Source: a virus (Duplodnaviria; Caudoviricetes). Taken from it: DNA of 64,000 bases. Position 1 is the first letter of the stretch, and each line of letters begins with the position of its first letter. The notes below the pieces were generated by a model that saw nothing but the letters and a program-made list of their open reading frames with translations, was not told the DNA's origin and ran no database searches. The DNA lies in IMG/VR virus record IMGVR_UViG_3300021400_000126, positions 1-64,000 of that record, one strand, 5' to 3'. The translations under genes were made by a program, and so were the position numbers. Below are positions 1 through 64,000 of this stretch, piece by piece.

Positions 1-480
1 AATGCTCAAGAAGAATGTTTATGTCATGAATCTAATCTTTACAATATTTTAAGAAACTTCACATCATATTATAAAGAAAATAATTCTAAACCAAATAAAA
101 ATCTTTATACTGATAGAGCTTTATATTCTCCAAATGTAATTTTTAACAAAGGAGATCATATAGTTAAAGCAGATGTAATTACTTGTGCCTCTCCAAACTG
201 GACCGCCGCCCAAAAATGGAATGTTTCTCAAGTTGAAAATACTCTTATATTAGCTCAACGCATTCAGTTTATTAAAGATATTGTAGAACTTGAAGCAGTT
301 GATGTTCTTATTCTTGGAGCCTGGGGGTGTGGAGTATTCGGACAAAATCCAAGAACTGTTGCAAGATTATTTGATTTTATTTTTAGAGAAAGTGAAATTA
401 AAAATATTGTATATGCCGTTCCTGGAGGATTAAATTCTGATAATTTTAAAGCCTTTGACGAATGTATTAGAAAAAGTTGA
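1..480 (+). CDS. TIGR02452/DUF2263-type macrodomain (PARG-like) protein, 5' truncated by window edge
   Basis: Frame 1 open from base 1 to TGA at 478-480; reads NAQEECLC...ALYSPNV...ADVITCASPN...LILGAWGCGVFGQNP, matching this family's AQEE and GAWGCGVF motifs. Confidence 0.85.
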   Translation, partial: NAQEECLCHESNLYNILRNFTSYYKENNSKPNKNLYTDRALYSPNVIFNKGDHIVKADVITCASPNWTAAQKWNVSQVENTLILAQRIQFIKDIVELEAVDVLILGAWGCGVFGQNPRTVARLFDFIFRESEIKNIVYAVPGGLNSDNFKAFDECIRKS

Positions 481-481
481 C

Positions 482-510
482 TTGACAACTCTTTCTTTTT
501 TTATTATAAT
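482..510 (+). promoter_or_regulatory. sigma-A promoter upstream of recJ
   Basis: TTGACA(482-487)-N17-TATAAT(505-510), then AAGGAG and ATG at 539. Confidence 0.85.
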
Positions 511-538
511 ATAAATAGAAATATTAAAAGGAGAAAAA

Positions 539-2329
539 ATGAAATATCAATTAATAAATAAACCAAATAATAATTTTTCGACTATTTAGCAAATATTATA
601 TAATAGAGGAATTGATGAAGATAAAATTGCACATTATTTAAATTTATCAGATAATGATATTAATTCTCCTTCATTATTAGGAGAATATAATTTAAAACAT
701 GGATTAATATTAATCATAAATACAATTAAAAATAACTCAAACGCTGTTATTATTATTGATTGTGACTGTGATGGATATACATCTGCCGCACTTTTAATTA
801 ATTATTTATATAAATTATTCCCTACCTGGGTAATAGATCATTTAGATTGGATAATGCATGATAGTAAACAACATGGTTTAGCAGATTGTTACCAACAAAT
901 CGCAGAAGGCAATATTATAACAAAAAAAGAATATTCTTTAGTAATTTGTCCTGATTCAAGCAGTAATGATTACGAATATCATAGATACTTAAATAATAGA
1001 GGAATTTCAGTTTTAATATTAGACCATCACTTGGCAGATCACATCAGTGAAAATGCTGTTACAATTAATAATCAATTATCTGAATATCCAAATAAAGAAT
1101 TGTCTGGCGTTGGTGTCGTTTGGCAATTTTGTCGTTATATTGACTCTCAATTAAATATAAATTTTGCAGATGATTTTTTAGATTTGGTTGCTTTAGGTAA
1201 TTGTGGAGACATGATGTCTTTAAAATCATTTGAAACCCGCTATTTAATTACAAAAGGATTTAAGAAAAAAAATATTAAAAATCCTTTTATTGATTATATG
1301 CTTGATAAAAACTCTTTTCCATTATCAAAAGCGGATTATGTATCTTCTGATTCAGAAACAGCCTGCACTTCAATTGGAGCCGCCTTTTTCATTGTTCCTT
1401 TTGTTAATGCTATTACAAGAAGTGGAACAATAAAAGAAAAAGAATTACTTTTTAATGCTATGTTAAATCATAAAGCTTTTGAAGAAATTCTTTCAAATAA
1501 AAGAGGTCATAAACTAGGAGAAAAAGAAAAATTAATTTTACAAGCAATTAGAACGGTTACAAATGTTAAAAATAGACAGACAAGAGCAGAAGAAGCTGGA
1601 TTAAATATGCTTGAAAAGATGATTGTGGAAAACAATATGTTAGAACATAAAATTTTGTTATTTTTATTAGAACCTGGACAAATAGATTTAGAAATTCGCG
1701 GTTTAATAGCAAATAAATTTATGGCTAAATATCAAAGACCTTGTTGTTTATTAACAAGAACATAGCATGATAGTTATGAGGGATCTATGCGAGGATACAC
1801 TAGAACTGGTATAGATAGTTTTAAAGAAGTTTTAGAACAATGTCCTCAAGTGTTATTTGTACAAGGTCATGATAATGCTGCGGGATTAGGCATAAAAGCC
1901 AATCAAGTAAATACTTTTTTAAATTACATTGATATGCTTTTAGAAGATGTTTCTACAGAATCCATTTATAAAGTTGATTATGATTTTAAAGAAATGGATA
2001 ATAATAATGAAACTATTTTAGACATTGCAAATATGAATGATTTTTGGGGACAAGATATAGAAAGAGCTTATATTAATATTAATTTTAGAATTACTGATTC
2101 TAATTTTCAAATTATGAAAAGTAATACTTTAAAATTTAATCTTCCAAATGGACTTTCTATAATTAAATTTAATGGAACAGAAGAAGAAATAATGAATTTT
2201 ACAACAACAGGATACTTAGAAGTAAATGCAATCTGCAAATGTAATGCTAATGAATGGAATGGACGAACTTATCCACAACTTATGTTACAAGATTATGAAA
2301 TAGTTGATTCTTCAAAATATTATTTTTAA
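539..2329 (+). CDS. recJ: RecJ-like DHH/DHHA1 ssDNA exonuclease, 596 aa with two in-frame TAG codons
   Basis: One frame from ATG 539 to TAA 2329, broken only by TAG 587-589 and TAG 1763-1765; DCDCDG, LDHH, LSGVGV and QGHDNAAG motifs; joins track ORFs 854..1765 and 1787..2329. Confidence 0.9.
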
Positions 2330-2343
2330 AGAGGTAATGATAT

Positions 2344-2679
2344 ATGGCAAAAGTAGGAAATAAAAACAATAAAGCAAGATGTGAAAGATATAAACATGAA
2401 AATAGAAGAGCAATTAATAAAGAAAAGAAAGCAAAAAAGCACGAAAAATTAATTGCAAAATTTAAGAAAAGAAAAGAAGAAAATAAAACTTATAAGTATT
2501 GTGCAATTCCTTTTAAAAAAGATTCTTTAGAATATAATAGAGAAAAGCAAAAAAGAATAGAGAAAAATAAGTCTAAAAAATTACCTATTTCTCAATTTGA
2601 TTCCTTAATGCGAAAATTAGAAAATGAAATTTTAGAACAGAAAATTTTAGAAAAGAAAAAACAACAGCAAACAGCGTAA
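2344..2679 (+). CDS. hypothetical basic (Lys-rich) protein
   Basis: ORF with GAGGT RBS, operonic between recJ and the helicase. Confidence 0.7.
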   Translation: MAKVGNKNNKARCERYKHENRRAINKEKKAKKHEKLIAKFKKRKEENKTYKYCAIPFKKDSLEYNREKQKRIEKNKSKKLPISQFDSLMRKLENEILEQKILEKKKQQQTA

Positions 2680-2690
2680 GGAAAAATTTT

Positions 2691-3875
2691 ATGCAATTGA
2701 CAAAAAAACAAGCGGAAGGATTATTAATAGCAATAGATAGATATGACTCTGGAAAAAAATTTACAGTAATTAGTGGATATGCGGGCAGTGGGAAATCAAC
2801 TCTAGTTCGTTTTATTATAGAGGCTCTTGATGTTGAAGAAAAAGATGTTTGTTATTGTGCCTTTACAGGTAAAGCTGCAGAAGTCCTCCGCAAAAAAGGA
2901 AATAAAAATGTTTGTACATTACATAAATTATTATACGAACATATTCCAAAACCTAGCGGGGGCTTCTTTAGGAAGCCAAAATTATCAATTGGTTACAAAG
3001 TTGTAATAGTAGATGAAGTTTCCATGGCTCCAAAAAGTTTAATAGATTTATTATTTTGCCATCCAGGAGTTCATGTTATTTGTTTGGGAGATCCTTTCCA
3101 ACTTCCACCAATTGATAAAAATGAGGATAACAAATTATTAAATCATCCTCATATTTTTCTTGATGAAATAATGAGGCAGGCCCAAGAATCTGAGATTATT
3201 CGTTTAACAATGAAAATCAGAAATCAAGAACCTCTTAATTATTTTGATGGAGAAGAAGTAAAAGTAATTCCATATAAAGATTTAAATACAGGTATCTTAC
3301 AATGGGGCGACCAAATTTTAACTGCAACTAATGCAAAACGCCAAGCTATAAATAATCAAATGAGAACCCTATATGGAAAAGAAGGTGCGCCGCAAGATGG
3401 TGATAAAATAATTTGTCTCAGAAATTATTGGGATGATTATAGCGAACAAGGTGATGCATTAATTAATGGTACTATTGGGATTCTTGAAAACAGCTTTAAA
3501 ACATGGAGAAATATCCCGCCTTTTATAAAATCTAATATTAAAAAATTTGATGTATTGACAGGAAATTTAATTATTCCAGAAACAAATGATATTTACTCAA
3601 TGGTAGAAATGGACTATAATATGTTTTTAACTGGAAAGAAATGTTGCGATTGGAAATTATCCTATAGATTAGGTAGACTTAGACAAAAATATGGAGAAAT
3701 AGTTCCCAAAGAATTTGCTTTCGCATACGCTGTAACTGGACATAAGGCACAAGGATCAGAGTGGCCTAATGTAGTAGTATTAGAAGAACAATTTCCTTTT
3801 GATAAAGAAGAACACGCACGATGGTTATATACTTGTTGTACTCGAGCAAGTGAAAAATTAGTATTGGTAAGATAA
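2691..3875 (+). CDS. Dda/RecD2-like superfamily 1 helicase
   Basis: Walker A GYAGSGKS, VIVDEVSM, LGDPFQLPP, TGHKAQGSEW, LYTCCTRA. Confidence 0.9.
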   Translation: MQLTKKQAEGLLIAIDRYDSGKKFTVISGYAGSGKSTLVRFIIEALDVEEKDVCYCAFTGKAAEVLRKKGNKNVCTLHKLLYEHIPKPSGGFFRKPKLSIGYKVVIVDEVSMAPKSLIDLLFCHPGVHVICLGDPFQLPPIDKNEDNKLLNHPHIFLDEIMRQAQESEIIRLTMKIRNQEPLNYFDGEEVKVIPYKDLNTGILQWGDQILTATNAKRQAINNQMRTLYGKEGAPQDGDKIICLRNYWDDYSEQGDALINGTIGILENSFKTWRNIPPFIKSNIKKFDVLTGNLIIPETNDIYSMVEMDYNMFLTGKKCCDWKLSYRLGRLRQKYGEIVPKEFAFAYAVTGHKAQGSEWPNVVVLEEQFPFDKEEHARWLYTCCTRASEKLVLVR

Positions 3876-3877
3876 AT

Positions 3878-4085
3878 TTGACAAATAAAAAAATTTTTTG
3901 TATAATATAATTGTAAGAAATAAATATGATGAAAGAGAGGTACAGTCCAATGGGCTAAATAATTTTCGTAACCCGTTAACTTATGATTTTATGGAGGGTA
4001 CTCCAATGGACACTGTAGCTTAATTATATATTTATTTTTAGTTTTTTTATAGTCAAGTGAGAATAATTCTCACTTGACTTTTTTT
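3878..4085 (+). ncRNA. short stand-alone transcription unit (sRNA or minigenes)
   Basis: TTGACA-N17-TATAAT (3878-3906), about 140 nt with no long ORF, then a perfect 13-bp hairpin (4051-4079) plus U-tract. Confidence 0.45.
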
Positions 4086-4133
4086 ATTTTTTATTATATA
4101 ATATAAATATATAATAATTATGAAAGAGGTAGA

Positions 4134-5510
4134 GTGATGGTAAAGAGGTTTGAGGTTCATTCACATAGCGAGTTCTCGAACATACGATTACTGGATTGTA
4201 TTAACAAAATTCCAGCACTCATTAATAGAGCAATAGAAATTGGTTTAAGCGGTATAGCAATCACAGATCATGAATGTTTAAGTGGAGCGCCGCAAGCAAA
4301 TTTTTATGCTCAAGATATTTTAAAAGAACATCCAGATTTTAAAGTTGCAATAGGAAATGAAATATATTTAACACCAAATCGTGAAATGGGACAAAAATAT
4401 TATCACTTTATTTTAATTGCAAAAAATAAAACTGGTTTTAGAGCGTTAAGAGAATTATCTTCAAGAGCATGGATGAATAGTTATTGGGATAGAGGCCTTG
4501 AAAGAGTTCCAACAACTTATAATGAACTCGAAGAAATTGTAAGTAAATATCCAAATAGTTTAATAGCAACAACCGCATGTATTGGCGGAGAAGTTTCTTC
4601 ACAAGTTTTAAATTTAATAAAAGCTGAAAAACATGAAGATACTTTAGGTATTGCAGAAGCTCATAATGATATTGTAAAATTTATTTTATGGTGTAAAAAA
4701 CTTTTTGGAGAAGACTTTTATATTGAATGTGCTCCAGGTCAATCTAAAGAACAAGTTGCGGTAAACAAACGCCTTAAAGCAGTGGCCGCCGCATTTAAAT
4801 GTAAAATGGTACTTGGTTCAGATGCACATTATCTTTCAAGAGAAGATAGATATGTTCATAAGGCTTATTTAAATTCAAAGGGTGGAGAACGTGAAGTTGA
4901 TGCATTTTATGAATATGCTTATCTTCAAGATGAAAATGATATAAAAGAAAATATCATCCCATCTGAATTGGATTATAATGAATTAGTAAATAATTCATAT
5001 GAGATTTATAATAAAATTGAAAATTATAGTATTGCACATAAGCAAACTATTCCAAAAGTAAAAGTAATTGATTATCCTAAAAAAATCTGGACAGAAGATG
5101 AAATTCAAAATTACCCAACTCTTGATTCAATGTTTAAATCTGACGATATTTATGAAAGATATTGGGTAAATCAATGTGTAGATAAAATTTTAGATATATG
5201 CGATCAATCTGATGATTATGATTTTATGTTTGATGATGAAAAATATCAAACATATATGTCAAGACTTGAGGAAGAAGCTGATATTAAAAAAACAATTAGT
5301 GAAAAACTTGAAACTAATATGTTTAGTTATCCAATAACTCTTCAGCATTATGTTGACTTATTTTGGGAGTGCGGCAGCACAGTTGGCGCGGGCAGAGGTT
5401 CATCTTGTTCAGGCTTAAATCATTATTTGCTTGGTATTACTCAGCTAGATCCAATTAAATGGGATCTTCCATTCTGGAGATATTTAAATAAGGAGAGAGT
5501 CGAACTCGGT
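4134..5510 (+). CDS. dnaE: DNA polymerase III alpha subunit, exon 1 (PHP domain and start of palm)
   Basis: HSHSEFS, AITDH, SDAHY, GAGRGSS motifs; ends ...YLNKERVELG. Confidence 0.92.
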
Positions 5511-6629
5511 AGTCTACTGTTGATATTGCCGAGTTGTAAAAAAAGATTGTGAACCTTGCTAAAGGGTGTCGTATATTACGGCTAACGGTATCAGTGAAAT
5601 AAGATATGTAAATACATATACGAATCAACTGACTAAGAGAGTAAGCGACCTGAAAAGGTTAGGCATATAATACCGTGCTAAACTTTTTTCTAAAAATCAA
5701 GGTCAAAGTTAAATAATTTATCAAGGTCAATTTTTATATATTATAGAAGAAAATAAAAGGAGATTTTGATATGATACATTTTATTTATTTAACAAAAAAC
5801 CTTATAACAAATGAAAAATATATTGGTAAACATTATGGAGAATTAAACGACAGCTATCTTGGAAGTGGAAAAATTCTTCAAAGAGCAATAAATAAATATG
5901 GAAAAGAGAATTTTCAAAGAGAAATTCTATACATTTCAAAAAATGCTCAAGAAAATAATGAAAAAGAAAAAGAATTTATAAAAGCTTTCAATGCTGTAGA
6001 AGATAGAACGTTCTATAATATCTCTGAAGGTGGGGATGGCGGAGATATATTTCATTTGTTACCAGTAGAGCAACAAGAAGAAATAAGACAAAAAGCTAAA
6101 GAAAGATCTACTGGAATCAATAATCCAAGATATGGAGTTCATTTAACAGAAGAGACTAAGGAAAAAATTAGAAAAAATAGAAATACTGATTACATGCAAA
6201 CAGCAGAATATAAGCAAGCAATGTCTAAAGCTACACTTGGAGAAAAAAATGGAATGTATGGTAAACATCATTCTGAAGAATCTAAACAAAAAATGAGTGA
6301 AGCTAAAAAAGGAAAAAAACTAGGAAAAGAAAATGGAAATGCTAAAGGTATATCTGCTTATAAAGATGAAAAATGTCAAATTTTAATTAAACATTTTGAT
6401 ACTATTCAAGAAGCATTAATTTTTGTTGGAACAAAACCAACTGATTATTCAGGAATTTCTAAAAGAATGAAAATGAATAAACCATACAAAGGATATTATT
6501 GGAAAAAAGAAAGTGTAGAGACTAATATAAAGGAATAGAGATAAGCACTATTCCGTAGCGCAATCTAGCGATAAATGAAGTAATTACTCTCAGTAATTTA
6601 TCGTGAAAGATATAGTCCATCATAAAATG
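5511..6629 (+). mobile_element. group I self-splicing intron in dnaE
   Basis: Exon ends in U paired to G in P1 (AACTCGGT|AGT...ATTGCCGAGTT); R element GTAGAGACTA near 6515, S element AAGATATAGTCC near 6607; terminal G at 6629; splicing restores ERVELG|DIDLDLCPSKR. Confidence 0.88.
5771..6538 (+). CDS. intron-encoded GIY-YIG homing endonuclease with NUMOD3-type repeats
   Basis: FIY...KYIG...YLGSG N-terminus; GMYGKHHSEESKQKMS repeats; own RBS (AAGGAG); ends TAG AGA TAA. Confidence 0.9.
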   Translation: MIHFIYLTKNLITNEKYIGKHYGELNDSYLGSGKILQRAINKYGKENFQREILYISKNAQENNEKEKEFIKAFNAVEDRTFYNISEGGDGGDIFHLLPVEQQEEIRQKAKERSTGINNPRYGVHLTEETKEKIRKNRNTDYMQTAEYKQAMSKATLGEKNGMYGKHHSEESKQKMSEAKKGKKLGKENGNAKGISAYKDEKCQILIKHFDTIQEALIFVGTKPTDYSGISKRMKMNKPYKGYYWKKESVETNIKE

Positions 6630-9272
6630 GATATTGACTTAGACTTATGTCCATCTAAACGTCCATTAATTCTTCAAAAAATAAAAGAAGAAAGAGGGCA
6701 GAATTTTAATGATGATATTGATAATTTAAGTAAAAAGAATCTCGGTTGTACATTAATTGCAACTTTTGGAACAGAAGGAACTAAAAGTGCTGTGCTTACG
6801 GCTTGCCGTGGTTATCGTTCAGAAGACTTTCCTGATGGAATTGATGTAGATACCGCACAATTTTTATCATCTTTAATTCCCAGTGAAAGAGGATTTTTAT
6901 GGCCGCTTAAAGATGTTGTGTATGGTAATAAAAATAAAGGCAGAAAACCAATTACAGCTTTTATCAATGAAATTAATAAATACCCTAGATTATTAGACAT
7001 TGCTCTCGCAATTGAAGGACTAATTAATAAAAGGTCTAGTCATGCAAGTGGGGTTATTTTATTTGATGAAGATCCTTATGAATTTGGATGTTTTATGAAA
7101 ACTCCAAAAGGAGAAATTATAACTCAATGGGATCTTCATAAATGTGAAGCCTGTGGTATGACAAAATATGATTTTCTTGTAACAGAAGTACAAGATAAAT
7201 TAGTAGAAACTATTAAACTTTTACAAAAATATAATAAAATTGATAATAATTTATCATTAAGAGAGGTTTATAATAAATATTTTCATCCAGAAGTATTACC
7301 ATTAGATGATGAAAACATATGGAAGGCATTAAGAGAAAATAGTGTTTTAAATGTTTTTCAGTTTGATTCAGCAGTCGGTTCTCAAGCTGCTAAAAAAATT
7401 AAACCAACAAATATTCTTGAGATGAGCGATGCAAATGGACTAATGAGATTAATGACATCGGAAAAAGGACAAGAGACACCAATGGAGAAATATATTCGAT
7501 ATAAAAATAATATTGACCTTTGGTATTCTGAAATGTCAAGAGCTGGATTAACAGAAGAAGAACAAAAAACTTTAGAGCCATATTTTAAACCATCTTATGG
7601 AGTTCCGCCTTCTCAAGAGCAATTGATGAGAATGTTAATGGATGAAAATATATGCAATTTTTCTTTAAAAGAAGCAAATACTGCACGAAAAATTGTTGGT
7701 AAAAAACAAATGGCAAAAATCCCAGAACTTCATCAAAAGATTTTAGACACAGCTGCCAGTCCATTATTAGGAAAATATATATGGGAACGTGGCGTTGGCC
7801 CACAAATGGGATATAGTTTTTCAACTATTCATGCTCTTGCTTATTCTTTTATAGGAGTTCAAACTCTATATATTGCAACTCATTGGAATCCTATTTATTG
7901 GAATACAGCGTGTCTAATTGTTAATAGCGGTTCTCTTGAAGAACAAGAAAATGTAGAAATAGTAAACATATATGAAAAAGAAGATTTTGAAACATATACT
8001 TATGAAGACTTACCTGATAGAAGTGGGAAAAAGAAAATAGAAAAAACAACTGATTATACTAAATTAGCAAATGCTATTGGAGATATAACTTCAAAAGGTA
8101 TTAAAGTATCTTTGATTGATATTAATAAATCTGGTTTTAGTTTTGAACCAGATGAAGAAAATAATGAAATTTTGTTTGGATTAAAGGGTGTTAATAAAAT
8201 TGGTGGGCCAGTCATTAATCAAATTATTAACAACCGCCCATATACTGGAATTATTGATTTTATGAAAAAATGTCCATTAAATAAAACTCAAATGATTTCA
8301 TTAATTAAATCTGGAGCATTTGATAAAATAGATAATAATTGGGCATCTAAATTATGTAAACAACCTCGTTATGCGATTATGGCATATTATATTTCTTTAA
8401 TTAGTGAGCCTAAAAATAGATTAACTCTTCAAAATTTTAATGGTCTTATGCAAAAAAAGATTGTTCCAAATTCTTTAATTTATGAACAAAAAACATTTGC
8501 ATTTAATAAATATTTAAAAAAGAAAAAATATAAAGAATATTATTATATGTCTATAGATGATTTAAATTTTTATGAAGAACTTTATGATAATGAAGGTTTA
8601 GAAATTATTCAAGGCACTCCATGTATTCAACAAAAAACATGGGATAAAATGTATAAGAAAATAATGGATTCCGCAAGAGAATGGTTAAAAGAAAATCAAA
8701 CAGAACTTCTTAATCAATATAATAATATTTTATTTGAAGAATATTGGAATAAATATGCAATAGGGAATATTTCCGCCTGGGAAATGGAAAGTCTATGTTT
8801 TTATTATCATGAACATGAATTAAAAAATATTAATAATCATAAATATGGAATTGTAAATTTCTTTAATTTAAATTATGAACCTGAAGTAGATTATTTCTTT
8901 AAACGCGGCGGAAGGGATATCCCAATTTTTAAATTATATAAAATTGCAGGGACTATTATTAGTAAAAACAATACCAAATCTTCTATTGTGATATTAACCA
9001 CAGACGGAGTAGTTAATGTAAAATTTACTAAAGAATATTATGCAATGTTTAATCGTCAAATTTCTGAAAAACAAGAAGATGGTAGTAAAAAAGTTTTAGA
9101 AAAAGGGTGGTTTGTTAGAGGCACAAAAGTTATGATTACCGGATATAGAAGAGAAGATACTTTTGTTGCAAAAACCTATAAATCAACTCCAACCCATCAA
9201 CTGTATAGAATTATAGACATTAGAAATGGGAATATTACATTAGAGCATGAAAGGATAAAAACAAATGAATAA
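6630..9272 (+). CDS. dnaE: DNA polymerase III alpha subunit, exon 2
   Basis: DIDLD, HASGV, KYDFL, GYSFSTIHALAYS motifs; spliced product about 1339 aa. Confidence 0.92.
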   Translation, partial: DIDLDLCPSKRPLILQKIKEERGQNFNDDIDNLSKKNLGCTLIATFGTEGTKSAVLTACRGYRSEDFPDGIDVDTAQFLSSLIPSERGFLWPLKDVVYGNKNKGRKPITAFINEINKYPRLLDIALAIEGLINKRSSHASGVILFDEDPYEFGCFMKTPKGEIITQWDLHKCEACGMTKYDFLVTEVQDKLVETIKLLQKYNKIDNNLSLREVYNKYFHPEVLPLDDENIWKALRENSVLNVFQFDSAVGSQAAKKIKPTNILEMSDANGLMRLMTSEKGQETPMEKYIRYKNNIDLWYSEMSRAGLTEEEQKTLEPYFKPSYGVPPSQEQLMRMLMDENICNFSLKEANTARKIVGKKQMAKIPELHQKILDTAASPLLGKYIWERGVGPQMGYSFSTIHALAYSFIGVQTLYIATHWNPIYWNTACLIVNSGSLEEQENVEIVNIYEKEDFETYTYEDLPDRSGKKKIEKTTDYTKLANAIGDITSKGIKVSLIDINKSGFSFEPDEENNEILFGLKGVNKIGGPVINQIINNRPYTGIIDFMKKCPLNKTQMISLIKSGAFDKIDNNWASKLCKQPRYAIMAYYISLISEPKNRLTLQNFNGLMQKKIVPNSLIYEQKTFAFNKYLKKKKYKEYYYMSIDDLNFYEELYDNEGLEIIQGTPCIQQKTWDKMYKKIMDSAREWLKENQTELLNQYNNILFEEYWNKYAIGNISAWEMESLCFYYHEHELKNINNHKYGIVNFFNLNYEPEVDYFFKRGGRDIPIFKLYKIAGTIISKNNTKSSIVILTTDGVVNVKFTKEYYAMFNRQISEKQEDGSKKVLEKGWFVRGTKVMITGYRREDTFVAKTYKSTPTHQLYRIIDIRNGNITLEHERIKTNE

Positions 9273-9834
9273 AATTAAATTGCTTGCTTTATTTGGTGAA
9301 TCAGGAGTTGGAAAAAGCACTATTCAACATTGGTTAGTAAATAATCTACCTAATACACATAAAATAATACCTTGCACATCTAGACCCCCAAGAGATTATG
9401 AAAAAGACGGAGTAGATTATTATTTTTTAACAGCAAGGACTTTTATAAATAAATATTTAAAAAATGAAATTTTAGATTTTACTGTTTTTAATGATTGGTA
9501 TTATGGAACATTAAAAGTAGATTTAAAAAATGATAAAATTAATATTGGAGTTTTTAATATAGAAAGCCTTTGTGATTTATTAAAATACTCTAATGAAATA
9601 GACGTACTTCCAGTTTATATTCAAGTTGATGAAAAAACTAGATTATTAAGAACTCTTAATAGAGAAAAAAATCCCGATTGTGAAGAAATTTGCAGACGCT
9701 TTTTAGCAGATAAAAAAGATTTTAAAAATATTGATTTTGATTATGAAATTTTCTTAAATGATAGAGATATAGATGATTATTATGGTTTTTTAAAAAGACC
9801 AAAAGTAGAAGAATTTTTAAAAGGCCAAATATGA
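9265..9834 (+). CDS. gmk: guanylate kinase-like protein
   Basis: GESGVGKS, TSRPPRDYEKDGVDYYF, WYYGT. Confidence 0.88.
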   Translation: MNKIKLLALFGESGVGKSTIQHWLVNNLPNTHKIIPCTSRPPRDYEKDGVDYYFLTARTFINKYLKNEILDFTVFNDWYYGTLKVDLKNDKINIGVFNIESLCDLLKYSNEIDVLPVYIQVDEKTRLLRTLNREKNPDCEEICRRFLADKKDFKNIDFDYEIFLNDRDIDDYYGFLKRPKVEEFLKGQI

Positions 9835-9908
9835 TTAATTTATATAAAGAAAATTTAAATAATATAGTACCCTAGAAATATTTTAATTAATTAGGAGGAT
9901 ATATTATA

Positions 9909-12164
9909 ATGTATGTAGTAAAAAGAGATGGCAGAGAAATGCCTTTTAATACTGAAAAAATCAAAAAAGCAATTTTAAAATCTTTTAAGGCGGTAGATGG
10001 TTAGATCACCCCATATGCTGAAACAAAAGCAGAAAATATCGCAAATTATATTGAAGGATATTGCGAAGAGGAAATTAAACCACTTTCTATAGAAGAAATT
10101 CAAGACCTCGTAGAAAATGGATTAATGTCAACTAAAAGAAAAGATGTTGCTAAAGCATACATAAAATATAGAGAACAAAGAACAAAAGAACGAAATTGGA
10201 ATAATAAAATGATGCGGGCAGCCCGTAAAAAACTCGCAGGATCTCATATTGAAAATCAAAATGCAAATGTTGATGAACATTCATTTGGCGGTCGCCGCGG
10301 TGAATTTGATTCAATTATTGCTAAACAGTATGCTTTAGATAATTGTATGTCTAAAATGGCTCGTGAAAATCATTTAAATAATGAAATTTATATTCATGAT
10401 TTAGATCATTATGCTGTAGGAGACCACAATTGTTTATCAATACCTTTTGATGATTTATTAGCTAATGGATTTAATACTCGTCAAACAGATGTAAGACCAG
10501 CTAATTCAATTAATACTGCTTTTCAATTAGTAGCTGTATTATTCCAACTTCAAAGTTTACAGCAATTTGGCGGCGTTAGCGCAACGCATTTAGATTGGAC
10601 TATGGTTCCATATGTAAGAAAAAGTTTTTATAAACATTTTTGTGATGGAGTAAAATATTTATGTGATTTATCTGATTCAATTTATGACCATATAAATGAT
10701 AAATTACCAATTAATAGTGAAGAATATCCAATATGTGATAGTTATAAATATGCCATGGATATGACTGAAAAAGAATTACAACAGGCTGTTGAAGGTATGT
10801 ATCACAACCTTAATACACTTCAATCCCGAAGTGGAAATCAGTTACCTTTTACTTCTATTAATTATGGTACTTGTACACTTCCAGAAGGTCGAATGGTCAT
10901 AAAAGCATTACTTGAAGGAAGTATTAAAGGTGTTGGAAAATTTCATAAAACACCAATTTTTCCATGTGGAATTTTTCAAGTTATGAAAGGAGTTAATAAA
11001 GAACCTGACACACCGAATTATGATTTATATAGATTGGCTCTTGAATCAACAGCAAAAAGGTTGTATCCTAATTATGCTAATGTTGATTGGAGCGGAAATG
11101 CAGGTTATGATCCAAAGGACCCAAAAACTTATTTTAGTACAATGGGGTGCCGCACTGCTAATGGCTTTGATATAAATGCCGAGCTAGGTGTCAATCCGCA
11201 AATTAAAGATGGGCGCGGAAATATTTGTCCTGTAACAATTATTCTTCCCACTCTTGCGATGGAAGCTAAAGAATATATAATGAAACATTCTGAATCTTTC
11301 AGCGAAGACTTAGAAGGCCAAACAATTGATAATTTTATGAATTTACTTGATCAAAAAATTCATGAAGCTAAAGACATGCTTCTTGAAAGATTTGAATATA
11401 TTTGTTCACAAGACCCATCTTCTGCAAAATTTATGTGGGAAAACCATACTATGTTAGGTTATAAACCAGAAGAAGGAATTCGTTCTGCTCTTAAACATGG
11501 CACAATAGTAATTGGTCAATTAGGTCTTGCAGAATGCTTACAAATTCTTATTGGTAAGGATCATACAACAAAAGAGGGTATGGAATTAGCTAAACGCATA
11601 GAACAATTATTTAAAGATAGATGCGCTGAATTTAAACAACAATATAGACTTAATTTTGGTGTTTATTACACTCCTGCCGAGAATCTTTGCTATACCGCAA
11701 TGAAAAAATTTCAAGAAAAATATGGTATGATTCCAAATGTTAGTGATAAAGAATTTTTTACTAATAGTATTCATGTCCCAGTTTGGAAAGAAATTGATCC
11801 TTTTACAAAAATTGATATTGAAAGTCAATTAACAGGATACTCAAGTGCGGGATGTATTACTTATGTAGAATTAGACAGTGGAATTTTACATAATATAGAC
11901 GCTCTTGAGCAAATTGTAAATTATGCTATGGATAAAGATATTCCATATTTTGCTTTAAATATTCCAAATGATTTATGTTTAGATTGTGGATATACAGGAG
12001 AAATTAATAATAAATGTCCAATGTGCAGCGGGGAATCAATTCAAAGATTAAGACGTGTTACTGGATATTTAACAGGAGATTATAAAACAGCTTTTAATTT
12101 TGGGAAACAACAAGAAACAGAATTAAGATTTAAACACTCCACTTTGCTAAGGGGATATAAATAA
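9909..12164 (+). CDS. nrdD: class III anaerobic ribonucleotide reductase with N-terminal ATP cone (one in-frame TAG)
   Basis: AGGAGG RBS, ATG 9909 gives MYVVKRDG (ATP cone); TAG at 10002-10004; IYIHDLD, MGCRT, CLDCG..CPMC and RRVTGYL motifs. Confidence 0.93.
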
Positions 12165-12165
12165 A

Positions 12166-12651
12166 ATGAATAGATATGCAGGATTAATATTAAATGATTT
12201 TGCAAATGGGACTGGAACTTGTGTAAGTTTTTGGACTCAAGGTTGTCCGCATAGATGCCCGGGATGTCAAAACCCAGAAACTTGGGATTTTAATGGAGGC
12301 AAAGAACTTCCAAATGATATTAGAGGACAAATTGTAAAAGCTATTTCAGCAAATGGAATTACTCGAAATTTTTCAATTTTAGGCGGAGAACCTTTATGTT
12401 CTCAAAATTTAGAAGAGGTAGATAATATTATAACCGCTGTTAGAACTGCCTACCCGCACATAAAAATTTTTGTATGGACTGGATATACGTTAGAAGAATT
12501 ACAAAGCAATCAAAATAATCATATACAATCTATTTTAGATAAAATAGATATTTTAATAGATGGTAGATACATTGAAGAAGAAAGGGATATTACATTAAAT
12601 TTAAGAGGAAGTAAAAATCAAAGAATTTTATATAAAAATATAGATTTTTAA
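12166..12651 (+). CDS. nrdG: anaerobic RNR activating radical-SAM protein
   Basis: CPHRCPGC, GGEPL, RGSKNQR; adjacent to nrdD. Confidence 0.93.
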   Translation: MNRYAGLILNDFANGTGTCVSFWTQGCPHRCPGCQNPETWDFNGGKELPNDIRGQIVKAISANGITRNFSILGGEPLCSQNLEEVDNIITAVRTAYPHIKIFVWTGYTLEELQSNQNNHIQSILDKIDILIDGRYIEEERDITLNLRGSKNQRILYKNIDF

Positions 12652-12660
12652 GGAGTTAAA

Positions 12661-13047
12661 ATGAGTAAAGATATTTCATTAGGAACATTGTATGATTTAA
12701 ATAAAAGAGCTATTATGAAAGAAAAACCTCTATCTTTAAAGCAAATTAAAAAAATTATGCCAAAAATAGAGGACTGGTTTAATTGGCAATTAGATGGATA
12801 TGCAATGTTACTATGTAGAGAAAGATATGATTTTACAGTTTTCCATTTATATGAAGTTGGAAATAAAAATCCCTGTCAAGTTGCTGTAAAAGAATTAATA
12901 GATTTATTACACAATAGAGGAGAAATCATTTCAATTGAAAAAGATTCCGACAAAATGAATAACGCCTGGGAAATTTGGTTAAAAATAGATAATGAGGCAT
13001 TTGCTTATTATTTATTTAATTGTGATGAAATGGTTATCCAGTGTTAA
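12661..13047 (+). CDS. hypothetical phage protein
   Basis: ORF with AAGGAG RBS, operonic. Confidence 0.75.
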   Translation: MSKDISLGTLYDLNKRAIMKEKPLSLKQIKKIMPKIEDWFNWQLDGYAMLLCRERYDFTVFHLYEVGNKNPCQVAVKELIDLLHNRGEIISIEKDSDKMNNAWEIWLKIDNEAFAYYLFNCDEMVIQC

Positions 13048-13061
13048 GAAAGGAACCTTAT

Positions 13062-13322
13062 ATGAGAAAAATTATTGGAATTATTCATCCTTTTGATATT
13101 TATCAAACTTTTTATGTTTATGAAAATGGAAATAAACTTGAAGTAGTTCAAGCAAGAATGAAAGATGTTCCTAGTACAGTATTATAGTTATCTCAAACTT
13201 ATAATATTGACCAAATTGATTTATCAGGAGCTAAACATTATATAAAAGGAATTATTAGACAAATTAAAGAATAGGAATTCTTAAAATATAGTGAAAACAA
13301 ATTAAAAATTAGATGTATTTAA
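13062..13322 (+). CDS. hypothetical protein, 86 aa with two in-frame TAG (absent from ORF track)
   Basis: AAGGA RBS, ATG 13062, TAG at 13185 and 13272, TAA 13320-13322; exactly fills the gap between its neighbours. Confidence 0.7.
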
Positions 13323-13335
13323 AAGGAGATAAAAA

Positions 13336-13581
13336 ATGTCAAAATACTTAGTAAGCACAACTGAAACTTATAGAGTAGATAGTGAAAGTGAAGCAACAAG
13401 AGCAATTGAAGAAGCTAAAAAAGATAATTCTTATATACTTAGTAAATATACTAATGAACATAAAGAAAGAAAATCAAAAGGTGAAGTTATTGATGAATAT
13501 TGGAAATTAACTCTTACTAAAAACTTTAATGATATTAAAGAACCAAATAGTATTATTACAGTTGACTATGAGGTAGAATAA
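13336..13581 (+). CDS. hypothetical phage protein
   Basis: AAGGAG RBS, operonic. Confidence 0.75.
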   Translation: MSKYLVSTTETYRVDSESEATRAIEEAKKDNSYILSKYTNEHKERKSKGEVIDEYWKLTLTKNFNDIKEPNSIITVDYEVE

Positions 13582-14022
13582 ATGGAAAACATTAAAGTTA
13601 AAAAGTTAAATAATTTAGCTAAACTTCCAACAAGAGGAAGTAATTATGCGGCGGGATATGATTTATATGCAGCAACTGACTATATTATTGATATTGCCCC
13701 TCATTCAACTGTAAAAATTGGAACAGGTTTATCTTTTGAATTACCTAAGAATACTTTCGCGGCAATTGTCGCAAGGTCTGGTATTGCTACAAAAAGAGGT
13801 CTCCGTCCCGCAAACTGTGTAGGTATTTGTGATAGTGACTATAGAGGCGAGTACATTGTAGCATTACATAATGATACAGATGAAATGCAAAGCATCGAAC
13901 CGCAAGAGCGTATTGCACAAATGATTCTAATGCCTTTTATTGAAATGAATTTTAGTGAAAAGAATGAGCTTTCTGATACGAAACGTGGTTCTGGTGGTTT
14001 TGGTGAGTCTGGTAGATTTTAA
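13582..14022 (+). CDS. dut: trimeric dUTPase
   Basis: AAGYDL, ARSG, GICDSDYRGE, RIAQ, RGSGGFGESG. Confidence 0.95.
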   Translation: MENIKVKKLNNLAKLPTRGSNYAAGYDLYAATDYIIDIAPHSTVKIGTGLSFELPKNTFAAIVARSGIATKRGLRPANCVGICDSDYRGEYIVALHNDTDEMQSIEPQERIAQMILMPFIEMNFSEKNELSDTKRGSGGFGESGRF

Positions 14023-14040
14023 TAAGGGAGTTGAAACAGT

Positions 14041-14556
14041 ATGCAAATTAAAAAAACAGGAAAAAAGAAATATCCACTTTATATAAAACCAAAAAAGGGA
14101 CATGGATTTTACGTTCCTGCTCAACAAAATTTTGGAAATGATTTTGTAAAACACCATGGATGTTCTCTTGTTGGTTTTTATGTTGCTATGTATTTTATTG
14201 GGAAACATAAAACAATGGCAAGATTATTAAAATGGAGTAAAAAACATCTTAAAATTAAAAGTAAAATTCCGTTATCAGAAGTTTATAAAGGATTAAAGAA
14301 ACTTGCTCCAAAAGCTGAAATCACTTTCAGACGAAAAGTAACAGCTCAAGAAGTACGAACTGCATTAGCTAGAGGATATCTTGTTTTACTTGAAACAAAA
14401 GACCCAATTCACACTAATCCCATTATGTGGGATGATACAAAATGTTGCGTAAGAAACTTTAGTCATGGTAAAAAAGAAAAAATTAACATTGATAAATATG
14501 TAAAAAATCAATGTACTAATGACACTTATCGCGGCTGCATTTTTGTAAAACCATAA
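14041..14556 (+). CDS. basic protein, possible C39-like cysteine peptidase fold
   Basis: QQNF...HGCSL followed by a later PIH, resembling papain-like C39 spacing (weak). Confidence 0.45.
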   Translation: MQIKKTGKKKYPLYIKPKKGHGFYVPAQQNFGNDFVKHHGCSLVGFYVAMYFIGKHKTMARLLKWSKKHLKIKSKIPLSEVYKGLKKLAPKAEITFRRKVTAQEVRTALARGYLVLLETKDPIHTNPIMWDDTKCCVRNFSHGKKEKINIDKYVKNQCTNDTYRGCIFVKP

Positions 14557-14559
14557 AAA

Positions 14560-14599
14560 AATAAGGGGATAAATGATTAATTTCATTTATCCCCTTATT
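14560..14599. terminator. bidirectional terminator between convergent replication and virion modules
   Basis: 17-bp perfect stem AATAAGGGGATAAATGA / TCATTTATCCCCTTATT. Confidence 0.85.
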
Positions 14600-14600
14600 A

Positions 14601-15134
14601 TTATTTTATATCTCTTCCACCATTCGCATATTTAGCAAACTCCATTACATTTTTAAATTGTTCTGGATTAAAGTTTTCTACTATCTTTGCGGCGGCTTCT
14701 GCATTACTAGGTAAATCATTAATAAATTTATTAATAATTGAAGTAACGCTTCTATTCTCTTTTGTTTTTTCTTTTCTAATTGTATTTAATTGAGTAAATA
14801 ACTCATTATATTCATTCTCATCTAACGCTTGATAAAATAATTCAAAAAATCCATTACTCTTTAAATTATTATAAATCTTAAATTCATCTTCCCGCTGTTT
14901 TTCTGTAAAGGAAATATTGGTATACATATAAACTAAATTTAATTCAAAATAAAAATTTAATTTAAAATCATTGTAAATACCATTTTCTAAAGATTTTTGT
15001 AATGTAATCATTAATAAATCATATTTATCTTGTGCGGGAAGATATTTTAATACTTCAATTTTTTGTCCACAAAAATCAAAAGTATTTACATTTGTGTTCA
15101 TTTTTAATTTCATATTTGCATATGATACTTTCAT
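14601..15134 (-). CDS. hypothetical virion-module protein (possible tail assembly chaperone)
   Basis: Intact ORF with AAGGAG RBS, downstream of the major tail gene. Confidence 0.65.
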   Translation of the reverse strand: MKVSYANMKLKMNTNVNTFDFCGQKIEVLKYLPAQDKYDLLMITLQKSLENGIYNDFKLNFYFELNLVYMYTNISFTEKQREDEFKIYNNLKSNGFFELFYQALDENEYNELFTQLNTIRKEKTKENRSVTSIINKFINDLPSNAEAAAKIVENFNPEQFKNVMEFAKYANGGRDIK

Positions 15135-15155
15135 TTTTAAATCTCCTTTTATCTC

Positions 15156-16316
15156 TTAAAATGAATCTTCTAATTTAACTAAAATATTTTCAGCTTTTGC
15201 TAAATCCAATACAACACTATCTGATGCATTTTTAGCTTTCTTTTTTGAGCTATCAGAAATCATTTTAGCTATTTTTTCTTTACTTTCTTTATCATTATAA
15301 ATTCTATTTCTCTATTTTGATTCCTATTTTGAATCTCTTGTAAATACATTTCTAATTTCTTCAAAATTTCCTTTTCCCACTTTTCTAATTAAATCAATTA
15401 AGGGTTCATGAGATCCAGTTTGAGCTGACCCCGACTTTGCAGAAATTTGTAAAGTATTTTCTAAAGCTTGTATATCTTGAACTAATGTGCCTGCGGTATT
15501 ATCTACTTCACCAATATAAGTTGTAAAAATTCCAATATCCTTTTCTATCTCATTAACTAAATTAGGTTGTTTCGTTACCATAGCAATGTAACCTTCTTTT
15601 ACATCTCCAAGTGTAGTTATATAAAATTTTTTCCAAGTTCCATCTGGCTTGTATAATAATAAAGCCTATCCATAATATCTTCCTTTTCCTATTACATTAT
15701 AAAAAACATTTAATCTTCTTCTACTTTCTTGATAAATTTTTATATAAGAATCTTGTACAATAATTTTACTATATAAATTACTATGATCATCCTTATTATT
15801 AATGAAATTCAACATTTGATTATTAGACTTTAATTTTCCTTGAAAATCTGATAATGAATTTCTAATAAAATTTTCCATAGCAGAAAAACCTTGTAATTTA
15901 ATAACTATTGGAGTTAAATCTTTATCTTCTATTACAATTTCTTGAATAAATTCCTTACCTAAAGTTTTTAAAAATACAGTTTTAAATCCAGTTAATAAAC
16001 TTTCTAATTTTCTTGAAGCATTTGCCAAAGTAGATACTGTTGTCTTTATAGATTCTTTTGCTCTCTATCCTCCATAAGAGGATTGCTATTCAGGGTTTAT
16101 TAAATTTTGTAATTGCATTCGATGAGCAACTAAGCCTTTTCCTTTTATTTTATTTTCTTCTTTATAATAATTATCATAAAAATTAATAAAATTTTCACAA
16201 ATTTCTTTTAGACCGCCTTCTAAAATTGTTTTTGCATCTTCTTTATTTAATAATCTTTGTAATTCTTGTAAAATCTATTGAGCTTCAGAATTAAATTGAC
16301 TATTATCAACAGCCAT
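15156..16316 (-). CDS. hypothetical protein, 386 aa with several in-frame TAG
   Basis: AGGTGA RBS, ATG 16316, single frame to TAA 15156 joining track ORFs 15666..16028 and 15324..15581. Confidence 0.7.
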
Positions 16317-16336
16317 ACTTTATCACCTATATAAAA

Positions 16337-16366
16337 AAATAGGGGATTAAAAATAACCCCCTATTT
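16337..16366 (-). terminator. intrinsic terminator after the major tail gene
   Basis: AAATAGGGG / CCCCTATTT stem with U-tract on the - strand. Confidence 0.7.
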
Positions 16367-16381
16367 AATTCTTATTAATCA

Positions 16382-17338
16382 TTAACCCTGTGCGTCATCA
16401 GTTTCACCATCGCTATTTCCATCTACAGAATCCTTAATAGATTCATCAATATTGAAACCAGTAGGATGTGGGAATAACGGTTTAGCATCATTCTTAGCTT
16501 CAGTCGCATCATCAACAATCTGAATAGCACATAAAACCTTATTAGTTCTATTGAAATATGTGTAACCTGGGAATGCATCCATAGTAAATGTAAATGTACT
16601 AGGATCACCTGTAGAAGCCATAGAGAATGTAAAGTTAGATTGAATCTTAACATTCGGGAATGTTAAGTTGGCAGGTAAATCTTTACCATCGGATTGACGT
16701 CTAAATAATGTATCTGCCTCTACATAGTAATAACCAGCAAAGTTTTCAGCATCAATTTGAAGCTCAGAAACAGTTCCTTCAGCTTTGAGAACATAATAAT
16801 CAACCATAACAGCGCCACTAACTGCATCTGCTCCTGATGCACGAGTAAGTTTTCTTCCATCTGTATCAACAGACCAGTTTTTAATAACCTCACCAGTAAT
16901 GTCTCCATGAGCATCAAGCTTCATTACATAAATTGGAGCAGTAGGACAAATTTTTTCACCAGCCTCTAAAGCATCATCAAGATCAATTTCTCCATTACCA
17001 ATAACTGCATTAGTTGTTTGATGGAAATGAATCTTTTTAGTAGAGCTTGCGGCACCTTTAATAACGCCAGCACCAGATAACATAGCAAAACTAATCGGAG
17101 AAAGTAAAGCATCTTCAACTGTAAATGTTAAAGTTTTCTCACCTTCCCAGGCAATCAAACGAGTATTACCACGACCACCTGTTGCATATACAGTAGTAGC
17201 CGCACCTTCCATGGAAGAAGTTTTTGCAGAGTCTAAGTAGAATACAGGTTGTCCTTTTTCAAAAGTATAAGGTCCAATTTTTTGCTGATTCTTTGCTTTA
17301 AACACTACATTAGCAATTTCACGAACACCAAATTTCAT
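16382..17338 (-). CDS. major tail (tube) protein
   Basis: MKFGVREI...YATGGRGN..LIAWEGE...GDPSTFTFTMD resembles tail-tube proteins of large Bacillota siphoviruses; follows neck genes; no TAG. Confidence 0.75.
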   Translation of the reverse strand: MKFGVREIANVVFKAKNQQKIGPYTFEKGQPVFYLDSAKTSSMEGAATTVYATGGRGNTRLIAWEGEKTLTFTVEDALLSPISFAMLSGAGVIKGAASSTKKIHFHQTTNAVIGNGEIDLDDALEAGEKICPTAPIYVMKLDAHGDITGEVIKNWSVDTDGRKLTRASGADAVSGAVMVDYYVLKAEGTVSELQIDAENFAGYYYVEADTLFRRQSDGKDLPANLTFPNVKIQSNFTFSMASTGDPSTFTFTMDAFPGYTYFNRTNKVLCAIQIVDDATEAKNDAKPLFPHPTGFNIDESIKDSVDGNSDGETDDAQG

Positions 17339-17386
17339 TTGGATTTCCTCCTTATATTTTATACGAAATATGATTTTATTGTTTTT

Positions 17387-18124
17387 TTATTCCTAATGAA
17401 TATCCTTTAACCAGTCTTCAGGATCTTCCATGCCAGTTGCACCGGCAATTTTAAATCTCTACCAAGAGTCATAATGTAATTTTAACTCAAACCGTTTAAA
17501 TTCATCCATTAATTGATAAACAGTATAATTCATATAACTATTTATATCTTTTTGTAAGCCTACTGCTAAAACAGAAATATAGCGACTAAAAATAGCAACT
17601 TTAGTATCAGGCGCCAGCTTCGCCTTCTACTGTCTACCTCTTTTAATTTTATTTGCAATCTTTTTAGCTAACTATCCACTTGGATTATACTATTTATCTT
17701 CTTGATTTGAAAGACAAAACATATCAATTAAGATTTGCTTAAAGGTCTAAAAATTTTCATTATTAATTTCTTTAACCTAACCACTCTAAGGATTTCTTAA
17801 TTGTATTACATTCTTTCTCAACAAAATCTCATTTGTTGGGAACAGCAGTGCAAGAATAGACATTAATTTTACACGAGCCTATTTTGACTCTATTGATTTT
17901 TCTTGCACTACCGTCATTATTATATTAAAATTTGATATATTAGATAAACCAACTTTGTCCTAATCAAGTAATATTTCTTTATCAAATTTTAATAACTAAC
18001 ATCCAGTCCAAAAATGCTATTCAGTGATATATGCAATTTCTTTTAAAGTAGGCTGATGAATAGTAAATCCTGCCTAAGGAAAAGGAATATCATTTCCAGA
18101 AATCAAAAGTAATTCATCAATCAT
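17387..18124 (-). CDS. conserved hypothetical virion-module protein, 245 aa with about 13 in-frame TAG (absent from ORF track)
   Basis: ATG overlaps upstream TGA (ATGA at 18121-18124); frame has no TAA/TGA until 17387; IHQPTLKEIAYI, YTVYQLMDEF. Confidence 0.75.
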
Positions 18125-18723
18125 CTTTTTATCCAATCATGCTAACTTGGTAAAACATCATCCGTACCATGAATCGCAAAATAAGTTAATGTATATCCAG
18201 ATAATGTTTCATCTAATACCAATTCATTGCATCCTAAAAATTGAAAAGTCCCAATTCCTGACAAACGAGCATTGTTTAAAATTCCATCAATATACCCACA
18301 AATTTTTAAAGGTCTAAGCCTAAAATTACCAAGGTCCCAATAGTCAGTATGACATAATACATCAATATGAACATTGCAGTCTCTAAATTGCGGATTTGTC
18401 TCATTTGTCCTAAAATTATCAAAAGAAAAAATCAAATAAGTTTTAATTTCTTCATGCTCAGGCATTTTTATCTTAGGTTCAAATTTGATATATCCCTATT
18501 CTCTTAATTTAGAAAGACTCATATCTTTAATAGCATCTTGATAAACCAAACTTGTTGTATTATCTAAACAATCTTTTGTATTTATTACTAATAATTTTTT
18601 TAAATCATTACTATAAGGCTGACTTTCTACAAACAATTTTCTTAAAATTGCTTCTAAATCTTTTTCGCAAGATAAAAAAGATGAAGTAAAATCAGTTGGC
18701 CTTAAAGCTAAATCTCTTTTCAT
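18121..18723 (-). CDS. putative tail terminator/neck protein (two in-frame TAG)
   Basis: Joins track ORFs 18496..18723 and 18142..18465 in one frame ending at TGA 18121; AAGGAG RBS. Confidence 0.7.
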
Positions 18724-18749
18724 ATGTTTTATCCAACTCCTTTTATCTC

Positions 18750-19736
18750 TTAAAGAGAAACAATTTCAACTTCTAATGTAATATCATCATTTCCCTATAC
18801 TCTATATATCAAGGTAAATTTTCCTAACTCCCCAATGGAAACATTTAAAGGTATAATTTTTAAAGAACTATTTAAATCTTGTTCTTGTCCTTTCCATTTT
18901 AAAAACCATTTTCCACCATCTGCATTACAAATTTCATAATAAGCTTTACTATACTGGGTTACAGATACTGGACCTTTTATATAAGGAGCGGTTTTATTTA
19001 CCGAACTATCTTTATTTATTGCAGACTATTTTTCTTTTTCAGCCTTATCCGCAATTGTATTTTCAAAAAATTCATCTAAAAAGACCTGTAAAATTCCATC
19101 TCCATAATAAGGATCGACACCAACTACTTGCCAGGTTTTTTCCTTATTAAATTTAGGATTAAAAATTTTAACTGTTTTAAATCTTTCAAAATGACTATTG
19201 GTTAATTCATCCGCGGTAATATACATTACCAATGAATAATTTAAAGTATTCCATTCAATACCTGCCTTTTGAGTCCATTCAATTGATGTCTCAACAGGTC
19301 CACGAATATAAACCCAATAAGATTTATCTCCTATTTTTACCTACTGATCGCACCTACGAATTTCAGACCTAAAGTAAGCATCTTCTTCAATATATTCCAA
19401 ATAAACTAACCAATGAGTATCAGTTTCTTTCCAAGTAAAAACATCCCCAGCTTTTATTCCTATCTCTTCCTATCCCTAAGAAGTTTTTCCAACTCTAGGA
19501 GAATTTAAACATACATCTTTATACGGAATAGATAAAATTTTATTATCATAAGCGGGTTTATTTCTATTTGGATTAATTAAACATCTAAACTATCTACCAT
19601 CAGCAAGAACTGCGGTTGCGGCTTGATAAGAATATAATAAAGCTCTTTTTAACCCTATTAATTTATCTTTTATAAACCTTTGTTCTTGATTACCACCTTG
19701 GTATTGTAATCTTTTATTTAATAATTCTACGGACAT
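18750..19736 (-). CDS. putative head-closure/neck protein (several in-frame TAG)
   Basis: Single frame ATG 19736 to TAA 18750; DGR*FRCLINP, GDVFTW, EEDAYFRSEIRRC. Confidence 0.7.
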
Positions 19737-20047
19737 ATTTGTTTTTGTAAATCATTCATTAAACTTAAACATTCAAAAATAGTTCTTCTATAACAAGAAA
19801 AATCCATTTCCTAAGTTAATGAATAAAGTCCTTCCAATTTATTTAAAAGAGGGAAAAAAATCTATGGATAGCCGCAATCCATTAATCTTTGCATTCCCGC
19901 CAATTCTTCCAAAATAGTTTCTAAAGGTTTTTCCCAATCAATTCCTTCTTCTCTATTTGGTAAAAGTTTATAAGTTTGATTAATAAGATTTTGTAATCTA
20001 TTAAAAATTATTTTATTTTCTATCTAAACATTATATTTTAGTATCAT
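19718..20047 (-). CDS. hypothetical virion-module protein (in-frame TAG)
   Basis: ATG overlaps upstream TGA; YKLLPNREE, KLEGL, RRTIFECL. Confidence 0.65.
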
Positions 20048-20616
20048 AAAACCCCATCCTTTAAATCTTTAAAAGTATAATCGACAGGGGTCCTAAGTAT
20101 TCCAAAAGTTGATCGCATAATTCCATTTTTATCTGGAATCCTTCTTTTATAAAGTCTTTGTAAATGAAAGCCTTCACGCTCATAATCTTTTTTTAATTGA
20201 AGAAGTTTTTGCATATGATTTGCTTGAGAAGTAAATTTAAAATCAGAGCCACTGTATTTCATTCTTGTATTTTCAACACTTGCAAGTTGTTGACTTAACC
20301 ACTCTACAATCATATACACAGCTAAAATGTTTATTTCTTCATGTGTCAATCTATTGTTAAAGCAACCACCCTAATAAATTACCATTGGAACGTCCTAATC
20401 ATCACTTTCTACTCCATTGTAAATTCTTTCATCAATAATCTCAAAAAGGTCATAATTAGTTAAGTCAATTCTAGGGAACTAAAATTTATCAATAGCAGAT
20501 AAAAGAAGTTGCTCTAGCATCCTAAAAGTGTCTATTTCCGTTAATTCTAAATACATATCATCTGTAATCTTAGAAAGAAAGGAGTCATATACAAGTGAAA
20601 AAGAAGTAGTATTCAT
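20044..20616 (-). CDS. putative head-tail adaptor (three in-frame TAG)
   Basis: AAGGAGG RBS, ATG 20616; FLSKITDDMY, KF*FPR, DFKFTSQANHMQKL. Confidence 0.72.
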
Positions 20617-20638
20617 TTATATTCCTCCTTATATAAAA

Positions 20639-21211
20639 TTATTTTCCGATAATTATTTTAGCTCTCCGCTTAGATGCATCATTAGTAGTTTTCACAGGTG
20701 CGGTTCTTCTTGTTTTTGAAGAAGTGTTCTCATTAGATTCTTCTGTTTCACCATCAAATTTAGTATTTTTAATTTCAATTGCTTTTGTTACATTGAAATT
20801 TAATTTATCTTGAATAGCCTGTCTTTTTTCCATATCATTTAAAGGTAAATCAACCGCCATTTCTTTAATAATTTCTTTAGTTACAGAAGGAGCAAAATCA
20901 AGACAATCTAAAAATTGATCTAATGTTCCTGTTAACATTAATTTTTTAATATCTTCTCGATTATAATGATATTCTGGTTCAACATTAGATTCAAAAAGCT
21001 GTTTTATAGCCTCTTCATCTTCAATTTCTAAAAATTCTCTTAAAATTACTTCGCCACCTGGTGAATAATAAACTTTCTCTAATTCATCATAAGTAATTTC
21101 TCTAGTTTGATTCGGATAAAAATTTCTATGTAAATTAGTATCAGGGACATCATAACCAACTGTCCCACCAAATTTATTTTTAACTTTAATAATAGTATCT
21201 TTATTAACCAT
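20639..21211 (-). CDS. conserved hypothetical protein downstream of the capsid gene
   Basis: Intact ORF, AAGGAG RBS. Confidence 0.75.
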   Translation of the reverse strand: MVNKDTIIKVKNKFGGTVGYDVPDTNLHRNFYPNQTREITYDELEKVYYSPGGEVILREFLEIEDEEAIKQLFESNVEPEYHYNREDIKKLMLTGTLDQFLDCLDFAPSVTKEIIKEMAVDLPLNDMEKRQAIQDKLNFNVTKAIEIKNTKFDGETEESNENTSSKTRRTAPVKTTNDASKRRAKIIIGK

Positions 21212-21238
21212 ATTATATTTACTCCTTTTATCTCCAAA

Positions 21239-21271
21239 AATAAGGGAGAATTATAAAAATTCTCCCTTATT
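21239..21271 (-). terminator. intrinsic terminator after the major capsid gene
   Basis: AATAAGGGAGAATT / AATTCTCCCTTATT stem. Confidence 0.8.
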
Positions 21272-21291
21272 TATTTTTGTATTGTTAATTA

Positions 21292-22350
21292 TTAAACAGA
21301 TTGTTGAGGTGCTGTTACATCAGTGGTAAGAGAAGCGTTCTTATAAACACAAATACCAGGATTAAGAATGTAACTTGCTACACCAAATTTTTGATAAGTC
21401 TGAATTTCTGTAGACCAATCTCTATTATCAAAAGATTTTACCTGTGCAGAACCTTCAAAAGCAACTTTAATAGGTTTTTCAGCACCAGTAGGAATAATCC
21501 ATGCATAAGACGGGTCAATTACTTTTTTACTATTTGTTGTATCTGTGAAAGATTGCGGAAGAATAATTACTTGATGTCCTTTATAGGTTGTAAAATAACC
21601 ATTATTCCAAATTTGTTCTTTCATTCCATCAGACCAAGTTGCACTATTTGCCGGAATCATTTTTGCTGCAAATTCAAAAGTACAATAAATAGTAGCTTTT
21701 CCATAAGCATCTGCAGTTTGAAGTAATTGATCCATTGCATTTTCATTAAATCCACTTTGAACGGTCTTATTATAAGCAGGAATATCACCAATAGAAGCAA
21801 CAAGAGCCTTTGCAATCTCTCTATAAACAGCTTCATCCATTCCTTCAAGAACTATACTATAATAGTCATTCATTGTCATACGACCATCAAGCAATTCTTC
21901 CCATTCAATTCTGGAAGCTCCGCCGTAAGCTCCTGTCGGAACTTCAATGGTTCTTCCATCAAGCTTGAATACTTCATATCTACCTGCTAAACCAACTCTT
22001 GTTACGAATTGCTTAGCACGAGCCTTTGAAGCTTCACTAATTCTAATTTTATATACGGGTTTAACTCCCTGAGCAAAAGTACGAACATCCGCAAATTGTC
22101 CATAAGACTGAAGAACTTTCTGAGGAATAACTTCTGTTAAACCTACTTCCATAAGAGTATAAATAAGATTTTTATTTTCTCTAAAAAGTTGCGGTGTTGC
22201 TCCTAATTCATTTAATTCTTTAATATAAGTTTTATTTAAAGCATCTGCTGAAAGGCTTTCTCCACCAAAAGAATAAGCAGCGGAAGGATTTAAGGAAGCC
22301 CTAGCATTTGCCCTAGCTAATTCAATAAGCTGATCTCTATTTAATGCCAT
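21292..22350 (-). CDS. major capsid protein
   Basis: 352 aa, AAGGAGG RBS, follows protease/scaffold and decoration genes, terminator downstream; no TAG. Confidence 0.8.
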   Translation of the reverse strand: MALNRDQLIELARANARASLNPSAAYSFGGESLSADALNKTYIKELNELGATPQLFRENKNLIYTLMEVGLTEVIPQKVLQSYGQFADVRTFAQGVKPVYKIRISEASKARAKQFVTRVGLAGRYEVFKLDGRTIEVPTGAYGGASRIEWEELLDGRMTMNDYYSIVLEGMDEAVYREIAKALVASIGDIPAYNKTVQSGFNENAMDQLLQTADAYGKATIYCTFEFAAKMIPANSATWSDGMKEQIWNNGYFTTYKGHQVIILPQSFTDTTNSKKVIDPSYAWIIPTGAEKPIKVAFEGSAQVKSFDNRDWSTEIQTYQKFGVASYILNPGICVYKNASLTTDVTAPQQSV

Positions 22351-22366
22351 TTCTTTCTCCTCCTTG

Positions 22367-22942
22367 TCACTGAACTCTTTGAATCTTTACACCATCAGAT
22401 TTTGCATCGGGCATAGTAGTAAGTGCTACAACCTTCCATACCATACCAGTTGAAGGCATTGTTGTTGCAGCTGAGCCACCAGATTGTGCAACCTCAAGAA
22501 AACCTGTTGTACCAACTTGTAAATAATTTCCTTTTGAAATAGCAACACCTTTAGTTTCTGCGGTATTAGATGTATTAGCTTCAAATGTATTTGTTGTAAT
22601 AATATCACCAACGTTAGTTTTAATTAAACGTGGATACATTTTCTTATCAAAAAAGTCTTCTGCTTTATAAACAAAATCCTTATGACTTTGAAGTCTCTCA
22701 TCATAAAGTTTTTCTTCATTATAAACAAGCATAAATTCTCCATCGCCTGTGAAATTTACTTCGCCAGCCGCATAATCATATTTTGCAAACTGTCCTTGCT
22801 CTAATTGAGTAATTGAGTCTGCAGATCCAACATCTGCTGTTTTAACATGTGCCGGTAATTGTGCGTAAATCTGACCAGTAACAATACCAGAAAGGTGGTT
22901 AGGCTCAACTTGTCCATATCCTTTTCTTTTAATTGTTGCCAT
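22367..22942 (-). CDS. putative capsid decoration/structural protein
   Basis: GYGQVEPNHLS...GQIYAQLP; lies between scaffold and capsid genes. Confidence 0.65.
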   Translation of the reverse strand: MATIKRKGYGQVEPNHLSGIVTGQIYAQLPAHVKTADVGSADSITQLEQGQFAKYDYAAGEVNFTGDGEFMLVYNEEKLYDERLQSHKDFVYKAEDFFDKKMYPRLIKTNVGDIITTNTFEANTSNTAETKGVAISKGNYLQVGTTGFLEVAQSGGSAATTMPSTGMVWKVVALTTMPDAKSDGVKIQRVQ

Positions 22943-22968
22943 AATTTAGCGTCCTCCTAATAAAAATA

Positions 22969-24309
22969 TTAACCAAGTTTCTCTTGTTCTTTAACAGCTC
23001 TTACCCATTCTGGTAAATTACTGTCTTTATCATTATTTAAATTATAAGTTATAATCTCTTCTTCTTTCTTTTCCTATTCATTCATAGAAAAATTAATTTT
23101 CTTATCAAAACAAATAACAGAAAGTTTTGCTTTGATTTCCTCTAAAGTATAATTTTCCTTATTCTGAATAATTTCTGCCTTATCTTCTTCAGGCAACATA
23201 TAAAATTCAGCAATAAGAGCGTCTTTTTTCTGATTATCAATTTCTTTTTTGAAATTTACAAGTTCTTGATATTGTTCTTGAAGCTTACTGTAACTTTCTT
23301 TTAAAGTATTAAGTTCATTTTCAATTGCAGTATATCTCTTCTTTTTTTCATCATCCTTGTCATCTTCAGAGCCTTCTTCTGTAGACTCATTCTACTTATC
23401 TTTTTCGTCTGTAGAATCGGATTCAGAAGCAGAACCGCCTTCTTCTGAAGTTTTTTCTTTCTCTTCTTCTTCATCCTTTTTAACATAATCAGAAGACGCA
23501 AGAGTATCATCTATATTATCGTTATTTTCTGTGGTCACTTCTTCTGTTTTTGTAAACTCTGTAGTAACTTCTTCTTCAGAAATAACAGTATTTTCAAGAT
23601 TATCCATCTAGTGTCCTCCCCTATTTAAGACGTTTTTTAAATCTTGTAACATACTATATAAAGTATGTTTAAATTTATCGTCTAAGGTAAAATTCGTACT
23701 TACATTAGGAGAAGTAATAGAAGCCCCCTAAAAACAAGGTTCAACATCCTATCCTAATATACAAATTTTTTGAATAACTGCATCATTTATAATAAAGAAA
23801 TCTAAATTGTTATCAAAACTAGTTTCCCAATGTCCCTTTACAGAATCTTTTTCAAGTTCCATAGATTGCGGACGACCTTCTTCCACAGGTAAGCTGGATT
23901 CTGGGAATTGAGAAGTCCAAAGGTATCCTGTTGTCATAAGATATTTATGAACAACTTTATTACCCATGCTATCACTATCTTCAAAATTTTGAAACCAAAC
24001 ATCTGCATCGGGAGACACAAAACCATAAGGAACTGTTTGACATTCAAATTTTATTCCTTCATCATCAATAATAACCTTTTCTCCATGATCAGTAAAATCT
24101 TCTTTACTATCTCTATAATATCCAACTATTGGAGCCCCTCTAAGGGTTTTTCCAATTTCAGCTGCAACCTTTTCATCAATGAAAGTCTGATTTCTATTGG
24201 CTCCAACATATAAAACTTTAATTTCACATTTTGACATTAAAGGATTAATATCGAGAGGTTGAAGATTTAAAAACTCAGGAGAATCTATTGTTGCAACCGA
24301 TTGGTGCAT
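22969..24309 (-). CDS. putative prohead protease-scaffold protein, 446 aa with five in-frame TAG
   Basis: One frame ATG 24309 to TAA 22969; NRN..I, PIVG, TVPYGFV, TTGYLW, PQSMEL, CILG*DVEPCF*GAS, then acidic coiled-coil region. Confidence 0.8.
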
Positions 24310-24387
24310 AATAAAAAACCCCTTTCATCCTTTTCATATATATTATAAAAATTAAGCTAATATTTTAACAAGTTTTGTCCAAAAATT

Positions 24388-25977
24388 TTAATTCATAGAC
24401 TACTTATTTTGAATAGTTTTAGTTGATTTTTCATCATCCTCTTTTTCAGGTCTTCCCGCACCACTTTCTGAACCCTAAACTTCTTTATTTCTATTAAGAA
24501 CATCCGCATTCATGGTACTAGACATCAACGGAGGAATAAATACATTAACTAAATCAAGAATATCATTTTCAAAGTATGCAGTAGCTAATATTGAACTTTG
24601 AGATTGTCCAAGAGCAATTTGTGGTAACATTTTTGAATAACCTAATTGAGTATGCTCTTTATATTGTTTAGCTAAATCTTTATAATTATAAATGGTTGTT
24701 GGAAGAATTTGTGCTCTATAAGTAACCTTTTTTGGATTTTTATTATAAGGTATTAATAAAGTATTTAAAAATGTTTCAAATTGTTGAATTAAATTCCACA
24801 TTGAGGCCTCATCATTTAAAATAGATTTCTCAAGAGCAATATTTCCATCTGTATTAAATTGCATTTGAGAAATACCAGCCTCATTATAAACAGACCTTTC
24901 AACCTTCTCTAAATCATCTTTTGTTGTTGTAGTGCGGTTATCTGATGTATTTGCAACTTCAACGTCTGCAAAAGTAGTTAATACATCAATCCCAATAGCC
25001 TTAGATAGCATCTGCACCGCATTATTATGAAGCTGTTGTGCTTCATCAACATCAAAAACTAAATCACCATTTTTATCTATAGGTAATTTTTGAATAATAA
25101 TTTTTAATAATTGCTGTTGCATTTTTCTTCTATCTAAATCTTGAGCTTCATCTAAATCAATAATTGCAGGGACAACCGCAATAAGGGGCGGAAAATCCTC
25201 CCCATTTAAATTAAACTTTATTACAGACCCAATTTCAAGTAAATACCAACCAGAATCGTCTCCAGGAAAATCTGGTTTTAATTTATTTTGCCTATATAAT
25301 TTATAACCTTTTTCAAACTCTGAAGGGAAAACTTTTAACATTTTCATTTTTTGCTAAACGTCTGTAAACATATCGTCAAAATATTTCATATTAAATTCGA
25401 CTGCGGGTTGACCATTAACTGTAAAACGCACTCTACAATATCTTGGCGGCAATTCTTGAACTACTATACGATTCTATTTTGCGATTAAATATCCATAATA
25501 GCATCCATTTTTAACAACTTTTAAAGCAACATCTCCAAAAAATTTTTTTACCTAAAAGTTATCTAAATATGTTAAAATTTTATAAAAACCCTCAAGTAAT
25601 TTATCAGGCTTCATATTTTTTGAATAATGTGGTGTGATAAGCCAATCATATCTATACATATAAGCTAAATATCTACAAAGTCTTTGATAAATACCACTAA
25701 CTTTATAAAAATAATTTGAAATACTTCTCATCTTTTCAAAGTTTCCATAATGTATAGCTCTTAACACCTATTCTCTTTTGGCTAAACTAGGATTTACTTT
25801 TTGAAAATCTCCTAATTTAAAAATTGCATCAGAAACTGTTTTTATTCCAACTCTAATTTTAGAAAAATCTGTTGAAACATATTCTTCTTCCATCGTATTC
25901 TAATTTAAATTTTGGTAATCTTCAGTTCCAATCATATTAAAGCCTTTTTTCTTAATCTAAGCCATTCGATTTATCAA
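24388..25977 (-). CDS. portal protein, about 529 aa with in-frame TAG
   Basis: GAGGT RBS and TTG 25977; single frame to TAA 24388 joining track ORFs 25552..25767 and 24475..25347; lies between terminase and protease. Confidence 0.78.
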
Positions 25978-25996
25978 CTTTAGATACCTCTCATTC

Positions 25997-26353
25997 TTAA
26001 TAACCCGCCGCCCTTAAAATATAGTCATAATCCATTCTAGCTTCATCCCAATAGGGAATAATTACTAGAGTGATTCCATGATTTTGGCAATATTCTCTTT
26101 TTTTCATATCATAAAATTGTTGTTTTCTTAATCCACTATATCCACCAAATTTACTTTTTGCTTCATAATGTTGAATTCCTTGAAACTATATTAAAAAATC
26201 AATATTGTGCTAATCATCAAAAACCGCAAAATCAAATCTTAAAGGGCGACCTGTGTTACTTACTAAATCTGGAAAAGAGTACTCTTCTACGAACTCTAAG
26301 CCAGATTGTTGTAAAATCTCCTCTATTTTTATTTCTCCTCTTGAAGCTCGCAT
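25997..26353 (-). CDS. Vsr/DUF559-like PD-(D/E)XK nuclease (two in-frame TAG; absent from ORF track)
   Basis: GGAGG RBS; SRGE..I, PLRFDFAV, LI*FQGIQHY, D..KREYC, IIPYW. Confidence 0.8.
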
Positions 26354-26416
26354 ATTTTTCCTCCCCTCACTATTATTATATAAAAAATTTATTTATAACT
26401 TTAATAAACTTTGTCC

Positions 26417-28153
26417 TCAGTTTTGTGTAAAAAATAAAAAATCAGCAATATTTCTTTTTTTCTTTTTCTTATTTATCTCTTCCTAATATCGTATATAATA
26501 TAATCCATATATAAAAGCTGAAAACTTATCTTTTTTAATACTTCTATTGCTTTGTTTTAAAATAATATTAACTCCTTCATTCTATTCAACTAGATTTAAC
26601 ATTTGTTCTTTTAAAATAGAAGTTAAAATAAAAGGTCTTAAATATTCATTTCTTTTATCAATATTCATATTTTGACCTTGTCTAGTTGACATTAATTTTG
26701 TTTTTGCTAAACTTTCATCAATTAAAAATCTAATTTTACCACTAAACATTTGCGTTTGAGCATAACTATAAGCCTATGTATTTATAGGTGCATTCGCCTT
26801 AATTAAAAACAAAACATCTTTTTCAGTTTCAGGTGTAACATATTTTTTATATTCAGGATACTAATCTGTGTTAAATACTCCAAAAGGTGGTAAAAATTCT
26901 CCATCATCGGTATCTTGCGGTTTAACTAAATAATCAATTAGACCCACGCCCAATCCATTCGCATCAATAGCAATCCTACGTGGTTTATATTTATAATATA
27001 GTCGTTTTATATGAATACATTGGTCTTCAAAATGCTAACTTGCGTATGTATAGATATTAACTAATGTCTTTTGTGCGGCCCCTTGAACTTGCGGCGTTAC
27101 TTTAAATACACAAATCTCGGTTGTACATCCAACTCTACCAACGTCAATGCCAAGAACATAATATGCATTTTTTGCCGACCTTCCGCTATATTCATACTCA
27201 GGTTGCAATAAAACTCTATATTTATCAAATCTTTCAGATGAGAAAAAGGCATTTTCTACATCTCCAGACCAAATACTTCTATACTATCTATTAAAAGACT
27301 AATCATTAAAAGTTCCTTGTAACCTTAATTGCTCTACAAAATCTTCATCCAATAGACCAGAAATAACGGGTGTCTAATAAGTTCCTCCCATTATCATATA
27401 TTCATTTGGATCAAGAATAGAATTTATTAAAAGCTATATTAATTTATGATAAGCAAAAGAATTTTTCCAACCCGCCGTAGTTATATAAATCTGACTTTTA
27501 TTTACATTTTCTTCTTTATGTCTGCTTCCATCAGATAATCTTCTATCTACGTTTGTGGTAGGAATAATTACTTCATTTAAAATATCTCCATCAATTAAGA
27601 CACACTCTTCCATTAAACCACCTGTACGTCTTTGACCTCTTGATGATTGCCTTGCCGCAAGAATGTCAATAGTTGATCCATTTTTAAAAACATATTTTAC
27701 ATTATCTTTTGATTTAGTAGAAACCCCTCTATCCCAATTAATCTAATTCTTTAACCCAGGAATTAATTTACATATTTCTTCAATTTTTGCAATAGTTATA
27801 CTCGCAGCTTGTTCTTTTCCGCCAGTAGTTACAAATAAATGTGAATTAGGATATAAGATGCATCTAATCATTAATGCCATCATAGAAAGAAAGGATTTAG
27901 AATAAGCACGCGGGAATGTGGCATATACATATCTATGCCGCATCACAATTCTAAGAAAGACTCTTTGATAAAATAAAAAATTAAATGTACTATCTTTTCC
28001 TTTTATAAAATCAACAAAAATATCTGGATACTAACGAAAATAAGCAATAATGTTTCTTAATTTAGATAAATTTTCTGTTAATCTTTCTTCAGATAATCCC
28101 TGTTTTTTATAATCTCTTTCGGAAGATAATTGCAATAACTATTTTAAATTCAT
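26417..28153 (-). CDS. terL: terminase large subunit, 578 aa with about 12 in-frame TAG
   Basis: FYQR, Walker A-like FPRAYSKSF, RGQRRTGGLMEEC, ITTAG, GIDVGR, IDANGLG, KKDKFSAF. Confidence 0.88.
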
Positions 28154-29475
28154 GATCGCTTCACCTTCCTACTTTTATATTCTTGTTCAATTTTTTCATC
28201 ATTTAATTCTTTATCATGTTTTTTCATTTCTTCTAAAGATTCCTTATATTTACTAAAATCTTCGTCTTTTAATTCTACATTATCTAGCCCTTTTTCTTTA
28301 GCTTCTTTTTTGTCTTTTTTCATTTCATCCGAAATTCGTTTATCTTGTAAATATTTTTCAATCTATTGAGCTAAAGATTTATCTTCATAAATTAAATTTT
28401 TAGTATATGTTTTTAAATCTAAAATAATTTGATCAACTATATCTTGAGGTTCATCACATTTATAACGAGGAATTTCTCCAGTATTAGCTTCAACAAAATC
28501 CACAATAGCAGAAGCAGAATCAATATGGTCTCCATCTTTATCTTTATTTTGGGCCTAAGTGAATTTTGCAGATTTCATCATTGAGTCATAAACTCGTGAT
28601 AATTTTTGATAAGAATCAATATCTCCGCAATCAATAGCCTCATTCATTTTTAAAGATGTCTTACAAATCATTTTTAAAGTATCAATTCTTGCCGCACCTT
28701 GAATATCAAAAGAATCCATAAACTCATTATACAGCTGTTCTAATGCAACCCACTGACTAGGTCGATATAACCTTCCCCACTTCATAGCTAAATACATTTT
28801 ATCCTATTTGTCTAAATTAGCACCAACATCAATCATCTATTCTTCTGGTATAAAATTTTGCTACTGAAAAGGATTTAAATTATTAGTATAAGCTGGCGGT
28901 AAATTAGATTGTTTTTTAGTAAGATGCTAACCTGTTATATTGTTACCCCAATGTGTCAACTATTTGTTTTGAGTTTCTGTTGTAACTAAAGTTTGATACT
29001 AAGCTAATGAAATTCTACCTTCATCTAATTTTTCTTTTAATTCTTTTTCATATTTTTCTTTTTCTTCTTGTTGAAATCTTTCTTTTTCTTGTTCTTCCGC
29101 TTCTATCTTTGCTTGAATTTCTTCAGAGTCTTTATAGCTATATTTATTCCATTGTTTTAATTTCATTTTGGCAAGATACTTACCTACAACAGACATTCCA
29201 TTCATTTTATAAGGATCTTTTGCAAAAGCCTTATCTCTTATTACATTCCATTCAGTGGGAATATATGGAACATCCATTTTCTCAAGAATCCATACAAAAG
29301 TAGATGGATCAAAATTATCTATATGTGCGGTTAAACATGGTTTACAATATTCACACTTACTACCATCTTTGTAAGTATAAAAATTTATTTGATTAATTAC
29401 TTTACCGCATCTTTTACATCTACATTTACCATTTGAATCCTATAATTGTCCTTTTATTTTTTTTTCTTCTGCCAT
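28150..29475 (-). CDS. zinc-finger protein upstream of terL (candidate terminase small subunit), 441 aa with in-frame TAG
   Basis: GGGGAG RBS, ATG 29475; CKRC...CKPC; YLAMKWG; TGA overlaps the terL ATG. Confidence 0.7.
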
Positions 29476-29493
29476 AAAACTCCCCATTTCTTA

Positions 29494-30603
29494 TTATTTT
29501 TTCTTTTTATTTCTACACTCCTTACACATACTATACCAACCATCTTTTGCAGTTTTATTTTTAGTAAAAAAATAAGGGTGTGCCAATTTTATTTTATGAC
29601 AACGAGAACATCTTTTCCATTTCCCTTTTTCTTCAAAGGTATAATGCCAAATTATCCATCTCTCTTTTGCCTTTTCCGCAATTATTTTTGGAATTTTTTT
29701 ACGCCAAACCGCAGATAAATATTCAATAGAATAAGTCACATCATAATCTTGTTTTAATTTCTAAGCAATATGTTTATTCTGCATACCGTCTATTTTATAT
29801 ATCATAATATCATATAAAATAGGATAATCCTATTTTAAAGCAATATCAATAAGTTCTTCTAAATCTTGCATTAAATACCATAAATCACTATCAAAATATC
29901 CCCAACACTATTCTTTAATTTTTGAATAATTACACAATAGAGAACAAACATGAACAGGATTAAATAAAGATATTAATCCATTACTTATTGGCTCTCCTTT
30001 TTCATTTATTGTAATTTTTTCTCTTAAATCTAATTGATTAATAGTTTTAGTAATTTTTGTAGTATTAATAGGCGGTTTATAAGCATTTTTTAATACATAT
30101 TGGTCTTGCCGCATCTAAATTAATTGTTTAGTTAATAAAAACTTTTGTTTTCCTTTAGCTTTTTTTTGTTTTTCTTCTGTTTTCTTTATCTACTATCTTA
30201 ATTCTTTTAAACCTGGAATAGTTTCAAGATCATCTTTAGTAATTTGTATTTTTGGCACCAATAATATATTTTTATCCCCATTGGTCATGAAATTATAAAT
30301 TCCATCTTCTCCATTTTCTAATTTTTCAATAAAACCTTCATAAGAAGTTTCTCTTTTATTAATAGTTACCATTCTATTGTCTGTTAAAATTTTTTTCTAT
30401 TTTTTATCTTTTGGAGTTTCAGTTAAATATTTAGTAAGCTATTCTAAATAATAAGGAGTTAATCTCTATGGAAGAACGTTGTCTACAATTTCATGCACTA
30501 TTTTATTACGTTCTTTTAAATCTGTGATAGTATAATCTAATTTTGGATAAGGGCGTTTATTTTTCTATGCAATTGTCTAATTATTTTTTTCTAATTGCCC
30601 CAT
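29494..30603 (-). CDS. conserved phage protein with C-terminal HTH-like and CxxC..CxxC regions (possible transcription regulator), in-frame TAG
   Basis: AAGGAG RBS, ATG 30603, single frame to TAA 29494; sigma-A-like promoter on the - strand at about 30636-30664. Confidence 0.7.
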
Positions 30604-31092
30604 TTAAAACTCCTTTCTACTAATCTTATGTTAATATTATAACAAAAAAATTTATTTTTGTCAATTCCAATCAAAAGATTTTTATTGATTTTTGGAAAAA
30701 AATATAATATAATATTTATATATAAAAAAGGAGAAAAATAAATGTTAAATATTATTATTAATATCGTATGTTTTATGCTTGGAGGCTCAATCGGAGTTTT
30801 AACTGGTGCTTTTATGGCTGCTGTGGGGACTAAAAATAAAGAATTTGAACAATATTGTCAAGGTTTTTCAGAAGGATATAGAAAGAAGGCAAAGTAGGTA
30901 AATGAAAATAACAATAGAATAGATAAATGAAATAATAATTAATTGTACAAAAATTTTAAATATATGTACTGAATATAAGAATCTTATAAAATCAAATAAT
31001 TGTAATTTTTGTTATAATAAATTTTGCGACTGGAAACCAAAAGATGGTAATTTAAGATATAATTGCCCTCATTTTGATGGAGAGGAGTATTA

Positions 31093-31539
31093 ATGAAAAT
31101 TGCTGCAACAGGACATAGACCTGCTCGTCTTAAAAGAGAAGAAAAATTTATTAAAGAATGGATTAATGGAATTTTTACTCAGTATGACTGCACAGCCGCA
31201 ATTTCAGGGATGGCGCAAGGTGTTGATCAACTTTTTGCACGTGCGGCAGTTGAAAATAAAATACCTTTAATTTGTTGTTATCCATATAAAAGAAATCTCC
31301 ATCCAATAGAACAAGAAATAATAAATCAAGCACAAGATGTTGATGTTAGATTTTTACATCAAAAATATATTGGTAATAAAGTTTATTGGATAAGAGATAA
31401 ATATATGGTAGATAATTGTGATTTACTTTTAGCGGTTTGGGATGGAATAAAAGCAGGCGGCACATGGTTAACTGTTAATTATGCTCAAAAAATTGGAAAA
31501 CCAATTATTTATTATAATTTTAAGGAGGATAAAAGATGA
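31093..31539 (+). CDS. YspA/SLOG-family nucleotide-binding protein
   Basis: ATGHRP, ISGMAQGVD, RDKYMVD, AVWDG..GGT..TV.YA. Confidence 0.85.
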   Translation: MKIAATGHRPARLKREEKFIKEWINGIFTQYDCTAAISGMAQGVDQLFARAAVENKIPLICCYPYKRNLHPIEQEIINQAQDVDVRFLHQKYIGNKVYWIRDKYMVDNCDLLLAVWDGIKAGGTWLTVNYAQKIGKPIIYYNFKEDKR

Positions 31540-31911
31540 AACATTGTTCATCTTGTCAAAATTGTAAACCAGATCCGCTATTACTTAAAGAAGGTATTAT
31601 TAGATATACTTGTCTTGAATTTGGATATTTAATTTCTCATCCTTGGTTTGGCGGATTGGATTGTATTAGATATAAAAAAAATAAAATTTGGAAAAATAAT
31701 AATTTTTCTAAAGATTGGATAGGCAATAAAATTAAATATAAATAATTTTTTATTCAAATAAGGAGAATAAAATGCAAATAATTATTTATCCAAACCGCAT
31801 CGAAGGAAATATTGATAATTTAACAAAAGAAGAGGAAATTACTTTAGAACATTTATTAGACATATTTGCTGCAATAAGGCAACAAATTCTTTTAAGAAAG
31901 GGTTTATATAA

Positions 31912-32409
31912 ATGAGATTAATTGATGCTGATGCATTATTAGTACATGAAAGATTTGAGCCAGTGGGCAGTGACCAATATGAGTGTGTAGGATTTGTTTA
32001 TATGGATGATATAAAAAATGCACCTACTATTGAGCTAAATGAGAGTGAAATTAAGAAAAAAGCTGAAAATGAGGTGTGGAATTTTGTTAGTAAATTCATG
32101 TGGTCACTTGAAGATAAAGAGATTCTTGGAATGGGTATTACTCATGCGGTTCGTGACATGACCTATCAAGAGGCAAAAGCTAAGTATGAAGCGTGGAAAA
32201 CTGAGATGTCTAAAATTCGTGTTGGGGATGAAGTAATTCTAAAGGATGGAAATTTCAAATATATAGTGATAGGATTTCATTTTAACACTGCTTATTTGTT
32301 AGCTTCAGATGGTAGTGTTAGTAAGTTTCCAGTGAACAAGCTGAGAAAACTTAACAGGCATTTTAATGAAATGGAAGAGTTGTTGAAGAAAATAAAGGAG
32401 AAACAATGA
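31912..32409 (+). CDS. hypothetical protein (MRLIDAD start; paralog of 32406, 55372, 57211)
   Basis: Shared EVW.F...YQEAKAKYE.W...IRVGDEV block. Confidence 0.7.
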   Translation: MRLIDADALLVHERFEPVGSDQYECVGFVYMDDIKNAPTIELNESEIKKKAENEVWNFVSKFMWSLEDKEILGMGITHAVRDMTYQEAKAKYEAWKTEMSKIRVGDEVILKDGNFKYIVIGFHFNTAYLLASDGSVSKFPVNKLRKLNRHFNEMEELLKKIKEKQ

Positions 32410-32867
32410 AATATATAATTGAAATACCTGATGAGCAAGGACAGGTATATAATATTACCCCTTATAATTGTGAAGATAATGCTGTATGGATGAATGGCTA
32501 TAAAAAAGGTTTGGAGGCAGGAAGAGATGATGCATGGAATTTTGCAAAAAAACTTCTTAATTATACAAATAAAGATTGGGAAGACTTAATGAATTTACTT
32601 CTTATTGGTAATTGTTCATACCAAGAGGCAAAAGATATGTATGAAGAATGGGAAAGAGAAAAGAATGAAATTCAGATAGGCGATGAAGTAAAAGATAAAG
32701 ATTTAGGAGATAAAGGTATTGTAACTTGTATTTTAGCTACCCGATGTGATATATTATGGTTTGATGGCAGTGTAAGTGAAGAAGTTCCAATGAGTGACTT
32801 ATGTAAAACAGGAAAACATTTTTCTGAAGTTGAAGATTTTTTGAAAAAGATAAAAGAGGGGTTATAA
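32406..32867 (+). CDS. hypothetical protein, same paralog family
   Basis: AWNFA...YQEAKDMYEEW...IQIGDEV...KTGKHF. Confidence 0.7.
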   Translation: MKYIIEIPDEQGQVYNITPYNCEDNAVWMNGYKKGLEAGRDDAWNFAKKLLNYTNKDWEDLMNLLLIGNCSYQEAKDMYEEWEREKNEIQIGDEVKDKDLGDKGIVTCILATRCDILWFDGSVSEEVPMSDLCKTGKHFSEVEDFLKKIKEGL

Positions 32868-33071
32868 TGGAAACAGCCACACAATATTTTATTAGACAAA
32901 TGAAATAGCAACTTTCTATGTGGAGAAAAGCTCCAAAAGAAGTTCTAGATAAAGATATATTAGATAAAATGTGTAAGACGCATATAGATGGGTCGCTAAT
33001 GAGTGCGGCATATTCACTTGCATTAATAGCAGATTCATTAGTGAAAATTTTAGAACAATAGGAAAATCAAA

Positions 33072-34404
33072 ATGACGAAAGAAAAACTACAAAAAGCAAT
33101 TGAAATAAAAAAAGAAATTGATTGGTGCGACCGCATTTTAAATGATCGTGATCATCTTAGAAAAATATTAGGACGAGGCTCATATGCCGCAACCTTATAT
33201 GAATATGAGATAGAAGATATTCCATCTTGGCTTTGGTCAATTATTATCAAAGAGACTGAAATAAGAAAAGAGAAAAAAATAAAACAACTGGCAGAACTAT
33301 AAAAAGGAGAAAAATAATGAATCAAACATTTATTGACATAGGTACTTTATTATTCTTTGGCGGGATGCTGATTTCTGCGGTGGGTATGATGTTTGTTTTA
33401 GCGAGTTCATAAGGAGATTAAAATGGAAGGAATTTTGTTAACAACAGACCAGATTAAATGGTTTCAAGAGATGTTAGTAGAAGGTTTTGACGATGAAAGG
33501 GTTCAGCATAGAACTCTTGGGGCCTTAGAATTTTTGATGCGGCAGCCCGCAAAAAATTGGGTTCCCGCATTAAATAATAATAACAATAAAGAAGAAGAAT
33601 GGAAACCTATTTATGCGGAAGAGATTGCCCATAAATCCAAATGATTTAATATTACTTTTATTAATTGTTCCGCTTTCTTTTGTGATAATTTATATTTGTT
33701 TAATTATATCAGAAAAAATTTTTAATAGAATAGAAATTGGAGCAATTATTAGTATTTTTTTAATTGTATTAATATATTGTTATTTTTTATTATTTTAAAA
33801 TTAGAGGAGGATAAAAGAATATGGTAGATTATGACCTGAGTAAACGAGTTACTACGAAATATAAAATAAATGAAGAAAAAGGAACTGTAATTTGTATCAT
33901 TACTACTGTTAATGAAATTCCGCGCCGCCTTGCTAAGTATGATTTGGCAGATGAACAATATGATGATTTTATAGATGTTAGAGTTTATAAAGGAATTGCC
34001 TATTGTGCTCCAGAGGATGAGTGGAATGAGGCTTTTGGACGACGACTTGCTGAGTACAGAGCGCAGCGAGCGCGGCAGGTAGATGTAAACACTGAAATAA
34101 AGAAATATATTAAAGGAATTTCCAGAAATATTGATAATTTATATGATTATGGATTAATTAAGGAGCCTAGGAGGCCAGAATTTTAATTATGGATAAAAAA
34201 ATTGTATTTTACGATTCTTGGGAAGAGTGTATTGAAAAAAATTTTGGAAACAATGAATTTATTTTAATGGCTATGGAGTATTATTTAAAAAGAGATTATA
34301 TAAAAATTGGAGAGAAAAATTCTTCAAGAGATTTTATTATTGTCACTGAACCTGGGGAGGATAATACAGAAAATTTTATTATAAAAAGGCGGAATATGAG
34401 GTAA
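33072..34404 (+). CDS. run of small hypothetical genes (33072..33302, 33423..33644, 33821..34186, 34189..34404 and shorter hydrophobic ORFs)
   Basis: Tightly packed + strand ORFs, most with RBS; no recognisable family. Confidence 0.55.
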
Positions 34405-34707
34405 ATAATAATGCATATATTAATTGCTTGGTGCGGTGGTTGGGTTTTAGGTCACGGACTTAGGTATGAAGAAGGAGATATTATAATTATTGGAGCAATT
34501 TTAATTGGATTGGCAGTATATTTAGGAGTTAAATAATGATTTTTATAGCAGAAGATAATCCAAAATTATATGTTTAGGTAAATAATTATAGTGAATTGGA
34601 AGAAAAAATAAAGGAACTTGGGAATCCTAATTATGATTATGAGGTTATTATAGAGCCTTTTTTTGAAAAACCTTGGATTGTAGGGAGGATACGAGCAATA
34701 AAAAAAC

Positions 34708-34789
34708 ATTCGTCTTTTGATTTTAAAAAAACTTTTGGATTATTGTTATTGTTATATTCGTCTTTTGATTTTAAAAAAACTTTTGGATT
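34708..34789. repeat. 34-bp perfect direct repeat
   Basis: ATTCGTCTTTTGATTTTAAAAAAACTTTTGGATT at 34708 and 34756. Confidence 0.95.
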
Positions 34790-35119
34790 GGGAAAGTTGG
34801 AGAGCAAAAGTTTTTTCACTTTCCCAAAAAGTTTTTTCCCATAATACACCCCCGCCCATTTTAATTTTATTTTCATACTAAGAAATACTCATACATACAG
34901 TCTGTAGATGAACGAAAAAAACGCTGAGCAACGCTGACTTGTAGCGGGGCCTTAACACAAACAATGAACAAACGCAACGCCAGCAAAATACAATAATACA
35001 ACAAAAGTATGTACAATAAATAAAGCAAATAATATAAGATATAAACAAAAAAGCAATAGATGATGTAAGGGAACTAATACGTTCGCAGGGCAGCCAACGA
35101 CCATCAAGCATCGAGAACA

Positions 35120-36315
35120 TTGTTAAAATATAGTCAAACACTTTTTCTTCAAGCATTTTGTTAAACAATAGACAAACACTCTTTCCTATAATTCACTTGT
35201 TTAATCAATCAACCAATGTTACTACTACTAAATTATTGCGCTCTAACAAAACAGACGAAAAAAATCAGTAACTTTTCAGGTTTTGTTAAATACTTAACAA
35301 AAGCTAACCAGCTAGTAACGGCATTGACAAACTATTAACAATTGCTAGCACGAGGCTTGTTAGTTATTTAACAAATAAGGTTTATGTACAAACATTGTTA
35401 ATAACTTAGCAAAGATAGAAGGATAGGTAGGTCAACAAAGGTAGGGAGTAAGGCAAGGCAGGAGAAGTAGAGACAAACCAAAGAGAACAAGAGAAGAAAG
35501 AGAACAACACAATAACACAATCAATCAACAACACAATGATAATAATATAATAATAAATATGTATGTACTATGGTAGGGTATGGGTAGGGGTGTGTAAGGT
35601 AGGGATGGGGTATCCACTGTGCAGGTATCTATCTAATAACTGTAGAAGCTTGTTAAACAATTAACAATAGAAGATTGTTAAGATGTTAACAACATGCATC
35701 CGGACGAGCAGGAAGATAGGTCATGATTAAGCTGTCAATGAAGCGAGCTTGTTAAAGTATTAACACATTGATAAGATAAGCGAATAGATAAAATAAGAAG
35801 ATTGTTAATAAAATAACTTTTAAATAATGATTGACATTTAGATAAAGATAGTATATAATAAAAGAGAACTAAGAGTTAACCACTAAACACAGCCACAAAG
35901 AAAGGACGTGCAAACAATGCGTAAAGCTATAACAACAATCATCATTACAGTAATCATGTTAACTATGTTCTATGTATCAGCATGGATCGAGGCACACTAC
36001 ACAAGAGAGGCAACAGTCATTGAAGTAAATGATAACATTGTAACTGTTGTTGATGATACTAATAACTTTTGGTCATTTGAAGGAACTGAATTCAATGTCA
36101 ATGATAAAGTAACAATGACAATGGATTCAATGAATACAGACTTAAACATCTATGATGATGAAATAATAAATGTAGAAAAGAACTAATAATTAATATTAAG
36201 AACTCTTTAATTAGACTTAATTAAAGAGTTCTTTTTTTGTACTATCAAGAGATAGTAAGATAAAAGCTTGTTAAGTCAACGAGTCAATGAAGCGAGATTG
36301 TTAAACATCTAACAA
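35120..36315. promoter_or_regulatory. array of Rex-operator-like palindromes TTGTTAA-N4-TTAACAA
   Basis: Perfect at 35283, 35650, 35675; one mismatch at 35357, 35395, 35749, 36298; weaker at 35120, 35158, 35324, 35802. Confidence 0.75.
35908..36186 (+). CDS. hypothetical membrane-anchored protein
   Basis: Consensus promoter at 35831, N-terminal hydrophobic segment, downstream hairpin AAGAACTCTTTAATTA/TAATTAAAGAGTTCTT plus U-tract. Confidence 0.65.
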   Translation: MQTMRKAITTIIITVIMLTMFYVSAWIEAHYTREATVIEVNDNIVTVVDDTNNFWSFEGTEFNVNDKVTMTMDSMNTDLNIYDDEIINVEKN

Positions 36316-36975
36316 ATAGATAATAATAAATATAATAAGATAAGTAAACAATACATAAATGTATTGATAGATGTAAATATAATACACTTATAGTTATTAC
36401 TATTGAACCTCGCGGGCGGCGGCTGGGCGGCCGAAAAATTATACCACATGCCGTTGCCATTTGTCAATTAGGAAAATGTAACAAAAAAACAATTAAATAA
36501 TTATCCCATTTTGTGCAATATTTTTTTAATAAACCGGTTGACAAAATAAATATCTGATGATATAATGAATATAACAAAAGAGATAAGGACACAAAAGAAA
36601 GGGAGTAAAAAATGACAGTATATAAAGTATTTGAAAAGTTAGGAAAAGAAAAGGTTTGTAGAATGACTACTGAAAACATTGAAGAAGCTAAATCTTACGT
36701 TAGATATTTAAGAGCCTGTTATCGTAGAACTTGGATGGAAGAAAGAGTTGAAGATTCCTCTTTATAAAAAAGGAAGTGATAAAAATGACTAAAAAACAGA
36801 AAAAAGCACAGAATAACACAAATAGAGTTTTTATCTACATGAACACAGGAACACGCACACATAAAACAAAAAAAGACTACAATAGAAAAGAAAATAAAAA
36901 AATTTGTAGAAAAGCCTTGACAGAATATTAAAAAGAGAGTATAATCAAGATAACAAAAGAGAGGAGGACTAAAAA

Positions 36976-37281
36976 ATGAAGAAAAGTAGCCACTGGAAAT
37001 TAGAAAGAAAAGAAAGAGCAAAAATCATCGCTCAGATCGGGAAAGGTAACATTATTAAAGAAGTTGAAGTTGATAGAAATCATCCTAACGGACCTGAAAT
37101 CCATAAAATCAGCGACACAGGGATTATCACAATCTTCAATAAAAGAACTAAAAAAATGATTACTCAGTTAATCGCAAGACCTGGACAGATTAGAAGATAC
37201 TTTAATGAAAATGAAATTATCCCTACTGGATTACTTGATTTAGCAAGAGAGCATCAGAAAATGGCTTATAACATGGCTTAG
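36976..37281 (+). CDS. hypothetical early protein
   Basis: TTGACA-N17-TATAAT at 36917, GGAGG RBS, ends TAG plus hairpin. Confidence 0.75.
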   Translation: MKKSSHWKLERKERAKIIAQIGKGNIIKEVEVDRNHPNGPEIHKISDTGIITIFNKRTKKMITQLIARPGQIRRYFNENEIIPTGLLDLAREHQKMAYNMA

Positions 37282-37381
37282 AAGAAAATAAAAATTTTCT
37301 TCTTTTCTTTAAAAAAATGCTTGACAAAATTCAAATCATCGGTTATAATAAAGACAGATAAAAGAAAGGGAGGTAAACCAA

Positions 37382-37534
37382 ATGAAAAAGACAAGAGACG
37401 AAATGCTTACAGATATCATCAGAAAATGGGGATTTGAGAATGCGGCGACTATCACCTTCGCAACTCTCATGGACGACAGTAAGATTTCTGAAAGAGCCTT
37501 ATACGAAGCCTACAGAGGATTCATGAGCCTGTAG
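37382..37534 (+). CDS. 50-aa early protein (paralog of 38728..38880)
   Basis: Promoter at 37321, GGAGG RBS; MKKTRDEMLTDIIRKWGFE; ends TAG. Confidence 0.75.
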   Translation: MKKTRDEMLTDIIRKWGFENAATITFATLMDDSKISERALYEAYRGFMSL

Positions 37535-37575
37535 GCTCTTTTTTTATTGTCGGGCCGGCTGCGCACGGGGCAGCC

Positions 37576-37755
37576 GGTTAACTGCAACTAACTTGGGTTC
37601 GGCTTTTCTAACTTGAGTTAGTTAAAACTAATCTGAGTTAGATCCTTCCCAAAATGGTTAGTCATAACTAATCCCAATTAACCATAACTAACCTCAGTTA
37701 GTTATAGCTAATTAAAGTTTGTCTTATTTAACTCAAGTTAGTTATGTCTATATCA
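37576..37755. repeat. nine tandem 20-bp units, each with a GTTAG-N6-CTAAC-like palindrome
   Basis: Exact 20-bp period from 37576; arms conserved, N6 spacers differ. Confidence 0.85.
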
Positions 37756-37885
37756 AAATTGACTAGTTAAAAAATTACCCTTCAAACTGGACAAAAATTT
37801 ACCCTTTGACAACAATTTTTTGCATGGTACAATTTATTGCCATAGTGTATAATAAGGACAATTAAAGAAAGGGAGGACCGGATCG

Positions 37886-38353
37886 ATGAAAAAAATTGAA
37901 GCTGAAATCAGAATTAACTACACATTTGACAATAACCGCAAAGGTGCTAAATATACTTTGAATGGTCTTAATTGGATGAATCACGGTGAATTTGCCGAAA
38001 TTGTCACTAAAAACATCTTAGGTTTTGAATCTGTTAAAGATGCTAATACAGCTTTTGATAAAGGCTCTGACATCCCCGAAATCAAGGCTTCTGTAAAATC
38101 TAGCAAAGCCAGTTTAACAAGCATGAAACTTGCTGATACTTTTGAAGAAAGTATGAATAAATACTTCAAAAGAACACATTCAGAAATTTTCATCTATACA
38201 GTAATCATTGATGAAAATGCTACTCTTTACATGATGAATGAAAAAGAATTTAGACTTTTCATGATGAATTTTAGTAGCCTTAATGAAAGAAAGGTTATCC
38301 GCTTTAAAGCCACAAGCGGAAAAATGATAAAATTTCTTGAGAGTCTTGCTTAA
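37886..38353 (+). CDS. hypothetical early protein, possible PD-(D/E)XK-like fold (distant paralog of 39288)
   Basis: NHGEFAE...KDANTAFDKGSD...SVK versus NRGEIFE...KDNIPFTDDGD...QIK. Confidence 0.65.
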   Translation: MKKIEAEIRINYTFDNNRKGAKYTLNGLNWMNHGEFAEIVTKNILGFESVKDANTAFDKGSDIPEIKASVKSSKASLTSMKLADTFEESMNKYFKRTHSEIFIYTVIIDENATLYMMNEKEFRLFMMNFSSLNERKVIRFKATSGKMIKFLESLA

Positions 38354-38727
38354 AGGCTCTTAAGAAACTAACCAAAAATTTACCTATCAACAGCAAAAAA
38401 TTGCATGGTAACAAAAACCGGTATGTGATATACTCTAGATAGTTCAAGAGAGGAGGTACACAAGATGTACAAAGAGATGTTTGTAGAATACTTATTACCA
38501 GGAAACCCAATTACACAGTCAGAGCGGATGAGCTGGGAAGCCTTCTGTGACTTCTGCACATGGTGGGGAGTTGAAATCCTCTTCTGTTGTGCCACTGATG
38601 ACCCGAGGGTGAATGTGGAGTGATCCACATCCCCTCAAAAATAAATTTAAAAAATTTTAAAAAATGTCTTGACAGATTTTAAAAAATTTGATACTATAGA
38701 GTCAGAAAAAGAAAGGGGGTAACAAAA

Positions 38728-38880
38728 ATGACAAAGACTAGAGATGAGATGCTTACAAACATCATTAGAAAATGGGGATTCGAGCACAACTTCACAATCG
38801 ACTTCGCGGTTGCTATGGAGGACGCCCACTTCACAGACAAGATGCTCACAGACTTATATAGAGGATTAATGGACTTATAA
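38728..38880 (+). CDS. 50-aa early protein (paralog of 37382..37534)
   Basis: MTKTRDEMLTNIIRKWGFE; ends TAA. Confidence 0.75.
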   Translation: MTKTRDEMLTNIIRKWGFEHNFTIDFAVAMEDAHFTDKMLTDLYRGLMDL

Positions 38881-38959
38881 GGTCCATTAATTTTTTGTCG
38901 GCCCGCGGGCCGCCGGCGCAGCCGGAGAACCATTATATCACACCTCTCGAGTTTTGTCA

Positions 38960-39184
38960 ATAGGCAAATTATACAAATTTACACCCCAATTCTTTCCCAA
39001 AATTCTCTGTTTTGCACAAAGACCAATAAAAAAATCAACCAATTTTTTTTGTAAAAACTGCACAAAAACATTCAGCTTTATTGTGCAAAATTTTACCTCA
39101 TTTTTTGTTGATTTTTCACAAAAGAATTCCAGTTTCTTTGTGCACATTGACAGTCCGCAAAATTTCCTTGTGCAAATTATACAA
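38960..39184. promoter_or_regulatory. cluster of degenerate 17-bp TTGTGCA-N3-TGCACAA sites
   Basis: Sites at 38960, 39003, 39049, 39081, 39105, 39138, 39168 in a non-coding gap. Confidence 0.6.
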
Positions 39185-39287
39185 TAAACTACCCCTAAAT
39201 TGCCTTCCGGTTTGTGAGGTATTTTGTTTGACAAGTCCCCTCATCCGTGCTATAATCTAATCAAGATAAAGAAAGGAGAACAAAGAC

Positions 39288-39746
39288 ATGACAAACACAG
39301 TATTATTCGCACATCTGATCGAGGGATATAACAAGTTAGCTTTCACTCACAACTACATTTATGGCTTCTGTTTCCAGAACATGGTCTATATGGTCAAGGC
39401 TACCGCCGAAGATATGCCTTTCGTTCTGAAACTTGACAAGGCAAGCCGTGGGGCTGGATATGCATTAAGGTTTAAGCCTAACAAGGCTCAGAAAACCTTC
39501 CTTCTTGCCAAAGGTGCTACCGCTATATGCTCCAAGGAATTCTTCGAAGCAACTGTAAAAGAAAGCAAATATAATAGGGGTGAAATCTTCGAAAAGATGG
39601 TCACTGAATTTTATGGTCAGGTTTGGGAAAAGGATAATATTCCTTTCACAGATGACGGTGACCTTACAGTTGACGGTGTAGCATATCAGATTAAATTTGA
39701 AAAAGCTACATTCACAAATGAGAAATCCCTTGCAAGGATGATGTAG
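39288..39746 (+). CDS. hypothetical early protein, possible PD-(D/E)XK-like fold
   Basis: Promoter at 39228, AAGGAG RBS; TAG stop lies in the loop of an 11-bp hairpin. Confidence 0.75.
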   Translation: MTNTVLFAHLIEGYNKLAFTHNYIYGFCFQNMVYMVKATAEDMPFVLKLDKASRGAGYALRFKPNKAQKTFLLAKGATAICSKEFFEATVKESKYNRGEIFEKMVTEFYGQVWEKDNIPFTDDGDLTVDGVAYQIKFEKATFTNEKSLARMM

Positions 39747-39820
39747 CATCCTTGCAAAATTTTTCTTGACAAAATAATAAAAATAGTATATAATTTATAT
39801 ATAGAAAGGAGATATGGAAC

Positions 39821-40282
39821 ATGGGTTTAGATAAAGCGATTTTTTATGGGAAAGAACATAGGCATCCCTATTATAAAGCAAAAGCTGTTTCTCCTACCTG
39901 CCGAAACCATGGAACTTGTCCTTGGTGCGAAGCAAACAGAAAATATAAGTATATTAGAAAAAATAAACAAACATTAAAAGAATTAAAAAATTTCAAAAAA
40001 GGTATTGACATTTAAAAAATCCTGTGCTATAATTAAGACAACAAAAGAAAAGACACTTAAAAAGAAAGGGGAACTTACATGAGATTAGTTCATTACATCG
40101 TAGAAAAGACAGATAAGACTCAGTTTGAAACTACTAGCTACGCAGTTGCTACAAAAGATGGCAATCACATCGTTAAGACTTTCTTAACAGATATTGATGA
40201 AACAACAGACAAACAGAGAAACGAGCAGAAAGCACATCGTGCAAAGGTTCGTGAGGTCCTGCGGAAAAAGAGAGATGCATAA
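39821..40282 (+). CDS. two small early genes (39821..40015 with CRNHGTCPWC motif; 40079..40282)
   Basis: Each has its own TTGACA/TATAAT promoter and RBS. Confidence 0.7.
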
Positions 40283-40595
40283 TCTCTCTTCTTTTTTACC
40301 CTTGCGGGAATTCGCCCGGGCACTGATTTGACCCGGCCCGCCGCTGCCCTAATCTTTCATTATACTACAAAACGGATCTATGATCAATAGGCAGAATTAC
40401 CAAAATATTTTGTGCATTTTGTCTATTGTATTTTTTTAAAAATCTGATATAATAATAAGTGTCAAGGGAAAGGAGTTAAAAAATAAAAATAAAAAAAAAT
40501 TAAAAAAACTCTTGACAAATAAAAAAACCTATGATATAATAAAGGTACAAAGAAAGAAAAAACAAAATCTTAAAGAAAGAAATGAGGTATGTATT

Positions 40596-40940
40596 ATGAC
40601 AAAAAGAGAAATGTTTGCTGAGATTCGTAAGGTTGTTGCTGATAATGCTGAGATGGTAGCTTTTATCGACCATGAAGTAGAGCTGTTGAACCGTAAGTCT
40701 GGCGGTCAGCGGAAACCTACTAAGACTCAGTTAGAAAATGCTGAGTTTAAGGCTGAGATTGTTGCTTTCTTAGGTGAGGTTGGAACTCCTCACACCATCA
40801 AGGAGATTCAGGCGAATGTCCTTAACATCGCAAATCTCACCAATCAGAGAGTAACTCACATGCTCACTGATTTGGTTAAGGATGGAGTTTTAAATAAGGA
40901 GTATGTAAAGAGAACTCCTTACTATTACATTGCACAGTAG
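40596..40940 (+). CDS. winged-helix DNA-binding protein, MTKREMFAEIR family copy 1
   Basis: GAGGT RBS; C-terminal TIKEI...TNQRVTHMLTDLVKDG.L.K wHTH pattern. Confidence 0.8.
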   Translation: MTKREMFAEIRKVVADNAEMVAFIDHEVELLNRKSGGQRKPTKTQLENAEFKAEIVAFLGEVGTPHTIKEIQANVLNIANLTNQRVTHMLTDLVKDGVLNKEYVKRTPYYYIAQ

Positions 40941-41086
40941 CCCTAATAAATGGGGCGGTCATCGCAAGGTGGCTTGCCCCATGGGCTCGCCCGGCCGATT
41001 TTTCAAATGAAAATTAAAAATTAGCAGTTGACAAATTTTTTAAAATATGATATAATAAATTTACAAAAGAAAAAGGAGGAAAAAAC

Positions 41087-41603
41087 ATGACTATTAAACC
41101 TTTAACGTATGAAGAATTAATTTCTTTAGCCCTTGAATATTATGAGAAGGGCGGAGATGGAGTTTATGAATGTTGGGATGAAAAATATTTCAATGAGTAT
41201 GTAGAAACTTTTGGCCCCATTTATAAAAGCAATGCTCTTGCTATCTTTGAGTATGACTATGAAATCCGCAAAGATTTTGAAGCCACAATTTGGTAAGATT
41301 TTTTAAAATCATTATTCATTTTTAAATAAAAGAAAGTAGGTGCTATTTATGTGCGGAGAATATCGGCTCTATTCAAGATTAGAAGATGGTGAAACAGTTT
41401 TAGAGTTATGGGGCGGTAGTACTAAACACCCCGATAGTATTTTCTTCTTTTCTGATTTCAATAAAACAGATTGGATTGATTATCAGAATCAGATTTTTCA
41501 GTGGATTTTAGAATGTGCTAGTAAATTGACTCTTCCTGTTCATGCTTATTACCTTACAGAGTGGGCAATGGAAGGATACAAGGCACAAAGGGGATTAAAA
41601 TAA
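41087..41603 (+). CDS. two small acidic early genes (41087..41296, 41340..41603)
   Basis: Promoter at 41028, AAGGAGG RBS. Confidence 0.65.
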
Positions 41604-41917
41604 ATGGGGGGCACCCCCATTTTTGCCCGGGCCGCCGAGCGGATCCGCCCTAAAAAAAATAAAAAAAAATTGAAAAAAGTGTTGACAAATGAATTAATCT
41701 TTGCTATAATTAGTTCAGAAGGTGAGGGAAGGAAGCAAGGTAACCCCCAAGACGCAAGATGTCGCAGTAAGACTTCCTTGATAAAGACCCACCACCGCAA
41801 GCCTAAGTCTTACTTTGCGGTATATAAATGTGAGGCAACATAGCACAGAGTCTGGAAGTGCTAGGCTGGTAAGATGGACTCTTTCTTTTAACAAAAGCTA
41901 GAAAAGGAGATTTTCAA

Positions 41918-42580
41918 ATGGAAAAAAATACTTACTTCATCGTTGTTGACACAGAAACTACAAATTCCATTGATGACCCGTTATGCTATGATGTTGGATT
42001 CGCAGTGATTGATAAGACAGGGCATGTTTATGAAAGTCATTCTTTTGTAGTAGCTGATATCTTTCTTGATAAAGAGTTGATGAGTTCCGCATATTTTGCT
42101 GATAAAATCCCGCAGTATTGGCAGGATATCAAACAGGGCAAAAGAATTTTGAAATCATTTTTTAATATCAAAAAGGCTTTTGCTCAGTGTGTAAGAAAAT
42201 ATAAAGTCAAGATTGTTTTAGCACATAACGCACGTTTTGACTACAGGTCTTTAAATCTGACTCAGCGGTTTTTGACTTCTTCAAAATATAGATTCTTCTT
42301 TCCTTTTGGGGTTGAGATTTGGGATACTTTGAAAATGTCAAGAGAAGTCCTCAATAATCTTGAGGAGTACGGAGAGTTCTGTTATAATAATGACTACTTA
42401 ACAAAAAGACTTTGCAAGCGGTTTACCGCAGAAATCATTTACAGATTCATCACTGGAAATAATAGCTTTGAAGAAAGCCATACAGGACTTGAAGATGTAT
42501 TGATTGAAAAGGATATTTTCGTTTTCTGTATTAATAGAAAGCCTAATATTAATGGTGCTTTGTGGAGTAAGGCTTGCTAG
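41918..42580 (+). CDS. DEDDh 3'-5' exonuclease (paralog of 47029)
   Basis: VVDTET, AHNARFD, IWDT, HTGLED. Confidence 0.85.
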   Translation: MEKNTYFIVVDTETTNSIDDPLCYDVGFAVIDKTGHVYESHSFVVADIFLDKELMSSAYFADKIPQYWQDIKQGKRILKSFFNIKKAFAQCVRKYKVKIVLAHNARFDYRSLNLTQRFLTSSKYRFFFPFGVEIWDTLKMSREVLNNLEEYGEFCYNNDYLTKRLCKRFTAEIIYRFITGNNSFEESHTGLEDVLIEKDIFVFCINRKPNINGALWSKAC

Positions 42581-42853
42581 TCTTGCCCCACATTGCGGCC
42601 GGGCCGCCACAAAAATTTTCAAAAAACCCCTTGACAAATAATTTCATTTGTATTATAATAAAGACGTAAAGAAAAGGAGATAAAAAATGAATGAAGAATT
42701 AATTATTAATGATTTATTGCAGAAAATTATTTCGCATAGCTCTAGATGTGCTCATTGTAAATATTTGCGTCAAGAAAATGATAATTGCTATTGCTTTTTT
42801 GCTTATGCTTGTTTAACACAAGATTTTTATTATTGGGATGAGGAGGAATAAAT

Positions 42854-43054
42854 ATGATTTGTGAAAACTGTAATAAATGTTGTCTTTGTGCGGATTGTGT
42901 AAGAAATAAAAACTATGCGGTAAATACTCCTAATCCTTGTTTCTGTGCTGATTGTGACATTTGTAAATATCACGACATGGCAACAACTTTTTGTAATCAG
43001 TACTTGACAATTAAAGACCTTGATGATATAATAGAATCAAGAAAGGGGGCATAA
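42854..43054 (+). CDS. Cys-rich small protein
   Basis: GAGGAGG RBS; 11 Cys in 66 aa. Confidence 0.6.
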   Translation: MICENCNKCCLCADCVRNKNYAVNTPNPCFCADCDICKYHDMATTFCNQYLTIKDLDDIIESRKGA

Positions 43055-43058
43055 GCCT

Positions 43059-43388
43059 ATGACAAAAAAAAAGCTGATTGAAAAAATTATGCGTGAATGT
43101 GAGCAGGACGGAGAGCCTGTAACAAAAGAAGAAGCCATAGAGATGGCAGAAATGGAAATGAAAGCTAATCAGACTCGCCACTATGAAAAGTCTGATAAGC
43201 CTAGAAAGCCTTCCTCTCGTGTGCGGAAAGTCGATACCACAAAAAAGAGAATCCTCGATAATTGTAGAGTTCTCATTGAGGGTATGGGTGGTGTAACTGT
43301 TAATGTAAAAACTGAAACTGAAGTGACTTTTGTCTTTGATGATGCTGAATACAGTTTGAGACTCGTTAAGCATCGCCCTAAAAAGTAG
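43059..43388 (+). CDS. hypothetical early protein (paralog of 45560)
   Basis: Shared KSDKPRKP..RVRK.D..K block. Confidence 0.75.
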   Translation: MTKKKLIEKIMRECEQDGEPVTKEEAIEMAEMEMKANQTRHYEKSDKPRKPSSRVRKVDTTKKRILDNCRVLIEGMGGVTVNVKTETEVTFVFDDAEYSLRLVKHRPKK

Positions 43389-43505
43389 GGGTAACACCCC
43401 TACCTTCGGGCCGGGCCGAAAATTTTTCGAATAAATTTTTCAAAAAGCCCTTGACAAAAAATCTTTTTTCTGATATACTAAAAACATCAAAAGGAGGTAC
43501 AAAAT

Positions 43506-43757
43506 ATGAATTGTTATTTTATCAATGATTTATTAAATTGTAGTGATGAAGAGCTTAGGGAAATTGATAAAACAATTGCTGAAGAGTTAGAAAATAGAAA
43601 AAAATTAAAAAGAAAAGAAGCTTTTGATACCTTAATGGATGCTCTTGAAACTATGGCTAGAGAATATCCTTATGAAGTATTTGATATTGAATCTTCTAGC
43701 GGTGAGTGTGCCACTCTTGATTGGGAAGATTTATACAAATCTCTTCTTGAATGCTAA
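43506..43757 (+). CDS. small acidic early protein
   Basis: Promoter at 43451, AAGGAGG RBS. Confidence 0.7.
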   Translation: MNCYFINDLLNCSDEELREIDKTIAEELENRKKLKRKEAFDTLMDALETMAREYPYEVFDIESSSGECATLDWEDLYKSLLEC

Positions 43758-44406
43758 TGTGGGGAAATATTTTCCCCACATTTTTCATTTTTGGTCCGGG
43801 CGGCCGATCCGCCCTAACCCCTCATTATAACATAAATAGCCGCTGCCTGTCAATCGTCAAACCGCACAAAATTCTTCTTAATTCTTTGTGCAATATTCCC
43901 CTATTGATTTTTATAAAAAATTATGATAAAATATATTTGAAGATAAGGAAAGAGCAACAAAATTGAATAGGGTGGTCGGCAGAGCATAATCGCCTATCGG
44001 TCACTTGAAAGACAGACAGCTCAAAAAAATCTTCAAAAAATTTAAAAAAACTCTTGACAAACTCAAAAGCCTATGGTATAATGAGTACAGAAAGAGAGAG
44101 GAGATGGAAAACATGAGAGACCCACCGATAAACCAATGTCGAACATAACGGAACTGTTGTAACGCACCCCATCCTGAAAAGAGGTGTTCAAATATGAAAT
44201 TGTTAAAATTTAAATATAGGCTCTAAGCGGAAGTCGCTCCGCTATAACAGAAATGGCGATAGGGAGCAAAAAGGGTGGCCACTGGCCATGGTCACCCTCC
44301 CGAAAAAAATTTAAAAAAACTCTTGACATTTTAAAAATAAAATGTTATAATCAATATGTAAGATAAAGAAAGGGCAAAGCCCCCAACAAGAAAGGATGTG
44401 CTAATT

Positions 44407-44760
44407 ATGACAAAGAGAGAAATGTTCGCAGAGATTCGTAAGGTAGTTATCGACAACGCAGAAATGGTAGCCTTCATTGACCACGAGGTTGAGTTACTGA
44501 ACCGCAAGAGCGGTGGAACTCGCAAGCCTACCAAGACTCAGCTTGAAAACGCACAGTTTAAGGCTGATATCCTCGCCGCTCTCGCTGAGGTTGGCAAGCC
44601 TGTAACCATTAAGGAACTGTGCGAGGTCTGCCCCACTGTCGCAGGTCTGACTAATCAGCGTATTACTCACATGCTGACTGACCTCCGCAAGGGCGGAGAG
44701 GTCACTCGGGAGTACATCAAGAGGGTTGCTTACTTCACGGTAGGCAACGAGGGAGAGTAA
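44407..44760 (+). CDS. winged-helix protein, MTKREMFAEIR family copy 2
   Basis: Near-identical N-terminus to 40596 and 45124. Confidence 0.8.
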   Translation: MTKREMFAEIRKVVIDNAEMVAFIDHEVELLNRKSGGTRKPTKTQLENAQFKADILAALAEVGKPVTIKELCEVCPTVAGLTNQRITHMLTDLRKGGEVTREYIKRVAYFTVGNEGE

Positions 44761-45123
44761 TCTCCCTCCCCCTCCTACATAAAGCACTCTTAGCTATGCT
44801 AAGGGTGCTTTTTTGTGTGCTCGGCCCGCCGACACTCGTGCCGGCGGGAAATTTCCATTATACCACACCCCGCACTTTTTGTCAATAGGAAAGTTGCACA
44901 AAGTTCTCGTTCAAAAATTCCCAAAATTAGTGCAATATTCCAACTTGATATTTTTAAAAAAATTTGTTATAATTATTATACAAGGTAAGGGAAATGAAAA
45001 GTAGCTACTAAAAAATTTCTCAAAAAAATTTAAAAAACCTATTGACAAAATAAAAATCTTATGATATAATAAATACATAAAGATAAAGAAAACAAATCTT
45101 ACAAAAGAAAGGAAGTATGTACT

Positions 45124-45465
45124 ATGACTAAGAGAGAAATGTTTGCTGAGATTCGTGCTATCGTTGTTGATAATGCTGAGATGGTTGCTTTTATTGACCA
45201 TGAGATTGAGTTACTCAATCGTAAGAGCAACGGTAAGAGAAAGCCTACAAAGAATCAGCTTGAAAATACTGCTTTTAAGGCTGACATTATCGCTCACCTT
45301 GCGGAGATTGGTACTCCTAAAACTATCAAGGAACTTCAGGCTGAAGTTGATGGTCTTGGCGAACTGACCAATCAGAGAGTCGCTAGGATGCTCACTGACC
45401 TTGTAAAGGAAGGTACTCTTAATAAGGAATACGTAAAGAGAGTTCCTTACTACTTCGCAGCTTAG
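45124..45465 (+). CDS. winged-helix protein, MTKREMFAEIR family copy 3
   Basis: As above; ends TAG TAA. Confidence 0.8.
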   Translation: MTKREMFAEIRAIVVDNAEMVAFIDHEIELLNRKSNGKRKPTKNQLENTAFKADIIAHLAEIGTPKTIKELQAEVDGLGELTNQRVARMLTDLVKEGTLNKEYVKRVPYYFAA

Positions 45466-45559
45466 TAATCATGGGGGAGTTAATCTCCCCTAATTTCCCC
45501 TTGACAACAGACAATAAAGTGTGCTATAATTTAATCAAACAATAGAAGGGAGATTAAAA

Positions 45560-45961
45560 ATGTACACAAATATCAATGGTAAAAATATCAATATTCCAGA
45601 TAAGGAAATTGATAAATTAATAACTGTTTTAAAAATTTCACATGATGAAGCGGTTCAGACTTGGTTAGAAGATGAAGGTTATCTTGAAAATCCCATAGTA
45701 GAAGAGTTAACACAAAAGGCAAAGGCAAACAAGATTAGCCGTGAAGCCAAATCAGATAAACCGCGAAAACCCACTAAAAGAGTGCGGAAACCCGATGAAG
45801 AAAAGGAAAAATTGATTGAAATTCTTTCAAATTCTTTGAAAAATGCGGGATTTGAGCCACAAATCACCAATAAAAGTAAGATTATTGAGTTAAATATTGG
45901 TGAAAATCATTACAAAATTGATTTAATTAAACAGAGAACAAGCAAAAAAGCAACAAAATAG
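45560..45961 (+). CDS. hypothetical early protein (paralog of 43059)
   Basis: Promoter at 45501, GGGAG RBS. Confidence 0.75.
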   Translation: MYTNINGKNINIPDKEIDKLITVLKISHDEAVQTWLEDEGYLENPIVEELTQKAKANKISREAKSDKPRKPTKRVRKPDEEKEKLIEILSNSLKNAGFEPQITNKSKIIELNIGENHYKIDLIKQRTSKKATK

Positions 45962-46146
45962 GCTGGTTTTTAAAAAATTAGCCTATTTTTTATTAAAATC
46001 AGATAAAATTCACCACTTTAACTCGCTAAAGCGCGCCCGGGCCCGCATTTTTTCGCACTTTTTTCAAAAAAACCCTTGACAATCAAATGAGTTAATGCTA
46101 TAATAGCATTGTAAACAAGAGAGAGAATAAGAAAGGAGCAGAAACC

Positions 46147-46404
46147 ATGAAAAACTTCTTTAGAATTGAGTCAGGCTACAAATTTGAATGGAATGATTTA
46201 AGATGCTTCATTACTGTTGTTAATGTTATCTTAATCATGATGTATGGTTTATCTATTGCTTGGTTTGGTCTTGGTGTTGCGGTGATTGGAGTTATCAAGG
46301 ATTTAACTACAGATAGACGCATTAACGGCTTAATCATGCATCTTGCAAATGTATCTTTAAATATTTACTTCTTATTGATTTATTACGGAAAAATAGTTTT
46401 ATAA
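46147..46404 (+). CDS. small multi-pass membrane protein
   Basis: Hydrophobic segments; promoter at 46076, AAGGAG RBS. Confidence 0.7.
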   Translation: MKNFFRIESGYKFEWNDLRCFITVVNVILIMMYGLSIAWFGLGVAVIGVIKDLTTDRRINGLIMHLANVSLNIYFLLIYYGKIVL

Positions 46405-46481
46405 AAATTTAAAAAACCTATTGACATCCGTATAGAGATGTGATATAATACAGACAGATAAGAAAGAAAGGGGTTTTGAAA

Positions 46482-46919
46482 ATGAGAATTTGTTTTGATA
46501 TGGATGGAACAATTGCAAATCTGTACGGTGTTGATGGTTGGCTCGACATGATTTTAGCACATGATGCAACTCCTTATGCACAGGCAAAGGTTCTGCTTAA
46601 CATGAACGTATTAGCAAAAATCCTTAATAAACTTCAGAAAAGAGGTTATGAAATCGGTATCATCAGCTGGCTTGCTAAAGGAAGTACCACAGATTATGAT
46701 GAAGCTGTTACAAGAGCAAAAAAGAAATGGCTTGCTCAGCATCTTAAAAGTGTTCAGTTTGATTTTATTAAGATTGTAGCTTATGGAACTGATAAAAACA
46801 TTGTAGCAACTGGTGAAACTGATATTCTTTTCGATGATGAGGAAAGAAATAGAAACGGTTGGAATGGGGTTGCTTATGATGTTGATAACATCATCGAAAT
46901 CCTTAAGGGTTTAAACTAG
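46482..46919 (+). CDS. HAD-superfamily phosphatase/nucleotidase
   Basis: FDMDGT motif I, ILFDD motif IV. Confidence 0.8.
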   Translation: MRICFDMDGTIANLYGVDGWLDMILAHDATPYAQAKVLLNMNVLAKILNKLQKRGYEIGIISWLAKGSTTDYDEAVTRAKKKWLAQHLKSVQFDFIKIVAYGTDKNIVATGETDILFDDEERNRNGWNGVAYDVDNIIEILKGLN

Positions 46920-47028
46920 ACCTTTGAGGATTCGGCCCGGCCCACCGCATAATTTTTTAAAAAAAGTATTGACAAATAAATAAATCTATAGTATAATTAA
47001 GACATCAAGAGAAAGGAAGGACATAAGA

Positions 47029-47721
47029 ATGAACGTATTAGTAATTGACACAGAAACCGCAAACTCCATTAATCAGCCTTTACCATACGATGTTGGTTAT
47101 GCTATTGTTGATACTGTAACTGGTGAAATTCTCACTCAGAAATCTTTTGTAGTTGCGGAAATCTTCCTTGATAAAGATTTAATGAACAGTGCTTATTTTG
47201 CTGAGAAAATTCCTAATTATTGGAAGGATTTAAAGAAAGGCTCACGAGTTATGAAATCCATCTGTAATATTAGGAAATCTATCTGCTCTGACATGAAAAA
47301 ATACAACGTGAAAAAAGTTGGTGCTTATAACATGGGCTTTGACAATAGAGCAACAAAAAATGACATTCGCTACATCAGCGGTTCATTAATTAAGTGGTTC
47401 TTCCCCTACGGAACAGAACTGTTCTGCATTTGGAACATGGCTTGTTCTTCTATTCTTAGCACCAAAGAATACATTGATTTTGCTATGAATAACAATTTTG
47501 TTTCAGAGTGCGGAAACATTCAGACTAGTGCGGAGATTGCCTACCGCTTCTTAACCAATGATGTTTCTTTTGAAGAAGACCACACAGGTTTAGAAGATGT
47601 TATGATTGAAATTGAAATCATGCTTGCAGTACTTCACTCTAATTTAGAGTATGATTCAAAAGTAAGTGGTGGCTGTTGGTGGAAAGTTCAGAAAGCTAAA
47701 AAAGAATTGTGTAGAGGTTGA
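47029..47721 (+). CDS. DEDDh 3'-5' exonuclease (paralog of 41918)
   Basis: VIDTET, AYNMGFD, HTGLED. Confidence 0.85.
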   Translation: MNVLVIDTETANSINQPLPYDVGYAIVDTVTGEILTQKSFVVAEIFLDKDLMNSAYFAEKIPNYWKDLKKGSRVMKSICNIRKSICSDMKKYNVKKVGAYNMGFDNRATKNDIRYISGSLIKWFFPYGTELFCIWNMACSSILSTKEYIDFAMNNNFVSECGNIQTSAEIAYRFLTNDVSFEEDHTGLEDVMIEIEIMLAVLHSNLEYDSKVSGGCWWKVQKAKKELCRG

Positions 47722-48421
47722 GCCTTTACGCAATTCGACCGGGCCAAAAAGTTGAAAAAACCTCTTGACAACCGCATTTTTCTATGATATAATACAGATA
47801 ACAAAAGAAAGGAGATAAAAACATGGATGAGATTGTAAGAGAAGATGCTTTAACTGAAGCACAGATTTTTGAAGATAGAGCCTATCACTATTTTCAAAAA
47901 TACAAGAATGAAACTGATGTAGATGAAATTGCTTACATTTTTTCAAAAGCCTTTAAGGATATGTTTTGGCGGATTGCAGAAGATTTTGAGGAGGAATAAA
48001 CATGAAAAAATTTTACTGTCCTGTGAATGGGTGGGATTGCCCTTACTTCAAGAAAGATGGTTCTTGTGCTATTGTTGACAAAGGCGAAAATCCTGTTTTA
48101 GAGTGTGATGATGCGGCAATGTTTTGGGAGGAGGATGATGATTACTTTGTAGAGGAATAAACCCCTCTACAAATCGCCCGGGCGCTCGTCATTTTGCACA
48201 AAAACTTTCTTATTTTTTGTGCAGTATTACCACTTGTATTTTTTTAAGAATCTGTTATAATTATAAGTGTCAAGGGGATGGAATAGTAAAGAATAAAGGA
48301 AGTTACTCCCCCTAAAAAATTTAAAAAAATTTTTTAAAACCCCTTGACAAACTTAAAACTCTATGATATAATAACAATGTAAACAAAAGAAAACACTAAA
48401 GAAAGAAATGAGGTATGTGTT

Positions 48422-48781
48422 ATGACAAAAATGACTTATGTACAGGCTATTGATTTTGCAGTTGAGATGATTCAGAACGGCGAAGCTAACTTCAACGGCT
48501 TTACGGCTTCGGAGTACATTGAGAAGCTCGATGCTCTCAAGGCTCAGTTGGCGAAGCGTGCGGTTCGCAAGCCTTCCAAGAATCAGCAGGCTAATGAGGG
48601 TGTAAAGAATGATATCCTTGATATCCTCTATGCTAACGAGGGTCTGCGTTGCGGTGATATTGCTGAGCCTCTTGGTATCAGCGGTCAGAAGTGTTCTGCT
48701 CTGCTTCGTCAGCTTGTAGATGCTGGCTTGGTTGAGAAGTATACTGAGAAGCGTGTTACTTACTTCAAGAGGGTTGCCTAG
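48422..48781 (+). CDS. winged-helix protein, diverged member of the same family
   Basis: RKPSKNQ..NE..K.DIL...CGDIA...SGQKCSALLRQLV..G.V.K; leader AAAGAAAGAAATGAGGTATGT shared with 40596. Confidence 0.78.
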   Translation: MTKMTYVQAIDFAVEMIQNGEANFNGFTASEYIEKLDALKAQLAKRAVRKPSKNQQANEGVKNDILDILYANEGLRCGDIAEPLGISGQKCSALLRQLVDAGLVEKYTEKRVTYFKRVA

Positions 48782-49031
48782 CAACCCTCCCCCTTGTGGG
48801 GCGCGCCCGGGTTAATTGGGGTTTTAAAATGGATTCTTCCTTACTGACCTGAATGTGTGACCGGGCCGCGCCCAACCGCGGCCCTCCGATTCTACCACAA
48901 AAATAGCTCAATGTCAAATTTTTTTCAAAAAAATTTGCACAAAATTTTTACCTAAAATCCCAAAATTTTTGTTTATTTTGCCATCTTGTGCAGCGGGACG
49001 CGTTATGGTATAATAATAGGGGGATGCATCT

Positions 49032-49169
49032 TGCTTCATCGCTTTAAAGTGCTAAAGTATGCCAAAACACTTCAATGGTTTAAACTTCTACACTTTAGCA
49101 CTTTAAAGTATTAAAGTAGGCAACGGCACTTCAACACACTAAAGTGTAGAAGTTTAAAGTCCTGAAGAA
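49032..49169. promoter_or_regulatory. array of YACTTTA-N6-TAAAGTR-like palindromes (HisR/YerC, TrpR-family-like)
   Basis: Sites at 49032, 49040, 49068, 49091, 49099, 49127, 49150; lone copy at 46014. Confidence 0.65.
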
Positions 49170-49417
49170 AGCCTCGCGAGCCCCATTGGCGCCATATGCG
49201 ATGGCCAGCCAGAACATGAACCAAACTAACGTATATGCATTGCGGCGCCAAAACTTCATCATATGGCCGCACTTCGTGAAACTTTACTTGAAAATTTTAA
49301 AAATTTTTTGTATAATTAAAAAAACGACTTTTTTAGGCAGCGGCTCCTTGACTTTTTAAAAATTTTTTGTTATAATATTTATATAATATGATATATATAA
49401 AAAAGGAGATATATTTT

Positions 49418-49855
49418 ATGGATTTATATGAAGCATTAAAATCTGGAGTTTCCGAGGATGAACTTTTAAAAGGTTTCAACAAAGATTTAACTGAAGCTAA
49501 AGAAAAAATTACAAAAGAAATTGAAAAAGAAAAAGCTGAGAAAGAAGCTCAAGCAGAAAAAGCTAGAAAAGCTCGTCTTGCAGAGTATCGACACGAGGTT
49601 GCCGCTGCATTGTGTGACTATCTTCGTTTTGGTTTAAATGTTTTAGACACAAATGAATATATTTCTCAAACAGAAAAGGAAATTGAAGATATTCTCAAAG
49701 AATTTGAGAAAAATTTAGATAATTTATCTTTCTTTATCAAGTGGTTTGACAAAAGCCTTGACAAAAACAAAAATAAAGAGTTTAAAATTCCTTTTAAATC
49801 TTGTACTCTCTTTGACGATGACCAAATTATAAAAGATTTTATTAAAACCCTTTAA
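49418..49855 (+). CDS. hypothetical coiled-coil protein
   Basis: Promoter at 49348, AAGGAG RBS before ATG 49418, hairpin TGATGGGGAAT/ATTCCCCATCA downstream. Confidence 0.7.
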   Translation: MDLYEALKSGVSEDELLKGFNKDLTEAKEKITKEIEKEKAEKEAQAEKARKARLAEYRHEVAAALCDYLRFGLNVLDTNEYISQTEKEIEDILKEFEKNLDNLSFFIKWFDKSLDKNKNKEFKIPFKSCTLFDDDQIIKDFIKTL

Positions 49856-49959
49856 TGTTATGATGGGGAATTTAAGTTTTTTAGATTCCCCATCAAAAGC
49901 AATCCTAAATGAAAACGATCGCTTTTTCAAAACTGGCAAGTGATTCTAGGTGTACTGGT

Positions 49960-51055
49960 TTTGCCACACCACATTCTCAATTTTCTACAATTTTTCTCGA
50001 TTTTCTACAATTTTTACCATTTTTAACAACTTTTAGTTATTTTTCCATTTTTAATCAATTTAATCATTCCTAATTAATTTTGTCATTCCTAACTAATTTC
50101 ATTATTTTTAATTTTTCAATATTCCCATTACCATTCTTAATAAAACTTTCATCCTTCTCAATAGAATTCATCATTCTCAATAAAAAATCCTCTTTTCCGC
50201 CATTTCTAATATATTCTTTGTTCTTTGTACTCTTAATATTATTTTCTACTCCACTCATTTTATTATTTTTACTACTCTCTAATATCTCCATTAACCTTAT
50301 TTCTATATTTATATAATTCTACTCACTTTATAACTATCCTATTCCCATACTTCATCAATTCTTATACTTCTCTTGAACTCGTTCATTATACACTAACACT
50401 CTCATAATATATATATTATATAACAATAGCAACACATAAATATTTACATAAAACATTAAATATTCATTAAATATTCATAAATATTTACATATTTCACAAA
50501 TATTCACTAAAATCTATAAATATTTACTAATTTTATAAATAATCCCTCATCAATAGAAACAACTCAAAAATCCCTCTCTCCTCTTCTCTTCTCCATTTTT
50601 TAATATTCCCAACCTTTCTATTTGCCAAAATTTTAAATAATTCTATCTATTCACACATATTTCTTCATTCCCTAAATTTTTCAAATGAATTTTCCTTTTC
50701 CCTCAAATTTTAAAATCGGTTTTTCAAATGTTCCTTACCAATCCCCGCAGTTTTCATTTCATTTTTCCAATCTTCCCCAATTTTAATTCCAATATCCCTA
50801 TTCCCTCATAAACTAGCCCCCATTCCACAGTAACTCGGAACAGAGCCCCATTTGGTTTGGCGAAGCCAAACCAAATAAAATAACCAATAGAAGTTAGTAA
50901 CCAATAAATTTTCATATATTATTTTCCCAATTTTTAATAATCCCACTGATTTTAGATAAATTGGTAAAGATAATAATATATATATTATCTTTACCAAAGT
51001 TGCCTATTTCAGTGGGTTTATTAGATTTTGGGAAATTTTCATATGAAATTTTATT
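49960..51055. other. candidate replication origin region
   Basis: About 1.1 kb without credible ORFs, nearly G-free on + strand, phased T-tracts, GCGAAGC hairpin, 150-bp imperfect palindrome. Confidence 0.45.
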
Positions 51056-51235
51056 AATTTAACAGATTTTCAAATGAATATTTTATTTAAAGATGCGGTT
51101 TCCCCTTATATCTTCTAATATTTTCCTTTATTCCTTCTTTTACCCATGAAAAACAAATAATTCCCATATCAATTAAAAATAATGAAACAAAAAACCAAAA
51201 TATAAAAAACAATATCAACATCAAAAATTTTAAAA

Positions 51236-52015
51236 TCATTTTTTCATTTTAACTCCATCAAAAAAACCATTTAACTATACATTCATTCCTAAACATTCAA
51301 AATAAGACCCAGCCCTACTTGAAATAAAAGCATTATTTTGCTCCAATAATCTTTTTACATCCCTAATTTGTTTATAACTTAATCCTGTAATATTAGCTAA
51401 ATCCGCATATGTAAAAGGCTGATTTTCTTCACATATTCTAATAGCTTCCCAAACTTTTAACAATTGCGGAATCTTATTAAAATTCTTATGATTTTCATCT
51501 GCAATTTTTTGACATTCCCGCATCATATTAATACTAATAGAATATTCTTTCTATACCCCTCTTTTTAAATATAAAATAATATAATCCTAATCCTAATGAC
51601 AAAAAATAGTTTTTCTTTCAACCAAAGACTAAATTACCTAATTTAAAATCTAAATATTTTTTTTAGTCTGTTTAATTCCCACATATTTCAATAACTATTT
51701 ACGGGAACCCCTATAAACTCCTTGCGGTGAAGCTGCTAAAGCTAAAAAAATAAAAAACTAATATTCTTCAAAACTTAAACTTTCAATAGTAATAGGAATA
51801 TCATCAATCTTCTAATTATATATTGTTAAAGCTCTTACATCATCTTCAAATATTTGATAATAATTTTTTCCATCTTTTCTACATTTAACAATATCAACCT
51901 TATATTTTTTCTTAATGGATGTGGCGGTTCGTGAAAAAGCCTTAACAATACTATTCTAACTATATCCAAATAATTCTGCAATCTATTTAGCAGTCATTAA
52001 GTCGCGGCGTTCCAT
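51236..52015 (-). CDS. multi-HTH DNA-binding protein, 259 aa with many in-frame TAG (possible initiator)
   Basis: GAGG RBS, ATG 52015 to TGA 51236; MTAK*IAELFGYS*NSI and TYADLANITGLSYKQIRD helix-turn-helix patterns. Confidence 0.72.
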
Positions 52016-52327
52016 GCTATTAAACCTCTCTTAAACTGGTACAAAAATGTTTTATATCTGAAAACCGCACATTTTTTCATTTCAGTTTCCATTTTCAATA
52101 CTCAAAGTTTTTCTATTTGCCTCTTGATAAGCAAAAATATCCCTTTCTCATATTTCTTTTCATCCCTCAAAATTTTCGCGGCAATTTAATTAAAATCAAT
52201 AAAAAATATTTTTCTTTTTTGGAACTCGATTTCGAAGGCTATTCTCGTTTCCTTCGGCAACCTGAAACCTTTTTATTCTAAGGAATTTTAAAATGATTTA
52301 TTGAAATATAAGATAAACATTTTCTCT

Positions 52328-52938
52328 TTAACAATTATAAATATCATCCGAGTCGTCATCTGTAACACTTATAATATCTCCATTATTTAATGTTTCATCA
52401 TCTGCTTCCCACTTCTTTTTAAATGCGGCTTCCAAGCTATTAACCGCGTCTGTACTGGCCTCTTTTAGTAACCCTCTATAATCAAAAATATCTTTAATCA
52501 CTTTTCGTCTCGCTTTTCTATTCATTTAATGCGGTTGCGCCGTCTTGCGGAGCTTCCTACCTCCTATCCGTACATTCATAATCAATTATTTTCATTTCTT
52601 CTTTTGGATAAATTTCCCCCATAATTTGCGGACGCCGCTGTCCATTTTTCCATATCATACTACAAGTACCTAGTTCATCAATTTTTACAACCTGCGACCG
52701 CCCGCAAAAATCATTCTTAGTGTGATATGGACACTGTTTCATTTTACATATCACTATCATGTTCTTTACTTACCAATATTACCCAAATATGCTCTCCCTC
52801 ATTATTTTCCATTTGTGCGATACCCACTGCATTTTCCATTGAATTAGCAATCTTTTCCGCTTCTTTCTCATTTACTATTGTTTCTTCAGGATAAAATATG
52901 TTAAATACTTTTGATAATTGTTCTTCATATTTTTCCAT
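52328..52938 (-). CDS. three small overlapping genes (52744..52938, 52557..52760 probably extended through TAG, 52328..52525)
   Basis: GGAGG RBS and - strand promoter near 52970-52999. Confidence 0.6.
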
Positions 52939-53078
52939 CTTTAATTCCCTCCTTTTTTCTTCTTATATAAATTATAGAATATTTTTTTTAACTTTTCAAC
53001 TTTTCTATTGATTTTTTATGAAATTTATTATATAATAATTATATAAAGAATAAAGGATAAATAAAGGGGGTATTTTTT

Positions 53079-53718
53079 ATGAAAACATTTACCGCAGTTG
53101 AACAAGCAACTAATTTAGCTATTCAATTATTTGAAGCAAATTATATCACTATAAATTATGCTTCCGTAAAAGATTGTGTTTTCTCTTGGTATAATAATAC
53201 TGATATTACAGACCCCGAAATTCTCGCGGCGTGTGCTCTTGAAGGAAAAAACTGGTTCCCAGGAGCAACTTATCAACAGATGTTAGACGCCAAAGAGCAG
53301 TGGTTTCCGCAAAATCCTTATGAAGAATTTTCTATTTGGGAAATCGAAGCCGCTCAATATGATATGATATGGAGATAATAATATGAAAATTTTGTATCAA
53401 TCCAATGATGGTTTAATATTTGATTCAGAGTCCCTTTGTTTAAATCATGAAAATTCTTTAATTCATTCAGCTTTATTTTCTATTGTTTTTTACAATAAAA
53501 CTAATACCCCCTATAAAATAGAAAAGAAGGATATTTATAATGATGAAGTATATCAGCAGTGTGAAAAAGTAATAATTCATAACAATAAAGAATTAGATGA
53601 TTTTATGTGGCTAGCTGAGGAATGCGGCTGGTGTGAATTTGAAGATATAAATTCAACAGGGACTTGGATAAGAAAAACAAATAGTTTTAATAGAGGGGAA
53701 TGGGAAAAATATGAATAA
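53079..53718 (+). CDS. two hypothetical genes (53079..53378, 53383..53718)
   Basis: Promoter near 53008-53037, RBS, operonic spacing. Confidence 0.65.
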
Positions 53719-56700
53719 TAATATTAACAGACAAACGGCGATTGATTTGGTTAAGAACGTATGCAATGCAGCTATGAGCGAGTGCGAAAGCTGGTATGAC
53801 CCAGAAATCAAAGATGAAGTCTATAAAGATATTCGTGAAGTTGATGCCATTTTAAAATGTAATAAGAGAATTAGGATTGCACTGCAAAATATGCTATCCG
53901 CAGAACCAGAAATTATCAGGTGTAAGAACTGTAAGCACTATAGGTCGTATGCAGGTGTAATTGATGGATATTGTGACATGGCTGAATGGTATGGAAGGTT
54001 TCAAAATCCAAATGATTTTTGTAGTAGGGCGAAAAGGAGAATCGATGAGTGATTTAATCTATAGACATGAAGCTATAAAAGGCATTCGTTCAATGGATGT
54101 GTGTGTAATATATGATGATATGTGTTCAACAGAAGAGGCTGTAGAAAAGGCTATTGTAGCAACGAAAAGAACTGCGATGTTTGGTCTTGAATGTATGAAC
54201 TCCGCAGAACCGAAGAAGAAAGGGAAGTGGCTTGTTCATGGAGATGTACCTAAAACTTGTTCCTGCTGTCATGAGGATTGGGATAAGTATGTTAATGGGG
54301 ACGTATGGTATACAGATGAATTGCCAAAGTATTGTCCTAACTGCGGAAGTTACAATGGAGGTGAAGAGGAATGAAAATCAGAAATTATGAAATAAAAAGA
54401 AAATGCAATGACCCAAGATTCATCGTTTGGAATTCATGGAGGCGAAGAGAAGTGAGTAATAAGGACACCATATACAGACAGGATGCAATCAAATATTTTG
54501 CCGAATTATGGGAATGTATCGAAACTATTAGTGATAGAGAAGAATGGGAAGATGTTTGTGTTACCACTATGAACGAAATAAAATCCGCAGAATCTGAACG
54601 GAAGAAAGGGTATTGGATAAAAAAAGAGCCAACAATTAAAGAATTGCACGGATGTTATTACGAATGTTCTAAATGCCATAAATTTTCTTTACCATTTCAA
54701 AAATTAAATTTCTGCCCAAACTGTGGTGCAGATATGAGAGGTGAGCAGAATGATACAGATTGATATAGAAAAGCCGAATCATTGCTTACATTGCCCCATG
54801 TGTAATGGCGATGACAATTGTGTGTTAATACAAGAGATTGATACTTCATGGGATTGGGAAGAACAGTATGCTAATTGTCCACTGCAAAAGGTTGAACCAG
54901 AACGGAAGAAAGGGAAGTGGATAGACACTGGAAGTGGTCAGGAATGTTCTGAGTGCCACGAAATCCAATATGGGTACGATAGTTTTCGATACTTTTGTGC
55001 ATTTTGCGGAGCGGACATGAGAGAAGGTGAAGAAAAATGAGATTGATTGATGCAGATGAAATAAGAATTAAACCAGAATATATGCATGATATATGTGGCT
55101 CAGTGATGATTAGGGTTGAGGACGTAGCAAGAATCATAAGCGAAATGCCTACTATCAACCCACAACCGCACTGGACTCCCTGCAATGGGAAAAAGCCAAA
55201 TCTTTCACAAGAAGTATTGATGTCGGACGAATTTGATACAGTTCGTGTAGGTAGTTTAGAAAAATACGTTGATGGAGATTATTATTGGGAAGATAGTCAT
55301 GGATATTTTTATGATGTCGATGATTGGGTGGCTTGGATGCCACTCCCAAAACCATATAAGGAGGAAGAAGAATGAAATATATAGTTGACCTGCCAGATGC
55401 ATACACCTCAGAATCTGCATTATTTGGTGATATTCTTAGTATTCCAATCTGTCTTGAAGGTGGTAAACGCTATGGGATTCCAACTGGAATTAAATTAGAA
55501 CCATACACCGAGCCTGACAGAGAAGCTATAGAAGATGAGGTATGGGAGTTTGCGAGAAAAGTCGAATATATGGACATCAGAGAAAGAGAAGAAGCATTTA
55601 ATATCCATTACCCATTCAACCAGATGTCTTACAAAGAAGCTAAGTCCAAATACGAAGTATGGAAGAGAACCAAAGAGATTCGTGTGGGCGATGAGGTTGA
55701 GTATGATAAGAGAGGAAGAATAATGTGTAATCACGAATTGAAAAGGCTTTTTTATACAAGTGATGATGATTATGATATTCAATCCTGTAGAGTTGAATTA
55801 GAGAATGAAAAGGATAAATACACTTTATGTTACTGTGAAAAATGTGGCCAAGTTTTTGTAATGGAAATTACTGAAAAAAAGAATGAATCACTAGCGAAAC
55901 CTATATTTGTCAAGTGCAAGGAGTAGAAACATCGCCATTATGAGAAAGGATGAACAGGATGAAACTTGAAATTCCAATAAAAGTAGATTTTGATGATATT
56001 CAAGACATGGTTGACGAAATTAAAAGATTATAGACATACAAGCTGTTCGAAGGCGATGATATGGTGCTTGTTGATCTCAATGCTGTGGTTGCTATTATAG
56101 TAAATCATATCAAGACAACATATAATTCTTCGGAATCTCCGAATGATTGGATATCATATACACTTGAAATAATGCCAGAAGAAGGTGAAAAAGACTATTA
56201 AGATGAATAAATTAATTCACACATTTAAAAATCCTAGTTTTGAAATAACTTTTACTTTTCGTAAAACCTATATAAACAAAGAACTTATATGCGATATGTT
56301 AGGAATTACAGGATATAAAAGAACTGAAATATTATTCCCTAAAAAGAAAAAAAGAGGAAGTAAAAGAAGAAGGAGAAAAACAAAATGAATAATAAAGATA
56401 CTATATACAGACAGAATGCAATAGATGCAGTAGTAGAGTTATGTAAGCATTATACGCCTACAAAAAGCGTCAAGCATCCACACATTGATTTTGTCATAGA
56501 AGAACTAAATAATGTACCATCTGTACCGCTAGAACGCAAGAAAGGAAAGTGGATATATTACAACCATAACGGTTTTAAGTGTTCAAGATGTGGTAGTTAT
56601 CTAGAGATTGAATGCGGTGATGTAAAAATGAACTTCTGTCCTAACTGTGGAAGTTACAATGGGAATGAAGAGGAATGAAAATAAGAAATTATGAAATAAA

Positions 56701-57732
56701 AAGAAAATGCAGTGATCCGAGATTCCTTGTTGTTATAACTTGTCAAGGACAGTCATTTTACTATTGCTATCAAGGTCTTGCAGGTGCGGTTGTTGGTTAC
56801 TGCAAACAGTATCTTACAAAAAAGAAGTACGGAACAATGAATTTTAAACTGCGTGAGGTGCTGGTTACCGATGATTTTGAGGAGGACTAAATGACAGACA
56901 TTAGATTTTACATACCTGAAGATGAAACAATACCAACAGATTTGTGTTTGTATGTAGGAGATGTGTATGTCACATACAAAAGAATCCAAGGTGGATTCAG
57001 ATTTCACATTTCTCTTGATGATGAAGAAAAAGCTATGGAAGTAGCGAAAGAAATTATTCAGCAGATGAAGTTAGATCACGATGAACCGCAACACGGAGTA
57101 TCATGGAGAACAGTTTCAATAGAGGTTGTTCCACAAGAAGAAAGATATAAATTTGGCACGATAATTGATTGGAAGTACAGAGTGAGAGACTCTTATTGAA
57201 GGAGGACTAAATGGCAAAATATATAATTGATATACCAGACGATAGAATTGGGGATTTTGTAGGAAGTACACATTTACTAATGCCTTATACAATGGCAGAA
57301 CATAAAGGGCATCACGATACAGGCTTAAATCTGACTCCCTATACCGAGCCAGACCGCAAGGCTATTGAGGATGAGGTTTGGGAATTTGCACGAAAAATGA
57401 TATCAACAAGTGAAAACGAAATGTCAGAAATGTGGAGATATACGACAAATTTTGGTGAGGTAATACATAACACAACTTACTCCGAAGCAAAAGCCAAATA
57501 CGAAAAATGGCGAAAACAGAAAGATGAGATTCGTGTGGGGGATGAAGTTATATATAATTCACGCATGAGAGCTGTTGTATTGAAACCAGAAACTGGAGAA
57601 AGTTACGGCACAATTCTTACAAGTGAATTTTCTACAATTATTGTTTCTCATGATGAATTAGAGAAAACAGGGAAGCATTTTCCAGAGGTTGTAAAACTAC
57701 TAAAGAAGATAAGAGAAGATAAAGAGAAATAA
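53711..57732 (+). CDS. mosaic run of small temperate-phage-type genes (Zn-ribbon KKG.W...CPNCG proteins, DUF551-like 55037..55375, IRVGDEV-family 55372 and 57211)
   Basis: Overlapping start/stop codons, repeated KKGKW..C..C..FCPNCG motifs, VAWMPLPKPY. Confidence 0.7.
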
Positions 57733-57997
57733 TAGTTAAAGGTATAGAGATGCCAAAATGAAAATAATTATTTATCCAAATCGTGTTGAAGGAAATATTG
57801 ACAATTTAACTGAAGAAGAAAAAATTGCTCTAGAATATTTATTGGATATGATGGCCGCAATTAAACAACAAATTCTTTTAAGAAAGGCTTTGTTCAAAAA
57901 GGAGAATAAAAATATTTTTTAATTAAAGCTGCTAACCGCAGCTTTATTTTTTTAAAAAATTTTGATATAATATTTATAGAATAAAGAAAGGGAAAAG

Positions 57998-58921
57998 GTG
58001 ATAGGTATGGAAAAATTCTTTGTAGCGGATTCTTATAAGGATATGGAAGTAGTTGGAGAGCCTTTTGAGAACGCAAAAGGTAAAAAGGTGGTAAAAGTTA
58101 GAGGTAAATGTGATAAGTGCGGCGGCCTGGGAATCATCGTTTCAAGAATTGAAAATGGCAGACCTATTCCAATTCCTGTTGATAATGGGATTTGCTATAA
58201 GTGCGGTGGAACTAAGTTTATAACCAAGACTGTACGAGCTTATACTGAAAAAGAATATAATGCTATGCAGAGAGTCAAACAGCGTTTAAGAGAAGGGGCT
58301 GAGGCGGCTGCCGCAGCTAGAAAACAGAAATTACTCGACAATGCTGCAGAATATAAGCATCAGGTTGCTTTAAAATTAGGTTTTGGTGAGGATGAAAAGG
58401 CTTATCTTGTATATGGAGATGATACCTACGCCATTAAAGATGAACTTAAAAAGATGGGAGCAAGATTTGACCCAACTTTAAAATGGTTTTTCTCTTCAAA
58501 AGTAGAGTTACCTGAAGGTTATAACCTTTGTGAATTTAGTTTTGATGAGTTATATGATTATAAACCCATGATTAAATGGGCAGACTTCAAAGAAGATGCC
58601 CCCAATATTGTGCGGAAACGCATAGATAAATTAAAAGGTCCGTCCACTTCTATCTTTTATCCTGCTAATGAAAAAGATAGAATCCGCAACATCACCGCAA
58701 AAGTAAAGAGCATCCGCGGTTTTGAAGGATACTATGGATATACGAATATCTATACATTCACTTCTGAGGATTATGTTTTTGTGTGGATGACCTCAAAATA
58801 TCTTGAAATTGAAGCAGGAGATACTATTGACTTAACAGGAACTATTAAAAAATTTGATGAATATGCAGGCATTAATCAGACTTATTTAACTCGTTGTATT
58901 GTTAAAAAAATTGAACAATAA
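57998..58921 (+). CDS. zinc-finger plus C-terminal OB-fold-like protein
   Basis: CDKCGG..CYKCGG; GARFDPTLKW; FVWMTS...LTGTIK...QTYLTRC. Confidence 0.7.
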   Translation: MIGMEKFFVADSYKDMEVVGEPFENAKGKKVVKVRGKCDKCGGLGIIVSRIENGRPIPIPVDNGICYKCGGTKFITKTVRAYTEKEYNAMQRVKQRLREGAEAAAAARKQKLLDNAAEYKHQVALKLGFGEDEKAYLVYGDDTYAIKDELKKMGARFDPTLKWFFSSKVELPEGYNLCEFSFDELYDYKPMIKWADFKEDAPNIVRKRIDKLKGPSTSIFYPANEKDRIRNITAKVKSIRGFEGYYGYTNIYTFTSEDYVFVWMTSKYLEIEAGDTIDLTGTIKKFDEYAGINQTYLTRCIVKKIEQ

Positions 58922-59015
58922 TCTCTCATAAATCAATAGGAGAAATCTCCTATTGATTTTTTTATAAAAATATGATATAATTATATATATAAAGAAAAAA
59001 GAGAGGTTTTTTCTT

Positions 59016-59732
59016 ATGATTTTTAATAATGAGTTAGTTGACAATATTTTAAATGCGGTATTTCCTTTACCAGAAAAATTTGGTATAGTATTATATGCTA
59101 ATAAATATGAAGAAGATGAATTACTTCAAGATATAGAATATAATATTAAACAAATTGACCCTATGGCATCTATTGAATATGGAATGTCAAAAATGGTAAT
59201 TATGTCTCCAAGGTTGAAAAATGTTGTTATTAAAATTCCTTTTAATGGATGTTTTGAGGAGGAACTGGATTTATATACCGCAAAGCGTAAAAAAGTATGG
59301 GAACCTTTCTCTTGGGCTCCCTGCTCCAATACTTCTGACTATTGTTTAGCAGAATTTGAAAAATTCGATAGACTAAAAACATATGATTTAGATTGTTTTG
59401 TAGCAAAAACGATTTATTATAAAAATATTTTTGATACAAACGTTTTTATTCAAGAGCAAGTCATTCCTGTGAATTATTCTGAAAAGATTTATAAACCATC
59501 AAAAAAATCTCGTGACATTGCTGAAAAATGGCATGAAGAAGAAAAAGTTTATATGGATACTGATTGGATAGCAAATTGCATTGATAAATATGGACAATCA
59601 AAAGTAGAAAGATTTTTAAATTATTGTGAAAATATAGACCCTGATATATTAGAAGACACGCATGGTGGGAACTATGGATACAGGAATGATGGAACTCCCG
59701 CGCTTCTTGATTTTTCTAATTTTTTAGATTAA
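59016..59732 (+). CDS. protein-kinase-like fold protein
   Basis: GMSK.V, VVIKIP, DTHGGNYG catalytic-loop-like, LLDFS. Confidence 0.7.
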   Translation: MIFNNELVDNILNAVFPLPEKFGIVLYANKYEEDELLQDIEYNIKQIDPMASIEYGMSKMVIMSPRLKNVVIKIPFNGCFEEELDLYTAKRKKVWEPFSWAPCSNTSDYCLAEFEKFDRLKTYDLDCFVAKTIYYKNIFDTNVFIQEQVIPVNYSEKIYKPSKKSRDIAEKWHEEEKVYMDTDWIANCIDKYGQSKVERFLNYCENIDPDILEDTHGGNYGYRNDGTPALLDFSNFLD

Positions 59733-59742
59733 GGAGGTAAAA

Positions 59743-60952
59743 ATGAGTCGTTCACCTTTCTTTTTTGTTGAAAGATTTGATAAAAACACTAAAAAATATG
59801 AAATTCAACATCCTATTATATGGAATTATAATCATACCAAGCAAGAAATGGCGGATTTGTTTCCTTACAATGGACACCATGACCTTTTCTCTATTGTAGA
59901 AAAAAGAGATGATTTTCCGCACATGTGGGGAATTCATCAGGATTTACCAAAAGATGTTGCATTAGAAATAAAGAAAGCCTATGATGATTGTAGTTATGAA
60001 AGTGAATACGCAAATGAAAAACATCTTTATACGCCCACCGCTCGTTGGTTTACTTATGCGGATATGTATATTTATTACTTAGAACATCCAGAAGTTCTTG
60101 ACCATGACTCATTTGATGAAAAAGTTATGATACCAAATCCTATTAAAAGTCTTATAAATCGAGTTAATGCTTTTCTTGAGGTTATGGATGAATGGGGCTG
60201 GAGAGAGGATTATAGTTTAATTAGAATTGTCTATTGGATTTGTTAAGGAGGTTTTTATGGATCGTTGTATTTATCAGAAATCTTACCCCAATATTTCCTT
60301 TGGTCCAAGAGAAGTATGGTGTGAATTAGGTATTAATAAAAAATGTGAAAATTGTGTTTACTATTGTTCAAAAGAGGATTATGAAGATAATCAAGTAGAT
60401 TATGAATACGAAAGATATAAGGACTCTCTTGATTATTAAAAAAAATTATGATATAATATATATATAAGATAAAGGAAGGGTGATTTTATGAGTAAGGAAC
60501 TTTGGTATTGGGAGTATATTTTAAAAATTTGGAATAGTGTTGATGACCAGGAAGAGTTTAGGTCAGGAGTAGTTGCGGCAACCAGTTTTTCAGAAGCAGC
60601 AGATTTAATTGAGCAGTATTATGGCGATGAAATTATGGATATTGAAACATTAAAACCTATTGTTGATACTGTTTTTGATTTTGATGAAGTTAGAGAAGAT
60701 GACTCTTTTGATTTTCATATTAATGAAAAGGGGTATTAAATAATGAATAGTTATTATTTTTATATGGCGGAAGCTGAAGGTTTATTACCTACTCGCACTG
60801 GTAAATTAAATGCCGTTATTGCAGATGTTAAAAAATATCCTGAACCAAGTATTGATATTTATCACTTTGAACAAATTCTAAATAAACATGGATTAACTTA
60901 TAATCAACTTACTAGAAAAGAATTAAACTATATTGAAAATGGTATTCGTTAA
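59743..60952 (+). CDS. hypothetical genes (59743..60246, about 60257..60439, 60488..60739, 60743..60952)
   Basis: RBS-preceded, tightly packed ORFs. Confidence 0.65.
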
Positions 60953-61031
60953 TTTGAAAAAATAAAAAATTTTTGATATAATAAGTATATAAAGAATAAG
61001 AAAGAGCATTTTTTAAAGGAGATATGATTTT

Positions 61032-61421
61032 ATGGAAAATACAGTAAAAAAGACAAAGGCTATGTATTTTGCAGAGTTAAAAGATATGGTAATGGAAGCA
61101 GAGGAAATTACAGATGAGCTTAAGGATGAATTAGTTGATTTCCTTGATAAGCAGGTCGAGGCTATTGAAAAAAGAAAAGCGGCAGCTGCCGCAAGAGCAG
61201 AAAAGAAGAAAGCAGAATCTGACGCTCTTACAGATGCAATTTTTGCCGTTATGACTGAAGAGCTTATGACAGCAGATGAAATTATGGACGCCCTTGAGGA
61301 TGAAACCGCCACAAAGAATAAGGTTACTGCAAGATTAACTAAGTTAATTAACGCAGAAAAGGTTGTAAAAGAGACTATTAAAGTAGATGGTAAAAGGAGA
61401 ATGGCTTATAAGTTAGCCTAA
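61032..61421 (+). CDS. winged-helix protein distantly related to the MTKREMFAEIR family
   Basis: TKAMYFAEL...LVDFLDKQVE.I..R...MTADEI...KVTARLTKLI...V.K. Confidence 0.7.
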   Translation: MENTVKKTKAMYFAELKDMVMEAEEITDELKDELVDFLDKQVEAIEKRKAAAAARAEKKKAESDALTDAIFAVMTEELMTADEIMDALEDETATKNKVTARLTKLINAEKVVKETIKVDGKRRMAYKLA

Positions 61422-61474
61422 TACTACTAAACGAAAGGGTGGGAATTGTCCCACCCTTCAAGCTAGGAGAAAAT

Positions 61475-62266
61475 ATGTTTTGTTTAAATTATTATCCTTT
61501 TTAGAAATATATTTAGGATGCTGAATAGTTAAAGATTAAATATCGTGCGGCAGACCGCACTTTAGAAGATTTTTTAAAAAAGTATCAAGATAAAAGTATT
61601 GTTATTAAAATTTAGGAACCTTTTGAAGATACTGACGCGGTTTTGTTAAAAGGTTTATTTGATAAATATCAAAATCTTAAACTTATTATAGATTTTGATT
61701 ATAAATAGGGTTTATCTTTAATTCAATAGTATCAGATTCCATTTTTCTTCTCTAATCCTGTTGGTTCTATTGATATATTATATGGTTTTTTAAAATATCA
61801 GCCTACAGATATGTATATTTGTGAAGAATTAGGATTTTTTCTTGATAAAGTTAGTAAAATATTGCATAAAAATAATATAAAAGTACGAGTTTATCCAAAT
61901 ATATGCCAATCTAGCTTTTCTGATACCCCTAGTTTAAAAACATTTTTTATTAGACCAGATGATATTCCTGTTTATAAGGTTTTTGTTGATGTTTTTGAAC
62001 TTATATCAGATCCAGAACGTCAATAGGTCTTATATAAAATATATAAAAACGAAAAGTGGTTTGGAAAAATTAATGAAATTATTCCTTCTTTTAAAGATGA
62101 ACTAGATAACAAATATTTATTCAATACTTCTTTTGGTGTAATTAGGAGTAGTTGCGGGAAAAGATGTTTATATAAACCTGGAACCTGTGATATATGTAAT
62201 CGTTTTATTGATGTTGCAAAAACACTTGAAAATAAACATATAGTTGTTTTAAAACGTAAGAAATAA
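61475..62266 (+). CDS. conserved hypothetical protein, 263 aa with seven in-frame TAG
   Basis: AGGAG RBS, ATG 61475 to TAA 62266; RVYPNICQ, FFIRPDDI, CGKRC...CDIC. Confidence 0.72.
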
Positions 62267-62328
62267 ATTTGATTTTTTTATTATTTTTTGATATAATATA
62301 AATATAAAAAATAAAGAGGTATAAATGG

Positions 62329-62937
62329 ATGGCGGCAAAAGGTAGTATTTTAAAGAAAGAAATTGCTAATAAAATTCTTGAGATATTTCCTAATAGCTTT
62401 TTATATAATAATGATAAAGAGATTAGAATTAACGGGAATGAGAATGGAGAAGAGTTGCAGATAAAAGTAACTTTTACAACTGCAAAAACAAAGGTTGAAA
62501 ATGAAAATATTTTATTTTCAGACAATAATAGTTCAACCCCCATGAAACCAACAGAAAACGTGGTTGAAAAACATCCTCAGGAGCCAACTCAAGAAGAGAA
62601 AGAAAGATTAACTTTTTTATTAGATAAGTTAGGATTATAAATGAATAAAAAGCCTCATTTATATAAATTAACCACTTGGGAATCTTATAAAAAATGGTTT
62701 ATTAATGATGTTACAAATCTAAGCGGAGTTTCTTCAAAGTGGTATGTGCCGATGCGAATTTTGGATATTTCTATTGAAGATTATATTTACTTATTAAAAA
62801 AATTTAATGCAAAAGGAATATCTTATTATGCTCCAACAGATTTTTTAAGTTTTTATTTTTCAAAAGAAAAAGATGCAAAGAAATTTTGTTCATATGTTAA
62901 TAATATAGCTAGAGCAAAACAGTATTATTGTATATAA
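62329..62937 (+). CDS. two hypothetical genes (62329..62640, 62641..62937)
   Basis: Promoter near 62269-62297, adjacent ORFs. Confidence 0.7.
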
Positions 62938-62949
62938 TAGGAGTTTGAA

Positions 62950-63837
62950 ATGATTCAGAATAGTGCAGATGTTTTAGATTTTGAAATAGAAAATGATGAT
63001 AATAATAATGATATTATTCCAAACTCAATAAAAATATATCTAAGAGAAATAGGTAAATATCCACTATTAACGCGGGAAGAGGAGAATAAAATCGCTACCG
63101 CCGCATTAAGTGGTGATTCAGAGGCAAAAGAAAAATTAATTAATCATAATTTAAGATTGGTTGTTTCTATTGCCAAAAGGTATATGGGAAGAGGTTTAAA
63201 TTTATTAGATTTAATTCAAGAAGGTAATGTGGGGCTTATTAAAGCTGTAGAGAGATTTGATGTATCAAAGGGTTTTAAATTTTCCACATACGCAACCTAT
63301 TGGATTAAACAATCTATTTCTTATGCTATTGCAGACCAAACTAGAAATATTCGTATTCCTCCACATATTATAAAATTAATTAATAGCATACAAAGGGTTG
63401 AACAAAATCTTTTACAAGAGAAAAAAAGAAAGCCAACACAAGAAGAAGTAGCAAAAATACTAAATATAGATATTAAAAAAATTAAAAATGCATATTCTTG
63501 GATTAAAGATACTACTTCTTTAGATATAGTAATTGGAAATGATGAAGATGCTACTATTGGTTCTTTAATTGAAGATAAATCAACTGAATCTGATTTTCTT
63601 TCAATAGAAAAAAAAGAAACTTCTGAGGTAATAGAAAATGTCCTTAATACTCTTAGTGAAAGAGAAAAAACCGTCATTATAAAAAGGTTTGGATTAGGGG
63701 GACATAAGGCAGAAACCTTAGATGAAATAGGAAAAACTTTAGGTTTGAGTAAAGAAAGAATTCGTCAGATAGAAAACTCTGCTTTAAGAAAACTTAGGAA
63801 TCCGCGGCGAGCACGAATTCTAAAAGAAATTTTTTGA
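62950..63837 (+). CDS. phage-encoded RpoD-like sigma-70 factor (no region 1.1)
   Basis: [50 protein letters not shown]...SKERIRQIE. Confidence 0.92.
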
Positions 63838-64000
63838 TTTTTTTAAAAATTTTTGTTATAATATATAAGTAAGATAAATAATATTTATTTATTTTATAAA
63901 TTTACGGTCACATAAGACCTAAAAATGGACGTTAGCATGGATTAGAGTTAAACTACCACTGGCATAACCAAATATTCAGGACTTTGATTGTTTCTAAACA

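Follow-up and report, generated by a model that had tools for sequence, protein, structure and literature searches.

Comparative analysis of a clade of rumen phages indicates that UAG serves as a sense codon for glutamate, a reading to which we assign a probability of roughly 87% and which rests on comparison of sequences, without peptide data. The window analyzed here comprises the first 64 kb of the complete, 133,306-bp genome of a rumen siphophage belonging to the SPbeta/YonF-terminase group. The original prediction, that TAG in this DNA specifies Glu and not Gln, is borne out alike by recoded relatives, by sister lineages without TAG, by cultured standard-code phages and by invariant alignment columns, and a control phage, phAss-1, gives Gln.

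Distribution of in-frame TAG codons

Genes that had been described as broken by TAG alone, and as full length on readthrough, proved to be so: none of the selected ORFs is interrupted by TAA or TGA, and every one of them terminates at TAA or TGA. All 12 TAGs listed with the prediction lie in frame, no more than 2 nt from where they had been placed. TAA is the main stop, and conserved genes are never broken by it. Genome-wide, ORFs of at least 100 aa contain 341 in-frame TAGs. Of these, 326 fall in genes that have two or more, for the most part genes for virion and packaging proteins, and the large replication genes contain zero. This layout meets the expectation that TAG be concentrated in late and structural genes and that early genes would remain readable in the host code, the timing of expression being inferred. 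Sequencing error is excluded because identical positions are TAG in many independent assemblies; TAG is paired with TAG 463 times in comparisons with relatives, and is shared, for example, at 28031 in 19 loci and at 27284 in 23.

When TAG is read as sense, the fragmented minus-strand block at 15156-30603 resolves into contiguous ORFs with 2-13 TAGs each. The terminase large subunit (TerL; 26417..28153, minus strand; 578 aa, 12 TAGs) matches PHROG phrog_2, is 46% identical to the terminase of Enterococcus phage H1, and aligns to relatives over aa 1-578, across its 12 TAGs, of which those at aa 137, 290 and 373 fall on Glu residues invariant in five standard-code lineages. The portal protein (24388..25977, minus strand; 529 aa, 8 TAGs; phrog_2739, E = 5e-85) carries at aa 526 a TAG that is GAA in 5/5 relatives. 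In a sigma-factor-like protein (29494..30603, minus strand; 369 aa, 11 TAGs; phrog_5767, E = 1e-42), LRXXIKK stands opposite LREEIDK, and IXMRQDQY opposite IIEMRRDQY, of phage H1. The adjacent YonG-like late protein (28150..29487, minus strand; 445 aa, 9 TAGs) matches phrog_3314, and a relative's product has PF27269 YonG_N. A small homing-endonuclease-like protein (25997..26353, minus strand; 118 aa, 2 TAGs; phrog_9084 and phrog_559) has a TAG at aa 56 opposite which 46 loci have Glu, as do H1 and three TAG-free lineages; an argument that this nuclease uses a catalytic glutamate was dropped, since neither Pfam nor PDB provided an anchor.

The late protein first taken for a protease (22969..24309, minus strand; 446 aa, 5 TAGs) matches phrog_3313, of unknown function, and its TAGs at aa 194, 187 and 234 correspond in relatives to Glu, Asp and Gln, respectively. 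Six late or virion genes on the minus strand within 15156..20616 (15156-16316, 17387-18136, 18121-18723, 18750-19736, 19718-20047 and 20044-20616; 2-13 TAGs each) are open only with TAG read, and their PHROG matches include a virion structural protein; relatives have GAA/GAG or TAG at most of their TAG sites. Three late genes at 20639..22942 (minus strand) are TAG-free, among them one whose 352-aa product is probably the major capsid protein, an assignment made from position alone, as are 14601-15134 and, inside the 15156..20616 span, a virion structural protein gene at 16382-17338; that very abundant proteins avoid TAG is our inference. Readthrough also lengthens a 259-aa protein with 12 TAGs (51236..52015, minus strand), for which an HTH domain is not established, the only match being a weak one to HTH_28, and a 275-aa protein with 7 TAGs (61439..62266, plus strand) that has no family match in PHROG/Pfam-type searches.

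Two plus-strand enzymes are likewise extended, namely a RecJ-like exonuclease (539..2329; 596 aa, 2 TAGs; Pfam DHH, DHHA1 and RecJ_OB) and the anaerobic ribonucleotide reductase NrdD (9909..12164; 751 aa, 1 TAG; Pfam NRDD, E = 2e-147), whose TAG site is TAG in three relatives and Glu in one. Four early genes on this strand bear a single TAG 1-11 codons ahead of TAA/TGA (40512-40946; 45124-45468, a TAG-TAA tandem; 45560-45973; 46476-46952). Since the position is TGA in three relatives of 45560-45973, and TAA/TGA in some relatives of 40512-40946 and 45124-45468, TAG is probably still a stop in these early genes (40512..46952), with just one TAA and one TAG found among relatives of 46476-46952.

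Residues opposite TAG in related phages

Across 57 IMG/VR loci, the codons opposite the window's TAGs were GAA (1058), TAG (463), GAG (175), GAT (143), CAA (61) and CAG (49). Glu held the majority at 53 of 74 TAG sites, with log-likelihoods of -132 for Glu, -216 for Asp and -229 for Gln. Genome-wide comparison with five complete recoded relatives revealed exchange between TAG and GAA/GAG, with Glu ranking first in each relative, in both directions, by 120-200 log-likelihood units over every other residue. Where relatives were unanimous (n = 60), 78% of sites were Glu and 5 were Gln.

Phages that lack the recoding gave the same answer. Log-likelihoods in the TAG-free sister lineages were -138.1 for Glu and -187.1 for Gln (L036), -134.1 and -182.9 (L046), and -108.4 and -152.4 (L045), and a phage-only contig, G110:C4, had Glu opposite TAG 38 times and Gln 12 times. 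In the cultured standard-code phages H1 and E3, Glu occurred at 35 of 115 positions and Gln at 6 (-288.2 for Glu, -306.1 for Gln). TAG sites invariant across at least 3 standard-code lineages (n = 8) comprised 7 Glu, 1 Asp and 0 Gln. Between two TerL orthologues, E plus TAG is kept (44 vs 45) and Q plus TAG is not (33 vs 21). All told, Glu exceeded Gln by 18-200 log-likelihood units in all comparisons, while phAss-1, published as a TAG=Gln phage (PMC10607447), returned Gln through the same pipeline (Q -160.8, E -171.4). These alignments do not satisfy NCBI table 15, under which TAG positions should be Gln in homologues.

At individual codons, the Glu assignments proposed from family motifs held at 23728, 28031, 27743, 27284, 26186, 20479, 51956 and 10002, where relatives have mainly Glu or TAG; the proposed consensus was sound for TerL and the nuclease, and failed at the supposed protease site 23749, where relatives mainly have Asp (D 33, E 7). 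Relatives split E, D, D at 51983. The call at 587 (RecJ aa 17) was wrong, as CAA/CAG (Gln) stands opposite it in 5/5 relatives, and 56031, suspected at the outset of being Gln, is Gln in the sole relative that aligns.

The suppressor tRNA and its putative charging

A CUA-anticodon tRNA, whose existence had been predicted, was found outside the window, at genome positions 65806-65882, ~1.8 kb beyond its end (ARAGORN and Rfam; Rfam tRNA match, 45.8 bits). Each complete clade genome has one conserved CUA tRNA, with orthologues in 5/5 complete relatives, and the six orthologues share a cloverleaf fold, in which 8 of 20 pairs show compensatory changes. An exact-pattern search of viral contigs for the suppressor anticodon arm gave zero matches; the slightly divergent tRNAs of relatives were recovered by BLAST.

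All six suppressors contain G2.U71 and C3:G70, as do the tRNA-Glu of H1, G000, G004 and MAG G006, and five of the six have A73. U1:A72 is absent from all six, which have C1:G72 or G1:C72; the first pair in five is C1:G72, unlike the G1:C72 of tRNA-Glu. By comparison, the tRNA-Gln examined have U1:A72 in 7/7 cases and no G.U at 2:71 in any. U11:A24 is another feature that the suppressor has in common with tRNA-Glu, namely that of H1, the phages of the clade themselves and one co-binned MAG. Its D-loop is 11 nt, the tRNA-Glu length, in G001-G005 and longer in the copy from the window's genome, which combines an enlarged D-loop with a 4-nt variable loop, unlike its orthologues; the parsed tRNA-Gln of MAG G006 has a 9-nt D-loop. 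The best cellular match was the tRNA-Glu of an Erysipelotrichaceae-labelled MAG for four of the six suppressors, and those of the window's genome and G004 had no clear isotype match. Whole-tRNA identity to 138 phage tRNAs, with the anticodon masked, was ~0.65 for Trp, Glu, Met, Asp and Asn and failed to single out Glu; the informative features are the acceptor end and the D-arm only. The acceptor end of the suppressor resembles that of tRNA-Glu in G2.U71, C3:G70 and A73, though not in the first pair of five copies, and its aminoacylation with Glu is inferred.

GatCAB depends on U1-A72 and discriminates against the additional D-loop base found in tRNA-Glu (PMC2811023; PMC9976931). The suppressors do not qualify as tRNA-Gln by the U1:A72 and short D-loop that the bacterial enzyme needs, and possess both features by which it rejects tRNA-Glu in the indirect Gln-tRNA pathway of non-discriminating GluRS plus GatCAB. 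They differ from bacterial tRNA-Glu in the CUA anticodon, in which base 36 is A rather than C/G, and in the C:G pair at 1:72 in 5/6. We propose that the host glutamyl-tRNA synthetase would charge the CUA tRNA with Glu, an inference for which there is no assay of GluRS accepting A36; in hosts without GlnRS, this enzyme presumably must already take both YUC and YUG anticodons. An alignment to Thermus GluRS, made for the residue reading base 36, ends at residue 321. The product would then escape conversion to Gln by GatCAB, as it lacks U1:A72 and has the longer D-loop of the rejected type. With respect to the unamidated Glu-tRNA first postulated, the required lack of U1:A72 was found, while both the charging by host GluRS and the evasion of GatCAB are still inferences.

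The proposed full-genome search for a synthetase or release factor found neither GluRS/GlnRS (PF00749) nor a release factor (PF00472) in the phage, just these two families having been searched. Three MAGs co-binned with the phage group lack GlnRS and possess GatB; co-binning is the only host evidence, with one bin of the three carrying an Endomicrobiaceae label. A host DNA search across 301 genomes of the MAG's family was dominated by low-complexity noise, without a clear CRISPR spacer, and turned up one further phage-only contig (G110:C4, above). Under the proposed mechanism, early genes would be translated in the host code, some still ending at TAG, and late genes, including that of the 11-TAG sigma factor, would be finished only after the suppressor tRNA appears; given this dependence, the code change would act as a timing switch.

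Alternative decodings and known codes

Conservation is weaker at TAG, where 36-53% of the residues in relatives are Glu, vs 61-68% at ordinary Glu codons. One alternative is that part of the Glu-charged suppressor is amidated, or is charged in some other way, such that each TAG would yield mainly Glu together with some Gln. Sites with a Gln majority amount to 10.3% at TAG vs 3.5% at ordinary Glu codons, the 5 unanimous-Gln sites (of 60, vs 0.8% for GAA codons) exceed the ~0.5 expected, an EM mixture over TAG sites assigns 0.61 to Glu and 0.11 to Gln, and RecJ aa 17 is one such case. Lys, whose codon AAG is the other first-position neighbour of TAG, is similarly elevated, however, which fits derivation from the neighbouring codons CAG and AAG, and Asp is elevated as well; mutational origin and relaxed sites account for these excesses better than a double meaning of the codon would. 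As TAG also occupies zero invariant-Gln columns and no suppressor has U1:A72, we consider such mixed decoding unlikely, albeit some Glu/Gln ambiguity or partial Gln decoding is not excluded.

Still less probable is that TAG specifies another Glu-like residue, for instance Asp or some acidic amino acid, modified or non-standard, carried by the suppressor. Asp is the second commonest residue opposite TAG in several comparisons and occupies the one invariant column that is not Glu, and G2.U71 is also found in 4/5 phage tRNA-Asp (and in some tRNA-Ser). Nevertheless, Asp falls 80-200 log units below Glu in all close comparisons, GAA/GAG are exchanged with TAG far more than GAT/GAC, and the two families searched in the phage offer no enzyme candidate for a non-standard residue. 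Least tenable, and disfavoured, is ordinary phage code 15, in which the Glu signal would be an artefact of Glu/Gln exchangeability: it is the sole TAG reassignment reported in phages (10.1101/2021.08.26.457843; PMC11210395), public pipelines already translate the clade accordingly, and relatives have Gln opposite a minority of the TAGs, yet true Gln codons in the same alignments stand opposite Glu in only 5-11% of cases vs 36-53% for TAG (opposite Gln in 7-12%), the gap of at least 18 log units persists throughout, the phAss-1 control does return Gln, and the clade's tRNA lacks any tRNA-Gln acceptor features.

The rumen clade shares much with the code-15 phages (crAss-like, Lak and phAss-1), including sense TAG mainly in late and structural genes, TAA/TGA stops, a phage CUA suppressor tRNA, no phage aminoacyl-tRNA synthetase, and a host presumed to use the standard code; by its terminase, phAss-1 even falls within one broad group with the clade (44% identity in TerL). 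They differ in the residue, Gln there and Glu here, and phAss-1 suppressors have G2:C71 and G73 vs the G2.U71 and A73 of the rumen clade. In a quick, provisional TerL tree, TAG-free lineages separate the recoded clade from phAss-1, and recoding may therefore have arisen separately in the two. In NCBI tables 30 and 31 (peritrich ciliates and Blastocrithidia), both TAA and TAG encode Glu genome-wide in the cell. The phage clade likewise decodes UAG as glutamate, but it recodes UAG only, retains UAA as its main stop, is viral, and shows a late-gene bias.

According to one survey, phages whose code is unlike that of the host show changes of TAG to Gln and of TGA to Trp and no others (10.1101/2021.08.26.457843). 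We located no prior account of TAG=Glu in a phage, and the surveys of recoded phages that were consulted all report or assume TAG=Gln. Because its TAG is Glu and not the Gln assumed for all recoded phages, the clade looks like a new natural genetic-code variant. Whether it is, further, the first natural UAG-to-glutamate code outside eukaryotes, made by a phage through a CUA anticodon on a tRNA-Glu-like body with the residue following the host's Gln-tRNA route, we regard as evenly balanced. Table-15 gene callers insert Gln where Glu is most likely at ~340 positions per genome, and public proteins of the clade carry the error, with consequences for homology searches, structure prediction and the matching of metaproteomic peptides; a TerL search of a large protein collection brought up nothing but close relatives in which TAG had been rendered as Q, which were unusable for a standard-code tally and exposed the mistranslation. 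Genetic-code engineers would also take an interest in a natural amber suppressor that inserts Glu and, as inferred here, evades GatCAB.

We suggest, as part of that evenly balanced reading, that amber suppressors would drift to Gln in hosts bearing GlnRS, whereas where the host makes its Gln-tRNA through a relaxed GluRS and GatCAB, a suppressor without U1:A72 would deliver Glu. If this holds, what a recoded stop means in a phage would be predictable from the tRNA-charging biology of its host, and other code-15 phages of hosts lacking GlnRS may be mis-assigned. A clade of the Glu type would mean that phages are not bound to one residue for a reassigned stop, and would provide a natural test of tRNA identity rules in code change.

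Distribution of TAG codons and the phage's relatives

The source contig (133,306 bp, 30% G+C), of which the window is the first half, carries direct terminal repeats and was rated 100% complete by CheckV. Under the standard code, its minus-strand block at 15156-30603 is broken up; reading through TAG yields contiguous ORFs with 2-13 TAGs each. Genome-wide, 341 TAGs fall in ORFs of 100 aa or more, all of which end in TAA or TGA, and 326 of these TAGs lie in genes with two or more. All 12 TAGs named in the original prediction, which held that TAG encodes Glu rather than Gln, were present in frame. PHROGs recognized the portal (24388-25977, minus strand), TerL (26417-28153, minus), a sigma factor-like gene (phrog_5767; 29494-30603, minus) and further virion proteins in the window, and Pfam recognized RecJ and NrdD. 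With 11 TAGs, the sigma factor-like gene should need the suppressor tRNA to be expressed as protein, which suggests gating at the level of translation, upstream of late transcription. Five genes within the late block are free of TAG (spans 14601-15134, 16382-17338 and 20639-22942, minus). One of them encodes a virion structural protein; another, of 352 aa, is the probable major capsid gene, judging by its position. The phage may avoid TAG in its most abundant proteins.

TerL is 46% and 45% identical to those of Enterococcus phage H1 and Geobacillus virus E3, respectively, with weaker matches to SPbeta/YonF-type terminases of Bacillus and Lactococcus phages. IMG/VR contains 57 related loci (TerL identity 67-95%), the nearest proteins originate from cattle-rumen assemblies, and five complete relatives share 63-68% amino-acid identity with the window phage. 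Among rumen samples, those of the ENA STEW19-1 assemblies contain the clade.

The amino acid opposite TAG

We mapped every codon of the window phage to the aligned codon in its relatives. Across the 57 loci, TAG lay opposite GAA 1058 times, TAG 463, GAG 175, GAT 143, CAA 61 and CAG 49, and the reverse comparison, in which TAGs of the relatives were read against codons of the window phage, gave the same pattern. Counting each site once, Glu was the majority residue at 53 of 74. Scored against substitution profiles drawn from the very alignments under test, TAG behaved most like Glu (-132, compared to -216 for Asp and -229 for Gln), and Glu was likewise best in each of the five complete relatives, by margins of 120-200 log units.

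TAG sites were nonetheless less conserved than ordinary Glu codons and richer in Gln and Lys. At the 60 TAG sites where all relatives agreed, the residue was Glu in 78%, Gln in 8%, Lys in 5% and Asp in 5%, compared to 92% Glu, 0.8% Gln and 0.8% Lys for GAA codons. CAG and AAG are first-position neighbors of TAG, and we read the excess as marking sites where a Gln or Lys codon would have become TAG by one mutation. RecJ residue 17 (coordinate 587) is a site of this kind: Glu had been predicted there, all five relatives carry Gln, and that individual call was not upheld. Decoding of a small fraction of TAGs as Gln is not ruled out.

Comparison with standard-code homologs, the check originally proposed, also favored Glu over Gln. 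Several more distant IMG/VR relatives (L031, L036, L044-L047 and others; 54-70% identity) lack in-frame TAG across the late genes that align, and thus represent standard-code sister lineages. Glu outscored Gln against L036 (-138.1 vs -187.1) and L046 (-134.1 vs -182.9). Opposite TAG, a TAG-free relative (contig G110:C4) had 38 Glu and 12 Gln, and the cultured phages H1 and E3 had Glu at 35 of 115 positions and Gln at 6 (log-likelihoods -288.2 for Glu and -306.1 for Gln). Eight TAG sites were invariant in at least three standard-code lineages, seven as Glu, one as Asp and none as Gln; TerL residues 137, 290 and 373 were Glu in all five standard-code lineages. As a control, we ran phAss-1, a distantly related phage for which TAG = Gln has been published (PMC10607447), through the identical pipeline. 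It returned Gln (-160.8, with Lys at -167.3 and Glu at -171.4), indicating that the pipeline can separate Gln from Glu. Taken together, recoded and standard-code relatives, alongside a control that returned Gln, support the predicted assignment of TAG to Glu in this phage.

The suppressor tRNA and its inferred charging

The predicted CUA-anticodon tRNA was found outside the window, at genome positions 65806-65882 (Rfam, 45.8 bits). It belongs to an island directly past the window (64.3-68.1 kb) that also holds eight ordinary tRNAs and a full-length tmRNA (67803-68083; L001:3803-4083; RF00023, 101.9 bits, E = 1e-39) with an ARAGORN-predicted tag peptide of ADNYTYQMAA. We can only guess that this tmRNA could ease ribosome stalling if TAG-ended host genes are read through. 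TAG-bearing ORFs lie among the tRNA genes (64608-65024 and 66199-66966). In one complete relative (G001; IMGVR_UViG_3300021399_000007), ARAGORN called a tRNA with a UUA anticodon at 90222-90296, which would read TAA.

All five complete relatives carry an orthologous CUA tRNA. The six suppressors fold as a common cloverleaf in which 8 of 20 pairs show compensatory changes, and are invariant for G2.U71, C3-C5:G, U11:A24 and the loop CUCUAAA. Of 173 parsed tRNAs, 21 have G2.U71: besides all six suppressors, these are five of the seven phage tRNA-Glu together with some tRNA-Asp, tRNA-Ser and others; phAss-1 suppressors instead have G2:C71 with G73. The seven tRNA-Gln all have U1:A72, none has G.U at 2:71, and five have G73. 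The suppressors' 1:72 pair, inspected as the original prediction advised, is C1:G72 or G1:C72, never U1:A72, and their D-loop is of tRNA-Glu length or longer. When the suppressors were compared with the cellular tRNAs of a co-binned MAG, four of the six had tRNA-Glu as their nearest match (5' half identity 0.71-0.81); those of the window phage and G004 received no clear isotype, and whole-molecule identity was not isotype-specific.

No GluRS or GlnRS catalytic domain and no release-factor domain was found in the phage genome, so the suppressor must be charged by host enzymes. TerL relatives are co-binned with three MAGs labelled Erysipelotrichaceae, Bacilli and Endomicrobiaceae. The last contains a complete genome of this clade (L108, L110; JBGUZU010000044.1, 139,570 bp), and related fragments occur in the other two and in G110:C4. 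The binned sequences are phage contigs, a prophage state is not shown, and host assignment is inferred from binning alone. All three MAGs lack GlnRS and possess GatB, so their GluRS must charge both tRNA-Glu and tRNA-Gln. Bacterial GatCAB chooses its substrate by U1-A72 and refuses tRNA-Glu because of its G1-C72 pair and additional D-loop base (PMC2811023; PMC9976931). Given the suppressors' 1:72 pair and long D-loop, we infer that a host GluRS tolerating A36 would charge them with Glu, and that the charged tRNA would escape amidation by GatCAB.

Probable residual termination at TAG, origin and database translations

Several early genes (40-47 kb; 40512-46952, plus strand) have a single TAG 1-11 codons ahead of TAA or TGA. 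These positions are often TAA or TGA in relatives, as at 45560-45973, where three have TGA, and 45124-45468 ends in a TAG-TAA tandem. Near-terminal TAGs of late genes, in contrast, lie opposite GAA. Judged from these alignments, some early genes probably still stop at TAG, with its reading as Glu coming later.

In a quick TerL tree, a branch with SH-aLRT support of 94 divided every rumen phage that uses TAG (1-17 per TerL gene) from L031/L036, H1 and E3; phAss-1 sat apart on a long branch of its own. This provisional tree is compatible with a single origin of recoding in the clade, separate from the Gln recoding of phAss-1.

Full-length TerL relatives in a large public protein collection (P0001-P0120) are E/Q mosaics at the 12 TAG positions. 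The underlying DNA (L141:1001-2737 and L142:1001-2737) matches the protein only if TAG is translated as Gln, and 11 'Q' residues of one such TerL are TAG codons. Public collections translate this clade with TAG = Gln, so the mosaics are artificial.

In the open literature, our search turned up phage recodings of TAG to Gln, of TGA to Trp and of TGA to Gly only, and none of TAG to Glu. Although there are no peptide data and the charging route is inferred, the comparative evidence supports TAG being read as Glu, at least predominantly, and phage stop-codon recoding would thereby gain a new variant.

Follow-up and report, generated by a model that had tools for sequence, protein, structure and literature searches.

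Clusters of putative binding sites for host-encoded regulators in the early region of a Clostridia phage

The early region of this phage holds four non-coding tracts (T1 to T4) that appear to be clusters of binding sites for host-encoded regulators, none of which the phage encodes itself. We propose, with a probability of about 0.4, that T1, T2 and T4 would titrate host repressors and that T3 would wire phage promoters to a host regulator. Binding of the arrays by host regulators, whatever its outcome, seems likely from the sequence; titration as the leading function of T1, T2 and T4, with promoter wiring for T3, is a more tentative suggestion. Stated broadly, the phage probably either sequesters host regulators or takes cues from them. 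The sites, their consensus matches, their conservation, their promoter geometry and the lack of phage homologs are all directly observed.

The window, i.e. the whole stretch of 64,000 nucleotides that was analyzed, belongs to a complete 133-kb phage genome (terminal repeats; CheckV estimate 100%). The phage is virulent, SPbeta-like and presumably infects gut or rumen Clostridia, and its complete genome contains no integrase. Homologs of Rex, HisR/TrpR, TetR and PucR-type HTH proteins are absent from the complete genome, and the DtxR family yields a sub-threshold wHTH match only, with no clear homolog. The earlier note had stated that the regulators it named are not encoded in the window, and this holds for the whole genome. 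The four tracts lie where that note had placed them, and no credible ORF was found in them even with TAG read as sense; Rfam and tRNA scans of the tracts gave no matches. Its count of 7-11 copies in each tract is roughly right, except that the T3 array holds only 5-6 copies, the rest being scattered at promoters. Its view that arms are conserved and spacers variable also stands: the arms have a high information content, that of the spacers being close to zero. A scan against a randomized background placed all four arrays far above chance. When the entire 133-kb genome was resampled 60 times under a first-order Markov model, the maximum was 2 for the Rex pattern (observed, 8 in 800 bp), 2 for the HisR pattern (6 in 200 bp), 2 for the T2 pattern (7 in 200 bp) and 3 for the T3 pattern (5 in 200 bp).

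The first tract comprises 12 Rex-type boxes across 1.2 kb of non-coding DNA, with no fermentation or NAD-linked target gene there:

35120-35412 (no strand): T1a, six boxes TTGTTAA-N4-TTAACAA (literature consensus) starting at 35120, 35158, 35283 (perfect), 35324, 35357 and 35395
35420-35640 (+): purine-rich low-complexity spacer separating T1a from T1b, containing (AAT)n-like and G-run stretches
35650-35819 (no strand): T1b, four Rex-type boxes starting at 35650 and 35675 (both perfect), 35749 and 35802
35831-36186 (+): consensus promoter (35831-35859) and 89-aa membrane-protein gene (35917-36186), inside the T1 tract
36268-36315 (no strand): T1c, one half-degenerate and one 1-mismatch Rex-type box, starting at 36268 and 36298

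Against the Rex box TTGTTAANNNNTTAACAA, T1 shows three perfect and four 1-mismatch matches. The 18-bp palindrome is identical to the clostridial Rex consensus of Ravcheev et al. (2012), as quoted in PMC5367854 and PMC9600882, in agreement with the likeness first noticed. T1 is thus an array of putative operators for Rex, the NADH/NAD+ sensor. Host Rex operators are single or paired and belong to promoters of NAD-linked and fermentation genes; a genome has 0-3 perfect copies. A perfect box is present in only 18 of the 121 Clostridia genomes sampled, with a maximum of 3, which T1 equals by itself. AT-rich spacers within the boxes are common in relatives, less so in this phage. A simple-sequence segment comparable to the one at 35420-35640 is also found in relatives, and the 89-aa gene is kept in 11 of 39 Rex-array loci.

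The second tract is a single phased array:

37586-37741 (no strand): T2, seven or eight CTAAY-N4-RTTAG palindromes with a 20-bp period

Its CTAAC-N4-GTTAG units start at 37588, 37608, 37628, 37668, 37688, 37708 and 37728, with an exact 20-bp period, between a terminator on one side and the promoter of a 155-aa gene on the other. The proposed assignment to DtxR/MntR was not borne out: the half-sites are similar to those of the DtxR/IdeR box but the spacing is wrong, and the published MntR geometry fits only partly. The IdeR pattern gave one match and no cluster in 902 kb (related loci and this phage). T2-type arrays are widespread in phages, and across 99 loci none of the early proteins encoded here co-occurs with them. 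In Clostridia chromosomes, the palindrome adjoins TetR-family (TetR_N) and FMN-reductase (FMN_red) genes, often paired over the promoter. Matches occur in 23 of 251 host genomes, which is fewer than for the reversed control. Because there is no overall chromosomal enrichment and several chromosomal matches are terminator hairpins, about five loci form the basis of this host assignment. In this reading, T2 repeats, in phase, a palindrome that would serve Clostridia as a putative operator beside TetR-family and FMN-reductase genes.

The fourth tract and an isolated box share the same motif:

49032-49167 (no strand): T4, six overlapping CACTTTA-N6-TAAAGTG boxes, also forming a 40-nt imperfect inverted repeat
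46014-46033 (no strand): lone HisR-type box, one mismatch

The T4 boxes (49032, 49040, 49068, 49091, 49099 and 49127) overlap within 115 bp. As the earlier note had suspected, they equal the published HisR consensus cacTTTAnnnnnnTAAAgtg, validated on R. gnavus HisR (PMC9413887), and the same 20-bp palindrome, cacTTTA-N6-TAAAgtg, characterizes Bacillota operators of this TrpR-family regulator. Unlike those operators, T4 sits in a phage leader, with no histidine genes nearby. This leader is transcribed, T4 spanning +10 to +125 relative to a TG-extended promoter (48986-49015), and the lone box lies about 50 nt 5' of the -35 of the promoter serving gene 46147-46404. For TrpR-family proteins, binding to overlapping staggered site copies is known. 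T4 is described here as an array of putative operators of HisR, the histidine repressor.

The third motif, TTGTGCA, for which the earlier note had suggested PucR/CdaR regulators as candidates, is for the most part no decoy array, as which it had been presented:

39013-39174 (no strand): T3 array, six TTGTGCA/TGCACAA half-sites (five exact, one degenerate), oriented both ways
36511-36517 (+): T3 site, 20 nt 5' of the -35 of promoter 36538
40410-40416 (+): T3 site, 9 nt 5' of a TTGTAT -35
43886-43892 (+): T3 site, 11 nt 5' of a TTGATT -35
48195-48223 (no strand): T3 inverted pair TGCACAA-N15-TTGTGCA, 5' of a TTGTAT -35
48936-48992 (no strand): T3 pair, the right copy being the -35 of the TG-extended promoter reading into T4

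The array copies start at 39013, 39059, 39081, 39138 and 39168, the degenerate one lying near 39107, and the orthologous spacer of two relatives (L003 and L005) lacks the array. Distances to promoters show sharp peaks at about -50 (151 sites) and about -60 (62 sites) among 663 sites. Among 401 Clostridia genomes, 70 contain the inverted pair and 8 contain the reversed control; in chromosomes the pair stands 5' of pckA, EF-G paralog, M23 peptidase and MalK genes. T3 is mainly a promoter element, used at many early promoters of the phage family and common to host chromosomes. Sensing of the host state, which the earlier note had offered as its alternative, fits T3 better than titration.

Conservation, another point that note had wished to see checked, is clear: related phages keep such arrays and add canonical LexA-box arrays. 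Among 54 related loci and this phage, Rex arrays are found in 7, HisR arrays in 7 and LexA-box arrays in 3; in one locus (L058), about 12 Rex boxes are interspersed with some 8 LexA boxes. Control consensuses (cre, Fur, Spo0A, CtsR, CIRCE, TnrA, NrdR and IdeR) formed no clusters in the related loci. A scan of 2.9 million viral contigs revealed tandem Rex cores at 78 loci, and 37 of these hold 6-13 boxes within 800 bp. In the relatives and the loci from the array scans, Rex, HisR, LexA and T2 sites do not peak at any distance from promoters and largely avoid the core promoter. Of five MAGs that hold relatives of the phage, four encode Rex and three a TrpR-family HisR, binning of phage contigs into MAGs being unreliable, and the Rex and HisR repertoire of this phage's own host is putative. 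In some relatives, Rex-like and HisR-like half-sites are fused into a longer palindrome with a 44-bp period, which a single different binder could recognize.

We infer that host proteins bind these arrays and that binding has an effect. The geometry of T1, T2 and T4 favors titration over classical operator control: many consensus-grade sites lying off promoters would serve as landing pads capturing host repressors. Every replicated phage genome would bring about 25 such sites, and the regulons for redox and fermentation, for histidine supply and for a TetR-controlled reductase would be derepressed with no need for a phage protein. As the identified or candidate binders are all repressors, titration would give one coherent effect. 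With about 25 sites per genome copy set against the host operators, the outcome depends on protein numbers. T3, for its part, would couple phage promoters to a host regulator.

One could also assume that the host regulators act as sensors, Rex (at low NADH), HisR (at high histidine) and others occupying the sites and so adjusting early transcription, replication or the entry of DNA to the condition of the host. We hold this to be rather unlikely as a general reading, although every candidate regulator is signal-responsive and Spo0A on phi29 and Nf provides a precedent. The fixed position of T3 at -50 or -60 in dozens of promoters would suit it, as would T4, where a bound protein could stop elongation. 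In T1, the box at 35802 ends 11 nt 5' of the -35 of promoter 35831, and the second T1c box shares bases with the -35 of a promoter-like site that is weak (36309-36336). However, over all loci collected the Rex, HisR, LexA and T2 boxes keep no preferred position and avoid core promoters, such boxes are missing from most strong early promoters, and at least ten consensus-grade sites far exceed the needs of a switch.

Somewhat less likely still is that phage proteins bind the arrays, such as the wHTH paralogs (four or five in number) or proteins outside any known family, the likeness to host operators being coincidence or deliberate mimicry. Four early paralogs are encoded, and another lies at 126 kb:

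40596-40940 (+): wHTH paralog 1, a candidate binder under this explanation only
44407-44760 (+): wHTH paralog 2
45124-45465 (+): wHTH paralog 3
48422-48781 (+): wHTH paralog 4 (HTH_24/MarR-type), directly 5' of T4

The position of paralog 4 speaks for such a binder, as do the arrays flanking a wHTH gene in L008 and the lack of overall T2 enrichment in host genomes. Many array types of relatives are also without an assigned host factor (GTATACGTATAC, CAGCTGC, TGCATAA, CCGATCG and CATATGG), and fast-evolving phage proteins would fit these equally well. On the other hand, the recognition helix is near-identical in three of the four early paralogs and so cannot explain four motifs. Helix types differ among relatives having the same array types (TNQRITHML, SGQKCSALL, STQKMGALL, TCQRASAIL), yet Rex and HisR arrays recur unchanged. 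Arrays also occur on contigs with no detectable nearby homolog of the wHTH or candidate proteins, and chance is unlikely to have made the boxes match exactly three host consensuses that are independent and well defined (Rex, HisR and LexA).

It is improbable that T1 is a replication origin or a partition/packaging site, with iterons flanking an AT-rich unwinding element, and T2 a centromere-like phased array. The box clusters of T1, like those of L040, do surround a low-complexity AT-rich and G-run core resembling an origin, and periods of 44 bp (L040) or exactly 20 bp (T2, L158) recall sopC- or parC-type arrays. Nevertheless, the arrays have no adjoining initiator or partition gene and no conserved neighbor, each ORF family being present within 5 kb at 17 or fewer of the 39 Rex-array loci. 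Moreover, the palindromes are identical to host operators and are replaced at the same position in relatives by LexA, HisR or T3 arrays, and GC skew shows here only transcription strand switches and no origin signal. Least probable is a role of T4, and perhaps of further arrays, as structured non-coding RNA instead of DNA sites. T4 does follow a TG-extended promoter and folds better than shuffled sequence (z-score -3.5), but inverted palindromes of any kind give such a fold, no Rfam match was found, and the same boxes in relatives vary in position and orientation with no conserved transcript context.

Returning to host regulators captured by decoy sites, parallels can be drawn with several known systems. 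Multicopy operator plasmids titrate repressors. The first-step-transfer DNA of phage T5 has a repeat region at its injection-stop signal. Likened by description only, it is a stretch poor in genes that consists of direct and inverted repeats and lies in the pre-early/early region of a large virulent phage, with boxes for a host protein and an unsettled function; unlike the arrays described here, it is not known to match a panel of host repressor consensuses. No natural phage example of titration by decoy sites was found in the literature searched. In a synthetic yeast study, repeated high-affinity decoy sites unlinked to promoters can sequester a transcription factor and shift its regulon (PMC3322331), an effect that we only suppose here. 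The closest natural relatives could be the Spo0A boxes of the Bacillus phages phi29 and Nf, lytic phages bearing sites for a host global regulator that they do not encode, whose binding links the phage with the physiology of its host (Castilla-Llorente, Meijer and Salas 2009, PMC2731898). In phi29, a handful of sites overlap and repress early promoters and origins. Here, by contrast, each array offers 6-12 consensus-grade sites, promoters are mostly avoided, and several regulators would be addressed, Spo0A giving way to the candidates Rex, HisR and a TetR-type protein.

The whole viral contig (133,306 bp, direct terminal repeats, rated complete), whose first 64 kb make up the window, represents a large, SPbeta-like phage genome low in G+C (~30%), whose split PolIII-alpha is ~40% identical to SPbeta YorL and Enterococcus phage proteins and which also encodes an anaerobic NrdD and a sigma-70-type factor. 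We found no tyrosine or large-serine recombinase in the phage, which is therefore probably virulent; a temperate lifestyle using LexA or Rex for prophage induction was discarded on the same ground. No close relatives were found among GenBank phages. Using homologs of the DnaQ-like exonuclease genes as an anchor, we collected 54 related loci (L001-L054), and the relatives originate from rumen and gut metagenomes and Clostridia MAGs. The early region, at 35-50 kb, comprises ~40 small plus-strand genes, separated by GC-rich hairpins and driven by ~25 promoters close to the consensus TTGACA-N17-TATAAT, with A-tract elements upstream. The features considered here are the following.

35.1-36.3 kb, tract of Rex-type boxes (T1)
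37.59-37.74 kb, tract of CTAAC-N4-GTTAG palindromes with a 20-bp period (T2)
39.0-39.2 kb, array of TTGTGCA sites, further copies being scattered (T3)
49.03-49.15 kb, tract of HisR-type boxes (T4)
41918-42580 and 47029-47721, two paralogous DnaQ-like exonuclease genes (phrog_20187)
40596-40940, 44407-44760, 45124-45465 and 48422-48781, four winged-helix (wHTH) paralogs
37382-37534 and 38728-38880, pair of small early paralogs without a known family
43059-43388 and 45560-45961, second such pair, likewise without a known family
36438-36467, 38932-38960, 48889-48917 and ~44870-44900, minus strand, consensus promoters (TTGACA-N17/18-TATAAT)

The minus-strand promoters sit just right of GC-rich hairpins at cassette junctions and fire leftwards into them, the junction module being a GC hairpin followed by ATTATA-N17-TGTCAA-TAGG; short RNAs, antisense or terminator-proximal, may arise from them. 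The second gene pair has a common basic SDKPRKP..RVRK motif that resembles a segment of the wHTH paralogs.

The earlier note had placed the four tracts correctly, and their coordinates were confirmed, as was the pattern of conserved arms and variable spacers: the arms carry the information content, and the spacers have practically none. We then compared the clustering of each motif with 60 Markov resamples of the genome. Rex-pattern sites reach 8 in 800 bp, HisR-pattern sites 6 in 200 bp and T2 units 7 in 200 bp, against a resampled maximum of 2 in each case, and TTGTGCA reaches 5 in 200 bp against a maximum of 3. No coding potential was detected in the four tracts, even with TAG read-through, and Rfam and tRNA scans gave no matches.

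The Rex box described for clostridia is TTGTTAANNNNTTAACAA, an 18-bp palindrome TTGTTAA-N4-TTAACAA, and the resemblance of T1 to Rex operators, noticed earlier from the sequence, is borne out by a match to this consensus (PMC5367854, PMC9600882). Three boxes are perfect, four have one mismatch and five are weaker, so that T1 reads as an array of putative clostridial Rex boxes. For comparison, a perfect Rex box is present in just 18 of 121 sampled Clostridia genomes, with a maximum of three per genome. Contact with promoter-like sites is limited to the boxes at 35802 and 36298, and across the family Rex boxes show no positional peak relative to promoters. As had been stated for the window, Rex is not encoded by the phage: a six-frame search of the whole genome gave no Rex DNA-binding or CoA-binding-type domain. 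It is encoded in four of five MAGs that hold relatives. Between two clusters of Rex boxes, at 35420-35640, lies a strongly purine-rich segment that includes an (AAT)n-like stretch and several G-runs (GGG/GGGG), which might form a G-quadruplex; the equivalent place in the related locus L040 holds (CAAA)n(AAT)n. Just upstream of T1, at 34693-34777, are direct repeats of ~26-50 nt (TTCGTCTTTTGATTTTAAAAA...), three copies of which are kept in a distant relative (L037, 1240-1340).

T4 was likewise recognized rightly as HisR-like, since it matches the 20-bp palindrome cacTTTA-N6-TAAAgtg. The common Bacillota HisR consensus is cacTTTAnnnnnnTAAAgtg, validated with R. gnavus HisR (PMC9413887). There are seven sites with 1-3 mismatches each, six of them overlapping within 115 bp (49032-49146) and the seventh at 46014, and we regard T4 as an array of putative HisR boxes. 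Its neighbours are a wHTH gene and a gene for a coiled-coil protein, not genes of histidine biosynthesis or transport or hisR. The claim that HisR is absent also held, as the phage has no TrpR-family protein; HisR is encoded in MAGs holding relatives. T4 occupies the leader of a TG-extended promoter, and in relatives HisR-type boxes are placed elsewhere. It folds well as RNA (z = -3.5) because its palindromes are inverted repeats. Between T4 and the promoters that follow it (49180-49285), CATATG(G/C) palindromes are repeated 3-5 times in GC-rich DNA; these repeats are kept in L005 (15880-16040) and flagged as arrays in L002, L045 and L051.

T2 is built of head-to-tail CTAAY-N4-RTTAG units, each followed by 6 variable bases, with an exact 20-bp period. 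The DtxR/IdeR operator is a 19-bp palindrome, TTAGGTTAGSCTAACCTAA, with half-sites 1 bp apart. The earlier likening of T2 to DtxR operators does not stand: whether T2 is taken as CTAAC-N4-GTTAG or as GTTAG-N6-CTAAC, the letters of the half-sites are alike but their spacing differs, and the IdeR pattern (up to 4 mismatches) has one match in 902 kb and no cluster. The MntR operator, of 18 bp, consists of two 9-bp inverted repeats in which position -7 is T, position 6 is A:T and position -5 is either G or T, and cooperative sites are 19 bp apart (PMC11882963). Read as GTTAG-N6-CTAAC, T2 fits this geometry partially: positions -7 and -6 are T, position -5 is A, and the period is 20 bp, not 19; no Mn-transporter context was found around T2 matches in host genomes. 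T2 was also rejected as a LexA variant, as a GTTCG half-site occurs in the outermost unit alone and the genome has no cluster of canonical LexA boxes.

A scan of viral contigs yielded 99 loci with tandem T2 units, 56 of which have at least 4 perfect units; at the exact 20-bp period, L177 reaches 38 perfect units and L158 (4150-5050) 18. One block of L158 keeps only the GTTAG half, as a direct-repeat array. No early protein of this phage co-occurs with T2 arrays in the 99 loci. The 155-aa gene downstream of T2 was discarded as the cognate binder, for it has no family matches and homologs of protein P0001 occur in only 4 of 99 T2 loci. The T2 consensus, TAACTAAC-N4-GTTAGTTA, is identical to chromosomal sites in L263, L264, L268, L269 and L272. 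In these five loci, a small sample, the sites, single or paired over promoters, adjoin genes for TetR_N (two), FMN_red (two) and GNAT (one) proteins. The Clostridia palindrome AACTAAC-N4-GTTAGTT is often paired ~25 bp apart over a promoter, and T2 has the form of this putative TetR-type operator. The extended palindrome shows no overall enrichment in 251 Clostridia genomes, and some matches there are terminator hairpins. No TetR was found in the phage. Given this and the five operator-like loci, a host TetR-family repressor is our best lead for the T2 binder, held with modest confidence.

T3 behaves mainly as a promoter element, one that host chromosomes also have. In this phage and L001-L054, the distance from the start of TTGTGCA to a -35 hexamer downstream is 16-17 nt in 93 cases and 26-27 nt in 30, with an inverted partner 39-40 or 49-50 nt upstream. 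Across all loci collected, T3 is centred at about -50 or -60, while the other motifs give a flat background. At 39.0-39.2 kb the array represents a lineage-specific expansion, which the orthologous spacer of L003 and L005 lacks; T3 arrays recur in L035, L037, L039 and L040. Of 401 Clostridia genomes, 70 contain the inverted pair TGCACAA-N15-17-TTGTGCA and 8 the reversed control, an enrichment similar to the one seen for Rex. T3 is therefore very likely the site of a host regulator to which phage promoters are wired; promoter wiring fits as its role. Intergenic host pairs precede pckA in three genomes, an EF-G paralog and an M23/G5 peptidase in two each, and a MalK-type ATPase, genes that give no pointer to the identity of the regulator. 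An identical TGCACAA-N16-TTGTGCA precedes the GTP-dependent PEP carboxykinase gene in the Clostridia genomes G063, G126 and G180 (L258, L259), a candidate operator for an uncharacterised Clostridia gluconeogenesis regulator.

Several other identities were considered for T3. The CcpN operator is TRTGHYATAYW, with two sites near promoters of gluconeogenic genes (PMC3526287). Some phage copies (TGTGCAATATT) match it at 10 of 11 positions, the CcpN-like ATAT part not being conserved in host copies, and CcpN is a weak lead as the T3 regulator; as CcpN or DnaA boxes, the sites match partially only. A -35 element for the phage sigma factor was rejected, as no conserved -10 lies at a fixed distance, and so was the 152-aa gene downstream as binder, which has no family matches and whose array is missing upstream of P0002 orthologs (L003, L005). 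No HTH_30, the PucR/CdaR-type domain of the regulators suggested earlier for T3, was found in the phage.

The arrays are kept in related phages: Rex arrays recur where the anchor protein is only 42-50% identical. HisR arrays were found in seven loci and canonical LexA-box arrays in three, and eight control consensuses showed no clustering there. The viral-contig scan gave 78 loci with tandem Rex cores, 37 of which carry 6-13 boxes, often with HisR or LexA arrays; L058 has ~12 Rex boxes interleaved with ~8 LexA boxes in 1 kb. The arrays, uncoupled from promoters, are kept throughout a large family of gut and rumen phages, and one type substitutes for another at a given place in the genome. The corresponding non-coding region of relatives holds arrays of 3-8 LexA (Cheo) boxes of the canonical Gram-positive type, CGAACNNNNGTTCG, as follows.

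L012, 12940-13340
L014, 1805-1925
L043
L058, 540-1150 (interleaved with Rex)
L064

We claim no CodY-box arrays, as the centre of the AATTTYTAGAAAATT-type repeats of L014 and L048 departs from the CodY consensus.

Binding of the arrays by host proteins is the likeliest reading, with a probability of roughly 0.65, because the sites match three independent host consensuses exactly and the phage has no homolog. For T1, T2 and T4, we tentatively favour, at less than even odds, a sequestration of host regulators. Operator-type control by these regulators would be somewhat less likely, since the sites are numerous, of high quality and promoter-avoiding, and the candidate binders are all repressors. 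As in decoy arrays, many sites are of consensus grade, with a predicted high affinity, and are not coupled to promoters.

Rather improbable is a binding by phage proteins, for which speak the many array motifs in relatives that have no host match (including GTATACGTATAC, CAGCTGC, TGCATAA, CCGATCG and CATATGG) and the composite 44-bp-periodic palindromes of L040. The wHTH paralogs are universal in the family, and their recognition helices vary without tracking the array type; one paralog per array was rejected, three of the four having the same recognition helix. No ORF family accompanies Rex arrays in more than 17 of 39 loci. A fifth, MarR-like wHTH protein of 125 aa, encoded outside the window (125975-126352 of the genome), has a sub-threshold match to a DtxR-family N-terminal domain (15 bits). 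The same unmatched motifs and composite palindromes would also suit T1 or T2 as a replication origin or partition site, a very improbable reading. T1 has an AT-rich, simple-sequence core, with neither an initiator nor a conserved neighbouring gene.

Returning to sequestration by host-protein binding, one could assume that genome replication would multiply the non-coding arrays of consensus operators, which would then soak up several host repressors together, namely Rex, HisR and a TetR-type protein, with LexA in relatives. Such sponging would activate the regulons for redox, amino-acid, stress and SOS functions with no phage protein involved, and the operator panels, which differ among the phages of the family, would each be fitted to what the phage needs from its hosts. 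That a virulent phage could reprogramme its host in this way by DNA alone is a proposal drawn from sequence comparison, and we hold it as doubtful. The arrays would provide either a DNA-based titration of host regulators or a sensing, through several signals, of the redox, amino-acid and damage state of the host. They could also serve as a practical handle indicating the host clade, expose operator motifs of uncharacterised Clostridia regulators (T2 and T3) and be used as naturally occurring parts in synthetic repressor sponges.

It is known that phages take control of their hosts through proteins and small RNAs and that they make use of individual host regulators, LexA in induction being one example. 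Our literature search found no paper on multi-regulator operator arrays in phage DNA; new here are the promoter geometry, the host-chromosome tests of T2 and T3 and the density calibration. The Spo0A boxes on phi29 and Nf are known host-regulator sites in virulent phages (PMC2731898). Compared with such single borrowed regulators, LexA or Spo0A on phi29, a dense panel of sites for several host repressors would represent a different principle.

Follow-up and report, generated by a model that had tools for sequence, protein, structure and literature searches.

Why does a large phage carry, at the head of its early genes, a cluster of 18-bp palindromes that match a bacterial redox operator, and which protein would dock there? 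The source phage is a complete IMG/VR record of 133,306 bp, and the window analysed here is the 64-kb stretch that forms its first part, with a GC content of ~30%. The phage is presumably one of gut or rumen Firmicutes and encodes a split DnaE, a RecD-like helicase, NrdD and a sigma factor among its replication-type genes. Close DNA relatives were not found among GenBank phages; the NrdD shares 71% identity with that of Thomasclavelia phages. The DnaE-type polymerase is encoded as two ORFs with a 255-aa ORF between them (window 4134–5552, 5771–6538 and 6603–9272). The features of the locus, in window coordinates, are as follows.

34880–35907, no strand assigned: gene-free control tract, from an ORF scan, indels against the relative L152 and Rfam.
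35111–35185, + strand: two copies of a 37-nt direct repeat, each a TTGTTAA half-site plus TAGnCAAACACT, both kept in L152.
35283–35412, no strand assigned: left cluster, with sites at 35283 (perfect), 35324 (2 mismatches), 35357 (1) and 35395 (1), arms kept in L152.
35420–35620, + strand: non-coding core between the clusters, conserved against L152 and with homologs in relatives.
35650–35819, no strand assigned: right cluster, with perfect sites at 35650 and 35675, 7 bp apart, and further sites at 35749 (1 mismatch) and 35802 (3).
35831–35859, + strand: first perfect TTGACA-17-TATAAT promoter of the early block, from a promoter scan.
36298–36315, no strand assigned: outlying copy with 1 mismatch, past the terminator that ends the first early gene.

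A search for TTGTTAA-N4-TTAACAA with at most one mismatch returned seven matches in the 64-kb window, all within 35283–36315, against 0.13 expected by chance; none of 100 shuffled sequences reached seven matches, and the rest of the 133-kb genome holds only one further copy at this stringency, at 100471, which together reject a chance origin of the cluster. The search reproduced the positions given in the initial annotation for the perfect copies (35283, 35650 and 35675) and for those with one mismatch (35357, 35395, 35749 and 36298). The four weak copies that it listed are also present, at 35120 (three mismatches), 35158 (two), 35324 (two) and 35802 (three); since ~25 matches are expected across the whole window at a stringency of 2–3 mismatches, these are weaker evidence taken alone. 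All four are retained in the closest relative, and those at 35120 and 35158 are half-sites within the separate 37-nt direct repeat. The 14-nt flank GTCAATGAAGCGAG, said to be common to two copies, does lie to the left of both 35749 and 36298, as part of a 41-nt direct repeat (35734–35774 versus 36283–36323, 83% identical), and a lone half-site is found at 36268, near the outlying copy.

The tract around the palindromes had been described as largely gene-free, and this description stands: no credible ORF was found in 34880–35907, either with table 11 or with TAG read through, and the indels that separate it from L152 are not multiples of three, which rejects a hidden gene. An Rfam search of the same tract was empty, which rejects a known RNA family. 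The non-coding tract is bordered on its left by two copies, 48 nt apart, of the perfect direct repeat ATTCGTCTTTTGATTTTAAAAAAACTTTTGGATT, which is 34 nt long (window 34708–34789). The tract is a conserved non-coding control region that heads the early-gene block.

The array marks the start of a block of early promoters, in which ~27 perfect TTGACA-17-TATAAT matches on the + strand (35831–49348) are arranged in a cassette-like manner, nearly one per small early gene. The promoter at 35831 drives a gene for an 89-aa membrane protein (35917–36186), which ends at a terminator (36198–36233), and the right cluster sits just upstream of this promoter, with site 35802 stopping 11 bp ahead of the −35 hexamer. 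The earlier claim that most copies do not overlap a promoter agrees with our scan, in which no copy lies on a strong promoter in the window. The right arm of site 36298 overlaps the −35 element of a weak, 10/12 promoter-like match, and phage sites are generally clear of core promoters, touching one in 2 of ~154 site-to-promoter distances. Five consensus sigma-70 promoters on the − strand (window 36467, 38960, 43853, 44885 and 48917) lie inside this otherwise rightward early region; the three that were read (36467, 38960 and 48917) point leftward into a short, very GC-rich island after a gene end, and their products may be small antisense or structured RNAs.

Arms and spacers could be compared because the tract aligns over its whole length with that of the closest relative (L011/L152). 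The arms are identical at 137 of 140 positions (97.9%), compared with 80% for the spacers and 80.8% for the remaining positions (arms versus these, Fisher p=1e-8). Among 119 distinct one-mismatch sites surveyed in related phages, changes in a single arm (TTGTgAA, 33; TcGTTAA, 25; gTGTTAA, 21) are far commoner than the corresponding changes in both arms (9, 1 and 3, respectively), and the predicted RNA hairpins of the palindromes are weak, at −3 to −8 kcal/mol. With weak stems and pairing that is not conserved, a reading as RNA hairpins was rejected. Retention of the half-site sequence without retention of base pairing is the signature of a dimeric DNA-binding protein. Judged by these comparisons, the 18-bp palindromes are under selection on their two 7-nt half-sites, which marks them as docking sites for such a protein, of host or phage origin.

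For the Clostridiaceae consensus for Rex, TTGTTAANNNNTTAACAA, DAP-seq and EMSA in C. thermocellum provide validation (PMC8457756), and Rex operators (ROP) of Clostridia and other Gram-positives are the subject of Ravcheev 2012, as cited in PMC8457756. The palindrome had been called the clostridial form of the Rex operator, and rightly, as it equals this published consensus, which is matched by the three perfect and four one-mismatch copies. Five of five Erysipelotrichaceae or other Bacillota genomes that have paired boxes encode Rex, and the paired perfect boxes lie on promoters of a NuoE/NuoF-type (hydrogenase-type) operon and between bcd and thl, genes that are classic members of the Rex regulon. 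Single bacterial boxes are typically located 5–6 bp from a TTGAC −35 hexamer or overlap the core promoter, and the phage copies do not share this placement on or against the core promoter. The bacterial genomes searched hold at most two perfect sites each, compared with three within 410 bp in this phage.

The finer features of the sites agree with the bacterial boxes in part. Across 203 sites of the phage clade, spacers are 83–97% A/T per position, as in bacterial boxes; in the window, five of the seven strong sites have a G or C in the spacer. The variant most often tolerated in phages, TTGTgAA, which is the other known (main alternative) Rex half-site, is also the commonest among 28 one-mismatch half-sites read off five Rex-encoding genomes; TcGTTAA, second commonest in phages, was not found among those 28. 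Immediately before the site, phages prefer G-A and bacterial boxes A-(C/T). A phage-encoded Rex was rejected, as neither this phage nor 45 other records with arrays yielded a Rex domain. The genome bins that hold related phage contigs, which may be incomplete or mis-assigned, contain a Rex gene in two of five cases, with none seen in the other three.

Paired perfect sites at most 30 nt apart were detected in 46 IMG/VR contigs, of which this phage's clade accounts for 35 and an unrelated ~50-kb group for eight; the other three share no genes with either. One-genome-per-species collections (185,579 species) yielded 15 stretches with such pairs, five of these being clade phage contigs in genome bins. 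Complete relatives have one or two clusters each, with 24 sites in G001. Array geometry differs among the relatives: L010 has 11 tandem copies with an exact 24-bp period (920–1153), and L005 has ten copies at 20–25-bp spacing (7879–8126) beside AT-rich TTAATTAA repeats. The ~50-kb group (L016, L018, L019, L023, L026, L029, L035 and L043; GC 0.42–0.46) carries one pair of perfect sites 35 bp apart, which in L016, the one that was read, lies inside a 700-bp non-coding gap. Among cultured relatives, the Thomasclavelia phage TR-TP1 contains no copy of the palindrome and Phass-1 (OQ749652.1) a single perfect one, at 893–910 in an intergenic gap near the start of the record; cultured relatives were rejected as a test system on these grounds.

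Other 7-N4-7 palindrome families (AGTTAGT-N4-ACTAACT, ACTTTAG-N4-CTAAAGT and CGAACATATGTTCG) occur in the same intergenic tracts, always on the early side, and CGAACATATGTTCG, carried as arrays by relatives, is the exact LexA consensus (PMC8270828); no LexA box was found in this window. Phages with 86–90% identical terminases have very different mixes of families in the early region, and upstream of one orthologous gene (window 39288–39746) even sister phages have arrays of different families. The window contains three more arrays, built of other motifs, at 37.59–37.74, 39.01–39.18 and 49.04–49.15 kb. At 37586–37743, eight head-to-tail 20-bp units, each with AACTAAC-N4-GTTAGTT, lie 60–220 bp upstream of a promoter at 37806, and the related form AGTTAGT-N4-ACTAACT is seen in at least ten related loci; at 39013–39180, about seven copies of TTGTGCAAA/TTTGCACAA precede the gene at 39288–39746; and at 49040–49150, palindromes of the ACTTTAAAGT/CACTTTAGCAC type, not enriched in 306 bacterial genomes, lie upstream of a gene at 49388–49855. 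Two 50-aa paralogs (M.KTRDEML..IIRKWGFE...; window 37382–37534 and 38728–38880) are each encoded directly before a palindrome array, and a homolog is present in L049. The one sister palindrome checked for bacterial counterparts was ACTTTAG-N4-CTAAAGT, which at up to one mismatch was absent from five bacterial genomes and which matched exactly in 4 of 301 others, compared with more than 20 for a control, that is, without enrichment. At least this family therefore needs a phage-encoded binder, and the proposal that every palindrome family is a host operator was rejected.

An exact Rex operator sequence, as used in Clostridia and Erysipelotrichia, in a phage without a Rex of its own makes the host NADH/NAD+-sensing repressor Rex the most likely occupant of the sites and the best single candidate, an assignment that we put forward tentatively. 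In its favour, we count the paired perfect sites of the unrelated 50-kb group, whose complete records lack the winged-helix family described below, and the LexA-consensus arrays in relatives. Against it, we count the avoidance of core promoters, the phage-specific flanks, the TcGTTAA variant, the G or C in spacers and the three of five bins without Rex, together with the ACTTTAG family and the concentration of 35 of the 46 contigs with paired sites in one phage clade.

Several of these points could instead suit a dimeric regulator encoded by the phage, for which the palindromes would be operators, in sets that swap between relatives like immunity modules, the identity with the Rex box being coincidence or mimicry. 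We consider such a regulator somewhat unlikely, even though the coexistence of several palindrome families in the same tracts, their divergent repertoires at 86–90% terminase identity, the switch of family before one orthologous gene, the ACTTTAG family, the flank and variant preferences specific to phage sites and five winged-helix paralogs encoded by the phage all speak for it. The only recognisable phage DNA binders are five winged-helix paralogs of ~115–140 aa (window 40512–40940, 44398–44760, 45124–45465, 48422–48781 and 61032–61421), with a C-terminal winged helix that is confidently predicted (model pLDDT 90) to fold most nearly like the ArsR/MarR, Mnd1 and AspA types, and this family occurs two to six times in every large complete relative. 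The paralogs have no similarity to Rex, which rejects them as its relatives, and their recognition helices do not track the motif repertoire, which rejects them as the motif's binder: against at least six motif families there are only about three types of recognition helix, found both where an array is present and where it is absent. No phage protein tracks the motif. A gene-content comparison of 26 relatives associated array-rich loci with a sole gene family, the gene downstream of the arrays, which does not co-vary with them, and neither it nor the winged-helix paralogs behaves as the cognate DNA-binding gene of an immunity module. The other early proteins are orphans without a recognisable DNA-binding domain, among which there may be an unrecognised binder, and a chance match to the 14-position Rex consensus as well as to the LexA consensus, spacer included, is unlikely. 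The palindromes might also have no specific protein partner, as selfish or structural repeats (REP-like elements, T4-type promoter and stem-loop cassettes, or RNA hairpins). The promoter-per-gene cassettes of the early region, the fast turnover of palindrome families and arrays such as that of L010, whose exact tandem copies recur every 24 bp, would fit such repeats, but the conserved thing is the half-site sequence and not its pairing, the hairpins are weak, no Rfam family matches, and the same 14 positions are retained in distant relatives whose surroundings barely align outside the conserved core, which leaves this explanation highly improbable.

That core (35420–35620) raises a different alternative, in which the tract would be a replication origin or a physical genome end with its packaging site, and the palindromes would dock an initiator or terminase around an unwinding or R-loop core. 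It consists of a T-poor A/G/C tract, an AT-rich stretch (35535–35565) and G-quadruplex-like G-tracts (35572–35612) on the strand of early transcription; between 35480 and 35580 it is ~97% identical to L152, as conserved as the sites themselves. Homologous cores flanked by the same palindromes were found in L009, L015, L021, L028, L042 and L047, so that the composite element is retained in sub-lineages with genomes of 128–197 kb. In ~1.2 Mb of related loci, twelve G4-type tracts were counted, nine of them no more than 400 bp from at least three sites. Very AT-rich repeats border dense arrays in G001, L010 and L022. The one or two clusters per complete genome and the position of the tract, at the boundary where early promoters start, also speak for such an element. 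Repeated sites and an AT-rich element share one locus in this genome, G001, G011 and G013, but in L013, L020 and L050 the sites are dispersed along a 10-kb stretch in which most early genes are preceded by one or two of them. An initiator gene was not recognised nearby, and the exchange of array families at orthologous positions is unexpected for an origin. We regard the core as a candidate for an origin, a genome end or a non-coding RNA; as the explanation of the palindromes, an origin or terminus is decidedly unlikely, but such a role is not exclusive and would be compatible with Rex as the docking protein. A parS-like partition role was disfavoured by the presence of several different array families in one genome.

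Were host Rex the occupant, it would at low NADH coat both flanks of the core as well as the region just upstream of the first early promoter, and this coating would make the onset of early transcription, and perhaps of replication initiated at the core, depend on the redox and energy state of the host, in the mode of host Spo0A on phi29. The number of consensus sites on one phage genome matches that of an entire host chromosome, so that phage DNA, once replicated, would sequester Rex as well and might derepress host fermentation genes; titration of Rex would in this reading be a likely side effect or even the purpose of the array. The selected role could be either sensing or soaking. The decoy or scaffold role favoured in the initial annotation is, like Rex binding itself, putative. 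A literature search for phage Rex-box arrays or phage transcription-factor decoys found nothing. We regard as unlikely the stronger proposal that the array is a weapon of bare DNA, whose better-than-chromosomal Rex operators, multiplied by replication, would titrate Rex and switch on fermentation and NAD+-regenerating genes, with relatives swapping in arrays for LexA and other regulators; if true, it would be a protein-free and rapidly re-targetable device for host takeover.

Should host Rex dock at these sites, a lytic phage of anaerobes would read or rewire the NADH/NAD+ state of its host by DNA sites alone. The precedents set by phi29/Spo0A and CtrA would then reach central redox metabolism and arrays of sponge-like density, and a trait that recurs and evolves quickly across a large, abundant clade of phages from the rumen and gut would be accounted for. 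With a phage protein as the binder, the arrays would instead represent a new family of regulator and operator modules that can be swapped, and competition for host operators would be suggested by their match to the sites of Rex and LexA. Between its flanking sites, the conserved core is a candidate origin or genome end for an uncultured clade.

Lambda-type origins contain arrays of dyad-symmetric iterons, and the papillomavirus control region contains E2 palindromes of the form ACCG-N4-CGGT. Our tract resembles these systems in having several dyad-symmetric sites with a free 4-nt spacer on either side of an AT-rich core beside the first early promoter, and differs from them in that their binder is virus-encoded and known, whereas here an initiator was not found and the sites are dispersed in some relatives. 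With bacterial ROPs the phage sites share the identical 18-bp inverted repeat, an A/T-rich spacer across the clade and TTGTGAA as the main alternative half-site. Bacterial boxes, however, are single or paired and abut or overlap the −35/−10 elements of redox and fermentation genes, whereas the phage array comprises 7–11 copies in non-coding DNA, clear of core promoters and with other flanking bases. Phage genomes that bear sites for a host master regulator, and use them to time their own development, include Alphaproteobacteria phages with CtrA-binding sites, in which this has been termed 'lytic deferment' (PMC9437464), and SPbeta with its LexA boxes (PMC8270828); these involve other regulators and hosts, and their sites are promoter-associated rather than arrayed around a conserved non-coding core. 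Experiments on phi29 and Nf, two virulent Bacillus phages, have shown that host Spo0A binds and represses at boxes that overlap promoters or origins (PMC2731898). In our phage the regulator would be Rex, and the copies are more numerous and more perfect; what it has in common with phi29 and Nf is a match to the site of a host global regulator, on a lytic phage and at the head of the early region. In those two phages the sites lie near early promoters and origins, and through them the state of the host suppresses early transcription and replication.

Follow-up and report, generated by a model that had tools for sequence, protein, structure and literature searches.

A phased array of nine GTTAG-N6-CTAAC units in a 133-kb gut or rumen phage, a candidate docking strip for a host DtxR-family repressor

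Genomic setting

The window, i.e. the whole stretch of 64,000 nucleotides analysed here, comprises the opening 64 kb of a virus record in IMG/VR (IMGVR_UViG_3300021400_000126) that is complete at 133 kb and has direct terminal repeats. The genome, referred to as G000, is that of a gut or rumen phage and has a length of 133,306 bp. In its early gene region, 37.5 kb from the contig ends, a non-coding array of palindromes occupies most of a 351-bp gap that is free of open reading frames (ORFs). The features of the locus are as follows.

37382..37534, + strand: 50-aa early gene upstream of the array, an ORF with a Shine-Dalgarno sequence
37525..37548, + strand: intrinsic terminator of the 50-aa gene (stem 37525-37538, then a T run)
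37555..37577, no strand: GC-rich inverted repeat CCGGCTGC-N7-GCAGCCGG at the cassette junction, read from the sequence
37577..37752, no strand: nine-unit GTTAG-N6-CTAAC array, 16-bp palindromes at a 20-bp period
37806..37833, + strand: predicted sigma-70 promoter (TTGACA, 16 nt, TACAAT, with TG), near-consensus (11/12), serving the downstream gene
37886..38353, + strand: 155-aa early gene downstream of the array, whose Atlas feature neighbours are named restriction endonuclease family

The 50-aa early gene has a paralogue at 38728-38880 and belongs to no Pfam or PHROG family. The only match of the window to GenBank phage DNA falls in this gene; it is weak, with 84 nt at 79.5% identity to the Enterococcus phages EfsSzw-1 and PEF1 (blastn), and beyond it megablast and blastn found no close relatives of the window among GenBank phages. 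The final base of the GC-rich inverted repeat is the first base of unit 1, and a GC-rich patch directly precedes the arrays of two other viral loci (L039 and L008) as well.

On the other side, the -35 box of the predicted promoter is located 53 bp past the array end. About 88 nt separate the array end from the likely transcription start, and neither the core promoter nor the UP-element region reaches into the array. At 37769-37813 the sequence AAAAATT(T)ACCCTT occurs twice, with about 24 bp between the copies and the second adjoining the -35 box; it may be a site for another factor.

The 155-aa protein has no Pfam or PHROG match and is probably restriction-endonuclease-like, as is probably a second early protein of about 150 aa (39288-39746). 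In relatives of the phage, genes of the 37886 and 39288 types are each located behind a GTTAG array; in this phage the 39288 gene sits behind an irregular TTGTGCA-type tract (38960-39184). By synteny, a GTTAG array lies upstream of the 155-aa gene family in L005, L027 and L029 as well, making 4/4 phages that carry the family; genes of a 152-aa family follow an array in at least seven loci. Pfam and PHROG revealed no replication or partition family among the ten ORFs around the array. Genes for NrdD and for an Fe-S activase of the NrdG type are present in the phage.

Array units and statistics

A position-by-position count confirmed nine GTTAG-N6-CTAAC units at an exact 20-bp period, as given by the sequence-only reading that drew attention to the array. 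The start reported there, 37576, places the array correctly, but this position is a flanking base; the G of GTTAG in unit 1 is at 37577, and the following units start at 37597, 37617, 37637, 37657, 37677, 37697, 37717 and 37737. In this order the arms match at 9, 9, 9, 7, 9, 8, 9, 8 and 8 of 10 positions, no unit being perfect. The full TTAG-N6-CTAA core quoted earlier is present at 37617, 37657 and 37697; this core of the DtxR/IdeR one-dimer site is matched at 8/8 positions in these three units and at 7/8 in four more.

Over all nine units in phase, 76 of the 90 arm positions match. No other place in the 133,306-bp genome scores above 42 (mean 24.3, sd 3.9), and the maximum scores in shuffled genomes (n=20) range from 41 to 46; the array is present once in the genome. 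Spacers differ among all nine units while the phase is still exact, and because of these differences Tandem Repeats Finder misses most of the units and reports only the last 2.5.

A coding role was rejected, as no ORF of at least 40 aa runs across the array, all frames being closed because TAG and TAA sit inside the arms. An RNA role was likewise dropped, because a terminator precedes the array and a promoter follows it; Rfam delivered only chance miRNA-like matches far below threshold for positions 37300-38000. The earlier suggestion that bound dimers would lie nearly on one face of the DNA holds for neighbouring dimers and fails beyond them, because 20 bp corresponds to about 1.9 helical turns.

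Relation to the iron box

The attribution of the TTAG-N6-CTAA core to DtxR/IdeR boxes agrees with the published one-dimer IdeR site TTAGGNNNNCCTAA, i.e. TTAG-N6-CTAA, in which one IdeR monomer reads one CCTAA quintet (PMC8464063). The site is also given as TTAGG-N4-CCTAA, and the phage unit fits this form (PMC8464063). Like the IdeR/DtxR iron box, which is used at iron-uptake promoters, the phage unit presents inverted (N)CTAA quintets as TTAG-N6-CTAA, each of which would be read by one winged-helix monomer. The classical 19-bp iron box, TTAGGTTAG(G/C)CTAACCTAA (PMC1382209), holds four quintets within 19 bp, so arranged that two dimer sites overlap with a 5-bp offset on opposite DNA faces, whereas the phage array lacks that layout and has nine separate sites, one every 20 bp; no GTTAG-N1-CTAAC core was found in it. 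The inner flanks are G/C in the classical box and T/A in the phage units.

By the minimal IdeR rule, under which a quintet needs T in third place and C in first or second (PMC8464063), units 3, 5, 7 and 9 are competent in both arms, units 1, 2, 4 and 6 in a single arm, and unit 8 in neither; the rule stems from an actinobacterial IdeR and may not be that of the phage host. Because the units are degenerate, with none at 10/10 and four with both arms competent by this rule, the strip may bind weakly.

The two-unit operator of bacteria

Bacterial genomes, one per species, were scanned for two perfect units at 20 bp, which delivered at least 120 stretches. The taxa among the matches listed are Clostridia, Gastranaerophilales, Treponema, Actinomycetota, Succinivibrionaceae, Fibrobacter and others, and almost all of the matches listed consist of exactly two units, rarely of three or four. 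FeoA/FeoB are encoded downstream of the pair in 41 of the 120 matches listed, with the gene start at a median distance of 22 nt (clustering and Pfam). Genes for DtxR-family regulators (PF01325 and PF02742) occur in 23 of the 120 matches listed, and Pfam-confirmed iron-type ABC transporter genes adjoin the pairs in other matches listed. The check at metal-uptake promoters that had been proposed for the motif thus finds its two-unit form directly upstream of at least one of these gene types (feoAB, DtxR-family or iron ABC) in 81 of the 120 bacterial loci listed; it covered bacteria across many phyla. A TTGACA box is located right beside several pairs among the matches listed, consistent with an operator over the -10 and start region.

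The regulators adjoining the pairs are two-domain proteins of 120-140 aa with MntR and DR2539 of D. radiodurans as nearest solved relatives. They carry a Cys-x-x-Glu-His motif, which resembles the primary metal site of DtxR. In high-GC genomes G/C stands next to the arms (the TTAGG/CCTAA form), in low-GC genomes T/A; the phage units have T/A inner flanks, as in the low-GC bacterial operators. Because of these flanks and of the match to the IdeR site, the array unit is classified, on sequence grounds, as a low-GC DtxR-family site for one dimer, and the tandem pair at 20 bp as a predicted natural operator form of DtxR-family regulators.

The bacterial feoAB/dtxR operators and the phage array are identical in arms, N6 spacer, N4 linker and 20-bp phase. 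They differ in that the bacterial operators overlap the promoter and hold two units, whereas the phage array has nine (up to about 30 in relatives) and lies outside any promoter. Host-type genomes contain only 8-17 perfect units in total. In the Christensenellales chromosome behind L079, about a dozen perfect units occur within 50 kb (1.80-1.85 Mb), with pairs spaced 20-24 bp, probably a metal-uptake island under the same regulator.

Distribution among viruses

IMG/VR was searched for two units at a 20-bp period, with the pattern read backwards as control; 76 viral loci were found with the pattern and 0 with the control. Uninterrupted chains of at least four units occur in 33 of the 76. The longest of these has 19 units, and the largest arrays extend over about 30 unit positions. 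Array length varies widely among phages, with chains of 5 to about 30 units. Long chains keep almost exclusively to the 20-bp period, pair-spacing frequencies from the variable-gap scan being rough and restricted to the matches listed. Viral arrays are always intergenic, and several are located at contig ends. Early-gene families are common to this phage and most array-bearing contigs; near-complete relatives carry one or two arrays each, with the motif otherwise at background counts.

Across 316 distinct phage units the arms hold 1.0-1.7 bits per position, the spacers and linkers 0.1-0.5 bits, which indicates selection on arms and phase and not on the whole repeat. A promoter-like site was found inside 0 of 27 arrays. 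An outward near-consensus promoter is located 45-215 bp from one array end in 16 of the 27; the other 11 lack an outward promoter within 250 bp. The promoters near arrays match the consensus at 10-12 of 12 positions (11 in this phage).

A complete 42.7-kb virus (L065:68-191) opens with six GTTAGC-N4-(G/A)CTAAC units directly after a GC-rich patch, five at 22-bp spacing and one at 20 bp. In L125:3391-3546, on a phage fragment that was binned together with a genome of Oscillospiraceae, seven consecutive units have the identical spacer GTTAGTTTATCCTAAC, which points to a recent tandem expansion.

A second lineage consists of complete phages of 13-15 kb with inverted terminal repeats (ITRs) and a DNA polymerase B of the protein-primed type. 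These carry three units per terminal repeat at the 20-bp period, as in the following sets.

L031:1-80: three-unit ITR set
L031:12990-13069: three-unit ITR set
L035:41-100: three-unit ITR set

With the first unit beginning at 17 nt, the units occupy the range of 17-73 nt from the genome ends and are located beyond a terminator-like hairpin, outside any transcription unit. ITR phages and G000-like phages have almost no protein families in common (one two-member cluster), none of them DNA-binding. The arrays are thus carried by at least two unrelated lineages, the large G000-like phages and the 13-15 kb ITR phages. Only 4 'bacterial' loci among the 120 matches listed have chains of at least four units, and all of them are phage fragments, namely of ITR-type phages binned into metagenome-assembled genomes.

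Candidate binding proteins

No DtxR homologue was found in the 43 phage records checked. The DtxR dimerisation domain is absent from 38 array-bearing viral records, nine of which are at least 90% complete, and no DtxR-type winged helix was detected in the ITR phages (4 records checked). The only DtxR-like match in G000 is a sub-threshold one of a winged-helix protein to the DtxR N-terminal domain (genome 125975-126352; HTH_27 in Pfam). A phage-encoded DtxR was rejected on these results, i.e. the sub-threshold match in G000 and none in the 38 and 4 other records. The protein in question belongs to a set of winged-helix paralogues of 113-129 aa.

40596-40940: winged-helix paralogue
44407-44760: winged-helix paralogue
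45124-45465: winged-helix paralogue
48422-48781: winged-helix paralogue
61032-61421: winged-helix paralogue
genome 125975-126352: winged-helix paralogue

Members of this family have a helical N-terminus and a C-terminal winged helix, with weak matches to MarR and HTH_24; the family is common across the lineage, with several paralogues per phage. The nuclease-like proteins encoded at 37886 and 39288 were rejected as binders, being barely similar to each other (E = 0.33) and located behind different palindromes in G000. The 5-N6-5 layout had also raised boxes of restriction-modification controllers (C-proteins) and CRP-type sites; this reading was dropped because the bacterial context is feoAB and dtxR.

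As no DtxR homologue is present in the phage records checked, the binder is most likely the metal-dependent DtxR-family repressor of the host, and a host protein is the simplest explanation for a unit that is common to unrelated phage lineages and bacterial operators. Docking of such a repressor on the array is considered highly probable. The earlier proposal of a landing strip for a metal-dependent repressor gains support in that the array unit equals that of the feoAB/dtxR operators, the binding itself being what we infer from this identity.

Possible function of the array

In the explanation that we favour, the host DtxR/IdeR-family repressor would dock on the strip, each 16-bp unit taking one dimer, and metal-loaded dimers would fill it side by side. 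Replication of the phage DNA would multiply the sites and draw the repressor off the chromosome; host iron uptake would then be derepressed and could supply phage enzymes that depend on Fe, NrdG among them. A phage that encodes NrdD and an NrdG-type activase would benefit from additional iron. As a whole this repressor sink is proposed tentatively, with chances slightly short of even. It is suggested by the occurrence of pairs in bacterial chromosomes versus 5 to about 30 units in phages, and one phage array rivals a whole host regulon, since host-type genomes hold only 8-17 perfect units. The array of seven identical units, read as a recent amplification, is also counted in its favour.

The same bacterial-operator evidence would equally suit a local iron switch, in which the metal status of the cell, through occupancy of the sites by the host repressor, would set the activity of the adjacent early cassette or, in the ITR phages, of replication. 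The position of the array upstream of an early promoter, kept before the 155-aa gene family in 4/4 phages that carry it, also fits local regulation, as do the arrays upstream of the 152-aa family in at least seven loci, and the outward near-consensus promoters 45-215 bp from one end of 16/27 arrays. Activators of the DtxR family are known to use several upstream sites, as IdeR does at bfrB and MntR at mneP. Precedents for local control are the Spo0A boxes on phi29 and Nf (PMC2731898) and the CtrA boxes (PMC9437464). Against such a switch, the likely start is about 88 nt away from the array end, with core promoter and UP element free of units; promoters at 10-12/12 consensus, with 11/12 for the one at 37806, should need no activator; and thirty units are far beyond what a switch needs. 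The units of the ITR phages, moreover, are located beyond a terminator-like hairpin outside the transcription units. The repressor sink is preferred over the switch because the array lies outside the core promoter and its length varies widely among phages, and because 0/27 arrays hold a promoter-like site, the array-promoter distance varies and 11 arrays lack an outward promoter within 250 bp. Local regulation is held to be unlikely, though it is the most probable of the alternatives.

A binder encoded by the phage itself would make the array a set of origin iterons, a centromere or an autoregulatory site. Plasmid centromeres and iterons do resemble arrays with a 20-bp period, and several winged-helix paralogues are encoded in the same early region of G000-like phages; candidates would be those at 40596, 44407, 45124, 48422 and genome 125975, or the downstream nuclease-like protein. 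However, Pfam and PHROG detected no initiator, ParA, ParM, ParR or ParB family in the ten ORFs by the array, the GC skew has no turn at the array position, and in G000 homologous downstream genes follow arrays of another palindrome (38960-39184). Both unit and spacing recur in ITR phages without such a protein family and at bacterial feoAB promoters. A phage-encoded binder is considered quite improbable.

Equally doubtful, if not more so, is a structural role, in which the docked host DtxR-family protein would organise or protect the DNA, mark its ends, or help replication or packaging. The units of the small phages, 17-73 nt from the ends where protein-primed replication starts, and the several arrays at contig ends would be in line with it; but contig ends at repeats can be assembly breaks, and in G000, whose contig ends are a direct terminal repeat, the array lies 37.5 kb away inside the early region. 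That the array is a functionless remnant of tandem duplication, as the recent duplication of identical units in some arrays might suggest, is hardly credible, because neutral decay would erode all positions alike, whereas arms and spacers/linkers differ in information across the 316 units (1.0-1.7 vs 0.1-0.5 bits) and the phase is exact over nine units with all spacers different.

Comparison with known systems

Several systems resemble the proposed repressor sink in part. The DtxR operator of the corynephage beta tox gene, listed among the DtxR boxes (PMC1382209), is also a host iron-repressor site on phage DNA, but it is a single classical 19-bp box at one promoter for one gene and not an array. 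Lytic phages with several sites for a host global regulator include phi29 and Nf, virulent phages of Bacillus with Spo0A boxes (PMC2731898), and alphaproteobacterial phages with CtrA boxes (PMC9437464). These boxes let the phage read the host state; they occur dispersed, at promoters and close to genome ends, serve other regulators and are not phased tandem arrays. In this comparison, the units of the present array match a bacterial chromosomal DtxR-family operator, and an overlap with an early promoter or origin of the phi29 type is not seen in this phage, where the array stops 53 bp before the -35 box; the ITR phages differ from it in that their units adjoin the genome ends. LexA boxes are another case of host-regulator boxes on phage DNA. 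Synthetic tandem decoy arrays, engineered in yeast to sequester a transcription factor, are similar in that their repeated sites compete with target promoters for a limited factor (PMC3322331). A full-text literature search for phages with DtxR-type arrays, or with operator sponges of natural origin, returned no report. Single or scattered host-regulator boxes on phage DNA are known; phased multi-unit arrays of a one-dimer DtxR site did not turn up in this search.

In gut and rumen phages, a one-dimer iron-repressor site has been multiplied into phased arrays (5 to about 30 units), while bacteria have pairs only. Should the arrays titrate the repressor, DNA alone would enable phages to reprogram the metal uptake of their hosts, an auxiliary function invisible to gene-based annotation. 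More generally, though with somewhat less confidence than for the iron-repressor case itself, phages may use 'sponge' DNA, i.e. phased arrays of host operators that, amplified by replication, strip a global repressor and switch on its regulon without a protein. For the bacteria, the comparison defines a widespread tandem operator of two-domain DtxR-family regulators at feoAB promoters in many phyla, which can serve for predictions of iron regulons in gut bacteria not yet cultured and possibly of phage-host links.

G000 may carry a panel of such arrays for several host regulators. Two further palindrome tracts of the same early region were inspected and are much less regular than the GTTAG array.
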